DNA from: Deltaproteobacteria bacterium
Lineage (GTDB): Bacteria; Desulfobacterota; Desulfuromonadia; Geobacterales; Geobacteraceae
Direction: 5' to 3'
DNA: 64,000 bases
NCBI GenBank assembly: GCA_021848385.1
Contig: JAJZUQ010000007.1
Location: 16,389-80,388 of the forward strand
Within the stretch, counting starts at the first letter, position 1. The number at the start of each line of letters is the position of its first letter. Below are positions 1 through 64,000 of the stretch, one piece after another. Both the position numbers and the translations under genes were made by a program. The notes below the pieces were generated by a model. That model was not told where the DNA came from. It worked only from the letters and a program-made list of their open reading frames with translations, and ran no database searches.

Positions 1-660
1 ACCTTTCTCTTTGCGTTCAGCGCGATCATCGCTACTCTTTTCGACCCTACCGGACGGTTGTACCACGGTCATGCCCGGCTCTGGAGCCGCATCAGCCTCT
101 GGCTGGCGGGTGTGCGGCTGACGGTATCCGGCCAGGAACGAGTCCCGGCCGGTCAGCCGGTCATTTACATGAGCAACCACCAGGGGAATTTCGATATTCA
201 TGCCCTGTTCAGGGCAATTCCCTACCGCTTCTCCTGGATAGCCAAGGAGGAACTGTTCGCCATTCCGGTCTTTGGCCACTCCATGCGCCGGGCAGGCTAC
301 GTTCCCCTCGACCGGAGCGACGGACGCCAGGCACTGAAAAGCATGGAGCGGGCTGCAACCTTGATCCGGGAGGGAAGAAGTGTCGTGATCTTTCCCGAGG
401 GAACGCGGACACCGGACGGCAACCTGCTCCCCTTCAAGAAGGGGGGCTTTCTCCTGGCTGTAAAGGCGGGGGTTCCCGTTGTGCCGGTCTCTATCAGCGG
501 CAGCCGGGAGGTTAATCCTTCCAAGCGGATCGAGCTCTTCCCCGGCACCATTAACGTCCGCTTCGGCGCGCCCATCCCGGTTGCAGCCGGGAGCAGCCGG
601 GGGCGTGAAGAGCTGCTGGAACGGGTCCGGACGGCCATTGCCGCCGGGCTGGAGAGTTGA
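1..660 (+). CDS. plsC: 1-acyl-sn-glycerol-3-phosphate acyltransferase (5' end outside window)
   Basis: NHQGNFD (NHxSxxD-like) and IFPEGTRT acyltransferase motifs; the frame is open from base 1. Confidence 0.9.
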   Translation, partial: TFLFAFSAIIATLFDPTGRLYHGHARLWSRISLWLAGVRLTVSGQERVPAGQPVIYMSNHQGNFDIHALFRAIPYRFSWIAKEELFAIPVFGHSMRRAGYVPLDRSDGRQALKSMERAATLIREGRSVVIFPEGTRTPDGNLLPFKKGGFLLAVKAGVPVVPVSISGSREVNPSKRIELFPGTINVRFGAPIPVAAGSSRGREELLERVRTAIAAGLES

Positions 661-661
661 C

Positions 662-844
662 ATGCTGATGCTGCATTATGCACTGATTGTCGTGGGGCTG
701 GTCGCCATGGGATGGGGTTTCCCCGCTGCCCACCGGCTCCGGCGCCCCCTGGATATTGTAGCGGCAGTTGTGGTGCTGGCAGGGCTTTGCTGTGCACTGC
801 TCGGCGCACTGCTCGTGACTGTCCCCGGGTTCTTCCGGGGTTAG
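662..844 (+). CDS. small hypothetical membrane protein (60 aa, two hydrophobic segments)
   Basis: ATG 1 nt after the plsC stop; MLMLHYALIVVGLVAMGWGF...VVVLAGLCCALLGALLV; tightly packed in the operon. Confidence 0.65.
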   Translation: MLMLHYALIVVGLVAMGWGFPAAHRLRRPLDIVAAVVVLAGLCCALLGALLVTVPGFFRG

Positions 845-851
845 GAATCGT

Positions 852-1265
852 ATGGAAAAAGCCAAAACTATTGCCGTGAACATTGGCGTCACGGCTCTTA
901 TCGCCATAATCCTCATCTGGGGAACTACCTGGTACCGGCAGTGGAGCCAGTTCAACCGGGGGGAGACTGCTCTCTCCCGGGGTGATTACGTTGCCGCCAT
1001 CGCCGGGTACGAGGCTGCTATCCACATGTATACCCCCGGCAGCTCCCTGGTGGAGCGCTCTGCATGGAAGCTCTGGGATATTGGCGAACTGCGTGTGAAG
1101 CAAGGGGACAGGGAACTGGCCCTGGTGGCATACCGTGCCCTGCGCAGCTCGTTCTATGCCACGTGGGGACTCACCTCGCCAGGGAAGGGATGGATCGCCC
1201 GGTGCGACGAAAAGATCGCCAGTCTGCTAAAACTGCAGGTGGAGGCGGGGTCACAGAAGGGCTGA
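852..1265 (+). CDS. hypothetical membrane-anchored protein with TPR-like helical region
   Basis: AGGA RBS; N-terminal TM helix; GETALSRGDYVAAIAGYEAAI resembles a TPR helix pair. Confidence 0.7.
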   Translation: MEKAKTIAVNIGVTALIAIILIWGTTWYRQWSQFNRGETALSRGDYVAAIAGYEAAIHMYTPGSSLVERSAWKLWDIGELRVKQGDRELALVAYRALRSSFYATWGLTSPGKGWIARCDEKIASLLKLQVEAGSQKG

Positions 1266-1339
1266 CTCCGGGGCGATCGGCCTGCTACTGAGCTGATTCA
1301 CCCTTGGCGGGTACATTACAGATTTTCTCAAGGCACTCA

Positions 1340-3016
1340 ATGGAAATGGTCCACAACGACAACCCTGGGCTGCGTATCATCCCCCTCGGCGGGCTGGGGG
1401 AGATCGGGCTCAACATGGCGGTCTTCGAGTACGGTGATGACATCATCGTGGTCGACTGCGGACTCATGTTCCCCGAGCCCAACATGCTCGGCATCGACCT
1501 GGTTATTCCCGACATCGCTTACCTGCGGGAGCGGGCCGACCGGGTGCGGGGGATTTTTCTTACCCATGGCCACGAGGACCACATCGGTGCGCTCCCCTAC
1601 ATTCTTCAGGAACTGAATCCCCCTATCTACGGCACCGCCCTGACCCTCGGCTTCGTCAGGGAAAAGCTCAAGGAGTTCGATCTCGACGAGCGGGTGGACC
1701 TGCGGGTGGTGAAGCCCCGGCAGAAGGTCGACGTCGGGCTCTTCGAGATCGAGTTTATCCGGGTCGCCCACTCCATCGTGGATGGCTGCGCCCTGGCGAT
1801 CCGTACTCCCGAGGGGGTGGTGATCCACACCGGCGACTTCAAGCTCGACCAGACCCCGGTTGACGGGGAGCTGACCGACCTGGCGACCCTGGCCCGCTAC
1901 GGTGAGGAGGGGGTCCTGGCGCTCATGGCCGACTCCACCAACGTGGAACGGGAAGGCTACACCCTCTCCGAAGCCTTGGTGGGAGAGGCGTTTGACGACA
2001 TTTTCCCCAAATGTTCCGGGCGGATCATCGTGGCGGCCTTTTCCAGCAATATCCATCGGGTCCGGCAGGTGATGGTCTCGGCCGCACGATCGGGTCGAAA
2101 GGTGCTTCTGAACGGCCGCTCCATGATCGCCAACGTCCAGATCGCCCGGGAACTGGGGTACCTGGCCGTTCCCGACGATCTCCTCATCGACCTGAAGGAG
2201 CTTCCCCGTCTCCCCAAGGAGCAGATCTGCATGATCACGACCGGTTCCCAGGGGGAGCCGATGAGCGCCCTCACCCGGATTGCCATGGACGACCACAAGC
2301 AGATCAAGCTGGAGGAGGGGGACACGGTGATCCTCTCTTCCCGCTTCATCCCAGGTAACGAGAAGACCATCTCCGACCTGGTCAACCACCTCTACCGGCG
2401 TGGCGCCGAGGTTTACCACGAGAAAGTCTCGGAGGTCCATGTCTCCGGCCATGCCAGCCAGGAAGAGCTGAAGCTGATGCAGAACATCGTCCGTCCCCGC
2501 TACTTCATCCCGGTGCACGGCGAATACCGTCACCTGGTGAAGCACTCCCAACTGGCCCAGAAGGTGGGGGTCCCCCGGGAGCGCTGTCTCCTTGCAGTGA
2601 ACGGCGACGTCATCACCTTTGCCGACGGCAGCGGGGCCATCACCGACAAGGTGGAAACCGGTCGGGTCTTCGTGGACGGGAAGGGGATCGGCGATGTGGG
2701 GGCCGTGGTGCTCAAGGACCGCAAGCACCTCTCCCAGGACGGCATGGTGGTGGTCATTATCGGCATCAACCAGACCAGCGGCGAGATCATCTATGGTCCT
2801 GACATCGTCTCCCGTGGTTTCGTGTTCGAGGACGAGAGCCAGGAGTATCTGGACGAGGCGCGGAAGGTGGTGGAAGACACCCTGGCCCTCACCAACGTAA
2901 CGGTCATGGCCGACTGGGGCGAGGTGCGGCAGGAGGTGCGGCGGGTACTCCGGCGCTTCTTCAACAAGACCATCGAGCGGCGGCCGGTGATACTCCCCTT
3001 GATACTGGAGATGTAA
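1340..3016 (+). CDS. rnj: ribonuclease J
   Basis: IIPLGGLGEIGLN, THGHEDHIG metallo-beta-lactamase motif, HTGDFK, HVSGHAS, PVHGE; ATG at 1340 preferred over the ORF-track start. Confidence 0.95.
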   Translation: MEMVHNDNPGLRIIPLGGLGEIGLNMAVFEYGDDIIVVDCGLMFPEPNMLGIDLVIPDIAYLRERADRVRGIFLTHGHEDHIGALPYILQELNPPIYGTALTLGFVREKLKEFDLDERVDLRVVKPRQKVDVGLFEIEFIRVAHSIVDGCALAIRTPEGVVIHTGDFKLDQTPVDGELTDLATLARYGEEGVLALMADSTNVEREGYTLSEALVGEAFDDIFPKCSGRIIVAAFSSNIHRVRQVMVSAARSGRKVLLNGRSMIANVQIARELGYLAVPDDLLIDLKELPRLPKEQICMITTGSQGEPMSALTRIAMDDHKQIKLEEGDTVILSSRFIPGNEKTISDLVNHLYRRGAEVYHEKVSEVHVSGHASQEELKLMQNIVRPRYFIPVHGEYRHLVKHSQLAQKVGVPRERCLLAVNGDVITFADGSGAITDKVETGRVFVDGKGIGDVGAVVLKDRKHLSQDGMVVVIIGINQTSGEIIYGPDIVSRGFVFEDESQEYLDEARKVVEDTLALTNVTVMADWGEVRQEVRRVLRRFFNKTIERRPVILPLILEM

Positions 3017-3021
3017 ATTAC

Positions 3022-3097
3022 CGTGCTGCGTTCAGCGTGCTGCGAAAATTCATTTGTACGCAGCACGTAGCACGCAGTACGCAGTACGCAGCACGAG
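3022..3097. repeat. inverted heptamer arrays (CGTGCTG units facing CAGYACG units) forming a hairpin
   Basis: left cgtgctg-cgttcag-cgtgctg-cg (3022-3044); right tacgcag-cacgtag-cacgcag-tacgcag-tacgcag-cacgag (3057-3097); AT-rich loop. Confidence 0.9.
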
Positions 3098-3103
3098 ACC
3101 AAC

Positions 3104-5383
3104 ATGGACGAAAAAGCCGACAAAAAGGAAAAACTGAAGAAAGAGATCCAGGGGATGGCACTGGGGGCGGCGGGGCTGTTCGTGCTGATTGCGCTCCTTT
3201 CCTACCGGACCGACGACCTCTCCTTCAACAGTTTCTCCTCCGATGCCCGTGTTCGCAACTTCGGCGGGCGGCTCGGGGCGGAGGTGGCCGACCTGCTCCT
3301 TCAGACCACCGGCCTTGCCGGCTACCTGGTCCCCGCTGCGCTCCTCTTTCTCGCCTACCTCTTCCTCCGCTTCAAGGAGGTGAAGTGGCGCGGTTACAAA
3401 TGGTTCGCCTACGCGGGGCTCCTCGTCTCCCTTTCGTCCCTCTTCGCCTTCAACCTGCAATTTACCACGCTGTTCGGCCAGCAGGTTCAGACGGGTGGGG
3501 CCGTGGGATACCAGACTGCGTTATTTCTCAAGAGTTTCCTCGGCGCGCCGGGAGCGCTGTTGCTGCTCCTCCCCATGCTGGCCGCGTCGATCATGATCCT
3601 TTCCCGCTTCTCCTTCGTCCTGTTTGCCGACTGGTGGTTCGGGGCGCTGGGTGCCAGGTGGGCACGCTTCCGGGAACGGCGGGCGCTCAACCGTGAGTTG
3701 ATGGAAAAGGAGCCCAAGCCCGCTGAAGCCGGATCGCCGGTGATAAAGCCGCTCCCCGTGCATGTGCCGACACCTCCGCCGCTTCTGAAGAAGGAGAAGA
3801 AGAAGGACGACGAGAAGGCCAAGCCTGTCCAGGAGGCGTTCGAGTTCATAAAGAGCGACGGGGCCTATCAGACCCCTCCCCTTTCCCTTCTCGATACGCC
3901 GCCGGCGACAGAAAAGCGGGTCGACAAGGAAGCCCTGACCATGAACGCCCGGCTTCTTGAGAAGAAGCTCAAGGATTTCGGCGTGGACGGTGAGGTGGTA
4001 GAGATCTGCCCCGGGCCGGTCGTCACCATGTACGAATTTGCCCCCGGACCGGGGGTCAAGGTGAGCCGTATCGCCGGACTTGCCGACGACCTCTCCATGG
4101 CCCTGCAGGCGCTCTCCATCCGGATCATCGCCCCCATTCCCGGCAAGGGGGTCGTGGGGATCGAGCTTCCCAACCGGGACCGGGAGATCGTATTCCTGAA
4201 AGAGATATTTTCCAGCGAGGAGTTTCATCGCGGCAAGCTCAAACTCCCCATGGCTCTTGGCAAGGATGTGGCCGGCATACCGCTGGTGACCGACCTGGCC
4301 CGCATGCCCCACCTGCTGGTGGCGGGCGCCACCGGTTCCGGCAAGTCGGTATCCATCAACACCATGATCCTTTCCCTTCTCTATACCGCCACCCCCCGGG
4401 ACGTGCGGATCATCATGGTCGATCCCAAGATGCTGGAACTCTCCATCTACGAGGGGATTCCCCACCTGCTCCTCCCCGTGGTCACCAACCCGAAGAAGGC
4501 CGCCCTTGCGCTCCGGTGGGCGGTCGAGGAGATGGGGCGCCGCTACCGGCTCATGGCCGACAAGAGTGTGCGCAACATCGACTCCTACAACAAGGCGCTG
4601 GAGCGTGAGGAGAAGGAACAGGCTGACAACCGGGCGCGGGAAGCGGTGGTGGTGGAAGAGGTGGAGGACGCTGCCGACAGCGACGAGGCGGCCATCCAGG
4701 CGTTCCTCGATCGTGATGAGGCGCTGGAGCACGGCCACCTTCCCTACATCGTGGTAATCGTGGACGAACTGGCCGACCTGATGATGGTGGCGGGGCGGGA
4801 ACTGGAGGAGTCCATTGCCCGGCTGGCCCAGATGGCCCGGGCTGCCGGCATTCACCTGATCCTGGCGACCCAGCGGCCGTCGGTGGATGTCATTACCGGC
4901 CTCATCAAGGCGAACTTCCCGGCACGCATCTCCTTCCAGGTTTCCAGCAAGACCGATTCCCGCACCATCCTCGACTGCAACGGCGCGGAAGCGCTCCTCG
5001 GGGCCGGCGACATGCTCTTCCTACCCCCCGGCACCGCCAAGCTCATGCGCTCCCACGGCGCCTTCGTTTCCGACGCAGAGGTGCAGCGGGTGGTGGAGTT
5101 CCTGAAAAAGCAGGGGAAACCGGTCTATGACAAGTCTATCCTGGAGATGAAAGCGGGAGCCGAGAGTGGGGGCGCTGCCGAAGAGGAGCTTGACGAACGT
5201 TACGACGATGCGGTGGCGCTGGTGGCCGAGACCCGCCAGGCATCCATCTCCATGATCCAGCGGCGGCTCAGGATCGGGTACAACCGGGCGGCCCGCATCA
5301 TCGAGAAGATGGAGCAGGAAGGGATTGTCGCCCCGAGCGACGGGACGAGCAAGCCGCGTGAAGTGTTCATAAACAAGCTTTGA
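3104..5383 (+). CDS. ftsK: DNA translocase FtsK/SpoIIIE
   Basis: N-terminal TM domain, PHLLVAGATGSGKS Walker A, IVDELADLM Walker B, RLRIGYNRAARII gamma domain. Confidence 0.95.
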   Translation: MDEKADKKEKLKKEIQGMALGAAGLFVLIALLSYRTDDLSFNSFSSDARVRNFGGRLGAEVADLLLQTTGLAGYLVPAALLFLAYLFLRFKEVKWRGYKWFAYAGLLVSLSSLFAFNLQFTTLFGQQVQTGGAVGYQTALFLKSFLGAPGALLLLLPMLAASIMILSRFSFVLFADWWFGALGARWARFRERRALNRELMEKEPKPAEAGSPVIKPLPVHVPTPPPLLKKEKKKDDEKAKPVQEAFEFIKSDGAYQTPPLSLLDTPPATEKRVDKEALTMNARLLEKKLKDFGVDGEVVEICPGPVVTMYEFAPGPGVKVSRIAGLADDLSMALQALSIRIIAPIPGKGVVGIELPNRDREIVFLKEIFSSEEFHRGKLKLPMALGKDVAGIPLVTDLARMPHLLVAGATGSGKSVSINTMILSLLYTATPRDVRIIMVDPKMLELSIYEGIPHLLLPVVTNPKKAALALRWAVEEMGRRYRLMADKSVRNIDSYNKALEREEKEQADNRAREAVVVEEVEDAADSDEAAIQAFLDRDEALEHGHLPYIVVIVDELADLMMVAGRELEESIARLAQMARAAGIHLILATQRPSVDVITGLIKANFPARISFQVSSKTDSRTILDCNGAEALLGAGDMLFLPPGTAKLMRSHGAFVSDAEVQRVVEFLKKQGKPVYDKSILEMKAGAESGGAAEEELDERYDDAVALVAETRQASISMIQRRLRIGYNRAARIIEKMEQEGIVAPSDGTSKPREVFINKL

Positions 5384-5391
5384 AAAATCCT

Positions 5392-5833
5392 ACCACAGAG
5401 GCACAGAGACACTGAGAGAAGCATGAACAGCTATCTGCATGAAAATCTCACCCATAAAATTATTGCATCTGCAATTGAGGTGCATAAATACTTGGGGCCG
5501 GGCCTGCTGGAAACAGTCTATGAAGAGTGTTTCTGTCATGAACTGAGGTTGAATGGTATCCAGTTCGAGCGACAGAAAACTCTTCCCATCTCGTACAAAG
5601 GCTTGCAAAAGGATGACTGTTTTCGCATTGATTTGTTGGTGGAAGATGCGGTTATTATTGAATTGAAGACCGTGGAAAAACTCCTTCCGGTACATGAAGC
5701 GCAGCTTCTTACCTATATGCGATTGTCGCAGACAAAACTCGGATTGTTGGTCAACTTCAATGCAGTACTTCTAAAGGATGGCATAAAGAGGCTCATTCTT
5801 TAGATTTACTCTGTGCCTCTGTGTCTCTGTGGT
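5392..5833 (+). mobile_element. putative element: GxxExxY gene between 25-bp inverted arms of CACAGAGR octamers
   Basis: left arm accacagaggcacagagacactgag (5392-5416) matches the reverse complement of right arm ctctgtgcctctgtgtctctgtggt (5809-5833) at 22/25; interior visibly AT-richer than flanks; mobility is inferred. Confidence 0.6.
5423..5803 (+). CDS. GxxExxY protein (PD-(D/E)xK nuclease-like)
   Basis: LGPGLLETVYEECF contains G-x-x-E-x-x-Y; RIDLLVEDAVIIELK gives the D...ExK catalytic pattern; 126 aa. Confidence 0.9.
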   Translation: MNSYLHENLTHKIIASAIEVHKYLGPGLLETVYEECFCHELRLNGIQFERQKTLPISYKGLQKDDCFRIDLLVEDAVIIELKTVEKLLPVHEAQLLTYMRLSQTKLGLLVNFNAVLLKDGIKRLIL

Positions 5834-5843
5834 GAGGTTTTAT

Positions 5844-6410
5844 ATGAGCGAATGCAGAAAATACAACCTGGCTCACTTTGCCGTTACCATCATCAGCAAG
5901 GACCGCCCCGGCATCGTGGCCGATACCACCGAAGTCCTGTTCCGCCTTGGCTGCAATATCGAGGATTCCAGCTGTACCATGCTGGGGGGGGACTTTGCCA
6001 TGATCCTCATTGTCTCCCACGAAAAGCCGTTCGCCAAGGCCGGCCTGGCCGACGAGTTCAGGCTGCTCCAGGAGCGCACCGGCCTGAAAATCCACGTCCG
6101 CACACTCCAGGGGGATGAAATCTGCCCGGTGAAGGAAGAGGGGGAGCTTTGCCTCATCTCGGTCTACGGCTCGGACCAGCCGGGGATTGTCTACCGGGTA
6201 ACCCGTGCCCTGGCGGACCGTCGGGTAAACATCACCGACCTGAACACCCGGCTGATCGGCACGGTGGAGGAACCGGTCTACGTCCTGATGCTGGAGGCGA
6301 TCCTGCCGGCGGGGATGACCGTGGATGACGCCGGGCGTCTTCTGGATAATCTGAAAAAGGAGTTGAACGTGGAGATAGGGGTCCGCACCATTACCCCTGT
6401 TTCCTTCTGA
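5844..6410 (+). CDS. ACT-domain protein, glycine cleavage system regulator GcvR-like
   Basis: two ACT repeats (SKDRPGIVA; GSDQPGIVY); ATG 5844 follows GGTGAGG. Confidence 0.85.
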   Translation: MSECRKYNLAHFAVTIISKDRPGIVADTTEVLFRLGCNIEDSSCTMLGGDFAMILIVSHEKPFAKAGLADEFRLLQERTGLKIHVRTLQGDEICPVKEEGELCLISVYGSDQPGIVYRVTRALADRRVNITDLNTRLIGTVEEPVYVLMLEAILPAGMTVDDAGRLLDNLKKELNVEIGVRTITPVSF

Positions 6411-6414
6411 GACG

Positions 6415-6921
6415 ATGCCTGCCCAAAGAATACTCATCTACCCGCATCCCGTGCTGAAGAAAATGTGCCGGCCGGTGCCGGCCATCGACGCCGAAATAGG
6501 CACCCTCGTGGAGGATTTGCTGGATACCATGCGGGAAGGACCCGGCTCGGTGGGGGTTGCCGCTCCCCAGATCGGTGTCTCGCTTCGGGTTTGTGTGGTG
6601 GATGTCTCCGCCAGCCGTCTGGGGAAGGATGACAATCACGGCCAGCTGGTCATGGTAAACCCGGAGATCATCACCCGGGAAGGGGCTGCGGTGATGCGGG
6701 AAGGATGCATGAGTATCCCCGATTACACGGGGGAGGTTGAGCGGGCCACCGGGATAACGGTCCGCTTTCTCGATGGAGGAGGCCAGTCCCGTGAGATCGA
6801 GGCGAGCGGCTTCGAGGCGGTGGCGATTCAGCACGAAATGGACCACCTGGACGGTGTCCTCTTTCTCGACCGGATCGTGTCACTCAGGACGGGACTATTC
6901 CGGAGGAAGAACTACCGGTAA
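6415..6921 (+). CDS. def: peptide deformylase
   Basis: GVAAPQIG, EGCMS and QHEMDHLDG motifs. Confidence 0.95.
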   Translation: MPAQRILIYPHPVLKKMCRPVPAIDAEIGTLVEDLLDTMREGPGSVGVAAPQIGVSLRVCVVDVSASRLGKDDNHGQLVMVNPEIITREGAAVMREGCMSIPDYTGEVERATGITVRFLDGGGQSREIEASGFEAVAIQHEMDHLDGVLFLDRIVSLRTGLFRRKNYR

Positions 6922-8117
6922 CCCATCGCCGTCAGCCGCTCGAACTCGCTGCGGGAACGGCTGACGCAATCCTCCACCGCCATCCCCGCAAAGTAGTTGC
7001 CGGTCACCAGCAGGCGCTTGCCGGCTATGAGCCGGTCGATGCCGGTGGTTATCTCCCCGTGACCCACGACGGGAGAGGGAAGCCGGTTTTCCTGAGTTGC
7101 CACATGGCGCAGCGTTTCCCGCTTCACCCCCAGCACTTCGCTGATCCTGCGGAGTTTCCCCTCCTGATCCGCCGTTCCCGCCTTGAAATGGAAGCTGAAC
7201 CCCCGCTGGCTTTCATGAGGGACCGTATCGCGGGAGACGGCAGAGTAGAAGATGTCGTCGACCGCGATGATTCCGGCGAGGGGAGCGATTCGCAGCGCGT
7301 CCTTCTGCACGGCAACTCCCACCGTTTCGATGGTTTCGCACGGAATCCGGGCGAGAAGCGTGGAGAGTTCAGGCGCAAGCCCCTTAAGCAGGCGTGATGC
7401 CTCAGGTGGGGGAGTGGCAAGGGCCAGTGTGGTGGCTTCGAAGGAGGTGCCGTCAGCCGTGGTGAGCCGATACGAAGAACCGTCAAAGGCGATGTCGGTC
7501 ACATCCGTGCCGGTTATGGTCGTGATGCCCGGGTTGCGGGCTATCGTGTCGGTAATTGTCTGGAGCCCGCCCGCCAGGGTGTAGCTCTTCAGGATATCCT
7601 TACGCCGGGGACGCTTTTTGAAGAGCATTTCAGCAGGGACATCGTCGGCCCGTTGGGAGACGACGGCATTGAAAGCAGGGGCAAATACCCGGTCGAAGTT
7701 CTTCTTCCCTACAATGGGGGCATAATAGGAGGCGACGCTTGCTCCCTTCTTCTCCTGGGTGAAAATATGCCAGACCGAAGCGAAGAGTTCCAGGAAGTTG
7801 AGCTGGGAGGGGATGGACTTGATCCCGGAATCGACCAGCAGGCGGAAGGAAACCTTTTCCCGTGCCAGGATCCGGTCAAGGAGAGCGCATTGCTCCATGA
7901 TGTCGATCAGGTTGCCGTAAGAGTTATAGCAGGTGTGGGCCCCCAGTTCGAGCCAGAAACCGGTTGCATCGCCGGTGAAGGAATGGGAGTTGAAGCAGCC
8001 GCCGATCCGTTCGCTCCGTTCGATGACCAGGGCCTTGAGACCGGTCCTCTGGCAGTAATGGGCAAGGCTGAGGCCGCTGATTCCTGCACCGATGACAATG
8101 AGATCGTATCTCTCCAT
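6912..8117 (-). CDS. FAD-dependent oxidoreductase, protoporphyrinogen oxidase-like
   Basis: IGAGISGLS dinucleotide-binding motif, ERIGG, LELGAHT, C-terminal GNYFAG; AAGGAGG RBS before ATG 8117. Confidence 0.75.
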   Translation of the reverse strand: MERYDLIVIGAGISGLSLAHYCQRTGLKALVIERSERIGGCFNSHSFTGDATGFWLELGAHTCYNSYGNLIDIMEQCALLDRILAREKVSFRLLVDSGIKSIPSQLNFLELFASVWHIFTQEKKGASVASYYAPIVGKKNFDRVFAPAFNAVVSQRADDVPAEMLFKKRPRRKDILKSYTLAGGLQTITDTIARNPGITTITGTDVTDIAFDGSSYRLTTADGTSFEATTLALATPPPEASRLLKGLAPELSTLLARIPCETIETVGVAVQKDALRIAPLAGIIAVDDIFYSAVSRDTVPHESQRGFSFHFKAGTADQEGKLRRISEVLGVKRETLRHVATQENRLPSPVVGHGEITTGIDRLIAGKRLLVTGNYFAGMAVEDCVSRSRSEFERLTAMGYR

Positions 8118-8174
8118 GGTGTTCCTCCTTCTGCCTGTGTCGAGCCCGGTCCGTTGTGGCGGACCGGTAGCTGC

Positions 8175-8259
8175 ATAGTAGGCGGCTAGAGATTGCTTGT
8201 CAAGTCGTACCATGCCCGGCTGGGCGATGGTTGACAAGGCGGGGAACTACGATTACATT
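8175..8259. promoter_or_regulatory. divergent sigma70-type promoters
   Basis: minus strand TTGACA (8203-8198)-17 nt-TACTAT (8180-8175); plus strand TTGACA (8231-8236)-17 nt-TACATT (8254-8259). Confidence 0.65.
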
Positions 8260-8291
8260 CAAGACGTGGACTTAACGAAAGGAAGCGAACC

Positions 8292-9188
8292 ATGGCAGCA
8301 GGTGACTACTACGAGATCCTCGGACTGAAGAAGGGTGCGACCCCGGCGGAGATAAAGAAGGCCTACCGGAAGCTGGCGGTGAAGTACCACCCGGACAAGA
8401 ATCCCGGCAACAAAGAGGCCGAGGAGCGTTTCAAGGAGATAAACGAAGCGTACGCGGTTCTGTCCGACACTAAAAAGAAGGAGCAGTACGACCAGTTCGG
8501 TTCCGCCGGCTTTCACCAGCGTTTTTCCCAGGAGGACATTTTCCGGGGGTTCGACGTGGGGGACATCTTCAAGGATGCGGGGTTCGGCACCGATGACATC
8601 TTCTCCCGCATCTTCGGCGGCGGTTTCCAGCAGCGGGGGGGCTTTGGTTACGGCGGGGGCCGCCGGAGCAAAGGTGAGGATTACAGCATGGAGCTGGCGG
8701 TCTCCTTCCGGGAGGCCTTCAGCGGCTGCGAAAAAAGGGTTGCCTTTGCACGGGGCGGGGAGCGCGAAGAGCTGTCGGTAAAGGTTCCGGCCGGTGTCGA
8801 TACGGGGGCGCGGCTGCGTGTCCAGGGGAAAGGCGGGCCAGGGCGCGGCGGCGGACAGGCAGGCGACCTCTATCTCGACATCAAGGTTGCCAGCGACCCC
8901 CAGTTCCACCGGGAGGGGGATGATATCGTGGTGGAGCGGCTCCTCCGCTTTTCAGAGGCGGCCCTCGGGACATCGATGGAGGTCCCTACCCTTGAAGGGA
9001 CCAAACGGATCAAGGTACCGGCGGGAATTCAGCCGGGAACTAAGATTCGTCTGAAAGGGCAGGGTTTCCCCCGGATGGGGAAGGATGTGCGGGGGGACCT
9101 GTTCGTGCGGATCAACATCCAGGTGCCGGAACAGCTGACCGGCACCCAGCGGGAGTTGCTGGAACAGCTGGCAGGAAAGGGGCTGTGA
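8292..9188 (+). CDS. DnaJ-class co-chaperone without zinc finger (CbpA-like)
   Basis: J domain with HPD, G/F-rich linker, DnaJ C-terminal domain, no CxxCxGxG repeats. Confidence 0.9.
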
Positions 9189-9194
9189 AGCCCC

Positions 9195-10154
9195 TTACTT
9201 TATTTCAATGGTTGCACCCTTGCGGAGGTCGGCAAGCCACTGGTTGAAGCGTTCTTCCGATTTTTTGCGGTAGAGGGTATCCTCGATCTCCTTCTTTACC
9301 TCGTCAAACGGCTTCGGCTTGCCGACGGAGCTCTCCTCGAGCTTTATGATGTGGATTCCCGCCTTGGTTACCACCAGATCACTTATCTCACCCGGTTTCA
9401 TCTTTGACACGGCGGCTTCGATTTCGGGCAGCATCTCCCCCTTCTTGAACGTCCCAAGATCGCCACCGTCCGTCTTGGCACCCGGGTCGTCCGAGTACTT
9501 CCGGGCGAGCTCGGCAAAGTCCTTGCCGCTCCGTGCTTCGAACAGCACATTCGAGGCTGTCAACATGACCTTCTTGATCTCATCAGCGGGCGCGTCCGCG
9601 CCGATGCGGAAAAAGATGTGGCGGGCGCGGAACTGCTCTTCCGCACCGAATTTAGCGGGGTTGGCCGCGTAGTACTCATGCAGCTCCTTGTCCCCCACCT
9701 GGATCTTGGCGCGGACCTCCTGGCTCATGAGGCGGAGCCGTTCAAGCTGACTTTTTATTTGTGCCTTGTACTGATCGAAGGAGAGCCCCTGGCCGGCCAA
9801 AGCCGCAACCAGCGCCTCTTGGGAAAGATTATTCTGCTTTTTCACGTCCTCGATAGACTGTCGTACTTCTTCTTCCGTTACCTTTATATCAAGTTCCTTT
9901 ATCTTCTGCTCAGTGAGCTTCAGGTCAATCAGCCGGTTGAGGGCTGACGTGCGCAGTTCACCGCGGGCCGTGTCGGATACCGGTCCCTTCTTCTCCGCCT
10001 CCTTGACGAGGATTGCGGTTTCCTTGTCCACGTCGTAGGAGGTTATGATCTCGTCGTTGACGATCGCTGCAATGCTGCTGACCATCTCGGCTGCGGACAG
10101 GGCCGGCAGAAGGGTAAGGATGGCCAGAAGGATGATTTTTATCAAGGTATTCAT
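9195..10154 (-). CDS. SurA-like parvulin peptidyl-prolyl isomerase
   Basis: signal peptide, IAAIVNDEIIT SurA N-domain, ARHIFF...FAELARKYSDD...GGDLG. Confidence 0.9.
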   Translation of the reverse strand: MNTLIKIILLAILTLLPALSAAEMVSSIAAIVNDEIITSYDVDKETAILVKEAEKKGPVSDTARGELRTSALNRLIDLKLTEQKIKELDIKVTEEEVRQSIEDVKKQNNLSQEALVAALAGQGLSFDQYKAQIKSQLERLRLMSQEVRAKIQVGDKELHEYYAANPAKFGAEEQFRARHIFFRIGADAPADEIKKVMLTASNVLFEARSGKDFAELARKYSDDPGAKTDGGDLGTFKKGEMLPEIEAAVSKMKPGEISDLVVTKAGIHIIKLEESSVGKPKPFDEVKKEIEDTLYRKKSEERFNQWLADLRKGATIEIK

Positions 10155-10246
10155 GTCGTTAGGTTACCACGGTGTTTTCTGTAGTGCCGGCATGGGTCAA
10201 AGGATGGGGTTTCGGATGTCAATTTGAGCGCATCGCGGCATAAACT

Positions 10247-10273
10247 AAAAAAGGGCCGGGCAATGCCCGGCCC
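10247..10273 (-). terminator. intrinsic terminator
   Basis: gggccgggca-a-tgcccggccc stem with A6 on the plus strand (U-tract on minus) after the 10294 stop. Confidence 0.8.
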
Positions 10274-10293
10274 GCGACTGGTTGCCAGTGGTG

Positions 10294-11217
10294 CTACTTT
10301 GGTTTGGCTTCGGTTGGAGGTGCGGTGGTTGCCGGGGTGTTCTTCCCGCCGAGTTCGTTCAGGACATCTTCCTTCACGGATATCTTGGCGTTCTTTTTCA
10401 GGTCGTCCTTCAGCTTCTTGAAGACCTCCTGCTGTTTTTCAGGCAGGAGACCGGCCTTGATCTGGTCCTTCACCTCGGCAAAGGGGCGAATGCCTGCAGG
10501 CCGCTTGCCGGTCAGCTTGATGATGTGGTAGCCGTACTGGGTGGTAACGATGCCGGAAAGCTCTCCTTCCTTCAGACCGAAGGCGACCTTCTCGAACGCC
10601 GGGATCATTGAACCCTTGCTGAACCAGCCGAGATCGCCCCCTTTGGCGCCTACGGCGTCGGTGGAGTATTTCTTCGCCAGTTCCTCGAAGTTGCCACCTT
10701 TTTTCAGTTGGCCAAGGATATCCTGGGCCTCTTTCTCACTCTTCACGAGGATGTGACTGGCCCTGATCTGCTCGCCGGTCTTGAACTTATCCTTGTTCGC
10801 GTCATAAAATTTCTGGAGGTCGGCATCGGAGAGGCCTGCCTGTTCCTCAACCTTCTTCTTCAGGTATGCCTCGACTACCACCCGTTTCTTCAGGTCTTCG
10901 AGCTTTGCTGCCACCTCGGGGCTTTTGTCGATACCGTCCTTCCGGGCCTGCTGCAGGATGAGATCGCGAACGACCATGGTGTCCAGCATTTCTTTTTTTC
11001 CTTCGGCGGTGTCTGCCATCGGCTTCAGATAGGGGGGGAGGTTCTCTACCTCGTGCTTGAAATCTTCGGTGGTGATGACGTCACCGTTCACTTCGGCCAG
11101 GGTTTTCCCTCCGGAGGTCCCCTTGTTTTCCCCGGTACCTGTCTTGCCGTTGCAACCGCAGGCGACGGCTATACAGAGGACAAGCAGGGCGGCCTTGATT
11201 CTATTAAGATTTTGCAC
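10294..11217 (-). CDS. PpiC/PrsA-type peptidyl-prolyl isomerase, probable lipoprotein
   Basis: lipobox-like AVACGC; ASHILVK...FEELAKKYS...GGDLGWF parvulin domain. Confidence 0.9.
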   Translation of the reverse strand: MQNLNRIKAALLVLCIAVACGCNGKTGTGENKGTSGGKTLAEVNGDVITTEDFKHEVENLPPYLKPMADTAEGKKEMLDTMVVRDLILQQARKDGIDKSPEVAAKLEDLKKRVVVEAYLKKKVEEQAGLSDADLQKFYDANKDKFKTGEQIRASHILVKSEKEAQDILGQLKKGGNFEELAKKYSTDAVGAKGGDLGWFSKGSMIPAFEKVAFGLKEGELSGIVTTQYGYHIIKLTGKRPAGIRPFAEVKDQIKAGLLPEKQQEVFKKLKDDLKKNAKISVKEDVLNELGGKNTPATTAPPTEAKPK

Positions 11218-11273
11218 GGTTATACTCCTTCAAAGAAGATATTTGGGGCTGTCCAAAGGCGGAACGTAGCACA

Positions 11274-14753
<3,480 letters not shown>

Positions 14754-14774
14754 GATCGGTCCACGGGGGCAAGC

Positions 14775-15266
14775 TTACCTGGCGAGGTGTTTCTGCCGGC
14801 GCTCTTCGATGAACATGTCGACGGCGAGGAGAAAGACGCCGACGCAGATGGCCGAGTCGGCCACGTTGAATGCCGGCCAATGGTGCCCGTACCAGTGGGC
14901 GTCGAGAAAATCAATCACCTCGCCGAGCCGGACCCGGTCGATGAGGTTGCCGACCGCTCCGGCGAAGATGAGGGAGAGGGCGAAGGCGGTGAAGTTCTGA
15001 TCGGGTCGGAGCTTGCGGAAAAAGGTGACAATTACCGCCACGGCAACGATCGAGACGAGGATAAAGAAGGGGATGCGGTAGTTGAAGTTGGCCAGGAAGC
15101 TGAAAGCAGCCCCCTTGTTTCGCATATAGGTGATGTTGAAGAAGTTCTCCACGACAGTGATGGATGTGTGAAGATCCATGGTCCGGTCGATGTAGAGCTT
15201 GGTCACCTGGTCGATGCCGATGGTCAGGGTGGAGACCACAAGGAGGATGAGGTATTTCAGTTTCAT
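14775..15266 (-). CDS. lspA: lipoprotein signal peptidase
   Basis: DQVTK, NKGAAFS, GAVGNLIDR, VIDFLD, FNVADSAI; start placed at MKLKY because the upstream extension runs through repeat DNA. Confidence 0.95.
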   Translation of the reverse strand: MKLKYLILLVVSTLTIGIDQVTKLYIDRTMDLHTSITVVENFFNITYMRNKGAAFSFLANFNYRIPFFILVSIVAVAVIVTFFRKLRPDQNFTAFALSLIFAGAVGNLIDRVRLGEVIDFLDAHWYGHHWPAFNVADSAICVGVFLLAVDMFIEERRQKHLAR

Positions 15267-15300
15267 GAATTCGCTTTCCAATACAATTCTAAAAGCTATA

Positions 15301-15470
15301 ACCACGGAGGACGCGGAGGAAAGGCAAAGTCGGTTATCTTTGAACCGCAAAGACGCGAAGATCGCAAATAACATCTAAAGTCGTAGGGTTTAAGCCAAAA
15401 AGTCAAAATAGTGATGATCTGTTTTTTTGCGCTTCCTTTGCGCTCTTAGCGCCTTTGCGGTTCAAAAGAT
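15301..15470. repeat. gene-less inverted-repeat element with 9-nt periodic arms plus an extra solo arm
   Basis: 15336-15368 atctttgaaccgcaaagacgcgaagatcgcaaa pairs with 15437-15470 (reverse complement atcttttgaaccgcaaaggcgctaagagcgcaaa); solo accacggaggacgcggagga at 15301-15320. Confidence 0.85.
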
Positions 15471-15481
15471 GTTGTAATATA

Positions 15482-18256
15482 TTACTTCACGGCAGCAAGA
15501 CACTTCGGACAGATGGTCGGATGTTCTCCATCCGTGCCGAGCTCTTCGCTGTAACACCAGCAGCGCTCGCATTTCTCGCCGGGAGCTGCGGTGACCCGCA
15601 CCTTCATGCCGGCGACAGCTTCGGCAGTGTAGCATTCCCCATCGAGTGATCCCGCCAGGTTTACGCTGGAGACGATGAAAATGGCCGGCAACTCCCGGGC
15701 GTACTCCTTCAGGAAACCGAGCAGTTCGGGCTCGGCGGCGATGGTCACGGCCGCGTCCAGGGGGTGCCCGATGGTCTTGGTCACCCGTGCCTGTTCCAGC
15801 GCCTTGGAGACCTCGGCGCGGACCTTCATGATCCGCTCCCACCGCTCGACCAGCTGCTCGTCTTTCCATTCCGGCTGGAGAGCAGGGAATTCGGCCAGAT
15901 GGACGCTCTCTTCCCGCCCGTCCGGCATGTATCCCCAGACCTCGTCGGCCGTGAAAGAGAGCACCGGGGCCATGAGCCGCACCAGGGTATCGAGGATGCG
16001 GTACATGACGGTCTGGGCAGAGCGCCGTTCCACCGAATCCTTCCTGCTGGTGTAGAGTCGGTCCTTGAGGATATCCAGGTAGAAGGCACTCATCTCAACG
16101 GTGCAGAAGCCGTTCATTGCATGGTAGAGGACATGGAACTCGTACTCGCTGTAGCAGGTGAGCACCTTCTCCTTGAGAAGCTCCAGCTGGTGGAGGGCCC
16201 AGCGGTCCAGTTCCGGCATCTCCCCGTACGCGACGGCGTCCTTCGCCGGGTCGAAGTCGTGGATATTCCCCAGGATGTAGCGGCAGGTGTTCCGGATGCG
16301 GCGGTATGCCTCGGAGAGGCGGGTGAGGATTTCCTGGGAGATGCGGATGTCGTCCCGGTAGTCCTGGGCGGCGACCCAGAGGCGAAGGATCTCGCCGCCG
16401 AATTTCTTGATCACCTCTTCGGGGGCGACCACGTTACCGACCGACTTGCTCATTTTGCGTCCTGAGCCGTCCACTACGAAGCCGTGGGTCAGGACGTTCC
16501 GGTAGGGAGCAACACCCCGGGTCCCGACGCTCTCCAGGAGCGAGGAGTGGAACCACCCCCGGTGCTGGTCGCTCCCCTCCAGATAGAGGTCGGCGGGAGA
16601 TGCGAGCTTGGCGTTCGGCTCCAGGACAGCCGCATGGGAAACCCCGGAGTCGAACCAGACGTCCAGGATGTCCATCTCTTTCTGGAACTCCGATGCCCCG
16701 CATTTCGGGCATGTCGTCCCGGCCGGCATCAGCCGGGCGGCATCCCAGTCGAACCAGATGTCGGCGCTGTGCTGCTTGAACTGCTCGGCGACGAAGTCCA
16801 TGATGGTCCCGTCGGCCAGGTACTCGCCGCAGGCGGTGCAGGAGAAGGCGGTGATCGGTACGCCCCAGGAGCGTTGACGGGAAATGCACCAGTCGGGGCG
16901 GTTCTCGATCATGCCGTAGATCCGCTCCTTTCCCCATCGGGGGATCCACTGGACGGAGTTGACTGCCGCCAGGGCGTTCTTTCTGAGGCCGTTCGCCTCC
17001 ATGGAGATGAACCACTGTTCGGTGGCGCGGAAGATGATCGGCTTCTTGCAGCGCCAGCAGTGGGGGTAGGAGTGGGTGATGTTTGCCTGCCCCACGAGAG
17101 CCCCCACTTCGGTCAGTTTTTCGATGACGGCCGGGTTGGCGGCCAGGACGGACTGGCCGCCGAAGAACTCAAGGTTGCCGATATACTTGCCGTGGTTGTC
17201 CACCGGGTTGTAGATCTCCAACCCCTCCTTCATCCCCAGCTCGTAGTCTTCCTGACCGTGCCCGGGCGCGGTGTGGACGCAGCCGGTCCCTGCCTCCAGG
17301 GTTACGTGTTCGCCGAGCAGCACAATGGAGTCCCGGTCATAGAAGGGGTGCTTGCACCGTTTGCGCTCCAGAAGTGGGGCGGCGAAGGTTGCCAGCACCT
17401 TCCCTTCCAGCTTGTTGGCCGCCAGGAACGCGTCCTTCAACCCTTCGGCCACGATCAGCACTTCCCCGTTCACCTCCAGGGCGGCGTAGGTGAAGTCGGG
17501 ATGGATGGCGATCGCCAGGTTGGCGGGGATGGTCCAGGGGGTAGTGGTCCAGATGACAAGTGAGACCCGTTTTCCTGCCAGAGCCGGGACCGCTGCGGAG
17601 ATATCGTCCTGCAGGCGGAACTTGACGTAGATGGAGGGGGAGGTATGGTCGGCATACTCCACCTCGGCCTCGGCCAGGGCGGTGACGCAGGAGGAACACC
17701 AGTGGACCGGTTTCTTGCCGCGGTAGAGGCCGCCGTTATGGGCGAATTTGGCCAGTTCTGCGGCGGTCAGCCCCTCGTACTCGTAATTCATGGTGAGATA
17801 CGGGTTCTCCCAGTCCCCCAGGACGCCGAGGCGCTTGAACTCGTCCCGCTGGATGGCGATGAACTTTTCGGCGTAGGTGCGGCACTCCCGGCGCATGGCC
17901 AGCTTGGACATCTCATGCTTCTTCGACCCCAGGTTCTTCTCCACCTGCAACTCGATGGGGAGGCCGTGGCAGTCCCATCCCGGGACGTAGGGGGCGCTGA
18001 GCCCCTCCATCCGCTTACTCTTCAGGATAACATCCTTGAGGATCTTGTTGAGGGCATGGCCAATGTGGATATGGCCGTTGGCATAGGGGGGGCCGTCGTG
18101 GAGGATGTAGAGCGGCCGCTCCTTCCCCTTCTCTTCGATCTTTCCGTAGAGGCCGGTATCGTCCCACTTTTTCAGGATTTCCGGTTCCCGCTGGGCCAGG
18201 TTGGCTTTCATGGGGAACTCGGTGACCGGCAGGTTGAGCGTCTCTTTATAGTCCAT
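15482..18256 (-). CDS. ileS: isoleucine--tRNA ligase
   Basis: DGPPYANGHIHIGH (HIGH), KMSKS, WTTTPWT, C-terminal CERC...C zinc motif. Confidence 0.98.
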   Translation of the reverse strand: MDYKETLNLPVTEFPMKANLAQREPEILKKWDDTGLYGKIEEKGKERPLYILHDGPPYANGHIHIGHALNKILKDVILKSKRMEGLSAPYVPGWDCHGLPIELQVEKNLGSKKHEMSKLAMRRECRTYAEKFIAIQRDEFKRLGVLGDWENPYLTMNYEYEGLTAAELAKFAHNGGLYRGKKPVHWCSSCVTALAEAEVEYADHTSPSIYVKFRLQDDISAAVPALAGKRVSLVIWTTTPWTIPANLAIAIHPDFTYAALEVNGEVLIVAEGLKDAFLAANKLEGKVLATFAAPLLERKRCKHPFYDRDSIVLLGEHVTLEAGTGCVHTAPGHGQEDYELGMKEGLEIYNPVDNHGKYIGNLEFFGGQSVLAANPAVIEKLTEVGALVGQANITHSYPHCWRCKKPIIFRATEQWFISMEANGLRKNALAAVNSVQWIPRWGKERIYGMIENRPDWCISRQRSWGVPITAFSCTACGEYLADGTIMDFVAEQFKQHSADIWFDWDAARLMPAGTTCPKCGASEFQKEMDILDVWFDSGVSHAAVLEPNAKLASPADLYLEGSDQHRGWFHSSLLESVGTRGVAPYRNVLTHGFVVDGSGRKMSKSVGNVVAPEEVIKKFGGEILRLWVAAQDYRDDIRISQEILTRLSEAYRRIRNTCRYILGNIHDFDPAKDAVAYGEMPELDRWALHQLELLKEKVLTCYSEYEFHVLYHAMNGFCTVEMSAFYLDILKDRLYTSRKDSVERRSAQTVMYRILDTLVRLMAPVLSFTADEVWGYMPDGREESVHLAEFPALQPEWKDEQLVERWERIMKVRAEVSKALEQARVTKTIGHPLDAAVTIAAEPELLGFLKEYARELPAIFIVSSVNLAGSLDGECYTAEAVAGMKVRVTAAPGEKCERCWCYSEELGTDGEHPTICPKCLAAVK

Positions 18257-18351
18257 ACGACCTCCAGGCGAGATGGGAAGTACTGCACGTGCGAAACGTC
18301 ATAAACTACTAGGAACCCCTTGAAAAGTCAAGGCTAAACGGGTGTTTTCCC

Positions 18352-18380
18352 TTGTCTATTCCGGGGGGAAGTGGTATAAG
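18352..18380 (+). promoter_or_regulatory. putative sigma70 promoter of kup
   Basis: TTGTCT-17 nt-TATAAG upstream of the GGGAGG RBS and ATG 18414. Confidence 0.5.
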
Positions 18381-18413
18381 TTGCCGGCTATGGCAAACAG
18401 GGAGGCGCAACAC

Positions 18414-20234
18414 ATGACGCACGGCACAACCGACTCCTTCTGGGGCGGTATCGTCAAATCCATGGGGCTGGTCTTTGGCGACATCGGCACGAGCCCCATC
18501 TATACCCTCACGGTGTTGTTCGCCCTGACCAAGCCGACCCACGACAATGTATTCGGCATCCTTTCACTCGTGGTCTGGACACTCATCATCCTCGTCACCG
18601 CTGAATATGCCTGGCTTGCCATGAGCCTGGGGCGGAAGGGGGAGGGGGGGACCATCGTCCTCAAGGAGATCCTGATACGGCTTTTGAAGGGAGGGAGGCG
18701 TATGGCGTTCGTCGGGGGGCTCTCCTTCCTCGGGGTTTCGCTCCTCCTCGGCGACGGCGTCATCACGCCGGCCATCAGTATTCTCTCCGCCGTGGAGGGT
18801 ATGGTGCTCATTCCGGGGCTGGAAACCCTTCACCAGGGGACCCTGATATTCATAGCGGCCCTGATTGCCATCAGTCTCTTCATTTTCCAGTTCAAAGGGA
18901 CCGACAAGGTGGCGAAGGCGTTCGGCCCCCTCATGGTGCTCTGGTTCTTCTCCCTCTCCGTTTCCGGTATCGTTTCCATTGCCACCTTTCCCGAGGTGAT
19001 CAAGTCGGTGAGCCCCTACTATGCCGTCAAGTTCTTCCTCGACAACGGCTTTTCCGGCTTTTTCGTCCTCTCCGAGGTGATTCTCTGCGCCACCGGGGGG
19101 GAAGCGCTCTACGCGGACATGGGGCATCTGGGGCGACGGCCGATTGTCCGGGCGTGGTATTTCGTTTTCTGTGCCCTGGTCGTCAACTATTTGGGGCAGG
19201 GAGCCTTCATCCTCCAGCACCCCGACGCGAAGAACTTTCTTTTCGGCATGGTGCAGCTCCAGTCCGGTCTCCTCTATATCCCGTTCCTCATCCTCACCAT
19301 CATCGCTACGGTCATCGCCTCCCAGGCCCTCATCAGCGGCGTCTTCTCCATCGTCTACCAGGGGATCACCACGCGCATCATGCCGCTCATGAAGGTGGAT
19401 TACACCTCCAGCCACCTCAAGTCACAGATCTATATCGGTTCGGTGAACTGGTTCCTCATGGTGCTCGTTATTTTCATCATGCTCCTGTTTCGTAAATCGG
19501 AGAACCTGGCGGCGGCTTACGGTCTAGCCGTGACCGGTACCATGACCATTACCGGCATCATGATGACCATGATCTTCGCCCGCACCACCAAGAAATGGAA
19601 GGCCCCTGTCGCGGCTCTTATAACCCTGGTTGACCTGGTGTTTCTTGTGGCGAACCTCAATAAACTTTCCCATGGCGGTTACTGGTCACTGATCCTGGCT
19701 TCAGTGCCGTTGACCACCATTCTTATCTGGACCAAGGGGCAGCGTGCCCTCTACCGGGCTCTCAAGCCCCTCGACATGGAAACCTTTCTCCTCTCGTACG
19801 AACAGATCTACGCCAAAGGGAAAAATATTCCGGGAACCGGCCTTTTCTTCACCCGGGAATGGAACGTCATCCCTCCCTACGTTGTCCACTGCATCATCCG
19901 GAGTAATATTATCTACGAGCGGAACGTGTTTATCTCCATTACCCGGACCGATGAGCCGTTCGAGATACACTCCCAGTTGAAGACCGGTTTCGGTTCCGGC
20001 CTCGATGCCTTCGAGATCCGGGCCGGATATATGGAAGTGATCGACATTGAGGCGCTCCTGAAACAGCATGGCATCAAGGAGAAGGTCATCTTCTACGGGG
20101 TGGAGGACATTTCCACCATTAATCCCATCTGGCGCGCCTTCTCCGCCATCAAGAAACTCACCCCCAATTTTGTCCAGTTCAGCAAGCTTCCGGCGTCAAA
20201 ACTTCAAGGAGTCGTGACGCGGGTGGAGATGTAA
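18414..20234 (+). CDS. kup: KUP/HAK/KT potassium transporter
   Basis: GLVFGDIGTSPIY, GDGVITPAISILSAVEG, GGEALYADMGH, LAAAYGLAVTGTM. Confidence 0.95.
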   Translation: MTHGTTDSFWGGIVKSMGLVFGDIGTSPIYTLTVLFALTKPTHDNVFGILSLVVWTLIILVTAEYAWLAMSLGRKGEGGTIVLKEILIRLLKGGRRMAFVGGLSFLGVSLLLGDGVITPAISILSAVEGMVLIPGLETLHQGTLIFIAALIAISLFIFQFKGTDKVAKAFGPLMVLWFFSLSVSGIVSIATFPEVIKSVSPYYAVKFFLDNGFSGFFVLSEVILCATGGEALYADMGHLGRRPIVRAWYFVFCALVVNYLGQGAFILQHPDAKNFLFGMVQLQSGLLYIPFLILTIIATVIASQALISGVFSIVYQGITTRIMPLMKVDYTSSHLKSQIYIGSVNWFLMVLVIFIMLLFRKSENLAAAYGLAVTGTMTITGIMMTMIFARTTKKWKAPVAALITLVDLVFLVANLNKLSHGGYWSLILASVPLTTILIWTKGQRALYRALKPLDMETFLLSYEQIYAKGKNIPGTGLFFTREWNVIPPYVVHCIIRSNIIYERNVFISITRTDEPFEIHSQLKTGFGSGLDAFEIRAGYMEVIDIEALLKQHGIKEKVIFYGVEDISTINPIWRAFSAIKKLTPNFVQFSKLPASKLQGVVTRVEM

Positions 20235-20238
20235 TACG

Positions 20239-20949
20239 GTGATGGGTGCTATCTATCGTTACTTCGTCTCGCTCAACCTTGGGCTCTGGCTCATGGCCGG
20301 TGTGCTGCTGTTCATGGCGTTCGGCTCTTTTGTCAGTGGCGGGGAAACCGGAAGCTCCATCAACGACCTGCCAATCTTCCTCTGGTTGCGGGAGGCGCCG
20401 CTGGTCGCTTCCTGGTGGCTCTGGACGACTATCGGGCTGCTGGCCCTGCTGGCCCTCAATACGGTTCTCTGCAGCATTGAGTCCCTCCGGAAAAAGTGGG
20501 AACGTGGGAATTTCCTGGTCCGTATCGCCCCACAGGTCATGCATCTTGGGTTCCTGCTGATCATGGTCGCGCATCTGTTCAGCGCCAGGGGGAGCTTCAA
20601 GCAGGTTATGGAGGTGGGGGAGGGAAGCACCATCGGTTTCCCCGATGGCGGTGTGGTGCTTGTGGAGAGGCTTCACGCTGCCATGGGGCCCATGGGGATG
20701 CCGTCCGGCTACAGCGCCGAGGTCCGCACCCTTGCGGGAGGTACGACATCCGGGACCATGAGCCCCAACCACCCCTTCTTCTACGGGGGGTTCGGACTCT
20801 ACCTGAAGGAAGTGGGGTTCATGCCGGCGCCGGTGGCACTGGTGGAGATCCACCGGGAGCCGGGGGCTGGCTGGGCGTTGGCGGGGGCACTGCTGTTTAC
20901 GGTGGGGAATGTGGTGCTGCTGGCGGTCCGGCGGGGACGTTCGGCCTGA
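20239..20949 (+). CDS. ResB-like (cytochrome c biogenesis) membrane protein, short form
   Basis: N-terminal TMs, WW...LLALNTVLCS, APQVMHLGFLLIMVAH conserved His, C-terminal EPG+TM. Confidence 0.65.
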   Translation: MMGAIYRYFVSLNLGLWLMAGVLLFMAFGSFVSGGETGSSINDLPIFLWLREAPLVASWWLWTTIGLLALLALNTVLCSIESLRKKWERGNFLVRIAPQVMHLGFLLIMVAHLFSARGSFKQVMEVGEGSTIGFPDGGVVLVERLHAAMGPMGMPSGYSAEVRTLAGGTTSGTMSPNHPFFYGGFGLYLKEVGFMPAPVALVEIHREPGAGWALAGALLFTVGNVVLLAVRRGRSA

Positions 20950-21113
20950 ATCGGCGAGGGATGAGCGTTCCGTTTCGCTCAAAGTCCCCTCGAACCTCCG
21001 CTGTACGGCTCATTTCGCGCCGGCCGTTTGGCCGGCTCTGCTCAATTTCGCCTACATCGGCTGGTTCTCGGGCACATTCGCTTTACGGAGCACTCACCCC
21101 TCACCGATTCAGG
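20945..21113. repeat. 169-bp MITE/REP-like long hairpin with 29-bp terminal inverted repeats
   Basis: cctgaatcggcgagggatgagcgttccgt (20945-20973) vs reverse complement of 21085-21113 cctgaatcggtgaggggtgagtgctccgt, 25/29; central gccggcc-gttt-ggccggc. Confidence 0.85.
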
Positions 21114-21145
21114 TACAGGGCGCCGTTGCCGGCGCCCTTCGCACA

Positions 21146-21715
21146 TCATTTCACCACTTTTATTGATTTTATAACCACCGGCACCGTCGGCACGTCCTGG
21201 AACCCCTTCTGCATACCGGTTTGCACCGCCTTGATCTTGTCTACCACGTCCATCCCCTCAATCACCTTGCCGAATACCGCATACCCGTAGCCGTCAGGCG
21301 AAGGACGGTTTAGGTTGAGATTGTTCTCCACGTTGATGAAAAACTGCGAGGAGGCACTGTTGGGATCACCGGTGCGGGCCATGGCGATGGTTCCGCGGGC
21401 ATTCTTCAAGCCGTTATCCGCTTCGTTCTTAATGGGGGCATTCGGTCTCTTCATGGTCAGAGCCGGAGTGAATCCTCCCCCCTGGATCATGAAGTTGGGG
21501 ATGACCCGATGAAAGATGGTGCCGTTGTAATAGCCGCTGTTGACGTAGCTGAGGAAGTTCTTGACCGAAATGGGCGCTTCCTTCTGGTACAGCTCAATTT
21601 TTACCTTACCGAGGCTGGTCTCCATGAGTACAACCGGATTTTTCCCCTCGGCGGCCAGGGCGGTTCCCCCGAGCAGCAGGGTGCAGGCGAAGGTGAGCAT
21701 GAGTTTCTTCAACAT
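21146..21715 (-). CDS. ppiA: cyclophilin-type peptidyl-prolyl isomerase, periplasmic
   Basis: signal peptide; [36 protein letters not shown]. Confidence 0.9.
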
Positions 21716-21778
21716 TGGGATTCCTCCTTGCAAATGGGTGTTGATATCGTGCCAGTATAGAAAAACGGAGGGAACCGG

Positions 21779-22375
21779 TCAATCTTTTCGCACGAGGATG
21801 GTGACGTAATCCTCCAGAATGCGCATGTCGAGCTGGGTACATCCGAGCCTGGCGAAGCGGTTCTGGATATCGAACTTGTCCTGGAGGGGTATGCCGGAGA
21901 GGAGCAGCAGCCCGCCGGGACGGGTCATGTCGACCATCTGGTCGGCCAGTGCCAGGTGGATATCGGCGTAGATATTGGCGAGGAGGATGTCGAACTGTCC
22001 TCCACGAAGGGAGGCAAGCTCTCCGCAGACACTGAGGACTCGGTTCTCCATCCCGTTCAGGCGGGCGTTGGCAGCGCAGGAGACGGCGGCCGGCCACTCG
22101 ATGTCCACGGCGACCACCTCTTCAGCCCCGAGCCGGACGGCTGCAATGGCGAGGATGCCGGTACCGCTTCCCAGATCGAGCCCGCGGGCACCCCGGACTT
22201 CGGGAAGTCGTGCAAGTATCTCCAGACAGGAGGCGGTGGTCTCGTGCTCCCCCGATCCGAAGGCTCCATTCCGGCCAAGAACGATGGGGATGCCGCACGG
22301 TTCCGGAAGGGGAGCGTCCTCCGGCAGGATGGTGAACGGGTCTATGGCGAAAGGGGTGAAGATGCGTCCGGTCAT
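21779..22375 (-). CDS. PrmA-like SAM-dependent methyltransferase (catalytic domain only)
   Basis: AFGSGEHETT, LDLGSGTGILAIAA, FDILLANI, LLLSGI; 198 aa. Confidence 0.8.
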   Translation of the reverse strand: MTGRIFTPFAIDPFTILPEDAPLPEPCGIPIVLGRNGAFGSGEHETTASCLEILARLPEVRGARGLDLGSGTGILAIAAVRLGAEEVVAVDIEWPAAVSCAANARLNGMENRVLSVCGELASLRGGQFDILLANIYADIHLALADQMVDMTRPGGLLLLSGIPLQDKFDIQNRFARLGCTQLDMRILEDYVTILVRKD

Positions 22376-22519
22376 GGGTGTCTCCGCGCGGGTGGATTGG
22401 GGCACCTTACCCCATTTCCCCGGCAAAGGGAAGGAAACTAATGGTTGACATCCGGCGATGATGAGGCGAAAATTATCGCCCGAATCACGAGATTACAGGT
22501 AGTTGGGGAGGACTGAACG

Positions 22520-23929
22520 TTGCAGATCAAGTTTGGCACCGATGGCTGGCGGGGAGTGATTGCCCGCGATTTTACCTTTGACAATGTTTCCCTCGTGGCC
22601 CAGGCCACCATGGAGTATCTCCAGCGGGAAGGGCTCGCATCCCGTGGACTGGTGGTCGGCTATGACCGGCGCTTCCTTTCCCGGGAGTTCGCCGAGCGGG
22701 TAGTGGAGATCGCTGCGGGGAATGGCATAACCTGCTGGCTTACCGATAGCTACGCACCGACACCGGCGGTCTCTTGGGGGGTGCACGAACTGAAGGCGGG
22801 GGGCGGGGTGATGATCACCGCTAGTCACAACCCGCCCATTTACAATGGCTTCAAAATCAAGGAACAGTATGGCGGATCGGCCCGCCCTTCCACAACGAAA
22901 GAGCTGGAAGAGATGGTTGCGGCCATTCAGGCGAGTGGCAGGGAAGTGCTGGCCATTCCCCTTGTCGAGGGACGGGCAAAGGGGCTGGTGAAAGACTTCG
23001 ACGCCAGGACCTCCTATTTTCGGCAGCTCTCCCGTTATGTCGATCTTGATCTCATCAGACGGGCGAACATTCCGGTGGTAGTGGACCCGATGTACGGTGC
23101 CGGGACCGGCTTCATCCCGGAGCTCCTCCCCGGCACCGCTGAAATCCACGCCCTGGAAAACCCCGGCTTTGGCGGTCAGCCTCCCGAGCCGACGGAAGAG
23201 CACCTTACTGACCTGGCTATACTGGTGAAGAGCGGTCAATACCGGGTCGGCCTCGCCCTGGACGGGGATGCGGACCGGATCGGCGCGGTGGATGAAACGG
23301 GGGAGTTTTTTTCATCTCACCGGATCTTTACCGTCCTGTTGCGCCATCTGTACGAGCGGAAGGGGCTCACGGGGGGGGTAGTAAAGACCGTTTCCACCAC
23401 CCGGATGATCGACCTTCTGAGCGCCAAGTTCGGTCTTCCTCTCTTCGAAACACCCATCGGCTTCAAGCACATCTGCGAACTGATGCTCGACCATGACATT
23501 CTCATGGGGGGTGAAGAGTCGGGGGGACTCGGTGTCAAGGGGCACATCCCGGAGCGGGACGGCATCCTCATGGGGCTTCTTCTCCTGGAGGCGATGGCCA
23601 TGACCGGCAAGGGGCTCCGCCAGCTTCTCATGGAGACCATGGACGAAATCGGCCATTTTTATTACCGCCGTCTCGACCTTCCCATCGACAACAGCGCCAA
23701 GGAAACCCTCATCGCCCGGCTCCGGGCGGGTGGTCTGGCGACCATCGCCGGCCGGCCGGTGGTGGAGGAGAATTTCAAGGACGGCTTCAAGTTCATATTC
23801 GACGACGGCTCCTGGCTTCTGATCCGTCCCTCCGGCACCGAGCCGGTGCTCCGTCTTTACAGCGAAGCGGGGGAGCCTGCCCTGGTAGAGGAATTGCTCC
23901 ATGCCGGGCGGGAGATCGCTGGTATCTGA
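22520..23929 (+). CDS. phosphoglucomutase/phosphomannomutase family protein
   Basis: KFGTDGWRG, TASHNP phosphoserine loop, DGDADR, GEESGG, RPSGTEP. Confidence 0.95.
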   Translation: MQIKFGTDGWRGVIARDFTFDNVSLVAQATMEYLQREGLASRGLVVGYDRRFLSREFAERVVEIAAGNGITCWLTDSYAPTPAVSWGVHELKAGGGVMITASHNPPIYNGFKIKEQYGGSARPSTTKELEEMVAAIQASGREVLAIPLVEGRAKGLVKDFDARTSYFRQLSRYVDLDLIRRANIPVVVDPMYGAGTGFIPELLPGTAEIHALENPGFGGQPPEPTEEHLTDLAILVKSGQYRVGLALDGDADRIGAVDETGEFFSSHRIFTVLLRHLYERKGLTGGVVKTVSTTRMIDLLSAKFGLPLFETPIGFKHICELMLDHDILMGGEESGGLGVKGHIPERDGILMGLLLLEAMAMTGKGLRQLLMETMDEIGHFYYRRLDLPIDNSAKETLIARLRAGGLATIAGRPVVEENFKDGFKFIFDDGSWLLIRPSGTEPVLRLYSEAGEPALVEELLHAGREIAGI

Positions 23930-23983
23930 ATTCCTCATCTCTACGGGACGAGGGACATTATCACGACATGAAAGGAAAAACGT

Positions 23984-24277
23984 ATGCGCACGAGAGTACT
24001 GTTTGCCATGCTGCTGACGGCAGCTGCCATCAGCTTCACAGCTGCCGGGGAGGTCCGGGCCGGACTACCCTTACCCCCACCGCCGCCGGGATTGCCGGCA
24101 CCTCCGGGCGCCAATGTCCGCATTAACGGCAGTCTGCCGGCACCTCCGGGTGTGAGTATCAACGTCAATGGCGACCGGCCGGAACGTGTCTACAAGCATA
24201 AGCACCGGGGCCGTCATGAGGGATGGGAACATGGTGACCGCGACCGCAAGCATGGCAAGAAGCACAAGAAGCACTAG
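23984..24277 (+). CDS. small secreted Pro-rich protein with His/Lys-rich tail
   Basis: AGGA RBS, signal peptide, PPPPPGLPAPPG...LPAPPG, tail HKHRGRHEGWEHGDRDRKHGKKHKKH; followed by a terminator. Confidence 0.75.
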   Translation: MRTRVLFAMLLTAAAISFTAAGEVRAGLPLPPPPPGLPAPPGANVRINGSLPAPPGVSINVNGDRPERVYKHKHRGRHEGWEHGDRDRKHGKKHKKH

Positions 24278-24304
24278 CAGGGTCATGGCAAAAGCTATGT
24301 GAAG

Positions 24305-24337
24305 AAGCGCAGGAGGCGGTAACGCCCCTGCGCTTTT
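24305..24337 (+). terminator. intrinsic terminator
   Basis: aagcgcaggaggcg-gtaa-cgcccctgcgctttt. Confidence 0.75.
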
Positions 24338-24479
24338 GTTGCTCTTTGGGCGAGAAGTAACCGTGACGATGCAGAGGTTTAATGAAGGAACTGCCAAACC
24401 CCTTGACAGTGTGTTATAGTTTACTATTCGTCCCCTGGACGGGACATTCATTCCGTGTGATTACGAAAGCTGGAGTACC

Positions 24480-27347
24480 ATGGCAAGCGACAAGATCATC
24501 ATCAAAGGGGCCTGCGAGCACAACCTGAAGTGCATCGACGTGGAGATACCGAGGGACGAGCTGGTGGTCATCACCGGCATCTCCGGGTCGGGGAAGTCGA
24601 CCCTGGCCTTCGACACCATCTATGCCGAGGGGCAGCGCCGCTATGTGGAATCCCTCTCCGCCTATGCCCGCCAGTTCCTGGAGCAGATGGAAAAACCGGA
24701 CGTGGAGTCCATCGAAGGGCTCTCTCCCGCCATTTCCATCGAGCAGAAGACCACCAGCAAGAATCCCCGCTCTACCGTCGGCACGGTCACCGAGATCTAC
24801 GATTATCTCCGGCTCCTCTTTGCCCGGGTCGGCCGCCCCCACTGCTACAGCTGCGGCAAGGAGATCACTTCCCAGACCGTATCCCAGATGGTGGATCAGA
24901 TCATGGCCCTTCCCGCCGGGACCAGGCTCAACCTCCTCTCCCCCATGGTGCGCGGCCGAAAGGGTGAGTACCGGAAGGAACTCCAGCAGTTGAGGAAAGA
25001 CGGCTTTACCCGGGTGATCATCGACGGGAAACCTTTTGAACTGACGGAAGAGATCACCCTCGACAAGAACAAGAAGCACGACATCGACATCGTGGTGGAC
25101 CGGCTCATCGTCAAGGAGGGGCTGGAGCGGCGACTGGCCGATTCCCTGGAGGTGGCCCTCAACCACGGGGAGGGGATCGCCAAGGTATCCATCGTGGACG
25201 CCAAGGGGGGCGATTTGCCTCCCGAAAAAGGGAGGGGCGCCCCTCACCCCTCGGAAAACACCATGCTTTTCTCCGAAAGCCTTGCCTGCATCGATTGCGG
25301 CATATCCTACCCGGAGATGACGCCGCGCATGTTCTCCTTCAACAACCCCTACGGCGCTTGCCCCGATTGCACGGGGCTCGGCACCCGGATGTACTTCGAC
25401 GCCGACCTGGTGGTCCCGAATCCTGACCTCTCCATCCGGGATGGGGCCATCGCCCCGTGGGAAAAGCGGCTTTCCGGCTGGTACCACCTGACCCTTGAGG
25501 CGCTGGCCAAGGCCTACGATTTCGACATCCGCACCCCCTTCAGCAAGCTCCCGGAAAAGGCGCAGCAGGTTATCCTGTACGGCTCGGGAGGGGAAAAGGT
25601 GGAGTTCTGGTGGGAGGAGGACGGCGGCCGCCGCCATACCTACCAGAAGGAGTTCGAAGGGGTGCTGACCAACCTGGAGCGGCGCTTCCGGGAGACCGAC
25701 TCGGAGCAGGTGAGGGAGGAACTGGAGAAGTATATGAACGTCATGCCGTGCCCCACCTGCCAGGGGGCGCGGCTGAAGAAAGAGGCGCTTTACGTCCGGA
25801 TCAACGAGCGGAACATCTGCGAGGTCACGGCCCTCTCCATCAAGGATTGCCTGGAGTTCTTCGCCGACCTTCACTTGACGGAAAAGGAGGCGGAGATCGC
25901 ACGCCGGGTCCTGAAGGAGATCCGGGAGCGGCTCCACTTCCTGGTCAACGTGGGGCTCGATTACCTTTCCCTCGACCGCTCCTCCGGCACCCTCTCCGGC
26001 GGGGAGGGACAGCGGATCCGCCTTGCCACCCAGATCGGCTCATCCCTTGTGGGAGTCCTCTATATCCTGGACGAGCCCTCCATCGGCCTTCACCAGCGGG
26101 ACAACGCCCGGCTCCTCCAGACACTCAAGCACCTGCGGGACATCGGCAACACGGTGCTCGTGGTGGAGCACGACGAGGAGACCATCCTGGAGTCGGACCA
26201 TGTCATCGACATGGGGCCGGGGGCGGGGGTCCATGGCGGCGAGGTGGTGGCCCAGGGTACCCCGGCGGAGATCATGGCGAATCCCGCATCCCTTACCGGC
26301 CAGTACCTCTCGGGGGCGCTCTCCATTGCCGTGCCGAAAAAGCGGCGCAAGCCCCGGACGTTCCTGAAAATCGTCGGCGCCACGGAAAACAACCTGAAGC
26401 AGGTGGATGTGCAGATCCCTCTCGGCGTCATGACCTGTGTTACCGGGGTCTCGGGCTCGGGGAAATCAACCCTGGTGATCGACACCCTCTACAAGGTGCT
26501 CGGCCAGAGGCTCTACAAGAGCCGGGAGAAGGCGGGTGCGGTACGCGACATCAAGGGGCTGGAGGCGCTGGACAAGGTGATCAACATCGACCAGTCCCCC
26601 ATCGGCCGCACCCCCCGTTCCAACCCTGCAACCTACACCGGGCTCTTCACCGACGTCCGCGACCTGTTCGCCCAGCTCCCCGAATCCAAGGTGCGCGGCT
26701 ACAAGCCGGGGCGCTACTCCTTCAACGTCAAGGGGGGGAGGTGCGAGGCATGTTCCGGGGACGGGATCATCAAGATCGAGATGCACTTCCTTCCCGACGT
26801 CTACGTCCAGTGCGAGGTCTGCAAGGGTGCCCGCTACAACCGGGAGACCCTGGAGGTGCGCTACAAGGGAAAATCCATCGCCGAGGTGCTGGACATGACC
26901 GTCTCCCAGGCGGTGCAGTTCATGGAGCATATCCCCCGCATCAGGACCAAGCTGAAGACCTTGGAGGAGGTGGGGCTCGGCTATATCAAGCTGGGGCAGT
27001 CCGCCACCACCCTTTCGGGGGGCGAGGCACAGCGGGTAAAGCTCGCCAAGGAGCTCGCCAAGCGGGCCACCGGCCGGACCATCTACATCCTGGACGAGCC
27101 GACCACCGGCCTCCACTTCGCCGACATCCAGAAGCTCCTGGACGTTCTGCAGCGGCTGGTGGAGGGGGGAAACACCATCGTCATCATCGAGCACAACCTG
27201 GACGTCATCAAGACCGCCGACTATCTCATCGACCTGGGGCCGGAAGGCGGGGACCGGGGTGGCGAGGTGATCGCCACCGGGACTCCGGAAGAGGTGTCCC
27301 GCATCACCCGCTCCTACACGGGGCAGTTCCTGCGTAAGCTTCTCTGA
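24480..27347 (+). CDS. uvrA: excinuclease ABC subunit A
   Basis: two ABC ATPase domains ([16 protein letters not shown]), LSGGE signatures, zinc fingers. Confidence 0.98.
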
Positions 27348-27365
27348 GGGGTGCGGGATATCGCA

Positions 27366-28301
27366 ATGTCCGACAACAACGCCCACCCCATCTCCTCCGC
27401 CCGAGTTACCACCATGCTCGTTTTCACCACGTTCCTCTGGGGTGGAAGCTTCGTCTTCAACAAGCTCGGTTTCCGGGATATTCCCCCCGTGACCTTCATG
27501 TTTCTCCGCTTTACGCTCGCGACCCTCATCATGACGATAGTCTGTTTACCCCGACTCAGCCGCATTGACCGTAGTGTCATGGGGAAGGGGGCAGTCGTCG
27601 GGCTTGCTCTGGCTGCGGCCAACATTTCTTTCGTGCTCGGCTTGAGCGGCACGACAGCCTCCCGGGCCGGCTTTCTCAATAATCTCTTTGTTCTTCTGAT
27701 TCCGCTACTCTGCTACCTGGTCTGGCGGGAAAGGATAGATCTCTGGAGTTTTTTCGGTATCGTCCTGGCGATCATCGGTTTGTGGCAGCTGGCGCGGGGG
27801 GGAGCGGAGGGGTTCAGTCAGGGCGATCTCCTCTCCACCTTCTGTGCGCTGTTCATAGCCATTCAAATCATAGGGGTCTCAAAGGTGCTGCGGAACGATG
27901 ACGTCTACCTGGTCTCCCTCGTCCAGTTTGCGGTTGCGGCGGTTGCCGGCGGTATTCTCTGTCTTTTGATGCCGTCGCGGCCGTTTCACATCGGGATGCT
28001 GTCTGCCGGCTCCCTCCTCTACTGCGCCATCTTTCCGACGGTAATCTGTTTCACCCTCCAGAATAAGTACCAGCGCTACACCACCCCTACCAAGGCGGGG
28101 CTCATCTATACCCTCGACCCGGTCTGGAGCATGCTGGGGGGGATGGCAGTGCTGGGGGAGCGGTTGAGCGGGAAAGAATGGGTGGGGTGCGGCTTCATCT
28201 TCGGTGCCGTTGCCCTGCCGATGCTCATCCGGCGGTACCGGGAGTGGCGCATCGGGATCGATTACCGCCGGGGAAATGAGAGTGGCAGTCTCAAAGCTTA
28301 G
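27366..28301 (+). CDS. DMT/EamA family transporter
   Basis: about ten TM helices in two EamA repeats; WGGSF, FMFLRF, LDPVWS...LGERLS. Confidence 0.9.
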   Translation: MSDNNAHPISSARVTTMLVFTTFLWGGSFVFNKLGFRDIPPVTFMFLRFTLATLIMTIVCLPRLSRIDRSVMGKGAVVGLALAAANISFVLGLSGTTASRAGFLNNLFVLLIPLLCYLVWRERIDLWSFFGIVLAIIGLWQLARGGAEGFSQGDLLSTFCALFIAIQIIGVSKVLRNDDVYLVSLVQFAVAAVAGGILCLLMPSRPFHIGMLSAGSLLYCAIFPTVICFTLQNKYQRYTTPTKAGLIYTLDPVWSMLGGMAVLGERLSGKEWVGCGFIFGAVALPMLIRRYREWRIGIDYRRGNESGSLKA

Positions 28302-29377
28302 AACCGATGGCTGAGCCCCAGGTGAAGTGCCGCATCGGGGGCGGTGGAGACGGCAAGGTCTTCCGAAACACCGATGTCGAGGGCGGTGCTGGATGAGAAC
28401 GCAAGGGTGCCGCCGATGGTGAACAGGAGCGAGGGGGCATTCAGCTCCTTCAGCGTGCTTCCCTGGTAGAAGGGAGTGGTGCCGGAAAGCTGGCTTTTGA
28501 AGGCTATCCATTCCACCGGCGACCAGCCGAAGCCGAGATCGCCGAAACCGACCAGATTGCGTTGCTGGCCCTGCAGGACGTCGCCGTTGGTCATGGCCAT
28601 CCCGCCGGTTGCGCCGAACAGTGTCAGATGCCCCCAGGGACCCGGCAACAGGTAGTCGTCACTGGCGGTGAGCCAGAGGGCGACATCGGTGCTGCCGCTG
28701 CCGTGGAGCTTGGAACTGCTCCCCGTGGGAAGCTTGATGCTGGCCCGCAATGCAACGGCGCGGGGGTTCGGCTGCCGGTCATGATAGAGTTGCAGACCGC
28801 CGGTGAGACGGATGTCCCCCAGGCCGAAGCTGGAGTCGTCAAGGTGCAGCTGTTCCCGGTCATTGCGGGAGTAGGTATAGAGGAGGCGGTTGCGCGGCGC
28901 TTCCTTCCTTCCCCCCTGGGGAAGGCCGAAGAAATCGTGCCAGCCCTCGATGAAGTGGTCGAAAACCCCCGCCCCATGCCCCACCCAGGGGATGTCAATT
29001 CCTGCCTCGATCTTGTCCGTGATTCCCCGGCGAAGCCCCAGGGTGAGACGGTAGCTCTCCCCATCGAGGAGAATCTGTTCTCCCTGAGCCGAGTCATGGG
29101 CAAAATTGTTGGCGATGTCGGCGCCCAGAAGCGCCAAAGTGCGGCCGGCAGGTTGCAGTATCGCGCTCTCCGCCGCCGGCAGGCCGAAAATCTGGACCAG
29201 AGGGCTCTGGTTGAAGGTCTGGAAAGGGGTTATTTCGGCACTCTCTGCGGTGCCGGGAGCGAAAAGCAGGCAGCAGAGGCCGAACGCGACTGTCAGGTGC
29301 AGGCATGACAGGTACTTTTCTCCCGTGATCCTGCCGGCGTTGTTGTACAGGCTCCTACATGCTTTGTTCCGATTCAT
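28298..29377 (-). CDS. DUF3187-like outer-membrane beta-barrel protein
   Basis: signal peptide, NQSPLVQIFGLP start, FIEGWHDFFGLPQGGR, KLPTG, terminal amphipathic strand ending in F; family recalled, not searched. Confidence 0.6.
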   Translation of the reverse strand: MNRNKACRSLYNNAGRITGEKYLSCLHLTVAFGLCCLLFAPGTAESAEITPFQTFNQSPLVQIFGLPAAESAILQPAGRTLALLGADIANNFAHDSAQGEQILLDGESYRLTLGLRRGITDKIEAGIDIPWVGHGAGVFDHFIEGWHDFFGLPQGGRKEAPRNRLLYTYSRNDREQLHLDDSSFGLGDIRLTGGLQLYHDRQPNPRAVALRASIKLPTGSSSKLHGSGSTDVALWLTASDDYLLPGPWGHLTLFGATGGMAMTNGDVLQGQQRNLVGFGDLGFGWSPVEWIAFKSQLSGTTPFYQGSTLKELNAPSLLFTIGGTLAFSSSTALDIGVSEDLAVSTAPDAALHLGLSHRF

Positions 29378-29605
29378 TATCTCTTCCTCAGTGCAAGATA
29401 TGGTTACACAGCGGCGGCGGCCGGCATGATTTCCAAGGATAGTTGAAAATGGACTGATTGCCAGAGAAAAGATGCCGGGAAGTGCTACACTCCCTTCTCC
29501 CGGCGTGAGCCGCGCCTATTATATGCTTGAATTCATCAGTCAATCTGCGATAATAACTTGCCATTTCCCGGCACCAACCTTGACATTACAGAGGAGCTTG
29601 CCTCT

Positions 29606-32053
29606 ATGCAGCTTTACGAGGGACAACATCAGGTTAACCGTCGCCTACCGCGTAAGCCCGAGAAAAGGGCGGGGAGAAAACTCCTCCTTGCCGCAGTCAT
29701 CATGGGTGGTATCGCCCTGGTCGCACTGGGCGTCTATTTTCTCTTTCTCATGGCCACACTCCCCAAGGTGGATCGGCTGGCCGACTACAGGCCCCCCATC
29801 GTCTCCCAGGTGTTCGGAGCGGACGGCAATCTGGTCGGCGAGTTCTACCTGGAGCGGCGGACGGTGGTGCCGGTGGACAAGATCCCCAAGAAGCTCATAC
29901 AGGCGTTCGTTGCGGCGGAGGATGCCAATTTCTACAAGCACCGGGGAATCGACTACCTGGGAATCGTCCGGGCTGCCTTCAAGAATCTCATTTCCCTGAG
30001 GAAGAAGGAGGGGGCATCCACCATCACCCAGCAGGTGGCCAAGTCCATGCTGCTGACGCCGGAGAAGAAATTTTCCCGCAAGCTCAAGGAAGCGATCCTT
30101 GCTACGCGCATGGAAAAGAGACTCTCGAAGGACGAGATCCTTTACATCTATCTGAACCAGATTTACATGGGAGCCGGTTCCTACGGCGTGCAACTGGCGG
30201 CGGAGACTTACTTCGGCAAGGAGGTGGATCAGCTCAACCTTGCGGAAATGGCCATGCTGGCAGGGCTTCCCAAGGCACCCAATGCCTATTCCCCCATCAA
30301 GCATCTGGATAAGGCGCGGGAGAGGCAGAAGTACGTGCTGGACCGGATGGTAAAGGAAGGGTACATCACCGAGGCCGAGGCCGTTCATGCCCAGAATACG
30401 CCGATCGTCATCCGGTCGCTGAAGAAGGTCAACAGTGACCAGTCGGCCTATTTCCTTGAGCAGGTGCGCATTCAGCTGGAGGATAAATACGGTGAAGACC
30501 GGCTCTACAAGGAAGGGCTGAAGATCTATACCACCATGAACGCCGAAATGCAGAAATCGGCCTATGATGCGGTGGTAAACGGCCTCAAGGCGGTAGACAA
30601 GCGCCAGGGCTTCCGGGGGCCTCTCAAATACCTGAACGAAGCGGAACTGGACGATTTCTGCAAGAAGGTGGAGGATGGCATCGACACTGCCTCCCTCAAG
30701 CAGGGGGCGACCTATCAAGGGGTGGTGACGGCGGTGAATCCCGCCAAGGGCGACGTGACGGTGCGCGTCGGCGACCGGACCGGCCTCCTCCCCCGCAAGA
30801 ACATGGCGTGGGCCGGCAAGATGGCGCTGGTAAGCAGTTACGGCAAGCCGGCGGAGACCAAGGGAAAATATCTCCCCCTTGGTGCGGTTATCGAGGTGTC
30901 GGTGCTGACCCCTGATGTGAACAAGGGGGGGGCGGTCTTTTCCCTCGACCAGGAACCTCTGGCCCAGGCGGCACTGATCGCGATCGATCCGCGCACCGGC
31001 GGGGTACGTGCCATGGTGGGGGGGTACGACTTCAAAAAGAGCCAGTTCAATCGGGCCATGCAGGCCAAGCGCAATCCCGGTTCCGCATTCAAGCCGATCA
31101 TCTACGGTGCGGCCATTGACAGCAAAAAATTGACGACCGCATCTATTATCGACGATTCACCGGTCGAGTATGACAGCGGCGGGGATAAGGCCTGGAAGCC
31201 GAAGAACTACGATAACATCTATCGGGGACCGGTTACGATGCGGGAGGCGCTTACCAATTCCATCAACGTGGTGAGCGTGAAAATCCTTGAAACCATCGGT
31301 GTGTCCAGCGCCATCGAATTCGCAAAAAAACTTGGCATCACATCGACCCTTGATAACAATCTCACCCTGGCCCTCGGCTCTTCCAGCGTGACCCCCATGG
31401 AACTGACGAGCGCTTACGCGGTGTTCGCCTCCGGTGGCTACCGGACAACTCCCTATTTTGTCACCAAAGTTACGGATCGCGACGGGAAGGTGCTGGAAGA
31501 GGTTACTCCGCCGGTGTTGCCGGTCTTTACCGCCGCGACTTCCGCCCGGAAGCTCACCTTGAATGGTAGCGCAACGCCCCCGCCTCTTCAGGGGACGAGC
31601 CAACTGACGGCTGTTCCTGCCATTCCGCCTGAAACAGCCTACATCATGACCAACCTCATGGAAAGCGTGGTGACAAGCGGGACTGGCCAGCGTGCCAGGG
31701 CGCTCGGCCGACCGGTGGCAGGCAAGACCGGTACAACCAACGATATGAAGGATGCCTGGTTTGTAGGGTACGTTCCCCAACTGGTGGCCGGAGTCTGGGT
31801 CGGCTACGACCAGGAGAAATCCCTCGGGTCGGGGGGGTCAGGCGGGCAGGCGGCCGCTCCGATCTGGACGGAATTTATGCAGCGTGGTCTCGCCGGCATT
31901 CCGGTGCAGCGCTTTTCTCCACCTGATGACGTTACCTTTGCACTCATTAATCCCCGTACCGGACGACTGGCCAGGCAGGGGAGTGAAGGGAGTGTCTCAG
32001 AATGTTTTATAACGGGGACCGAACCGACCAGCTATGATGGGGACAATGAGTAG
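29606..32053 (+). CDS. mrcA: penicillin-binding protein 1A
   Basis: EDANFYKH, GASTITQQVAK transglycosylase motifs; PGSAFKP (SxxK), SIN (SxN), GKTGT. Confidence 0.95.
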   Translation: MQLYEGQHQVNRRLPRKPEKRAGRKLLLAAVIMGGIALVALGVYFLFLMATLPKVDRLADYRPPIVSQVFGADGNLVGEFYLERRTVVPVDKIPKKLIQAFVAAEDANFYKHRGIDYLGIVRAAFKNLISLRKKEGASTITQQVAKSMLLTPEKKFSRKLKEAILATRMEKRLSKDEILYIYLNQIYMGAGSYGVQLAAETYFGKEVDQLNLAEMAMLAGLPKAPNAYSPIKHLDKARERQKYVLDRMVKEGYITEAEAVHAQNTPIVIRSLKKVNSDQSAYFLEQVRIQLEDKYGEDRLYKEGLKIYTTMNAEMQKSAYDAVVNGLKAVDKRQGFRGPLKYLNEAELDDFCKKVEDGIDTASLKQGATYQGVVTAVNPAKGDVTVRVGDRTGLLPRKNMAWAGKMALVSSYGKPAETKGKYLPLGAVIEVSVLTPDVNKGGAVFSLDQEPLAQAALIAIDPRTGGVRAMVGGYDFKKSQFNRAMQAKRNPGSAFKPIIYGAAIDSKKLTTASIIDDSPVEYDSGGDKAWKPKNYDNIYRGPVTMREALTNSINVVSVKILETIGVSSAIEFAKKLGITSTLDNNLTLALGSSSVTPMELTSAYAVFASGGYRTTPYFVTKVTDRDGKVLEEVTPPVLPVFTAATSARKLTLNGSATPPPLQGTSQLTAVPAIPPETAYIMTNLMESVVTSGTGQRARALGRPVAGKTGTTNDMKDAWFVGYVPQLVAGVWVGYDQEKSLGSGGSGGQAAAPIWTEFMQRGLAGIPVQRFSPPDDVTFALINPRTGRLARQGSEGSVSECFITGTEPTSYDGDNE

Positions 32054-32312
32054 GCTGTGCCTGCGATGCTCAAAGGTGCTGAATACCTTACCCTGTAAGG
32101 ATTTAAGCAATTGTTTTGACTAATGTTTATCTCCGACGGGAAGTAGCGTTACGGCAGTCTGTCAACCCTTGAGTTTATCCCGGCATACGGGAGGCAGTTG
32201 GCGCAAACCCCTGACTGTCGTAAAAAAAAACAAATTTTTTTAAATAAACCCTTGCAAACGCCAAATTTATGAATATAGTATTCCTGAATCACTACAAAAA
32301 GGAGGGTTTACT

Positions 32313-32594
32313 ATGACCAAAGCAGAACTCGTCGAAGCGGTAGCGAAGTCGGCCAGTCTGACCAAGGCTGCAGCGGAGAAGGCAGTGGGTGCGTTCATCT
32401 CTACGGTTAGCGGCGCCCTGAAAAAGGGTGACCGGGTAACCCTGGTTGGCTTCGGTAGCTTCGAAGTTGCCCAACGCAAGGCCCGCACCGGCAGAAATCC
32501 CCAGACTGGCAAAGAAATCAAGATTGCCGCAGCTAAAGTGCCCAAGTTCCGCCCGGGCAAGGCTCTCAAGGATGCCGTTGCCAAGAAGAAGTAA
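32313..32594 (+). CDS. hup: DNA-binding protein HU
   Basis: [33 protein letters not shown]; AGGAGG RBS. Confidence 0.97.
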
Positions 32595-32666
32595 TTCCTA
32601 CCGGTCGATCGCTTGAACTGTTGCGTGTAATCCGATTGCAGCGACTGATCGACTGCATATGGTCCC

Positions 32667-32698
32667 AAAAAAAAACCCCGCCAAAGCGGGGTTTTTTT
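32667..32698 (+). terminator. intrinsic terminator (possibly bidirectional)
   Basis: A9-ccccgc-caaa-gcgggg-T7. Confidence 0.9.
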
Positions 32699-32947
32699 GC
32701 TTCTGAAATAGCCTGTTGGCAAGGGCAGCCCCTGTCTATTGCGGTCTGCAGGTAAAAATTCCCGCAAACCCTTGTGGGCAATCATTAAATGTTTGAAGAA
32801 ATGCCCTCCTTTGATGATATACTGAAAAAATGCTGACGTCTGCAAGACAGGCAGATTCGTTTTCGCCTCCTGTTGCCGGACAGGGATATCTCGTTTCACG
32901 ATGGTGACTGCTGTGGGACAGCAACGTTTAGAAAGGTCATTGCGGGA

Positions 32948-33334
32948 ATGAAGCTGCGCATTTATTACGAGGACACTGATGCCGGGGGAGTTGTCTACCA
33001 TGCCCGGTATATCCATTTTTTCGAGCGGGCACGGACCGAGTTCCTGAGGGAAAAGGGACTATCGGTTGGGGAGTTGCATAACGCCGGGAGTATTTTCCCG
33101 GTGGTTCGCCTGGCGGCTGAATTTCGTGCACCGGCAGTCCTTGACGACCTGGTGAGGGTTGAGACAGAGGTCCTGGAGGTTGGTAAGACCTCCTTCACTC
33201 TGGGACAGAGGATCATGAGGGACATTGATAATAAACTTCTCGTCGAGGGGCGCGTGACACTGGTTTGCGTCGGACCGGGCATGAAGGCCAAGCGATTGCC
33301 CTCCGATCTGGTGCAGGTACTCAAAGGGGCGTGA
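32948..33334 (+). CDS. ybgC: YbgC/FadM family acyl-CoA thioesterase
   Basis: RIYYEDTDAGGVVYHARY...FERARTE hot-dog fold signature. Confidence 0.85.
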   Translation: MKLRIYYEDTDAGGVVYHARYIHFFERARTEFLREKGLSVGELHNAGSIFPVVRLAAEFRAPAVLDDLVRVETEVLEVGKTSFTLGQRIMRDIDNKLLVEGRVTLVCVGPGMKAKRLPSDLVQVLKGA

Positions 33335-33356
33335 TCCAGGTGCAGGAGGGGGGGAG

Positions 33357-34475
33357 TTGACTTTCACGGCATACGGGATAATCATGCCGACATCCCTGAT
33401 CCTGGGGGTGGCAGCCGGCTTTATCATGCATCGTGCCGGTTTTTGCATGGCGGGGGCGTTCCGTGATCTCTTCCTCTTTCGACAGACGTTCATGCTGCGT
33501 CAACTGCTGCTCCTTGTCGTTGTCTCCATGATTATCTTCGAAGCGGCCCGACTGGCGGGTTTTCTGCCCCTATATCCCTTTCCGCTGCTGGGCCCCCCGA
33601 CAATCGCCAGTCTGGCGGGCGGGGCTCTTTTCGGGGTGGGGATGGTTCTGGCGGGAGGATGTGTCGTCGGGACCCTCTACAGGGTTGGTGCAGGGAGTGC
33701 GCTCAGTGCGGTTGCCCTCATCGGCCTCATCGTCGGCAGCACACTGTACGGGGAGATTCATCCCTTCTGGGGTGCATTTGCACGGGCGACCATCCTGGGT
33801 AAGGGGAGGCTGACATTGCCGGAGGAGTTCGGGGTCGATCCTCTCCTGCCGATAGCGTTGTCCGTTGCCGGTGCAGCCGTTCCGCTTTACTACTGGATTC
33901 ACACTGGCAAGCTGCAGCGTCGCTCTGTCGCACGTGGCTACGTGCAGCCCTGGCTGGCTGCCGTGCTCCTTGCCCTGACGGGGCTTTTCTCCTATCTGCT
34001 GGTTGGTATGCCCCTTGGGATAACGACAGCCTATACCAAGCTGGGAGCTTCAGTCGAACAGTTCATTGCCCCCAGCCATTTTGCGAGTCTGACCTTCTTC
34101 AAGGGGTTGCCTCTCAATTATCTGTATCCTTTGACGCAGGAGCGTCTTGTCGGCGGTCCTGGGCCTGCATTCGATGCCGTTGCTGCCGTGCAGTATCCTC
34201 TCTTGCTCGGGCTTGTCCTGGGAGGGCTGCTGTCGGCCGTCCTGGCCAGGGAATTCCGCATTTATTTCCGGGTTCCGTTACGGCAGTACGGTTCGGCCTT
34301 TGCCGGCGGTCTGGTAATGGGGCTGGCATCACGTATGACACCGGGGTGTAACGTCTGGCACGTCTTTGGCGGACTCCCCATACTGGCCAGCCAAAGTCTC
34401 CTGTTCGTTCTGGGACTGTTTCCGGGAGCCTGGCTGGGGGGGGAACTCCTTACACGACTGATCATCAGGGATTGA
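33357..34475 (+). CDS. YeeE/YedE family sulfur (thiosulfate-type) transporter
   Basis: highly hydrophobic; three Cys motifs RAGFCM, LAGGCV, MTPGCN. Confidence 0.88.
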   Translation: MTFTAYGIIMPTSLILGVAAGFIMHRAGFCMAGAFRDLFLFRQTFMLRQLLLLVVVSMIIFEAARLAGFLPLYPFPLLGPPTIASLAGGALFGVGMVLAGGCVVGTLYRVGAGSALSAVALIGLIVGSTLYGEIHPFWGAFARATILGKGRLTLPEEFGVDPLLPIALSVAGAAVPLYYWIHTGKLQRRSVARGYVQPWLAAVLLALTGLFSYLLVGMPLGITTAYTKLGASVEQFIAPSHFASLTFFKGLPLNYLYPLTQERLVGGPGPAFDAVAAVQYPLLLGLVLGGLLSAVLAREFRIYFRVPLRQYGSAFAGGLVMGLASRMTPGCNVWHVFGGLPILASQSLLFVLGLFPGAWLGGELLTRLIIRD

Positions 34476-34527
34476 TAGCGGAACGTCGCTTTTGTTAGTT
34501 GATATTACATCCTGTTAAGAGGAGCTT

Positions 34528-34788
34528 ATGGACAGTGAACTGATAACGCCCCAGGTCATGGAATTCGACATCAGAGGTCAGATTTGCCCGGCAACTCTGC
34601 TTATAGCCCTTAAGGAACTGAATCGGAGCAAAGAGCAGTTGCACAAAGGGGAAGTACAACTCGTTTTTAAAACGGATAACAGGGATGCAACGATCACCAT
34701 TCCCGATGCGGCCGAAAACATGGGGTACGCTGTCAGTGTACAGCGGGTCGATGACTATTATGCTATTGTGGTCGAACAGGGGCATTAA
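34528..34788 (+). CDS. TusA/YeeD family sulfur carrier
   Basis: DIRGQICP (D-x-x-G-x-x-C-P) motif; 86 aa; directly follows the YeeE gene. Confidence 0.88.
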   Translation: MDSELITPQVMEFDIRGQICPATLLIALKELNRSKEQLHKGEVQLVFKTDNRDATITIPDAAENMGYAVSVQRVDDYYAIVVEQGH

Positions 34789-34808
34789 CGACAGGGGGAA
34801 GTTCAGTC

Positions 34809-35827
34809 ATGAAATTGGGGGATAGACTGCGGGGGGTTGTCGATAATCTTTCAGGGGCTGGCGAGACCCAGCGTCTGGTTGCGGAGAATGAACTCTTGCG
34901 TGAACGGGAGCGACAACTCCATGACTACATGCGGAGCAAGGTAAATCAGCTGTTACGGGTGATGGGGACGTTGCCGCTCCGGGCCGAGGAGCTGGATGAC
35001 AAGGCAATGCGGGAACTGGATCCGATCGGGATCATTGCCGATTCGTTTACCCAGGTGCTCGATCATCTCAATACTACCAACGAAAAAATGAAGCTTGCCA
35101 ATGACGAGATCCAGACCATTCTGACGGCCGCCAACGTGGGAATACTGGTGGTCGATGCAGCAATGAAAATCCAGGCGTTCAATCCGAAACTGCGGGAGAT
35201 GTTTTTTCGGACAGGGACCGATGTCCTGGGCTCCACATGCAACCAGGTGCTCTGCAGTCAGGACGTTCCTCCAGAAGATTGCACCTTTGCAAAAGTTATG
35301 GCGAGCAAAATCGGATTACAGCGGCAGGAGTGGGCGTTACAGGGGCGACACTACGATGTGGCAGGCGCGCCTATCAAGAACAGGTTCGGCGAAATTACGC
35401 ATGTGGTACTGGTGTACAACGAGGTGACCGAGCGCAAACAGATGATGGAAAGCCTTCGGGAGAGCGAGGAGATGTTCCGCATCCTTCTGGAAAACTCCCG
35501 GGACATGGTGCAGGGGGTTACCCCCGACGGCACGTTCCTCTATGTGAACCGCGCCTGGCGACAGGCCCTTGGCTACGGTGAGGACGATATCGACCGACTT
35601 ACCATCCATGACATCATCCACCCCGATTGCCGCGAACACTGTCTGGGGTTCTTCCAGAACCTCATGGCCACCGCGGAAAGGGAGGGGTAATCGACGCCGT
35701 TTTCATCACGCGTGATGGCACAACTCTACCGGTCCGGGGAAACATAAACTGTAGTTTCAAGAACGGCAAGCCGCTGGTGACTTGCGGCATCTTCTCTCGA
35801 ACCGATGAGAGCGGCAAGTGCGGGTGA
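34809..35827 (+). pseudogene. two-PAS-domain sensor protein with a frameshift at the G4 run 35684-35687 (mutation, sequencing error or recoding)
   Basis: frame stops at TAA 35690 inside the second PAS domain; the PAC-like end VIDAVFITRDGTTLPVRGNINCSFKNGKPLVTCGIF continues in the -1 frame to TGA 35827. Confidence 0.7.
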
Positions 35828-35903
35828 CGACAGGCGGCCGGTGATGCAAAATGGCACATTATATCAGAACCCCGACAGGATATCTCTGCCGGGGTTCTGT
35901 CGT

Positions 35904-36437
35904 TCATGGCCGGTCGTTTATGTATTCGAGGGCGTACCTGACGTAGTTTTGAGGAGACTTGCGGAGCCAAGCGATTTCGTCGGGGGTAAGGTCGCGCTTG
36001 TACTTGGCGGGGGCGCCGACCCAGAGGGTGTGCGGGGGGATGACCGTCCCTTCGGTAACCAGAGCGCGGGCGCCGACAAGTGCTCCCTCACCCACAACCG
36101 CCTTGTCCATGACCATTGCCTGCATGCCGATGAAGGCACCGTTTTCGATGGTGCAGCCGTGGAGGGTGACACTGTGGCCGACGGTGACGTCATCGCCGAT
36201 GATCAGCGGTGCCCCCGGGTCATCGGCATGTTTTCGGTGGGTGACGTGGAGCATGGTCAGATCCTGGATGTTGGTCCGGTCGCCGATCCGTATGAAGTTC
36301 ACGTCGCCGCGGGCCACCACGTTGTACCAGATGCTGCTCTGCTCACCGATCTGCACGTCGCCGATGACAACCGCCGTCTCGGCGATAAAGGCGGAAGATG
36401 CAATCTGGGGGTGCATCCCCTGGAAAGAACGGATCAT
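35904..36437 (-). CDS. gamma-carbonic anhydrase family hexapeptide-repeat protein (YrdA-like)
   Basis: VIGDVQIG, RGDVNFIRIGDRTNIQD, LH and VTVGHSVTLHGC His ligands. Confidence 0.92.
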   Translation of the reverse strand: MIRSFQGMHPQIASSAFIAETAVVIGDVQIGEQSSIWYNVVARGDVNFIRIGDRTNIQDLTMLHVTHRKHADDPGAPLIIGDDVTVGHSVTLHGCTIENGAFIGMQAMVMDKAVVGEGALVGARALVTEGTVIPPHTLWVGAPAKYKRDLTPDEIAWLRKSPQNYVRYALEYINDRP

Positions 36438-36485
36438 TCCGTCACCTCACAATTCAAAAATTCCTCAGAAAATAAGCCAATTCAA

Positions 36486-36603
36486 GAACCGTGGATTTTT
36501 CGCTAGGTCAAGGCGAGTGAGGGATGACGCGGAGGCGTAGCGGCGCTACGCCGCACAAGGAATCCCGAAACTCAACGCAGAGATTGCGGAAAAGCCGCGG
36601 TTC
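36486..36603. repeat. 118-bp intergenic long-hairpin repeat (REP/MITE-like)
   Basis: ends gaaccgtggatttttcgc / gcggaaaagccgcggttc pair at 15/18; apex ggcgtagc-ggc-gctacgcc; inner gggat/atccc and gagt/actc pairings. Confidence 0.8.
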
Positions 36604-36605
36604 GA

Positions 36606-37520
36606 TCAGTCGCGTGGAATGGCCAGCATCCGGTCCAGCGCTCTCTTCGCCGCTACCCGGATCTCTTCCGGCACCTTTACCACGGGGGCCATGGTTGTCA
36701 GTGCCGCCGCGATGTCCTCCAGGGAGGTGAGTTTCATGTTGGGGCAGATAAGGGCGGGGGAGGCGAGGATGAACTCCTTGTCCGGGTTCTCCTGCCGCAA
36801 CCGGTAGAGGATGCCAGCCTCGGTGCCGATGATGAAGCGCTTTTCCGGACTTTTGTGGCAATAGTCGAACATGCCGCTCGTGGAGCAGACATGGTCCGCA
36901 AGATCCACAACGGCAGGATTGCATTCTGGATGGCAGATGAAAAGTGCGTCGGGGTGCTCCCCCCTGAGACGTCGGACCGTATCGGCCGTAAGCCGCTCGT
37001 GGGTAGGACAGAACCCTTCCCAGAAATGGAAGGTCTTGGTGGAGAATCTTGCCACGTAGCGCCCGAGGTTACGGTCGGGAACGAAGATGATCTCGGGCTC
37101 GGCAAGGGAGTTCACTACCTTCTGGGCGTTGGCGGAGGTGCAGCAGATATCGCTCTCCGCTTTGACGGCAGCTGAGGAATTGACATAGGTTACTACCGGG
37201 ACCCCAGGGTGCCGGGATTTCAGTTCCCGCAACTCTTCTACCGTCACCATGTCAGCCATGGGACAGCCGGCGTCCGGGCGTGGCAGCAGAACGGTCTTGT
37301 CAGGGGCAAGAATGGAGGCCGATTCGGCCATGAAATGGACGCCGCAGAAGACGATCACATCGGCAGTCGCCCGGGCAGCTTCTATGGAGAGGGCAAGCGA
37401 ATCGCCGGTGATGTCGGCGATTTCCTGCACCTCGTCGCGCATGTAGTTATGGGCCAGGAGGATGGCATTACGCTCCTTGAGCAGGCTCCTGATCTCCCGT
37501 TTGACAGTTTCTGCACTCAT
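36606..37520 (-). CDS. nadA: quinolinate synthase
   Basis: [36 protein letters not shown]. Confidence 0.97.
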
Positions 37521-37718
37521 GTCGGCAGGTCCTCGCGGTTCGTTGCATGGTTCCCCGGTCGGTTGGGGTGAAGGGAATAGTAGACAATATCGAAGGCCAT
37601 GTCAAACCCTTTGCCGGATATGCGGGCAACCGTTCTTGACATGGTTCAGTAAAACCTCTATTCTTTTAGCAATTAATGTACGGCTGGCGGGTGATGTCCA
37701 GCTACTGAGAGGTTTACC

Positions 37719-37985
37719 ATGTTTGGCATAGGAATGCCCGAGCTGATTGTCATCCTGGTGATTGCACTGATCGTCATCGGGCCGCAGAAGCTTCCGGACC
37801 TGGCCCGTTCGCTTGGCAAGGGGTTGGCGGAGTTCAAGCGGGCAACCGAAGATTTCAAGCAGAGCGTGGAGGATGAAACGCGGGGCCAGGACGAGAAGGA
37901 GACGATAGCCCGGGAGGCTGCTGCCCGGGAAGCAGCGGCAGCGAATCCTGTAGAAGAGGGGAAAAAAGAGCCGACCAAGGTATGA
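37719..37985 (+). CDS. TatA/TatB family twin-arginine translocase subunit
   Basis: [40 protein letters not shown]. Confidence 0.9.
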
Positions 37986-38015
37986 GGCCGGCGGTCTGCA
38001 TAGGTAAAAGAGACG

Positions 38016-38038
38016 AGGCGGGGGCTCCCCCGCCTTTT
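38016..38038. terminator. terminator hairpin between convergent tat and cpoB genes
   Basis: aggcgggg-gct-ccccgcct followed by ttt. Confidence 0.7.
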
Positions 38039-38039
38039 C

Positions 38040-38840
38040 CTATTTCAGCTCCTTGAGTTTTTCCCTGGCCGTTTTCACTTCATCCGCCAGGGGAAAATCA
38101 TCGATAAGTTTCCTGTACACGTAACGGGCGCTCTTGACGTCCCCCAGTTCCTTGAAAGCCATGGCCTGCTTCAGCATGGCAGCAGGTACCTTGTCCTTCC
38201 CCGGGAAGTTCTTGATCACCTCCTGAAACTCCAGAATAGCCTGATCATAGTTTTTCTCGCTATAATAGGTTTCCCCCAGCCAGTAGTGAACGTTGGCGGC
38301 AAGGTCATGTTTGGGGTATTTCTGTAGAAACTGGTTGAAGAGTTCCCGGGCCTTCTGCGGGTCGCCACCCTTGTAAGTGGAGAGCCCCTTCTGATAGATG
38401 GCGTCAGGTGTTGATTCCTCCTGGACGACGTTGTCCGACAGCCCTTTCTCCAGTTTCGTCAGGCGCGTTTCGATTGCTGTGAAACGGCGCTCCATGTCTT
38501 CGCGCATGAGCGCCAGGTCATCGGCCGGTTTTTTCGCCAGAAGGGTTGCATCATCCACCTTGCCGGTCAGAACCTGCATGTCAACCCGGGCACTGTCCAG
38601 GGTTGCCTGCAGGTCGGCTGCCTCTTTGCGCATGGTCTCCATGTCCTTCTGGTATCCCTGGGACTTCTTCATGGTATCCCGCGCTTCGCTCCTGACACTC
38701 GTCAGATCCTTATCCATTTGCAATACACGGGTCTTCAGTTCGTCGGTATCGCGCTGCAGATTTTCCATTTCCCCCTTGCTGGCACACCCGGTTATGGCAA
38801 GCAGCATGATCAGGGAGAGTCCTACGTTATTCAACCTCAT
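38040..38840 (-). CDS. cpoB: Tol-Pal system protein YbgF/CpoB
   Basis: lipobox ITGC, coiled coil, TPR region NVHYWLGETYY...KVPAAMLK; follows pal. Confidence 0.9.
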   Translation of the reverse strand: MRLNNVGLSLIMLLAITGCASKGEMENLQRDTDELKTRVLQMDKDLTSVRSEARDTMKKSQGYQKDMETMRKEAADLQATLDSARVDMQVLTGKVDDATLLAKKPADDLALMREDMERRFTAIETRLTKLEKGLSDNVVQEESTPDAIYQKGLSTYKGGDPQKARELFNQFLQKYPKHDLAANVHYWLGETYYSEKNYDQAILEFQEVIKNFPGKDKVPAAMLKQAMAFKELGDVKSARYVYRKLIDDFPLADEVKTAREKLKELK

Positions 38841-38865
38841 AGACAGACATCCTCCTTTACGGCTG

Positions 38866-38893
38866 AAAAAAGGGGCGTAGTTCTTACGCCCCT
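38866..38893 (-). terminator. intrinsic terminator after pal
   Basis: aggggcgta-gttct-tacgcccct stem with upstream A-run (U-tract on minus). Confidence 0.75.
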
Positions 38894-38916
38894 CGTGACG
38901 ATTACGGGAAACTGGC

Positions 38917-39480
38917 TTATTTTACGATGACGAACTCGTCCCGGCGGTTCTTGGCCCAGGCGGCCTCGTCATGCCCCGGATCTGCCGGTTTTTCCTTGCC
39001 GTAGCTAATGACGGAAAGACGCTCTGCCGGAACGCCAAGGGTCACCAGGTAGTTCATGGCCGACTTGGCCCGTTTTTCACCCAGAGCGAGGTTGTATTCG
39101 TCAGAGCCACGCTCGTCGCAATTCCCTTCAATCTGGATTTTACCCGACAGCTTCTTCAGCAATACCTCAGCATTTTTCGTCAGCGTGTCGCGTGATGCCT
39201 GGCTGAGGGTAAACGAGTCGAAGTCGAAGTAGATTTTCTCCAGGGCGGAAACCGGGGCTACCTGGGCCGTCTCTTCCTTGACGGAAGCCGGTGCTTCCTT
39301 CACCGTCTGGGGGGGCAATACCTCTTCACGAGGAACAGCCGGTTGGGCCGGTTTGGGGGCGGGGGCAACGGGTGCCGCGACCGGTTCTTCCTTTTTCACG
39401 AGCTCTTCCTTGGCACAACCACTGGCAAAGATCACCCCACAGCATACCACCATCACACATCCCAATATACCCTTGCGCAT
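38917..39480 (-). CDS. pal: peptidoglycan-associated lipoprotein
   Basis: lipobox ASGC, IYFDFD, IEGNCDERGSDEYNLALGEKRA, NRR. Confidence 0.96.
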   Translation of the reverse strand: MRKGILGCVMVVCCGVIFASGCAKEELVKKEEPVAAPVAPAPKPAQPAVPREEVLPPQTVKEAPASVKEETAQVAPVSALEKIYFDFDSFTLSQASRDTLTKNAEVLLKKLSGKIQIEGNCDERGSDEYNLALGEKRAKSAMNYLVTLGVPAERLSVISYGKEKPADPGHDEAAWAKNRRDEFVIVK

Positions 39481-39620
39481 TTGTCCTCTCCTTTTAACGT
39501 AAAGTAAGGTCAGGGGCATGGAGCATCGAAGTCTGCCACGAGGCCTGAAGTTCTAATTATACATAACCGATAACTGTTTTCAATGAAGTATGTGGCAGCG
39601 CATATAAAAACTGTTCCCGG

Positions 39621-40904
39621 CTACCAGCGGGGCGACCAGGTAGGATGGCTGTCAGCCCCTTTGCCTCGCGAAACCATGACCTGCCCGCTGCCGTCGGCGC
39701 GCATGACGTAAATGGCATCCCGTCCGCTGCGCTGTGAACTGAAGGTGATGTAGCGGCCGTCGGGAGACCATCGCGGGTGCTCATTGCTCCCCTGGCTGGT
39801 CAGCTGGGTGTCGCCGCTGCCGTCCGGGTTGATGGCGAATATCTGGAATCCACCCATCTGGCGGCAGTAGAGAATCTTGTCTCCTTTCGGGGACCAGCGG
39901 GGGCTCACGTTATAGGCACCGCTGGTGGTGAGGCGGCGCACCCCACTCCCGTCGGCATTCATGACAAAGACCTGCGGCTTGCCGAGCCGGTCGGAGACAA
40001 AGGCGATCTGCCGGCCATCGGGGGACCAGGCAGGGGAGACGTCGATGGCGCTGTTGTTGGTGAGCCTGGCAAGCTGTCTGCCGTCCTTGTTGATGATATA
40101 GATCTCGGAATTGCCATCCTTGCTCATGGCCAGGGCGATCCGGTTGCCGTCCGGAGCATAGGCGGCGGTCACGTTGATCCCGCGGTGCGCGGCGATTCGT
40201 GCTTCAGTGCCGCTGAAGATGCCGCGCCGGTAGAGGTCGGGGTTTCCCTTTTTATACGAGGTGTAGATAAGTTCCTTGCCGGAGGGGGAAAAGTCAGGGT
40301 TGAGGTTGATGGAACCGTTGCGGGTGAGTCGCTGCACGTTGTACCCGTCATAGTCCATGAGGTAAATTTCCTTGTTGCCGGTCCGTTTGGATACAAAGGC
40401 GATCTTGCCGGTGAAGGGTCCCCGTACCCCGGTCGTTACCTTCATAATTTCGTCGGAAAAGGTGTGGGCTATGCGGCGCATGTCGGTGATACTGCCGCTG
40501 TACCGTTTGGCTGTCAGTTCCTGCCCCCGGGTGACGTCGTAGAGCCTGCATTCGAGGGTAAGGGTGGTACCGGCAAGAGTGTACCCCGATTTTATGAGGA
40601 GGTCGGCTCCCGCCGCCTTCCAGACGTCGAAACTGAAATCACCCGGCCGGATCCCGCTCTTCGGGTCGGTAGGGGTGGTAGGCATGACGGTGAAGGGCCC
40701 GGCAAGAGTCATGTCGAACCGGAACAGCTCTGAGATGTCCTTGGCAATGCCGGTATTTGCGCTGCCGGACAGCGGGACAGGGGTGGCAACGGCGAGTTGC
40801 AGCTGCCGGTTGCCAGGGGCGGTGACTTCGAGATAACTCTGGTCAGCCGGTGCCGTGCCGGGGAAAAGAGCGAGTAACGCAATTATCAGGATGATCTTTT
40901 TCAC
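39621..40904 (-). CDS. tolB: Tol-Pal beta-propeller protein TolB
   Basis: PD40 repeats (P-x-WSPDG), KIAFVS; position in the operon. Confidence 0.95.
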   Translation of the reverse strand: MKKIILIIALLALFPGTAPADQSYLEVTAPGNRQLQLAVATPVPLSGSANTGIAKDISELFRFDMTLAGPFTVMPTTPTDPKSGIRPGDFSFDVWKAAGADLLIKSGYTLAGTTLTLECRLYDVTRGQELTAKRYSGSITDMRRIAHTFSDEIMKVTTGVRGPFTGKIAFVSKRTGNKEIYLMDYDGYNVQRLTRNGSINLNPDFSPSGKELIYTSYKKGNPDLYRRGIFSGTEARIAAHRGINVTAAYAPDGNRIALAMSKDGNSEIYIINKDGRQLARLTNNSAIDVSPAWSPDGRQIAFVSDRLGKPQVFVMNADGSGVRRLTTSGAYNVSPRWSPKGDKILYCRQMGGFQIFAINPDGSGDTQLTSQGSNEHPRWSPDGRYITFSSQRSGRDAIYVMRADGSGQVMVSRGKGADSHPTWSPRW

Positions 40905-41665
40905 TGTTTACCGATCCCTTGGGGTTTGAACAGAAAGTCCTGCTCGAATTCCGTGCCGCCCGGAGGAGGTGGAAAGGTCTTTTCCGCCTTGGTGATGGTG
41001 GCGACCACTGAAGCTTCAAAGATCCTGTCACCGGAGCTCCGCTTGATCCGGTAGCGAAGCAGTCGGCCGTTGCGGGCAATGGTCAGCTGCACGAGCACGA
41101 CCGGGTTTTTGCTCTGGTAGGAGATGGTGGTGCGGAACGCATCCTGGAGCCGGGAGTGGATATAGCTGGCGTAGTCGCTTCCCGCCTCACTGCCTGTTCC
41201 CGTGGGCATGCCGGCTGCCCCTTTGCCGGTGCCGGCCGCCCTCTTTTTCAGGGCTTCCAGGGCTGCCGCCTGGTGCCGTGCCTCGGCATTTCTCTCCAGC
41301 TGCTTGAGACGATCCTCGAATTCACGGCCTGTTTCCTCGGGAGCAGTTTTGGTGGAGGGTTTGGCCGCAGGAGCTCCCTTGGATGTCTTGGGGGGCGTTA
41401 CGGCCGGGAGGCGCATGCTCTGCGGTGGGGCAGGAGGCTGGGGCACCGCTCCCGTCTGGCTGCCGGCGACGGTTGGGCTCCCCTTCTGGGGATGGGCCAC
41501 CGGCAGGTTCACTATGTCCACGTAGTAAACCGGCGCTTCCTGCAGACGCGGTGCCAGAATGAGCCCCGAATAGGTGAACATAAAAAAAAGGGCCAGGTGC
41601 ATCACGAACGAGATCGTCAGTGGCGCACCAAACCCCCTGGACTTTATGTGAGGACGGCGGTTCAT
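40901..41665 (-). CDS. tolA: TolA/TonB-family energy transducer
   Basis: N-terminal TM with SxxxH (SFVMH), Pro/Ala/Lys linker, TonB-C-like domain; lies between tolR and tolB. Confidence 0.8.
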   Translation of the reverse strand: MNRRPHIKSRGFGAPLTISFVMHLALFFMFTYSGLILAPRLQEAPVYYVDIVNLPVAHPQKGSPTVAGSQTGAVPQPPAPPQSMRLPAVTPPKTSKGAPAAKPSTKTAPEETGREFEDRLKQLERNAEARHQAAALEALKKRAAGTGKGAAGMPTGTGSEAGSDYASYIHSRLQDAFRTTISYQSKNPVVLVQLTIARNGRLLRYRIKRSSGDRIFEASVVATITKAEKTFPPPPGGTEFEQDFLFKPQGIGKQ

Positions 41666-42081
41666 CTCCCCCCGGCCGGCTCCGTAACCATCCCGAGCCG
41701 CTCGATGCCGGCTCCCTTGATCTCCGCCATGGTCTTGACCACGTCCCCGTAGGGGACATCCTGGTCAGCCTTGAGGAATACCTCTTTCTTAGTCCGGTTG
41801 GCAAACATGGAGGTCAGACGGCCGCGCAGTTCGGTTCCGGCGACCGGCTCCTTGTTGATGAACAGCCGGTTCCCCTTGTCGATGGAGACGATGACGGTCT
41901 CTTCCTGGGCCGGCAGGGCCTTGGCGTCCGCTTTCGGCAGGTTGACCTGAACACCCTGTTGCATCATGGGGGCGGTGACCATGAAGATTACCAGAAGGAC
42001 GAGCATGACGTCTACCAGGGGGGTAACGTTGATCTGCGACATGGTCCCCCGGTCGCTGTTGTTATGACTTCCCATTCCCAT
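41662..42081 (-). CDS. tolR: TolR
   Basis: INVTPLVDVMLVLLVIFMVTAP, KADQDVPYG. Confidence 0.93.
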   Translation of the reverse strand: MGMGSHNNSDRGTMSQINVTPLVDVMLVLLVIFMVTAPMMQQGVQVNLPKADAKALPAQEETVIVSIDKGNRLFINKEPVAGTELRGRLTSMFANRTKKEVFLKADQDVPYGDVVKTMAEIKGAGIERLGMVTEPAGGR

Positions 42082-42090
42082 GCTTCCCCC

Positions 42091-42765
42091 CTATTTCCTG
42101 GCGAAGCTGCGCTGCACGATGTTGAGGAACTCGGTGGAGAAGCTGTCCATCTCGCCGATGAGCACCCTGATCTTGTGCTGGAAGTGATTGTACCCCATGA
42201 CTGCCGGAATGGCGGCCACCAGGCCGATGGCCGTGGCGATGAGGGCCTCGGCGATGCCGGGGGCAACGACTGCCAGGGAGGCGGAACCTGTCTCCCCTAT
42301 GCCCTTGAAGGCGGTCATGATCCCCCAGACCGTTCCGAACAGGCCGATGAAGGGGGCGGTAGCGCCGGTGGTGGCGAGGAACGTAGTGTACTTCTCCAGG
42401 CGGGTTATTTCCGAGGTAGTGGCGCGGCGCAGGGCGCGGGAGATATTTTCGATACCCCCCAGGTCGGTGCTGATTACATCCGGCTCCTCCTTATGCTCCC
42501 CCTTGTCCATCAGTTTTTTCAACTCTCCGTACCCTTCGCTGAAGAGAACCGTGAGGGGAGAGTTGGCGAACCGGTCAACCTGGGAGTTGATGGCGTCAAA
42601 CCGCTTGGTCTTCCAGAAAAATTCCAGGAACCTCTCCGACTCGCTGTTGGCACGGTGGACCTGAAGCAGCTTGTAGAAAATTATGGCCCAGGAGACGACG
42701 GAAAAGTAGAGAAGAATCAACAGTACCAGTTTTACGACCAGGCCGGTCCCGGCAAAGAAAGCCAC
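42091..42765 (-). CDS. tolQ: TolQ
   Basis: ATAPFIGLFGTVWGIM, APGIAEALIATAIGL; GTG start. Confidence 0.95.
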   Translation of the reverse strand: MAFFAGTGLVVKLVLLILLYFSVVSWAIIFYKLLQVHRANSESERFLEFFWKTKRFDAINSQVDRFANSPLTVLFSEGYGELKKLMDKGEHKEEPDVISTDLGGIENISRALRRATTSEITRLEKYTTFLATTGATAPFIGLFGTVWGIMTAFKGIGETGSASLAVVAPGIAEALIATAIGLVAAIPAVMGYNHFQHKIRVLIGEMDSFSTEFLNIVQRSFARK

Positions 42766-42917
42766 GGCATGTACCTCCGCTGTTTGTTAGGAGAAAACTC
42801 CCCGAAAATATTACGTACCCCGGGGGAAGTCAATACGATTTTTATTACTGCCGGGGCAGGTGTCCGTGCCCGCCCGGATGGTGGGCGCCTACAGGATGCC
42901 ATCCGGCGGAAAGCCGG

Positions 42918-43697
42918 TCAGTAGCATTCCGGCTTCCGGTCCTGGAAGCAGGGTATCTGCTGGCGCCAGTTCTCCATGACGTTGAAGTCGAGGGTGGCTG
43001 CCAATTCGCAGCTTTCGTAGCCACCTTCCGCCAGGACCTCTCCCTTCGGACCGATAATCAGGCTCATGCCGAAAAAGTCCAGTTTGCCGACCATTCCGCA
43101 ACAGTTTGCTGCAACGATGAACAGCTGGTTTTCAATGGCCCGGGCGCGGAGCAGGGTTCGCCAGTGCTCTTCCCGCGGCTTAGGCCACTCGCCGGGGACA
43201 ACCAGTATTTCCGCTCCCTCCAGGGTAAGGCGCCGGGCCAGTTCGGGGAAACGCAGGTCGTAACAGATGAACACCCCGATCTTCCCTATGCTGGTGTCCG
43301 CCACCAGCCAGGATTCGCCGCCGGTAAAGGAGCGGTCCTCGTTCATCAGTGAAAACAGGTGCATTTTACGGTATTTCCCTGCAAGCACTCCCCGGTCGAG
43401 GATATACGCGGTATTGCAAACCTTGTCGCCGTCCGGTTCCGGCAGGCTCCCCACCAGCACCATGCCATGTTCCGCCGAGAGTCGTCCCATCTCTTCCACC
43501 AGTTCAGGCGTGCGGGCGGCAAGGGCGTTCAGCTCCCGGTAGGCAAAGCCGCAGCTCCACATCTCCGGCAGCACCGCCAGCTGGCACCCCTCGTCTGCCA
43601 GCCGGGCCAGAGCGCCTCGCACATGCTCCACGTTGGCGTCTATGTCACCCAGCTGTATGTTGAACTGCACGGCGGCGGCCTTGATCTCGCGTGTCAC
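42918..43697 (-). CDS. carbon-nitrogen hydrolase (nitrilase superfamily)
   Basis: LPEMW, YRKMHLF, ICYDLRFPE catalytic E-K-C triad. Confidence 0.93.
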   Translation of the reverse strand: MTREIKAAAVQFNIQLGDIDANVEHVRGALARLADEGCQLAVLPEMWSCGFAYRELNALAARTPELVEEMGRLSAEHGMVLVGSLPEPDGDKVCNTAYILDRGVLAGKYRKMHLFSLMNEDRSFTGGESWLVADTSIGKIGVFICYDLRFPELARRLTLEGAEILVVPGEWPKPREEHWRTLLRARAIENQLFIVAANCCGMVGKLDFFGMSLIIGPKGEVLAEGGYESCELAATLDFNVMENWRQQIPCFQDRKPECY

Positions 43698-43817
43698 GGC
43701 GGTACCTCCTTCCGGCTTTAATCATAAGAGTGCCGCAAGTTTACCGGCAAGTGAGCTGCATTACAACAAGATATTACCAGTTGGACATGGCGCTGGGGAT
43801 GTACTACTATCCTGGAC

Positions 43818-44963
43818 ATGGACTGTTCTCTCTACATCCATTTTCCCTTCTGCGTCCGGAAATGCCTCTACTGTGACTTCAACTCCCTGGCCGGCTCTAC
43901 AATCATGCCTGAGGAGTACGTTATGGCGCTGGTGCGGGAGATGGAGCTGCGTGCGGCAACCCTGGCGGCGCCGGTAACGGCTCCCACCCTCTATATCGGG
44001 GGTGGCACTCCTTCGCTCATGGCTCCGGAGCTGGTTAAACGGGTGATAGATGGGGCCAGGAGGTGGTACGGGCTTTTGCCGGTGGCGGAAGTGACCCTGG
44101 AGGCAAATCCCGGCACCGTCGACCTGAAAAAACTGGCCGGTTACCGGGCGGCGGGGGTGAACCGCCTCTCGATGGGGGTGCAGTCCCTGGACGATGCCAT
44201 GCTGGCTCGTCTCGGCCGTGTCCATTCGGCTCGCCAGGCAATGGAGGCGGTTGCCGCTGCCAGAGGCGCAGGGTTTGCCAATCTCGGGATCGACCTGATC
44301 CACGGGCTCCCCGGCCAGACGACCGCCATGTGGCGGGACGACCTGATGCGGGCCATTGATTTCGCACCCGAGCATATTTCTGCCTATGGCCTCTCCGTGG
44401 AGGAGGGGACTCCGTTCCACGAACTGGCACGTGCGGGGCAACTCGACCTGCCGGACGAAGAGATCGGGTTGGAGATGCTGGAGATGACGCCGGAGGTCCT
44501 CGGACAGGCCGGCTACGACCACTACGAGATTTCCAATTTTGCCCGTTCCGGATTTCGTTCCCGCCACAACCAGGTCTACTGGCGAAGGGGGAGCTACCTC
44601 GGGTTCGGGGCGGCGGCCCACTCCTTCCTGCGGGAAGAGGGGTGGGGGCGGCGTTGGCACAACCCGGACCGGCCGGCCGCCTACATGCCATCCCTCGCCG
44701 ATGGTCTCCCGCCGGAGGAGGAACAGCTTGTCCTTGATCGCCGTGATGCTATGGCGGAGTCCATGTTCCTTGGCCTGCGGCTTCTGGAAGGTGTTGAGCT
44801 GTCCCGTTTCCGGGAGGAATTCGGGGTGACGGTGGACGCGACCTATGGAGCTGAAGTGGCCAGCCTCAAGGTGTCCGGCCTGCTGGAACTGGCCGGTGAC
44901 CGGTTGCGGCTTACCCGGACAGGCCTGTGTCTGGCCAACCAGGTGTTTCAGGCCTTCATTTAG
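43818..44963 (+). CDS. hemW: radical SAM heme chaperone HemW (HemN-like)
   Basis: LYIHFPFCVRKCLYCDF, GGGTPS, EANPG, YEISNF; precedes hrcA. Confidence 0.9.
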   Translation: MDCSLYIHFPFCVRKCLYCDFNSLAGSTIMPEEYVMALVREMELRAATLAAPVTAPTLYIGGGTPSLMAPELVKRVIDGARRWYGLLPVAEVTLEANPGTVDLKKLAGYRAAGVNRLSMGVQSLDDAMLARLGRVHSARQAMEAVAAARGAGFANLGIDLIHGLPGQTTAMWRDDLMRAIDFAPEHISAYGLSVEEGTPFHELARAGQLDLPDEEIGLEMLEMTPEVLGQAGYDHYEISNFARSGFRSRHNQVYWRRGSYLGFGAAAHSFLREEGWGRRWHNPDRPAAYMPSLADGLPPEEEQLVLDRRDAMAESMFLGLRLLEGVELSRFREEFGVTVDATYGAEVASLKVSGLLELAGDRLRLTRTGLCLANQVFQAFI

Positions 44964-45004
44964 CAGGGAAGGGACGGTCGGGGCTGTTGTTCGGGGAAAT
45001 CCCC

Positions 45005-45033
45005 TTGACAAAACGGGAGTTTGTTATTAGATT
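45005..45033 (+). promoter_or_regulatory. sigma70 promoter of the hrcA-grpE-dnaK operon
   Basis: TTGACA (45005-45010)-17 nt-TAGATT (45028-45033). Confidence 0.75.
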
Positions 45034-45041
45034 GGGACGTA

Positions 45042-45068
45042 TTAGCACTCGGAAATGATGAGTGCTAA
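45042..45068. promoter_or_regulatory. CIRCE element (HrcA operator)
   Basis: perfect TTAGCACTC-N9-GAGTGCTAA. Confidence 0.97.
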
Positions 45069-45087
45069 TGTTTTTTTGAGGGTTACC

Positions 45088-46119
45088 ATGCACGACAACC
45101 TGACAGAGCGGAGCAAACAGATCCTCGAAGCGATCATTGAGGATTATATCGTTACGGCTGAACCGGTCGGGAGCCGGATGGTTACCCGCAGGCACGGTCT
45201 CAATCTGTCGCCGGCCACGGTGCGCAATGTCATGTCAGACCTGGAGGAAATGGGGTTTCTTGCCTCTCCCCACACGTCGGCGGGGCGGGTTCCGACCGAC
45301 AAGGCCTACCGCCTCTATGTCGACTCCCTCCTCGGGGTGCGGCGGGTCGCCCGGGAGGAACGGGAAGAGATCCGCAGACACTGCAGCCTGACGGGTAAAG
45401 ATATCGGCGAAGTGCTCAAGGAAACGAGCCGGATGCTCTCCTCCGTGTCCCATTACATGGGGATCGTGGCCGCGCCGCGCTTTGCCGCCAATGTGCTCCG
45501 GCATCTGGAGTTCGTCAAGCTCGGAGGGCAGCGGATTCTGGTCATCCTGGTTTCCCAGAGCGGCTCCGTGCAGAACAAGATCATCGAAACGACCGATGAT
45601 TTCTCCAACGAAGACCTGGTCCGGATGTCCAACTACCTTAACGAGCTTCTTGCCGGACTGACCATTGCCCAGGTACGCAACCGCCTCCTTGAAGAGATGG
45701 AAAACGCCAAGACGAAGTACGATTCGCTTCTGTCCAAGGCGCTCCAACTCTCCCAGCAGAGTCTGCCGGATAAGGATTCGGAGGTTTTTATCGAGGGGCG
45801 GTCCAACATCCTGGATCTTCCCGAGTTTGCCGACGCCGGCAGGATGAAGGAGATTTTCCGGGCCTTCGAGGAGAAGGGGCAGCTTGTCGGTCTCCTCGAT
45901 CAGTGCCTCGGTGCACAGGGGATCAATATCTTCATCGGCGCCGAGTCCCGACTGAGCCAGATGGCTGGACTGAGCGTCATTACCTCGACCTATATGACCA
46001 GCCGCAACACCCTCGGGGTGCTCGGCGTTATCGGCCCGACACGCATGGGATACGCCAAGGTGATCCCGATTGTCGACTATACGGCGAAGATGGTCAGCCG
46101 GCTCCTGGAAATAGAGTAG
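45088..46119 (+). CDS. hrcA: heat-inducible transcription repressor HrcA
   Basis: EPVGSR, SPATVRNVMSDLE, PHTSAGRVPT, GVIGPTRM; start placed after CIRCE. Confidence 0.96.
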   Translation: MHDNLTERSKQILEAIIEDYIVTAEPVGSRMVTRRHGLNLSPATVRNVMSDLEEMGFLASPHTSAGRVPTDKAYRLYVDSLLGVRRVAREEREEIRRHCSLTGKDIGEVLKETSRMLSSVSHYMGIVAAPRFAANVLRHLEFVKLGGQRILVILVSQSGSVQNKIIETTDDFSNEDLVRMSNYLNELLAGLTIAQVRNRLLEEMENAKTKYDSLLSKALQLSQQSLPDKDSEVFIEGRSNILDLPEFADAGRMKEIFRAFEEKGQLVGLLDQCLGAQGINIFIGAESRLSQMAGLSVITSTYMTSRNTLGVLGVIGPTRMGYAKVIPIVDYTAKMVSRLLEIE

Positions 46120-46166
46120 CCGTCCACTGACTTCGCGCCTTGAAGTGATCCACGGGAGATACTGAG

Positions 46167-46748
46167 ATGGACAAGAAAAAACATACGGAACAACACAGTG
46201 CTATGCCGGCCGGAGACGTGCCGCAACCGGAAACGGAACCGGCTGCCGTTCCGCCTGCGGATTCGACGGCTCCAAGTGGCGAGCGACTGCAGGAACTGGA
46301 AGCGGCCCTGGCGGCGAAGGAGGCCGAAGCGGCGGCAAACTGGGACAAGTTCGTCCGGGAGCGGGCCGACCTGGAGAACTACCGCCGACGGGTCCAGAAG
46401 GAGAAAGAGGAGCTTCTCAAGTACGGTAACGAGTCGCTTCTTCTCGAAATCCTGCCGGTCCTCGACAACATGGAGCGGGCACTGGCCCACTCCGACGAGG
46501 AGAGCCAGAACGCGGTGATCGAAGGGGTGCGGATGACCCACACCATGCTCCTTGGCGCCCTGAAAAAGTTCGGCGTTGCCCCCATCGAAACCGGCCGCGG
46601 TACCGTCTTTAATCCGGATTTCCACCAGGCCATGTGCCAGGTTGAATCAGACGACCTTCCTGCCAATGTGGTGGTTGAGGAACTCCAGCGGGGGTACCTG
46701 CTGAACGAGCGGCTCCTCAGGCCGGCCATGGTATCGGTGACGAAATAG
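46167..46748 (+). CDS. grpE: nucleotide exchange factor GrpE
   Basis: [32 protein letters not shown]...LLRPAMV. Confidence 0.96.
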
Positions 46749-46756
46749 GGGCTGAG

Positions 46757-46844
46757 TAACCCCTCCCAGCCTCCCCTTAATCTCAAGGGGAGGAGTTTTT
46801 CTTCCTCCTCCCCCTCTTAAGCTAAGAGGGGGCAGGGGGAGTTA
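46757..46844. repeat. REP-like double hairpin between grpE and dnaK
   Basis: cctcccctt-aatctc-aaggggagg and ccccctctta-agc-taagaggggg, enclosed by taacccct... / ...gggagtta. Confidence 0.8.
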
Positions 46845-46941
46845 TGAGCCTGAGAAATGAACTTTTTTCATGTCCCCCCTTGTTTTTCCGGCGGGGGATG
46901 CCTAGCTTGAACGTAGATATTTCACAAGGAGGAGCACCCAT

Positions 46942-48852
46942 ATGAGCAAAGTTATCGGAATCGACCTGGGAACCACCAACTCCTGCGTTGCCGTCATGGA
47001 GGGGGGGGAACCGGTTGTCATAGCCAACGCGGAGGGGAGCCGCACCACTCCGTCCATGGTCGCCTTCACCGACAGCGGTGAGCGGCCGGTGGGGCAGCAG
47101 GCCAAACGCCAGGCGGTCACCAACCCGGAGAACACCCTTTTTGCCATCAAACGGCTCATCGGCCGCAAGTTCAACACAGAACAGGTGAAGAAGGACATCG
47201 GCATTTCACCTTTCAAGATCGTGAAGGCGGACAACGACGACGCCTGGGTGGAAGTCCGGGGGCAGAAATATTCCCCCCCGGAGATCTCGGCCATGGTCCT
47301 GCAGAAGATGAAGAAGACCGCCGAGGACTACCTGGGCGAGACGGTGACCGATGCGGTCATCACTGTCCCGGCCTACTTCGACGACTCCCAGCGCCAGGCG
47401 ACCAAGGACGCCGGCAAGATCGCCGGTCTGAACGTCCTCCGTATCATCAATGAGCCGACTGCGGCTGCCCTTGCTTACGGCCTCGACAAGAAGAAGGACG
47501 AAAAGATCGCGGTTTTCGACCTGGGTGGGGGGACCTTCGATATTTCCATCCTGGAGCTTGGTGAAGGGGTGTTCGAGGTGAAGTCCACCAACGGCGACAC
47601 CTTCCTCGGCGGTGAGGATTTCGACCAGAAGGTGATCGACTGGATTGCCGACGAGTTCAAGAAGGAGCAGGGGATTGACCTGCGGAGCGACAAGATGGCA
47701 CTGCAGCGCCTCAAAGAGGCCGCGGAGAAGGCCAAGTGCGAGCTCTCCACCTCCATGGAGACTGACATCAACCTCCCCTTCATCACCGCCGACGCCACCG
47801 GCCCCAAGCACCTGACCCTGAAACTCAGCCGGGCCAAGCTTGAGGCGCTCTGTGCCGAGCTCATCGCCAACCTGGAAGGCCCGTGCCGGACTGCCCTCAA
47901 GGATGCCGGTCTTTCGGCCAGTGACGTGGACGAGGTGATCCTGGTGGGGGGCATGACCCGCATGCCGATCGTGCAGAAAAAGGTGCAGGATATTTTCGGC
48001 AAGGTCCCCAATCGGGGTGTCAATCCGGACGAAGTGGTGGCCATCGGCGCCGCCATTCAGGGTGGCGTCCTCAGGGGTGATGTTAAAGACGTGCTGCTCC
48101 TCGACGTCACGCCGCTTTCCCTCGGTATCGAGACTCTTGGAAGCGTCATGACCAAGCTGATCGAGAAGAACACCACCATCCCCTGCCGGAAGTCCCAGAC
48201 CTTTTCCACTGCCGCCGACAACCAGCCGGCCGTGACCATTCATGTCCTCCAGGGTGAGCGGGAGATGGCGGGGGACAACAAGACCCTCGGCAATTTCGAG
48301 CTGACCGGTATTCCCGCCGCACCCCGCGGCGTTCCCCAGATCGAAGTGACCTTCGACATCGACGCCAACGGCATTGTTCACGTCTCCGCCAAGGACCTGG
48401 GGACCGGCAAGGAGCAGTCGATCCGGATTACCGCTTCCTCCGGCCTCTCCAAGGAGGAGATTGACAAGATGGTGCAGGATGCCGAGGTCCACGCCTCCGA
48501 GGACAAGAAGAAGCGGGAGCTGATTGAGGCCCGCAACCAGGCCGACTCCCTTGCCTATCAGACCGAGAAGTCCCTCAAGGAATACGGTGACAAGATCGAT
48601 GCTGCCGAGAAGCAGAAGATCGAAGAGGGTCTGGCTACGCTGAAGAAGGCCCTGGAGGGGAACGACCCGGATGCCATCAAGAAGGCGAGCGACGACCTGA
48701 TGCAGGCGTCCCACAAGCTTGCCGAGGCGGTCTACGCCAAGGCTCAGCCCGGCGCCGGCGAAGCAGCGGGAGAACCTTCCGCCGAGGCGGGTGCCAAGGG
48801 TGAGAAGGTCGTGGATGCCGACTTCGAGGAAGTGAAGGACGACAAGAAATAA
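46942..48852 (+). CDS. dnaK: chaperone DnaK
   Basis: [41 protein letters not shown]. Confidence 0.98.
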
Positions 48853-48855
48853 AGC

Positions 48856-48985
48856 AGGCTCCAGGCACGAGGCTTTAGGCACGAGGAAAATCGGGCAAAG
48901 GCGAGGGGTGGAAGATTGTATCTTTTACCTTTCGCCTTTTGCCGTATGATAAGGTTTTCCCCGAGCCCTTAGTCTAGAGCCTTCG
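48856..48985. repeat. nested inverted heptamer arrays between dnaK and dnaJ
   Basis: aggctcc-aggcacg-aggcttt-aggcacg-agg (48856-48886); inner stem ggcaaaggcgaggggt / acctttcgccttttgcc (48894-48943); degenerate complementary array gagccct-tagtcta-gagcctt downstream. Confidence 0.7.
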
Positions 48986-49003
48986 GCCATAAAGGATTTT
49001 ATT

Positions 49004-50116
49004 GTGGCAAACGGCGACAAACGCGATTATTACGAGGTGCTCGGTGTCAACCGCAACGCCTCGGATACGGAAATCAAGAAGGCCTACCGCAGGTTGGCCA
49101 TTCAGTACCACCCCGACAAGAACCCCGGCGACAAGACTGCCGAGGATAAGTTCAAGGAACTTTCCGAGTCCTACGAAGTTCTTTCCGATCCCCAAAAACG
49201 GGCACAATACGACCAGTTCGGCCATGCCGGACTCGGTGCGGGCGGCTTTTCCAGCGGAGGTTTCGGCGGTTCACCGTTCGGCGACATCTTCGGTGACATC
49301 TTTGGCGATATCTTCGGCGGCACCCGTCAGCGCGGGCGGGGGAAACGCGGCGACGATCTCCAGTACAACATGGAGATCAACTTTGAGGAAGCAGCGTTCG
49401 GGATGGAGACCACCATCGACGTCCCCTATGCCAAGCGGTGCGACACGTGCGGCGGGAGCGGTGCCAAGCCCGGCACCGAGCCGAAAACCTGTCCCACCTG
49501 TCGAGGGGCCGGGCAGGTCCGCTTTCAGCAGGGTTTTTTCAGCGTCAGCAAGACCTGTGGCCAGTGCCAGGGTGAGGGGCGCATCGTGGAAAACCCCTGC
49601 ACCTCCTGCCGGGGCACCGGCAGTATCAGGGATACCAAGACCCTGTCGGTCAAGGTTCCGCCAGGGGTGGAGACCGGCAACCGGCTGAAACTTTCCGGCG
49701 AGGGTGGGCAGGGTACCAAGGGGGGGGGGAACGGCGACCTCTATGTACTGCTCACGGTGCGCGCCCATTCCCTCTTCACGCGGGAAGGGAATGACGTCAT
49801 CTGCGAAGTCCCCATCAGCTTTGCCCAGGCGGCCCTCGGTTGCGAGATAGAGATTCCGACCCTGGAAGGGCCGGTGAAAATGAAGATTCCCGAAGGGACC
49901 CAGTCAGGCCGGATTTTCCGGCTTAAGGCAAAGGGGATCCCGGTGCTGCAGGGGTACGGCCGGGGGGACCAGCTGGCCATCATCCGGGTGGAAACTCCCG
50001 TCAACCTGAACAAGCGGCAACGGGAACTTCTCGATGAATTTGCCAGGATCAGCGGCGAAGATGTCCATCCCCTGCGGAAAGGCTTCTTCGACAAGGTCAT
50101 GGACATAATCAGTTGA
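49004..50116 (+). CDS. dnaJ: chaperone DnaJ
   Basis: HPD J domain, four CxxCxGxG repeats; GTG start. Confidence 0.97.
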
Positions 50117-50691
50117 ACCTGCTTCCTCCGCATCATGCCCGGACCGGGCGCACAGCCCGGTTAGCGGTGACTCTTCTTCTCGCAATCCTTTTTCTTTCTC
50201 CGGCAGTTCCTGTCGCTGCCGCTGCTCCGTCATCCCGCTCCGTTGCCCTGCTCAAGAACAGCGACTATCTGGATGCGCTTGTTCAAGGGATCAGGACGGC
50301 CCGCCAAAGCGTTGTCTGTTCCTGTTACCTGTTCAAGACCGGTCCATCCCGGCATGACCGGCCCCGCCTGATTGCCGACGAGCTGATCCGCGCCCGGCAG
50401 CGGGGTGTTGCCGTTACCGTAATCCTTGAAGAGGAGGGACGGCATCCGGACGAGCTCAACGCGGCCAATCATGATACGGCTGTTCTGTTACGGCGGGGCG
50501 GGGTCACCGTCCGGTTCGATTCCCCCCGGGTGACCACCCATGTAAAGGCGGTGGTGATAGACAACCGTTATGTCTATATCGGTAGTCACAACCTCACCCA
50601 GAGCGCCCTTGCCCATAACAACGAACTCTCCCTCCTCATCGATTCTCCCTCCCTAGCCGCCGAGGTTACCGGCTATCTGAGCCGGCTCTGA
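50113..50691 (+). CDS. secreted single-HKD phospholipase D-superfamily protein (Nuc-like); start uncertain
   Basis: signal-peptide-like segment; HVKAVVID (HxKxxxxD) followed by GSHN. Confidence 0.8.
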
Positions 50692-50787
50692 TATTTTTCA
50701 GCACAACCCTTTCCCGGGATTGATGCATTCCCCTTTCCCTGACTCCGTGCTATACTTCTCAACCGGAACAGGTACAAAAAGCAAGGG

Positions 50788-51543
50788 GTGGCAATGGACA
50801 GCAAAGAACTGCAGGTACTGCTGCAGAACCTGAAAAATGGTGATATTGACGTAAACGATGCGATCCAGCGGCTCAAGCATTTGCCGTTCGAGGATCTGGG
50901 CCATACCAACGTGGATCATCACCGGCAGCTCCGGCTCGGTTTCCCCGAGGTGATATTCGGCGAAGGGAAGAGCGTCGGCCAGATCACCCAGATCGTCGCG
51001 GCGCTGCTGGACAAGGGGAGCAACGTGCTGGTGACGCGGGTCGATGAACCCCGTGCCCTGCAGCTCAAGGAGCATTTTCCCCCTCTCGTGTACCATGAGG
51101 ATGCCCGTTGCCTGACTCTGGAACAGAAGCCGGTGGAGATGACCGGCCGGGGGAAGATTCTCGTGGTATCGGCGGGAACGTCCGACATCCCGGTGGCCGC
51201 CGAGGCGGTGGTGACCGCCCGCCTGCTGGGAAACGAGGTGGAACAGCTCTATGACGTGGGGGTGGCCGGGATCCATCGCCTGCTGGCACGTAAGGAACTC
51301 CTCTTCTCTGCGGCGGTGATCATCGTGGTGGCCGGCATGGAGGGGGCGCTTCCCTCGGTGGTGGCCGGCATGGCGGGGCGGCCGGTCATCGGCGTCCCCA
51401 CCTCCATCGGGTATGGCGCCTCCTTCGGGGGGATCGCCGCCCTTCTCGGCATGCTCAATTCCTGTGCTGCCGGGGTGACGGTGGTGAACATCGACAATGG
51501 CTTCGGGGCGGCCTGTGCCGCCAGCCTCATGAACCGGGACTAG
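50788..51543 (+). CDS. larB: nickel pincer cofactor biosynthesis protein LarB
   Basis: DHHRQLRLGFPEVIFGEGK, AGTSDIPVAAEA, DVGVAGIHRL, VAGMEGALPS, VNIDNGFGAA. Confidence 0.93.
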   Translation: MAMDSKELQVLLQNLKNGDIDVNDAIQRLKHLPFEDLGHTNVDHHRQLRLGFPEVIFGEGKSVGQITQIVAALLDKGSNVLVTRVDEPRALQLKEHFPPLVYHEDARCLTLEQKPVEMTGRGKILVVSAGTSDIPVAAEAVVTARLLGNEVEQLYDVGVAGIHRLLARKELLFSAAVIIVVAGMEGALPSVVAGMAGRPVIGVPTSIGYGASFGGIAALLGMLNSCAAGVTVVNIDNGFGAACAASLMNRD

Positions 51544-51546
51544 CGC

Positions 51547-52719
51547 ATGAAGATTCTCTATTGTGATTGCCGTGCCGGGATTGCCGGGGACATGACGGTT
51601 GCCGCGCTGCTGGAGCTGGGGGTGCCGCTGGAGTTCCTCCGGGAGGAACTTGCCAGGCTTTCCCTTCCCCGTTCCGGCTACAGTATCGAAACAGAGCGGG
51701 TCAAGCGGCAGGGGATCATGGCCACCCGCTTTCATGTGCGGGTGGAGGAGCACCAGCCCCATCGTCACTATACGGATATCTCCGGAATGATCGAAGAGAG
51801 TTCCCTGGCGCCGGGGATCAAGGAACGGGCCCAGCGGGTGTTTTACCGGCTGGCCGAGGCTGAGGCAAAGGTTCACGGTGTGGAGATCGGCCATGTCCAT
51901 TTTCACGAGGTAGGTGGAGTGGATTCCATCGTGGATATAGTCGGTACGGCAATTTGTCTCGACTACCTGGGGGTGACGGAGCTCCACGCCGCCCCCCTTC
52001 CCCTGGGAAGCGGCTGGGTGGAGACCGCCCACGGCCGGCTGCCGGTCCCGGCACCGGCCACCGCCGAACTCCTAAGGGGGATGCCGGTTCATGGCGAGAT
52101 CGGATCAGGAGAGCGTGTCACGCCGACCGGCGCAGCGGTTCTGGCCGCCCTTGCCACGGGTTTCGGGGCGTTGCCTGCCATGCGAGTGCTCGGCGTGGGC
52201 TGCGGGGCCGGAAGCCGGGATTTCGACGACGTGCCGAATATCCTTCGTCTTGTGCTGGGAGAAAAAGATGGTACGCTTCCCCATGACGATGTAGTTGTGG
52301 CAGAGACCCACATCGACGACATGAACCCGGAAATTCTCGGGTATCTCATGGAGCGGCTCCTGGAAGCGGGGGCCCTCGATGTCTCCTTTGCCCCCCTGCA
52401 GATGAAGAAAAACCGCCCCGGCATCAGACTGACCATCATCTCTTCCCCTGCTCACCTGGATGAACTCGCCCGCATGGTCCTGACGGAAACAACTGCCGCC
52501 GGAATCCGCTATTATCCTGCCCGCCGTCTCAAACTTGATCGGGTTATGGAGGAGCGGGAGACCTCCCTGGGGCGGGTCCGGGTTAAGGTGTTCCGGGACG
52601 GTTCAGGCCTGCTCCGGGTGACACCCGAGTACGAGGAGTGCCGGCGGCTCGCCATGGTGAAGGGGCTGCCACTCCTGGAGGTCTACCGCATCATCGAACG
52701 GGAGACGGTCGCACCATGA
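51547..52719 (+). CDS. larC: nickel pincer cofactor biosynthesis protein LarC
   Basis: GIAGDM, VHFHEVGGVDSIVD, PVPAPAT, ERVTPTGAA, ETHIDD, KKNRPG, PEYEEC. Confidence 0.93.
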   Translation: MKILYCDCRAGIAGDMTVAALLELGVPLEFLREELARLSLPRSGYSIETERVKRQGIMATRFHVRVEEHQPHRHYTDISGMIEESSLAPGIKERAQRVFYRLAEAEAKVHGVEIGHVHFHEVGGVDSIVDIVGTAICLDYLGVTELHAAPLPLGSGWVETAHGRLPVPAPATAELLRGMPVHGEIGSGERVTPTGAAVLAALATGFGALPAMRVLGVGCGAGSRDFDDVPNILRLVLGEKDGTLPHDDVVVAETHIDDMNPEILGYLMERLLEAGALDVSFAPLQMKKNRPGIRLTIISSPAHLDELARMVLTETTAAGIRYYPARRLKLDRVMEERETSLGRVRVKVFRDGSGLLRVTPEYEECRRLAMVKGLPLLEVYRIIERETVAP

Positions 52720-53171
52720 GGCGTTTTGTCATCATACTCGCCACCTGGGGAGGGACCGGCTACAGTCCGGTGGCATCCGGTACAGTCGGCACTCTGGCGG
52801 CCATCCCGCTCTATCTCCTGCTGGCCCGGCTGCAGCTGCCCAGCTACCTTCTGGTCACCCTGCTGTTCAGTGCATTTGCCTGCTGGGTTTCGGGAGAAGC
52901 GGAACGAATCTTCGCCGAAAAGGATTCGGGGAAGATCGTCATCGACGAGGTGGCCGGCTATCTGGTAACCATGGTAGCCGTCCCGCTTAGTTGGCAGGGG
53001 GTAGTGGCAGGTTTTTTCCTGTTCCGCCTGTTCGATATCGTCAAGCCGTTCCCTGCCGGCTACGTTGACCGCCATCTGAAAAACGGCTACGGCGTCGTGC
53101 TGGACGATCTTGTGGCGGGGGTGTATGCCTGTCTGACGCTCCATCTGCTGCTGAGGTTCCTGTCCCTATGA
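52716..53171 (+). CDS. pgpA: phosphatidylglycerophosphatase A
   Basis: GTVGTL, DSGKIVIDEVAG, FRLFDIVKP, VLDDLVAG. Confidence 0.93.
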   Translation: MRRFVIILATWGGTGYSPVASGTVGTLAAIPLYLLLARLQLPSYLLVTLLFSAFACWVSGEAERIFAEKDSGKIVIDEVAGYLVTMVAVPLSWQGVVAGFFLFRLFDIVKPFPAGYVDRHLKNGYGVVLDDLVAGVYACLTLHLLLRFLSL

Positions 53172-54409
53172 AGATTGTCACCCTTTCCATCGGTGACGAG
53201 CTGATGTACGGTGAGGTCGTGGATACCAATGCGGCCCGGATCGCCGAGCGGCTCTATGGCGCTGGGCTGACGGTGCAGCGGCACCTGACCGTCGGCGATA
53301 GGGAGCCCGATATCGTGGAGGCACTTGAGTTCCTGTCCGATAAGAGCGATGCGATCATCGTCACCGGGGGGCTCGGTCCCACCATTGACGATATTACCGC
53401 CCGCGCTGCCGCCAAGGCGACTGGCCGGCGGCTGGTGCTGAACGACGAGGCGCTGCTTCACCTCAAAGAGGTAGGCGAAAAACTGGGGGGGAATCTCCAC
53501 CCACAGAACGAAAAACAGGCCCTCATGCCGACCAAGTCGACCTTGATCCCCAACCCTGTCGGTACGGCCTGCGGCTTTCATCTCATCCATCAGGGGGGGT
53601 ACCTCTTCTTCCTGCCGGGGGTTCCGGGAGAGATGGTCCGGATGCTGGATGAGACAGTCATCCCCTTCCTGCTGGAGAGAAACAGGCACCGGAAGGTGGT
53701 CCGGACCCGGGTCCTGAAGGTGTTCGGCCCCTCCGAAGCGGAGGTCGATTTCCTTCTCAAGGAGCTGGCAGCGGTTAACGTAGGGATAACGGTGGCCTTC
53801 ACCGTCATCTTTCCCGAAATTCACGTCAAGCTCCGGGCTGAGGGGGAGAGTGAGGCGACCGTCGCCGATCTCTTGGAGCGGGCCATGACAGAGGCCCGGG
53901 AGAAGCTCAAAGGTGTGGTTTTCGCCGAGGATGAAGCCACCATGGACAGCGTGGTGGCCGGGCTGTTCCGGGAGAAGGGGGTCACCCTGTCCCTTGCCGA
54001 GTCCTGTACCGGTGGACTGGTGGCTAAACGGATTACCGACCAGCCGGGGAGTTCGGCCTATTTCCTCGAAGGTGTGGTGACGTACACCAATGCCGCCAAG
54101 ACCAGGTATCTGGAAGTCCCTCCCCGGCTCCTGGCGGAGAAGGGTGCGGTCAGCGGCGAGGTAGCCATGGCCATGGCGAAGGGGATGCGGCGGGTGAGCG
54201 GCAGCGACGTAGCCCTTGCCGTAACGGGGATTGCAGGCCCGGACGGTGGAACCCCGGAAAAACCGGTCGGCACGGTCTTTATCGCCCTTGCGAGCCGGGC
54301 CGGTTGTCATGCCAAGCGCTATACCTTCCATGGCGACCGGGAGGAAATCAGGACGATTACCGCGTTGACGGCCATGAATTGGCTGCGGCGCCAGTTGTTG
54401 ACCCCGTAA
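53168..54409 (+). CDS. cinA: competence/damage-inducible protein CinA (with PncC domain)
   Basis: IGDELMYGEVVDTN, TGGLGPTIDD, AESCTGG, TGIAGPDGG. Confidence 0.95.
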   Translation: MKIVTLSIGDELMYGEVVDTNAARIAERLYGAGLTVQRHLTVGDREPDIVEALEFLSDKSDAIIVTGGLGPTIDDITARAAAKATGRRLVLNDEALLHLKEVGEKLGGNLHPQNEKQALMPTKSTLIPNPVGTACGFHLIHQGGYLFFLPGVPGEMVRMLDETVIPFLLERNRHRKVVRTRVLKVFGPSEAEVDFLLKELAAVNVGITVAFTVIFPEIHVKLRAEGESEATVADLLERAMTEAREKLKGVVFAEDEATMDSVVAGLFREKGVTLSLAESCTGGLVAKRITDQPGSSAYFLEGVVTYTNAAKTRYLEVPPRLLAEKGAVSGEVAMAMAKGMRRVSGSDVALAVTGIAGPDGGTPEKPVGTVFIALASRAGCHAKRYTFHGDREEIRTITALTAMNWLRRQLLTP

Positions 54410-54463
54410 TACATCAAACGTCAGTGTTTTCAGCTCGCCGGTTGCCCGGTGGGGAGCGGTGCC

Positions 54464-56563
54464 ATGACGACTGCCAGCGCAACAACCCAAAAGATTCTCA
54501 AACGGTTTCTCGGACTGATCCTGATTAGCGTCGCCCTGGAGACGCTTTTCTACCTTTCCCGCCTCCCCTCTCCCGTCATATCACGCCTGCTCGGGCTGAC
54601 TACACTCCTCGGCCTGGTGACGGCGGTAGTGCTGCTGGTAGTGTCCGAAAGAAGAAAGGTGCAGCTTGCCGCGACCGCCCATTCCCTGGAAATCATGGAG
54701 ATGCAACGGGAAGTGGACAAGACCGTCATCCGCTACAAGTCCCTGCTGGAAGGGGCCGGCAATGCAATCTTCGTTTTTAACGCCGAAAGCGGCATTCTTG
54801 AGGAGGTGAACCGGCGGGGAACGGAGATGTTCGGCTATGGTCCGGAGGAGTTGGTATCCCTGCACGGCAAGGATCTGGTGGCGGAGGATGTGCAGGATAA
54901 GTTCATCTCGCTGGTCCTGCGGGTCAGGCGGCGAGGGAGGGTCCGGGCCGGCGGCATAACCTTCCGGAGGAGAAACGGCGAACAGTTTCTCGGTGAGATA
55001 GAAGCCCGCCTCATTGATCTCGGCGACGAAAAGGTAGTCCATACCATCGTCAGGGATGTTACCCAGAAATACCGTTCCGAGCGTGAGATCCGGCAGCGGA
55101 ACCGGCAGCTTTTCCTTCTCAACAGTATCGTAGCAAGGGCCAACCAGAGTCTCGACCTGCCGATGGTTCTCACGGTGGCCCTCACGGAAAACCTGGAGGT
55201 GTTCGGTGCCGAGGCGGGGATAATCCACCTCTTGGGAGAGGACGGCAGATCCCTCCGGCTTGGTGTCAAACATAACCTGCCGGATGAGTTCGCCGTCCAG
55301 GCGGGACGGGACGATCTGCACTGCGGCGGCCCCTGCCAGGTCATGGCAACCCAGCACTGTCATGCTCTCTCCGACCTGCATGAGATCCCCTGCCGGATGG
55401 GACAACTGGCCGTCGCCGATGGCTGGTGCACCATGGTCGGGCTTCCCCTCTTTGCCAAGAGCCGGCTCATCGGCATCATGCACGTCATGTCCCATACCCG
55501 GCGGACCTATTCCCCGGAAGAACTCACCTTCGGCACCACCATCGGGAACCAGATCGGCATCGTCATCGAGCACGCCATTCTGTTCGCCGAACTGAACCTG
55601 AAGACCGACGAACTGCTCCGCTCCCACCGGCTGCTTGAAAAAAACAGCCGGCAGCTCGCCCTCTCCCAGCATCGTCTCAAGCAGAACCTTGCTCTTATCG
55701 AACAGGCAAACCTGGACCTGGAACGACTGGACCGGATGAAAACCCACTTCCTCGGATTGATCTCACATGAGTTCCGGACCCCCCTGACCGGTATACTAGG
55801 CAGTGCCGAATACCTGTTGGAGAATTGCGACGAAACCCGTGAGGAACGGCAGCTGCTGGAGATGATCCACCAAGGGGGGACGCGCCTCAACGAGATCGTC
55901 ACCAATCTCCTCAAGGTTGCCCGGCTGGAATCCAATGCCGCCACCATGACCAGGACGACCCTCCATCTGCAGGAGGTCCTCGGCCTGGTGGTCTCCCAGT
56001 TCGAACCGCTTCTGGCGGAGAGGGGACAGTCCATAGAGACCCGTGGTGTGGAGTCCCTTCCCCATTTCTCCGGCGACCGGGAATACCTGACGGACATTTT
56101 CGTTGAACTGCTTGAAAATGCGATTAAATTTACCCCCGATGGTGGAGAGGTCGTAATTGCTGCCCAAGTAGTCGACCGGGCCGGGCTGACCGGTAAGGCG
56201 GAAACCCTTTGTCGCTTCAACCCCCAGTTCTTCGATCAGATGGGGCACTCCTGCTACCTGCAGGTGGCGGTACAGGACAGCGGCATCGGCATTGACGACG
56301 ATGAACAGCTGACAATATTCGAGAAATTTTACGGGATCGGCGACATACGTCACCATACAAGTGGCCGGCACAAATTCAAGGGGAAGGGGCCCGGCCTTGG
56401 CCTGGCCATCGTCAAGGGGATGGTGGAAGCCCAGGGAGGCATGGTCTGGGTGGAAAGCCCCTTCACGGATGCTGGCGGGGAATTGGGAAGCGCCTTCATT
56501 TTCCTCCTCCCCATGGAGGAAGGGAGTAGCCAGCTCGGGCTGCCATTCATGCGCGCCGAATAA
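54464..56563 (+). CDS. membrane sensor histidine kinase (2 TM, PAS, GAF, HisKA, HATPase)
   Basis: ISHEFRTPL H-box, LLENAIKF N-box, DSGIGI, GPGLGLAIV. Confidence 0.92.
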   Translation: MTTASATTQKILKRFLGLILISVALETLFYLSRLPSPVISRLLGLTTLLGLVTAVVLLVVSERRKVQLAATAHSLEIMEMQREVDKTVIRYKSLLEGAGNAIFVFNAESGILEEVNRRGTEMFGYGPEELVSLHGKDLVAEDVQDKFISLVLRVRRRGRVRAGGITFRRRNGEQFLGEIEARLIDLGDEKVVHTIVRDVTQKYRSEREIRQRNRQLFLLNSIVARANQSLDLPMVLTVALTENLEVFGAEAGIIHLLGEDGRSLRLGVKHNLPDEFAVQAGRDDLHCGGPCQVMATQHCHALSDLHEIPCRMGQLAVADGWCTMVGLPLFAKSRLIGIMHVMSHTRRTYSPEELTFGTTIGNQIGIVIEHAILFAELNLKTDELLRSHRLLEKNSRQLALSQHRLKQNLALIEQANLDLERLDRMKTHFLGLISHEFRTPLTGILGSAEYLLENCDETREERQLLEMIHQGGTRLNEIVTNLLKVARLESNAATMTRTTLHLQEVLGLVVSQFEPLLAERGQSIETRGVESLPHFSGDREYLTDIFVELLENAIKFTPDGGEVVIAAQVVDRAGLTGKAETLCRFNPQFFDQMGHSCYLQVAVQDSGIGIDDDEQLTIFEKFYGIGDIRHHTSGRHKFKGKGPGLGLAIVKGMVEAQGGMVWVESPFTDAGGELGSAFIFLLPMEEGSSQLGLPFMRAE

Positions 56564-56892
56564 GCCTTTGAGGTATCCCTTGCCCGAAATCTGCAGTTGT
56601 GTCTACCTGAGGAATCGCCCACCGAATAACCTGTTCACCCTTGCAGGCAAAGATAATGTTGAAAACCGAGTGCTAACTATGCTAGTTTTCACCGGGAAAC
56701 GGTTTTTTCGCCCTGGCGATGCCGGTACTCATGATTGTCTGTGCAGCGTACCTGTGAACGCCCCCACGCAACCATGTGATTTCCCTGTCAGGTTGAAAAT
56801 TCCGTGGTTTTCGTTGTGGAAACTATCTGGGGGTTCGTTTTTCCGATCAGGATGGTCTGGCTGACATCTATTCAAACCGAGGAGGCCAGTAT

Positions 56893-57909
56893 ATGCAGGA
56901 TAGAGAGAAGGCGATTGACCTGGCGTTGAGCCAGATCGAGAAGCAGTTTGGCAAAGGCGCCATCATGCGGCTCGGCAAGGAAGAGCCGTTACCGGACATC
57001 GCCGCCATATCCACCGGTGCCATATCCCTCGACATGGCCCTTGGTGTCGGCGGGGTCCCCCGCGGGAGGATCATCGAGGTCTTCGGCCCCGAATCGTCGG
57101 GCAAGACAACCCTGGCCCTCCATATCGTGGCGGAAGCCCAGAAACAGGGGGGTATTGCCGCATTCGTGGATGCGGAACATGCCCTGGATATCGGCTATGC
57201 CCGCAAGCTTGGGGTCCGGACGGACGATCTGCTCGTGTCCCAGCCTGACACGGGGGAGCAGGCCCTGGAAATCACGGAAACCCTTGTCAGAAGCGGTGCC
57301 ATAGATGTGCTTGTCATAGATTCAGTGGCGGCACTGGTTCCCAAGGCTGAGATCGAGGGGGACATGGGTGATTCCCACATGGGACTCCAGGCCCGCCTCA
57401 TGTCCCAGGCGCTGCGCAAACTTACCGCTATCATATCCAAGTCCAATTGCTGTGTAATCTTCATCAATCAGATCCGGATGAAGATCGGGGTGATGTTCGG
57501 CAACCCTGAAACGACGACCGGCGGCAATGCCCTCAAGTTCTACGCATCGGTGCGGATGGATATCCGGAAGATCGCCAGCCTCAAGCAGGGGAATGACGTC
57601 ATCGGGTCGAGGACCCGGGTCAAGGTGGTGAAGAACAAGGTGGCTCCCCCCTTCCGGGAGGTGGAATTCGATATCCTCTACGGCGAGGGGATTTCCCGCG
57701 AGGGGGATATCCTCGATATGGCGGTGGAAAAGAATATCATCGAGAAGAGCGGCGCCTGGTTCTCCTACGGCAAGGAACGGATCGGCCAGGGGCGTGAAAA
57801 CTCCCGCCTGTTCCTCAAGGAACACCCGGAAATGGTGACGGAAATCGAAACAAGACTGCTCAGCGAACTGGGGCTCACCCGTGCCGCAGTTGCAGAAGCG
57901 AAGGTGTAG
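56893..57909 (+). CDS. recA: recombinase RecA
   Basis: [35 protein letters not shown]; GGAGG RBS. Confidence 0.99.
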
Positions 57910-57912
57910 ACC

Positions 57913-59076
57913 ATGGATCTTAACGAGATACTGACCATTGCCGTCAAGGCGCGCGGCTCCGATGTGCACATCAAATCCGGCCTTCCCCCTATCGTCCGGA
58001 TCGACGGCAAGCTGCGGCCCATTCCCAATGCCCCCCGGCTTTCTCCCGACATGGTTGCCGACATGGCCCACGGCATTATGAACGAAAAGCAGCGGAAGCA
58101 GTTCGAGGACAACTACGAGACCGACCTTGCGTACGGCGTGCCGGGACTGGGGCGGTTCCGGGTCAGCGTGTATTCACAGCGCGGCAGCGTCGCCATGGTG
58201 TTCCGGTCCATTCCCTTCGGCATTCCCTCCATAGACTCCCTCAATCTGCCGCCGGCCCTCAAGAAGCTTGCCATGGAGGAACGCGGCCTGATCCTGGTCA
58301 CCGGCACTACCGGGAGCGGCAAGTCCACCACCTTGGCGTCCATGGTCGATTACATCAACGACAACAAGACCTGCAATGTCATAACCGTCGAGGACCCGGT
58401 TGAGTACCTCCACAAGGACAAGAAGAGCATCGTCAGCCAGCGGGAAGTCGGTTTCGACACCGCATCGTTCGGCAATGCCCTCCGGAGTGCCCTGCGCCAG
58501 GATCCTGACGTCATCCTGGTGGGGGAGATGCGCGACCTGGAGACCATCGAGACAGCACTGACCGCTTCCGAAACGGGGCACCTCGTCATGTCCACCCTCC
58601 ACACCCTGGATGCCGCCGAGACCGTCAACCGGATCATTTCCGTATTCCCCCCGTTCCAACAGCGGCAGATCCGGATGCAGCTCTCAGGTGTCATCAAGGG
58701 GGTCGTTTCCCAGCGCCTCGTCCCCCGGGCCGATGGGAAGGGGAGGGTGCCGGCTGTCGAGGTGATGATCGGCACCGCCCGGATTCGCGAATGTATCGAT
58801 GACAAGGAAAAGACCAAGCAGATCCCCGAGGCGATCTCCCAGGGGTTTGTCTCCTACGGGATGCAGTCCTTCGACCAGTCCCTCATGCAGCTCTACTCGA
58901 ACAAGCTGATTACTTACGAAGAGGCGCTGCGCCAGTCGAGCAACCCCGACGACTTTGCCCTCAAGGTCTCCGGTATCTCCTCCACCTCCAATTCCAGTTG
59001 GGACCAGTTTGGCGGCGAGGGGGGTGAAGGCGGCGAGGGGGGCGAAGGGGACGACCTCAAGGTGGACAAGTACTGA
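57913..59076 (+). CDS. PilT/PilU family type IV pilus retraction ATPase
   Basis: VTGTTGSGKSTT, TVEDPVE, ALRQDPDVILVGEMRD, GHLVMSTLHT. Confidence 0.93.
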   Translation: MDLNEILTIAVKARGSDVHIKSGLPPIVRIDGKLRPIPNAPRLSPDMVADMAHGIMNEKQRKQFEDNYETDLAYGVPGLGRFRVSVYSQRGSVAMVFRSIPFGIPSIDSLNLPPALKKLAMEERGLILVTGTTGSGKSTTLASMVDYINDNKTCNVITVEDPVEYLHKDKKSIVSQREVGFDTASFGNALRSALRQDPDVILVGEMRDLETIETALTASETGHLVMSTLHTLDAAETVNRIISVFPPFQQRQIRMQLSGVIKGVVSQRLVPRADGKGRVPAVEVMIGTARIRECIDDKEKTKQIPEAISQGFVSYGMQSFDQSLMQLYSNKLITYEEALRQSSNPDDFALKVSGISSTSNSSWDQFGGEGGEGGEGGEGDDLKVDKY

Positions 59077-59077
59077 C

Positions 59078-59539
59078 ATGGACCTGGCGCAGCAGGCTTT
59101 TGCCGCCGCGCTGCGGATACTTTCCCGGCGTGACCACAGCGAAGCCGAGCTGCGCCGCAAGCTTGCGGACCGGGACTACCATGGTGACGTCCAGGATGTG
59201 GTTGTCGCCCGGCTCAAGGGGCTGGGGTACCTGGATGACCGGCGATCCGCACGGCTGTGGGCAGAATCGGCGGTGCGCAACGGCAGGGGGTTTGGGCCGA
59301 AACTGCGGATGGAGCTGGTGCGGCGTGGTTTTCCTCCCGAGATTGTGGCGGAAGTCCTGGCCGGAATTGCGGCGAGCAACGATGAGCGGGAACTGGTCAG
59401 GGATATTCTGGCCAGGAAGTTTCCTTCCTTCGATCCGGTGACGGCGTCGGACCGTGAGCGGCTTCGGGTCATGGGGTACTTGCAGCGGCGCGGTTTTTCT
59501 GCCGGATTGCTGTTCAGAATACTGCGGTATGACGAATGA
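59078..59539 (+). CDS. recX: regulatory protein RecX
   Basis: LSRRDHSEAEL, GYLDD, GPKLRMELVRRG, YLQRRGF. Confidence 0.9.
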   Translation: MDLAQQAFAAALRILSRRDHSEAELRRKLADRDYHGDVQDVVVARLKGLGYLDDRRSARLWAESAVRNGRGFGPKLRMELVRRGFPPEIVAEVLAGIAASNDERELVRDILARKFPSFDPVTASDRERLRVMGYLQRRGFSAGLLFRILRYDE

Positions 59540-59594
59540 AGGGTTGCTGGATCGGCGCCCTTTTTTTAACTTTATTTGATTGGCAGGGGTGGAC

Positions 59595-62237
59595 ATGACA
59601 GGAAAAGAAATCAGAGCGCGTTTTCTCCAATACTTTCAGGAGCGCGGGCATGCGGTGGTGGCGAGTTCCAGCCTGATTCCCCACAACGACCCGACCCTCC
59701 TCTTTACCAATGCGGGTATGAACCAGTTCAAGGACTGTTTCCTTGGGCTGGAAAAACGTGACTACATCAGGGCATGCAGCTCCCAGAAATGCGTCAGGGC
59801 CGGCGGCAAGCACAACGACCTGGAAAACGTAGGGCGAACGGCTCGTCACCATACGTTTTTCGAGATGCTCGGCAACTTCTCTTTCGGTGACTATTTCAAG
59901 AAAGAGGCCATCGCCTTCGCCTGGGAGTTCCTTACCAAGGAGCTCGGGCTGGACAAGGACCGTCTCTACGTGACCGTCTACCAGGACGACGACGAAGCGG
60001 CAGACATCTGGCACCTGCAGGAAGGGGTGCCGCGGGAACGGATCTACCGTTTCGGCGAGAAGGACAACTTCTGGTCAATGGGTGATACGGGTCCCTGTGG
60101 CCCCTGTTCCGAGATATTCTGGGACAACGGTCCCGGCACCGGCTGTGGCAGCCCGACCTGCACGGTCGGGTGCGATTGTGACCGGTACATGGAGATATGG
60201 AACAATGTCTTCATGCAGTTCAACCGGTCAGCCGACGGGATTCTGACCCCCCTCCCCAAACCCTCTGTCGATACCGGCATGGGGCTGGAGCGGATCTGTA
60301 CGGTCATGCAGGGGGTTACCACCAACTACGATACCGACCTCCTCCAGGGGATCATCCAGTATGTGGCCAGGCTTTCCGGCAAGCAGTACGGGGCGGACGA
60401 ACGGGATTCCGTCTCCATGCGGGTCATTGCCGACCACGCCCGGGCCGTCACCTTCCTGATCTGCGACGGGGCTCTGCCGAGCAATGAGGGACGCGGGTAC
60501 GTACTGCGCCGCATCATGCGTCGGGCCGCCCGCCATGCCAAGATGCTCGGCTTCAGCGAACCGGTGCTCTACCGGACGGTTGACGCGGTTAACGCCCTGT
60601 TGGGCGAGGCTTTTCCGGAGCTGCTGGAGCGTGAAAGCTATATCAAGAAGGTGATTCTGGCGGAGGAGGAACGGTTCGCCGAAACCCTCGACCGGGGACT
60701 TGCCATTCTCAACGATGAGGTCGCGGGGTTGAAGAGGTCGGGCCAGACCATTCTTTCCGGCGAGGCGGTATTCCGCCTCTATGACACCTTCGGTTTTCCT
60801 GTCGATCTGACGGCCGATATCATTGCAGCAGAAGGTATGACCGTGGATGAGGACGGGTTTGCCCTTGCCATGGAACGCCAGCGGAACCAGGCTCGGGAAA
60901 ACTGGAAGGGATCGGGTGAAGAGGGGATCGCAGAAGTGTACAAGACCCTCCATGGCCAGGGGCTTCGCTCCATCTTCACCGGCTACGACGAGCAGACCTC
61001 TTACGGAGTGGTCTCCACGCTCATCAGGGGTGGCGAAGTGGTCAACGAGGCGAGCAGTGGGGATGTGGTGGATGTGGTCACCGATAAGACCCCTTTTTAC
61101 GGAGCTTCGGGGGGGCAGGGGGGTGACAGTGGTACCATTTCCACCGGCAGTGCCCACCTGAAGGTTGCGACGGCACTGCGACCCTACCCGGACCTGATCG
61201 TCCACAGAGGCGTGGTGAAGGACGGGACCATACGGGTCGGCGACGCGGTCGACCTGCGGGTGAAGGTTCCCGAGCGGCTGGCGACGGCTCGAAACCACAC
61301 GGCAACCCATCTTCTCCAGTCGGCACTGCGCCAGGTTCTGGGGGACCACGTGAAACAGGCCGGCTCACTTGTCGAGCCCGAGCGGCTTCGCTTCGACTTC
61401 ACCCACTTCTCCGCCGTGACACCCGACGAATTGCGGCGGGTGGAAGAACTGGTGAACGGTTACATCATGGCCAATGCCCTGGTGGACTCCCAGGAGATGA
61501 CCACCGCCGAGGCGATGGCAAGCGGCGCAACAGCCCTTTTCGGCGAAAAGTACGGCGAACGGGTCAGGGTTGTGGCGGTGGGAGATGTGAGCACCGAACT
61601 CTGCGGAGGCACCCATGTCACCGCGGCCGGCGACATCGGCTTGTTCAAGATCCTCTCCGAGAGCGGGATCGCTGCCGGGGTCAGGAGGATCGAGGCCCTC
61701 ACCGGTACAGGAGCTCTTTCCCATGTCCAGCAGTTAGAGGACGATCTGCAGCGGGTTGCGGTCATGGTAAAAGCCGAGGGGGGGAGCCCTATCGAGAAGG
61801 TGGAACGTCTCCTCGCCCGGCAGAAGGAACTTCAGCGGGAGATAGAAACCCTCCAGGGACGGCTGAATGCCGGTGCGGCGGCCGACCTCCTGGCGGGGGT
61901 CAGGGAGATCGACGGGGTTAAAGTCCTTGTCGCCGACGTCAAGGGAACGGATCCGAAGGGGCTCAGGGAGCTCTCCGACAACCTGAAGGAGCGGCTCGGG
62001 ACGGGGATCATCGTGCTCGGGAGCGCCGGTGACGGCAAGGCCAACCTCCTGGTCGCCGTTTCCCGGGACCTGACGGGCCGGTACAAGGCAGGGGATTTGG
62101 TCAAGGCCCTTGCTCCCCTCATCGGCGGGAGCGGCGGCGGCAAACCGGAGCTGGCCCAGGCAGGTGGCAATCGCCCCGAACAGCTTGCCGCAGCCCTGCA
62201 AGAGGTCTATAATCTGATCAGCCCCACTTCCGCCTGA
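59595..62237 (+). CDS. alaS: alanine--tRNA ligase
   Basis: [42 protein letters not shown]. Confidence 0.98.
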
Positions 62238-62263
62238 CGGCGGAGTCTGTAACCGAGTGAGCC

Positions 62264-63388
62264 ATGCCTGAAACGGACAAACTACAAGCAGGAGACCATG
62301 GATCCCGATCTATTCTGATTGTGGATGATGAGGCGATCATTCGTGACCTCTGCAGCAAGGCACTCAAGGGGTACACGGTGCTGCAGGCGGGAAACGGCAG
62401 GGACGCGCTGGAAATTTTCGCCAGGGGGGGGATCGACGTCGTTCTGACCGACGTGATGATGCCGGGAATGACCGGTATCGAACTTCTGCGACAGCTTAAG
62501 GAAATGGATCCGACCCTCGTGGTCATCGTCATGACCGGTTTTGCGGAGAAGGAGATCATCCTCAATGCCCTCAAGGCGGATGCGGACGACTTCATCTCCA
62601 AGCCGCTCAACCTTCTCCAGCTCAAGACCGCCGTGGATAAAGCGCTGGACAAGAAGGCCCTCAAGGAAGAAGTTGCCAACCTGAAGAATCTGGACCGTCT
62701 GAAGTCCAATTTTCTCTCGCTCATTTCCCATAAATTCCGTACCCCCATTACGAGCATCTCCCTCTTTCTCCAGAACCTCTCCAGCGGGATCTATGATCCC
62801 GACAATCCGGAAAGCCGCCGCAACCTGAGTTTGGTCTACGAAGAGTCCTGCTACCTGGAGCGGCTGGTGGCCGATCTTCTTGCCTTTACCCAGGTGATGG
62901 ATACGGGGGGACTCCGGCCCGAGCCGGTCCTGCTCAGCGACCTGGTCATGGAGGCCCTCCAGGGATCGAGTGAAGCGTTCCGCAGACCGGCAGTGGAAAC
63001 CTGTTTCAATCTTGAGCCGCTCCCCGAACTCCTCTTTGACCGGGAGAAGATCGCTTTTGCCGTCAAACAGGTGGTCGACAACGCCTACAAGTTTTCCCGG
63101 GAGACCGGGAAAGTGACTATTTCGCTGGCTCTGGACGGCGATGTCTGCAGGTTCACGGTTGAGGACGAGGGGGAAGGGGTTGCCCGGGAGGAACTCCCCA
63201 AGCTGTTCGAGAAGTTCTACCAGGTTGATATTGCCAAGACCGGCCAGATTCGCGGGTTTGGTCTCGGCCTCTACTACGCGCGGCAGTTTGTCCGTCTCCA
63301 TGAGGGCACCATCTCCATCGAGAGTGAACCGGGGCGCGGCACCCGGGTCACCATCGTCCTTCCGGCCCACCCTCCCCAGCAGTCCTGA
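62264..63388 (+). CDS. hybrid response regulator-histidine kinase (REC, HisKA, HATPase)
   Basis: LIVDDE, LTDVMMP, ISKP receiver motifs; ISHKFRTP, DNAYKFS, GFGLGL. Confidence 0.92.
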   Translation: MPETDKLQAGDHGSRSILIVDDEAIIRDLCSKALKGYTVLQAGNGRDALEIFARGGIDVVLTDVMMPGMTGIELLRQLKEMDPTLVVIVMTGFAEKEIILNALKADADDFISKPLNLLQLKTAVDKALDKKALKEEVANLKNLDRLKSNFLSLISHKFRTPITSISLFLQNLSSGIYDPDNPESRRNLSLVYEESCYLERLVADLLAFTQVMDTGGLRPEPVLLSDLVMEALQGSSEAFRRPAVETCFNLEPLPELLFDREKIAFAVKQVVDNAYKFSRETGKVTISLALDGDVCRFTVEDEGEGVAREELPKLFEKFYQVDIAKTGQIRGFGLGLYYARQFVRLHEGTISIESEPGRGTRVTIVLPAHPPQQS

Positions 63389-63536
63389 TACGAACCCCTT
63401 CTGTCCCACTCCTTTGACCCGAAGGGTGCAAGTGTCGTGCTAACCCCTCTTTGCTGTTGATTATTTGGGCTTTTCTGCTATAGTTACAACTTTCAGTCGC
63501 GGCCGCCGGTGGCTCAACCGCCTACGCCGACTGTAA

Positions 63537-64000
<464 letters not shown>

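Follow-up and report, generated by a model that had tools for sequence, protein, structure and literature searches.

Palindromic cassettes with periodic arms, probably akin to the 23S rRNA IVS, in the mRNA spacers of a Geobacteraceae genome

In the window, a stretch of 64,000 nucleotides from a Geobacteraceae contig, four spacers carry long inverted repeats whose arms consist of short units in tandem. We consider it probable that these elements, J1 to J4, are palindromic insertion cassettes akin to the IVS of 23S rRNA, here placed in mRNA spacers and falling into two classes. In the octamer class, each arm would usually consist of about 3-4 units with the core CRCNRAG and a spacer of 1-2 nt, and the full form would enclose a GxxExxY gene with the arms abutting the ORF. 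In the heptamer class, arms of about 4-5 units would enclose, in the full form, a four-helix-bundle gene (PF05635, S23p/Avd-like). J2 would then be a full octamer copy, and J3 with a neighbouring solo array an ORF-less copy. The features are the following.

3022-3095, no strand assigned: J1, ORF-less heptamer hairpin in the spacer between rnj (1304-3016) and ftsK (3104-5383)
3022-3044: 5' arm of J1, CGTGCTG CGTTCAG CGTGCTG CG
3056-3095: 3' arm of J1, (CGCAGYA)x5
5384-5841: J2, full cassette of the octamer class between ftsK and an ACT-domain gene (5844-6410)
5384-5416, plus strand: 5' arm of J2 in octamer units, AAAATCCTA-CCACAGAG-G-CACAGAG-A-CACTGAG
5423-5803, plus strand: cargo of J2, a 126-aa GxxExxY protein (TIGR04256 / PF13366, predicted PD-(D/E)XK)
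5809-5841, plus strand: 3' arm of J2, CTCTGTG-C-CTCTGTG-T-CTCTGTGG-TGAGGTTTT
15301-15329, no strand assigned: solo 5'-type array adjoining J3, ACCACGGAGG ACGCGGAGG AAAGGCAAAG, with ACCACGGAGGACGCGGAGG at 15301-15320
15335-15470, no strand assigned: J3, ORF-less octamer (GxxExxY-type) hairpin in the spacer between ileS (15482-18256, minus strand) and lspA (14775-15267, minus strand)
15339-15368 and 15437-15466: arms of J3, the former GAACCGCAAAG-A-CGCGAAG-AT-CGCAAA, around a loop of 68 nt
48857-48988, no strand assigned: J4, ORF-less compound hairpin in the spacer between dnaK (46942-48852) and dnaJ (49004-50116); outer 5' arm GCTCCAG GCACGAG GCTTTAG GCACGAG with period 7, outer 3' arm degenerate
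48893-48940: inner stem of J4

Inverted periodic arms at four junctions had been proposed by a sequence-only reading and were confirmed by an inverted-repeat search, RNA folding and autocorrelation: all four junctions bear long inverted repeats of significant stability whose arms are periodic, and the NCBIfam annotation shows co-directional flanking genes in every case. J2, J3 and J1 were among the five longest inverted repeats of the whole window. The significance of the RNA folds was judged against dinucleotide shuffles, which gave -39.6 kcal/mol (z -4.9) for J1, -52.1 kcal/mol (z -7.4) for J3, -66.7 kcal/mol (z -5.2) for J4 and a z of -7.6 for the whole J2 cassette. A further palindrome, the fifth, lies at 20945-21113 and is non-periodic.

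The periodicity of the arms was determined by autocorrelation and compared with shuffles. Both arms of J1 have a period of 7 and both arms of J2 a period of 8 (p<=0.002 in each case); in J4, the 5' arm has a period of 7 (p 0.001) and the 3' arm is degenerate (p 0.07). TRF independently returned period 7 at 3058-3095 and period 8 at 5394-5417 and 5809-5831. The periods of 7 and 8 read earlier from the letters were therefore upheld, but not the period of 9 at J3, which is mixed 8/9 without a clean 9 (core spacing 8 then 9, p 0.01-0.06) and has the variable 1-2-nt spacer of the J2 family. As previously noted, only one of the four elements, J2, encloses an ORF. No promoter consensus was found at the hairpins J1-J4, and no intrinsic terminator (a GC-rich stem followed by a T run) coincided with the four main stems, the counts being no higher than in shuffled sequence. 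Across the whole window, Rfam 15 gave no matches at the gathering threshold, and no rRNA was present.

The J2 cassette starts directly 3' of the ftsK stop codon, and its 3' arm includes GGTGAGG, the likely Shine-Dalgarno sequence of the ACT-domain gene that follows, with its ATG at 5844. The cargo matched TIGR04256 with an E-value of 4e-45 and 153 bits (cut-off 35) and PF13366 with 147 bits (cut-off 22); profile searches found no matches to other families. The residues E30, D70, E80 and K82 (E...D...ExK) were invariant in an alignment of 24 sequences. The best Foldseek match of the AF2 model (pLDDT 91.7) was Cas4 SSO0001 (4ic1, E 8.5e-4), followed by lambda exonuclease. From the sequence and the model, the cargo has the catalytic residues and the alpha-beta-beta-beta-alpha-beta core of a PD-(D/E)XK protein and is predicted to be a nuclease. 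Its dN/dS of 0.11 against the L284 orthologue shows purifying selection. The 5' arm is kept in the orthologous cassettes of L284, L285 and L286. Orthologues of J2 persist stably down to about 75% nucleotide identity; its mobility, if any, would be rare, and the cassette may be domesticated. In community metagenomes, many contigs join J2-type arms over short, unrelated loops.

Elsewhere, significant inverted flanking arms (z of at least 5) with the CRCNRAG core were found at 69 of 83 GxxExxY genes, sampled from Planctomycetota, Acidobacteriota, Verrucomicrobiota, Chlamydiota, Bacteroidota, Chloroflexota, Proteobacteria and other phyla. This arm family also occurs in an archaeon, and its outer ends ACCAC...GTGGT are common to distant phyla. 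J2 and J3 both match the pattern of the octamer cassettes (CRCNRAG cores, 1-2-nt spacer, purine-rich arm 5') and both have the termini (A)CCRC...GYGG(T), as TACCACAGAG...CTCTGTGGTG in J2 and GAACCGCAAAG...CTTTGCGGTTC in J3. The type of arm seen in J3 flanks GxxExxY genes in four other loci (L027, L045, L031, L018). Arrays of the core had a density of 47 per 100 kb in GxxExxY loci; in 80 control (FtsK) loci, the density was 2 per 100 kb. An arm-seeded genome scan returned 89 arm pairs, 76 of them ORF-less with a loop below 150 nt, so empty copies do outnumber gene-bearing ones; the recognisable genes that were enclosed were all GxxExxY. In most cassettes, the right arm begins 0-10 nt past the cargo stop codon.

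Flanking arms were likewise present at 56 of the 78 four-helix-bundle (PF05635) genes, which bears out the expectation that such arms enclose small genes elsewhere. Among the periodic four-helix-bundle arms, 52 of 53 had period 7 and one had period 8, whereas the GxxExxY arms had period 8 in 22 cases, 9 in 13 and 7 in none (Fisher p 9e-24). Unit length separates the cargo types, 8-9 nt going with GxxExxY and 7 nt with four-helix-bundle genes. The idea that it marks subfamilies holds to this extent, but units of 9 nt belong to the same family as those of 8 nt; DUF559 genes, also suggested as participants, were not encountered. In both families, cargoes sharing a unit class had higher identity to one another than to those of other classes (permutation p 0.0005), a co-variation that is confounded with host phylogeny. 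Some four-helix-bundle arms (L413, L472) contain the STRR1 complement ACTGGGG, which is a lead.

J1 and J4 would be ORF-less members of the heptamer class, a placement by design only. Their exact units, CGTGCTG and GCACGAG, never turned up flanking a cargo gene, so that their earlier assignment to a cargo-bearing family gains no support. A single mismatch separates the J1 unit from AGTGCTG, which ranks second in frequency among the unit classes of the four-helix-bundle arms, a proximity with a chance expectation of 19% for a random heptamer. In 119 loci, no CGCAGYA arms were seen to enclose a cargo, and 99 of 144 CGCAGYA arrays elsewhere had no inverted partner.

Such plain tandem repeats would be expected if the hairpins had grown locally and independently by replication slippage and palindrome-templated correction, with no common origin and an accidental association with genes. 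The number of units does differ between strains: the solo array beside J3, which matches the arm regex and has no 3' partner, has an extra ACGGAGGGGT after 15312 in one strain of run X5, and the heptamers vary among Coxiella strains (PMC4990558). Heptanucleotide repeats are moreover generally the commonest long simple-repeat class in bacteria, according to work cited in PMC4679880. Intergenic tandem heptamers, patchy across phyla and of unknown function, are described as STRR in cyanobacteria and as TAACTGA in Beggiatoaceae (PMC4679880), but these are direct arrays, mostly upstream of start codons, with neither inverted arms nor a link to a cargo. Slippage fits poorly with a core motif and outer termini common across phyla, with a period-cargo link that is almost one to one, with arms placed within 0-10 nt of ORFs and with unit classes that track the cargo clade. 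As an account of all four elements we regard it as improbable; for J1 and J4 by themselves it is a live option.

The sites turn over among relatives. J1 is absent from L084, where the rnj-ftsK spacer measures 23 nt, and L284 has a different palindrome in its place, giving three J1 states. A relative in run X5 lacks J3 and has only 23 nt between lspA and ileS. J4 is kept in strains with about 98% identity to the window; a relative of about 95% identity (X21) has a different dnaK-dnaJ spacer and lacks it. The sequence-only reading had named two observations that would speak against it, empty elements fixed and orthologous across relatives and arms that never enclose a gene. Since the empty elements vary among relatives and the arms do enclose genes elsewhere, neither was made.

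Repeats of this kind had, as the reading stated, already been catalogued in Geobacter. Aklujkar et al. (2009) listed paired sites between consecutive genes of G. metallireducens, with TCTCCGTS[Y]x3 in 21 pairs and MTYCTGAx5 in 8, and noted IS110-family insertions near the class 1 sites (PMC2700814). Classes 1-3 share with our elements the opposite-strand pairing at variable distance, the 3-5 tandem units of 7-9 nt and the position between genes. Class 2 includes the octamer arm core CTCCGTG, and class 3 is similar to some four-helix-bundle arms, for instance AGTTCTGAGTCCTG in L407. The listed pairs are all empty and were read as sites for IHF, HU or a regulator, with no link drawn to a cargo or to IVS.

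Following that suggestion (PMC2700814), the units could bind a global regulator or nucleoid protein such as IHF/HU, or the hairpins could serve the host as mRNA stabilisers or attenuators, with small genes tolerated nearby. This would suit hairpins that lie exactly between stop and start codons and a J2 arm covering the downstream Shine-Dalgarno sequence. It does not sit well with one arm family that is tied to a single cargo family in very distant phyla and an archaeon, with gain, loss and replacement at the housekeeping junctions of close relatives, with a period that follows the cargo family and not the host, or with the coexistence of several unit classes in a single genome, as seen within the window for J2, J3 and the solo array. 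We hold a host-regulatory role to be very unlikely.

The IVS-like cassettes that we favour have their closest counterpart in rRNA. IVS with an S23p/four-helix-bundle ORF occur in Coxiella, Leptospira, Xanthomonas and Brucella and are considered selfish elements that may formerly have been mobile; that of Coxiella combines terminal inverted repeats with heptameric repeats in varying number, and RNase III cuts in its stem, a cleavage by which IVS have been demonstrated to be excised (PMC4990558). Likeness lies in the small PF05635 ORF in the loop of a terminal-inverted-repeat stem, in heptameric repeats adjoining the ORF and in ORF-less versions, and the window elements have the inverted-repeat stem with an optional small ORF by which IVS are recognised. 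A strict 23S rRNA IVS, inserted in helix 25 or 45, was ruled out, since J1-J4 all lie between protein-coding genes. The sole cargo in the window differs in being a predicted PD-(D/E)XK nuclease and not a four-helix bundle, and we found no description of IVS arms made wholly of tandem units with a cargo-specific period.

On this view, the elements would be mobile and selfish, now or formerly, and would settle in transcribed spacers just past stop codons. The long stem would form in the transcript and be cut by RNase III as in the rRNA IVS; we propose that insertion is tolerated because the insert is thereby removed from the host RNA. Translation of the cargo may be limited because Shine-Dalgarno-like GGAG/GAGG motifs sit within the stem. 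The tandem units could be iterated sites bound by an oligomer of the cargo protein, which would explain a period that is fixed for each cargo family together with unit sequences that drift along with the clade of the cargo. The ORF-less copies may be derivatives reliant on a full copy, or decaying remnants. A partial parallel is offered by the Correia elements of Neisseria, MITE-like intergenic inverted repeats that are co-transcribed with their neighbours, processed by RNase III and variably present among strains. Correia elements end in defined terminal inverted repeats, are flanked by a TA target duplication and lack a dedicated internal gene. At the window elements, in contrast, inspection by eye of the sequence outside the arms revealed no target duplication, and the comparisons of J1 with L084 and of J3 with the X5 contig gave neither a duplication nor alignable flanks. 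No empty/filled site pairs with clean boundaries were obtained.

The hairpins received no coverage in the metatranscriptomes. When the stem mismatches were counted on the cargo sense strand, 63 G-U stood against 49 A-C, no significant excess (p 0.22). Selection on an RNA stem is thus not demonstrated, and a palindrome acting at the DNA level fits equally well. Cruciforms or single-stranded DNA hairpins might be recognised and cut by the PD-(D/E)XK cargo as a transposase or homing nuclease, much as in REPIN-RAYT systems, with the ORF-less hairpins as non-autonomous passengers and with transcription and RNase III irrelevant. The intact catalytic residues and the fold of Cas4 and lambda exonuclease, enzymes that act on DNA, would agree with this, as would the conserved termini ACCAC...GTGGT, which resemble terminal inverted repeats, the excess of ORF-less over full copies and the site turnover. 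REP/REPIN sequences are likewise numerous short extragenic palindromes, a few of which flank a putative mobiliser gene, with mostly vertical inheritance and slow turnover. However, RAYT is an HUH/Y1 transposase, and REPs are not made of tandem 7-9-nt units; a genome has many GxxExxY copies, each with its own arms, where a single RAYT serves many REPINs. Membership in REPIN-RAYT was ruled out, the cargo belonging to PF13366 and no HUH/Y1 (RAYT) gene being matched. Since the heptamer-class cargo is a non-enzymatic four-helix-bundle protein, a nuclease cannot be the engine common to both classes. That no target-site duplication was seen also speaks against a DNA-acting system, and for the rRNA IVS relatives processing at the RNA level has been demonstrated (PMC4990558). 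We regard such a system as rather unlikely. The more specific proposal that the cargo mobilises the empty copies in an autonomous/non-autonomous relation found no backing, as no transposition intermediate was seen either.

Taken together, our results favour IVS-like cassettes in mRNA spacers. The link between cargo and period could make the GxxExxY and four-helix-bundle families, which are large and of unknown function, accessible to testing.

Four intergenic hairpins (J1 to J4) lie between co-directional genes (NCBIfam) of the window, where the sequence-only reading had seen inverted arms of short periodic units:

3022-3095, J1: between RNase J (1304-3016) and FtsK (3104-5383); arms 3022-3044 and 3073-3095, 23 nt, 87% complementary
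5384-5841, J2: between FtsK and an ACT-domain protein (ATG at 5844); arms 5384-5416 and 5809-5841, 33 nt, 82% complementary
15335-15470, J3: between IleS (15482-18256, minus strand) and LspA (14775-15267, minus strand); arms 15339-15368 and 15437-15466, 30 nt, 90% complementary
48857-48988, J4: between DnaK (46942-48852) and DnaJ (49004-50116)

An inverted-repeat search ranked J2, J3 and J1 in the top five of the window by length. All four RNA folds were much more stable than those of dinucleotide shuffles, with z-scores of -4.9 (J1), -7.4 (J3), -5.2 (J4) and -7.6 (whole J2 cassette). Autocorrelation against shuffles gave a period of 7 in both arms of J1 and in the 5' arm of J4, and a period of 8 in both arms of J2 (p<=0.002 each). 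These periods agree with the earlier claim, but the period of 9 claimed for J3 did not hold. J3 is an 8/9 mix, with the cores CGCAAAG, CGCGAAG and CGCAAAT starting 8 and then 9 nt apart, which indicates a variable spacer as in J2 and no distinct 9-nt design. As the sequence-only reading had also stated, only one hairpin carries a gene: J2 alone encloses an ORF (5423-5803, 126 aa), which matched TIGR04256 GxxExxY (E 4e-45) and PF13366. Readings of the stems as intrinsic terminators or promoters were rejected since neither consensus coincides with the stems, and Rfam gave zero family matches across the entire window.

A fifth intergenic palindrome (20945-21113; 29-nt arms, 86% complementary, 111-nt loop) is flanked by an ORF ending at 20949 and a ppiA-like minus-strand gene and has no consistent short period. 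It has a CAAAGTCC-like motif in common with a ~125-nt palindrome that replaces J1 in a relative (L284 2498-2643), to which it may be related.

The J2 cargo belongs to the GxxExxY family of PD-(D/E)XK nucleases, and its residues E30, D70, E80 and K82 are invariant. The best structural neighbours of its AlphaFold model (pLDDT 91.7) were Cas4 SSO0001 (4ic1, E 8.5e-4), lambda exonuclease and the AdnAB nuclease domains, with only a faint likeness to tRNA-splicing endonucleases. A PDB sequence search with GxxExxY matched no solved structure, and PADLOC reported a weak Cas4 likeness only. Against L284 the cargo had a dN/dS of 0.11 and the FtsK C-terminus one of 0.06; judged by these substitution ratios, the cargo is under purifying selection.

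At a cut-off of E<=1e-10 the GxxExxY family comprises at least 7,989 clusters. From it, 80 loci of many phyla with relatives 53-64% identical were taken, and for each of their 83 genes the upstream 150 nt were aligned to the reverse-complemented downstream 150 nt. At z>=5 relative to shuffled sequence, 69 of the 83 genes had significant flanking arms. Nearly always the arms were tandem copies of a C-R-C-N-R-A-G core (CACAGAG, CACGGAG, CACGAAG, CGCAAAG, CGCAGAG and others) with 1-2 nt between copies; the purine-rich array was invariably 5', and the outer ends were (A)CCAC...GTGG(T). Core arrays numbered 47 per 100 kb in these loci; the control set, 80 unrelated loci from an FtsK-seeded genome scan, had 2 per 100 kb. 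In that scan L084 is the sole close relative, and the remaining 79 loci served as controls only. The J3 arms (ACCGCAAAG-A-CGCGAAG-AT-CGCAAA) are of the type found around the GxxExxY genes in L027, L045, L031 and L018, which places J3 in the J2 family as an ORF-less member.

The right arm usually starts 0-10 nt past the stop codon, and the left arm touches or overlaps the start. For this reason many GxxExxY database members reach 135-140 aa, and in annotated proteins of 135-150 aa a systematic start-codon miscall is probable. Their N-terminal extensions, such as HRDTEAQR in L281, are translated 5'-arm sequence (examples: database proteins P0008-P0120; L281 2857-3305; L232 1441-1956). In L041, two tandem GxxExxY cassettes (2964-3395 and 3618-4049) lie 654 nt apart with identical arms CACGAAGGACACGAAGAGCACGAAG, and this arm recurs in further Planctomycetota (L051, L063, L069). 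A 154-aa ORF in L082 (717-1181) with a PD...E-A-K-like motif (PDIEG...IIVEAKGE) and without a Pfam match lies between CGCAGAG-type octamer arms immediately 5' of a GxxExxY cassette and may represent a second cargo family of 8-nt arms.

In the converse scan, species-representative genomes were searched for the arm pattern CACRGAGNCACRGAGNCACRGAG, which gave at least 120 matches. Those listed came from Acidobacteriota, Planctomycetota, Cyanobacteria, Spirochaetes, Actinomycetota and a Methanotrichaceae archaeon. Among them were 89 pairs of 5' and 3' arrays, 76 with a loop below 150 nt, so that among the matches listed ORF-less hairpins are several-fold commoner than full cassettes. About 10 loops were gene-sized, and every recognisable gene enclosed in the listed matches was GxxExxY (L196, L232, L279, L281). 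A full cassette and an ORF-less hairpin were often adjacent (L004, L006, L009, L018, L025, L029, L034).

Some genes, housekeeping ones included, were bracketed by two complete ORF-less hairpins (L006, L212, L255, L270); in L006 two identical ones (86-217 and 656-787) stand on either side of a GxxExxY gene. In L025, L029 and L034 one arm pairs either with a near partner, giving a short hairpin, or with a far partner, enclosing the gene. An analysis of how ORF-less hairpins are oriented and positioned relative to their neighbours, which used crude stop-to-stop ORFs, was discarded because spurious long ORFs span 51 of the 76 in high-GC genomes. IMG/VR contigs predicted to be viral or proviral (L486-L565) also carried the octamer pattern, in at least 120 stretches that are either phage-borne or host flank within provirus calls, and a GxxExxY scan of viral contigs gave one locus only (L606).

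A generic search for hairpin-enclosed ORFs led to a second cargo, a four-helix-bundle gene in L033 (PF05635, E 6e-34) between the arms (AGCGATG)n and (CATCGCT)n. The same family includes Avd, the accessory protein of DGRs. Homologues of this gene were aligned and 80 metagenome loci with 78 genes were fetched. Significant flanking arms were found for 56 of the 78, with a median length of ~31-33 nt or ~4.5 heptamers and units such as AGTGCTG, AGTGATG, AGCAATG, AAGTCCA, AAGTTTC and AGGACTG. Where the periodicity was clear it was 7 in 52 of 53 arm sets and 8 in one. With identical scoring, none of the GxxExxY arms had period 7; 22 had period 8, 13 had period 9 and one had period 10, and the rest were blurred by the variable spacer. 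This difference (period 7 against 8-9; Fisher's exact p = 9e-24) shows that unit length marks the cargo family, in line with the earlier proposal that it would mark subfamilies. Unit sequence followed the cargo as well: mean cargo identity was 0.64 within and 0.55 between unit classes for the four-helix-bundle proteins and 0.61 and 0.57 for GxxExxY (permutation p 0.0005 each), a comparison confounded by host phylogeny in both families.

In L090 (6187-6807, a Desulfosarcinaceae MAG) a Methyltransf_24 ORF (PF13578, E 3e-24), a larger, ordinary-looking gene, lies directly 3' of ftsK inside inverted heptamer arms (GGAAGTC)n, at a junction of the J2 kind. The sequence ACTGGGG occurs in some heptamer arms of L413 and L472; it is complementary to the STRR1 unit of cyanobacteria, which Mazel and co-workers reportedly gave in 1990 as CCCCAGT. 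This hints that STRR arrays may be part of the tandem-unit hairpin phenomenon.

The 5' arm of J1 (CGTGCTG) has the polarity of the four-helix-bundle unit AGTGCTG and differs from it by one base, and that of J4 (AGGCxxx) resembles AGGACTG or AGGTATG. A random heptamer falls within one mismatch of some four-helix-bundle unit class in 19% of cases, and we regard this likeness of motifs as weak evidence. A genome scan for CGCAGYA x3 listed matches mostly in Chloroflexota, Gemmatimonadota and Actinomycetota, often plain tandem arrays, some of which may fall inside genes, as in Streptomyces. Among the arrays listed, 45 of 144 had an inverted partner within 2 kb, 28 of these 45 with a loop below 150 nt and 36 with the polarity of J1; no gene-sized loop or cargo with that polarity was found among the listed pairs. 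Given the weak unit likeness and the missing cargo, J1 and J4 are filed by design only, as ORF-less hairpins of heptamer design and putative members of a cargo-bearing family. For these two alone, an origin of the units by local slippage is a live option. A 303-nt RNA contig from a metatranscriptome (run X35, depth 20) holds another CGCAGYA-type hairpin, which aligns to 3056-3093 of the window and differs from J1 in flanks and loop. Hence at least one other J1-like copy in the community is transcribed. The hairpins of the window themselves were covered by none of the metatranscriptome contigs.

Among relatives, J1 has three states. It is present in the window, is replaced in L284 (flanking genes ~88-91% identical) by the ~125-nt palindrome (GACGGC...GCCGTC) in the rnj-ftsK spacer, and is absent from L084 (~77-80% identical), where the spacer is 23 nt. 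At J3, just 23 unrelated bases separate lspA from ileS in a contig of a soil metagenome (run X5), and another X5 variant has one extra unit (ACGGAGGGGT) in the solo array, a one-sided 5'-type array at 15301-15329 that adjoins J3. J4 is kept in strains ~98% identical, and a relative ~95% identical (metatranscriptome) has a different dnaK-dnaJ spacer. The J2 cassette occupies the ftsK/ACT junction also in L284, where the cargo is 97% identical, and in L285 and L286, where cargo identity is 75-76% and the flanks share ~75% of their nucleotides; the arm units are nearly unchanged in all three. From sequence conservation, the cassette is old and stable. Contigs of another relative join ftsK (5370) straight to the ACT gene (5863). 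The metagenomes holding them have many contigs with J2-type arms across short, unrelated loops, which are other ORF-less copies in the community. The empty elements J1, J3 and J4 thus vary among relatives and are not fixed, and the core of the sequence-only reading, a cargo-linked and non-fixed hairpin system with unit length marking the family, is sustained; the autonomous/non-autonomous relation proposed with it is putative.

That such repeats were already catalogued in Geobacter, as had been noted, is confirmed by Aklujkar et al. (PMC2700814). Their paper describes opposite-strand paired sites with tandem units in each in G. metallireducens (class 1, GTTGCTYN x4, 24 pairs; class 2, TCTCCGTS[Y] x3, 21 pairs; class 3, MTYCTGA x5, 8 pairs) and proposes that IHF/HU or unknown global regulators bind them. 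The class 2 unit contains the octamer arm core CTCCGTG, and its pairs in the portion of the table considered here all lie between consecutive genes such as pdhA/pdhB; the class 3 unit resembles four-helix-bundle arms such as those of L407. That part of the catalogue records the hairpin design but not the gene link. Table S4 of the same paper places IS110-family (ISGme8) and IS481-family (ISGme9) insertions at a constant spacing from the octamer sites of class 1, which suggests that tandem-unit hairpins double as targets for other mobile elements.

In Coxiella, the 23S rRNA intervening sequence (IVS) has a 28-bp terminal-inverted-repeat stem whose loop holds an S23p (four-helix-bundle) ORF; heptameric repeats, variable in number, precede the ORF, and RNase III cleaves within the stem, removing the AG-rich Shine-Dalgarno region (Warrier et al., PMC4990558). 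The S23p protein was still termed functionally uncharacterised in 2024 (PMC11270868), and PF13366 is listed with unknown function and multiple transfers (PMC3424549). A literature search of incomplete coverage, which does not prove novelty, found nothing on the octamer arm sequences or a tie between GxxExxY and repeats. The hairpin system combines IVS-type elements with the catalogued Geobacter repeats, and its cargo-period rule appears not to have been described before.

The simplest account, we infer, is that the hairpins are IVS-like cassettes and their ORF-less derivatives. The element would be a small gene enclosed by a stem with tandem-unit arms, spreading rarely and lost or replaced over time. 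It would settle at transcribed sites where it does little harm, right after stop codons in operon spacers or in expansion-tolerant rRNA helices. By analogy with the rRNA IVS, RNase III would cleave the stem, freeing the flanking mRNAs and holding cargo translation low. In J2 the 3' arm contains the likely Shine-Dalgarno of the downstream gene, GGTGAGG, and the 5' arm the AG-rich leader of the cargo. The main rival is a DNA-level, REPIN-RAYT-like mechanism. It stays so because G-U and A-C mismatches of the stems on the cargo sense strand (63 versus 49, not significant) cannot separate an RNA stem from a DNA palindrome. Under the IVS-like account, the tandem units would be putative iterated binding sites for a cargo oligomer, the easiest explanation for a period fixed per cargo family and a unit drifting with the cargo clade. 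The Xanthomonas S23p homologue is a homopentamer according to a citation in PMC4990558, and its match to ~4.5 heptamers per arm is suggestive only.

A wider joint reading, which we put forward tentatively and consider rather doubtful, holds that GxxExxY/PF13366 and PF05635 supply the protein component of a single, previously unrecognised type of mobile hairpin element. An oligomer of either protein would recognise the array of its own units (8-9 nt or 7 nt) on both stem arms. Together with that array, it would promote copying of the cassette into, or its homing to, transcribed spacers and rRNA helices, and RNase III excision would render the insert harmless at the RNA level. ORF-less hairpins would be non-autonomous progeny, including the Geobacter 'regulator sites', the ORF-less IVS and possibly the cyanobacterial STRR arrays.

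Both families are among the largest of unknown function in prokaryotes, with thousands of members each in bacteria and archaea and no assigned function (PMC3424549, PMC11270868), and how rRNA intervening sequences arose and whether they move have been standing questions since about 1990. Sequence data suffice to check the rule that cargo family predicts the unit period of the stem and that unit sequence follows the cargo clade, and the rule makes these questions accessible at the bench. It accounts for the spurious N-terminal extensions of annotated GxxExxY proteins, lets annotators flag such inserts within operons and recasts the published Geobacter 'global regulator sites'.
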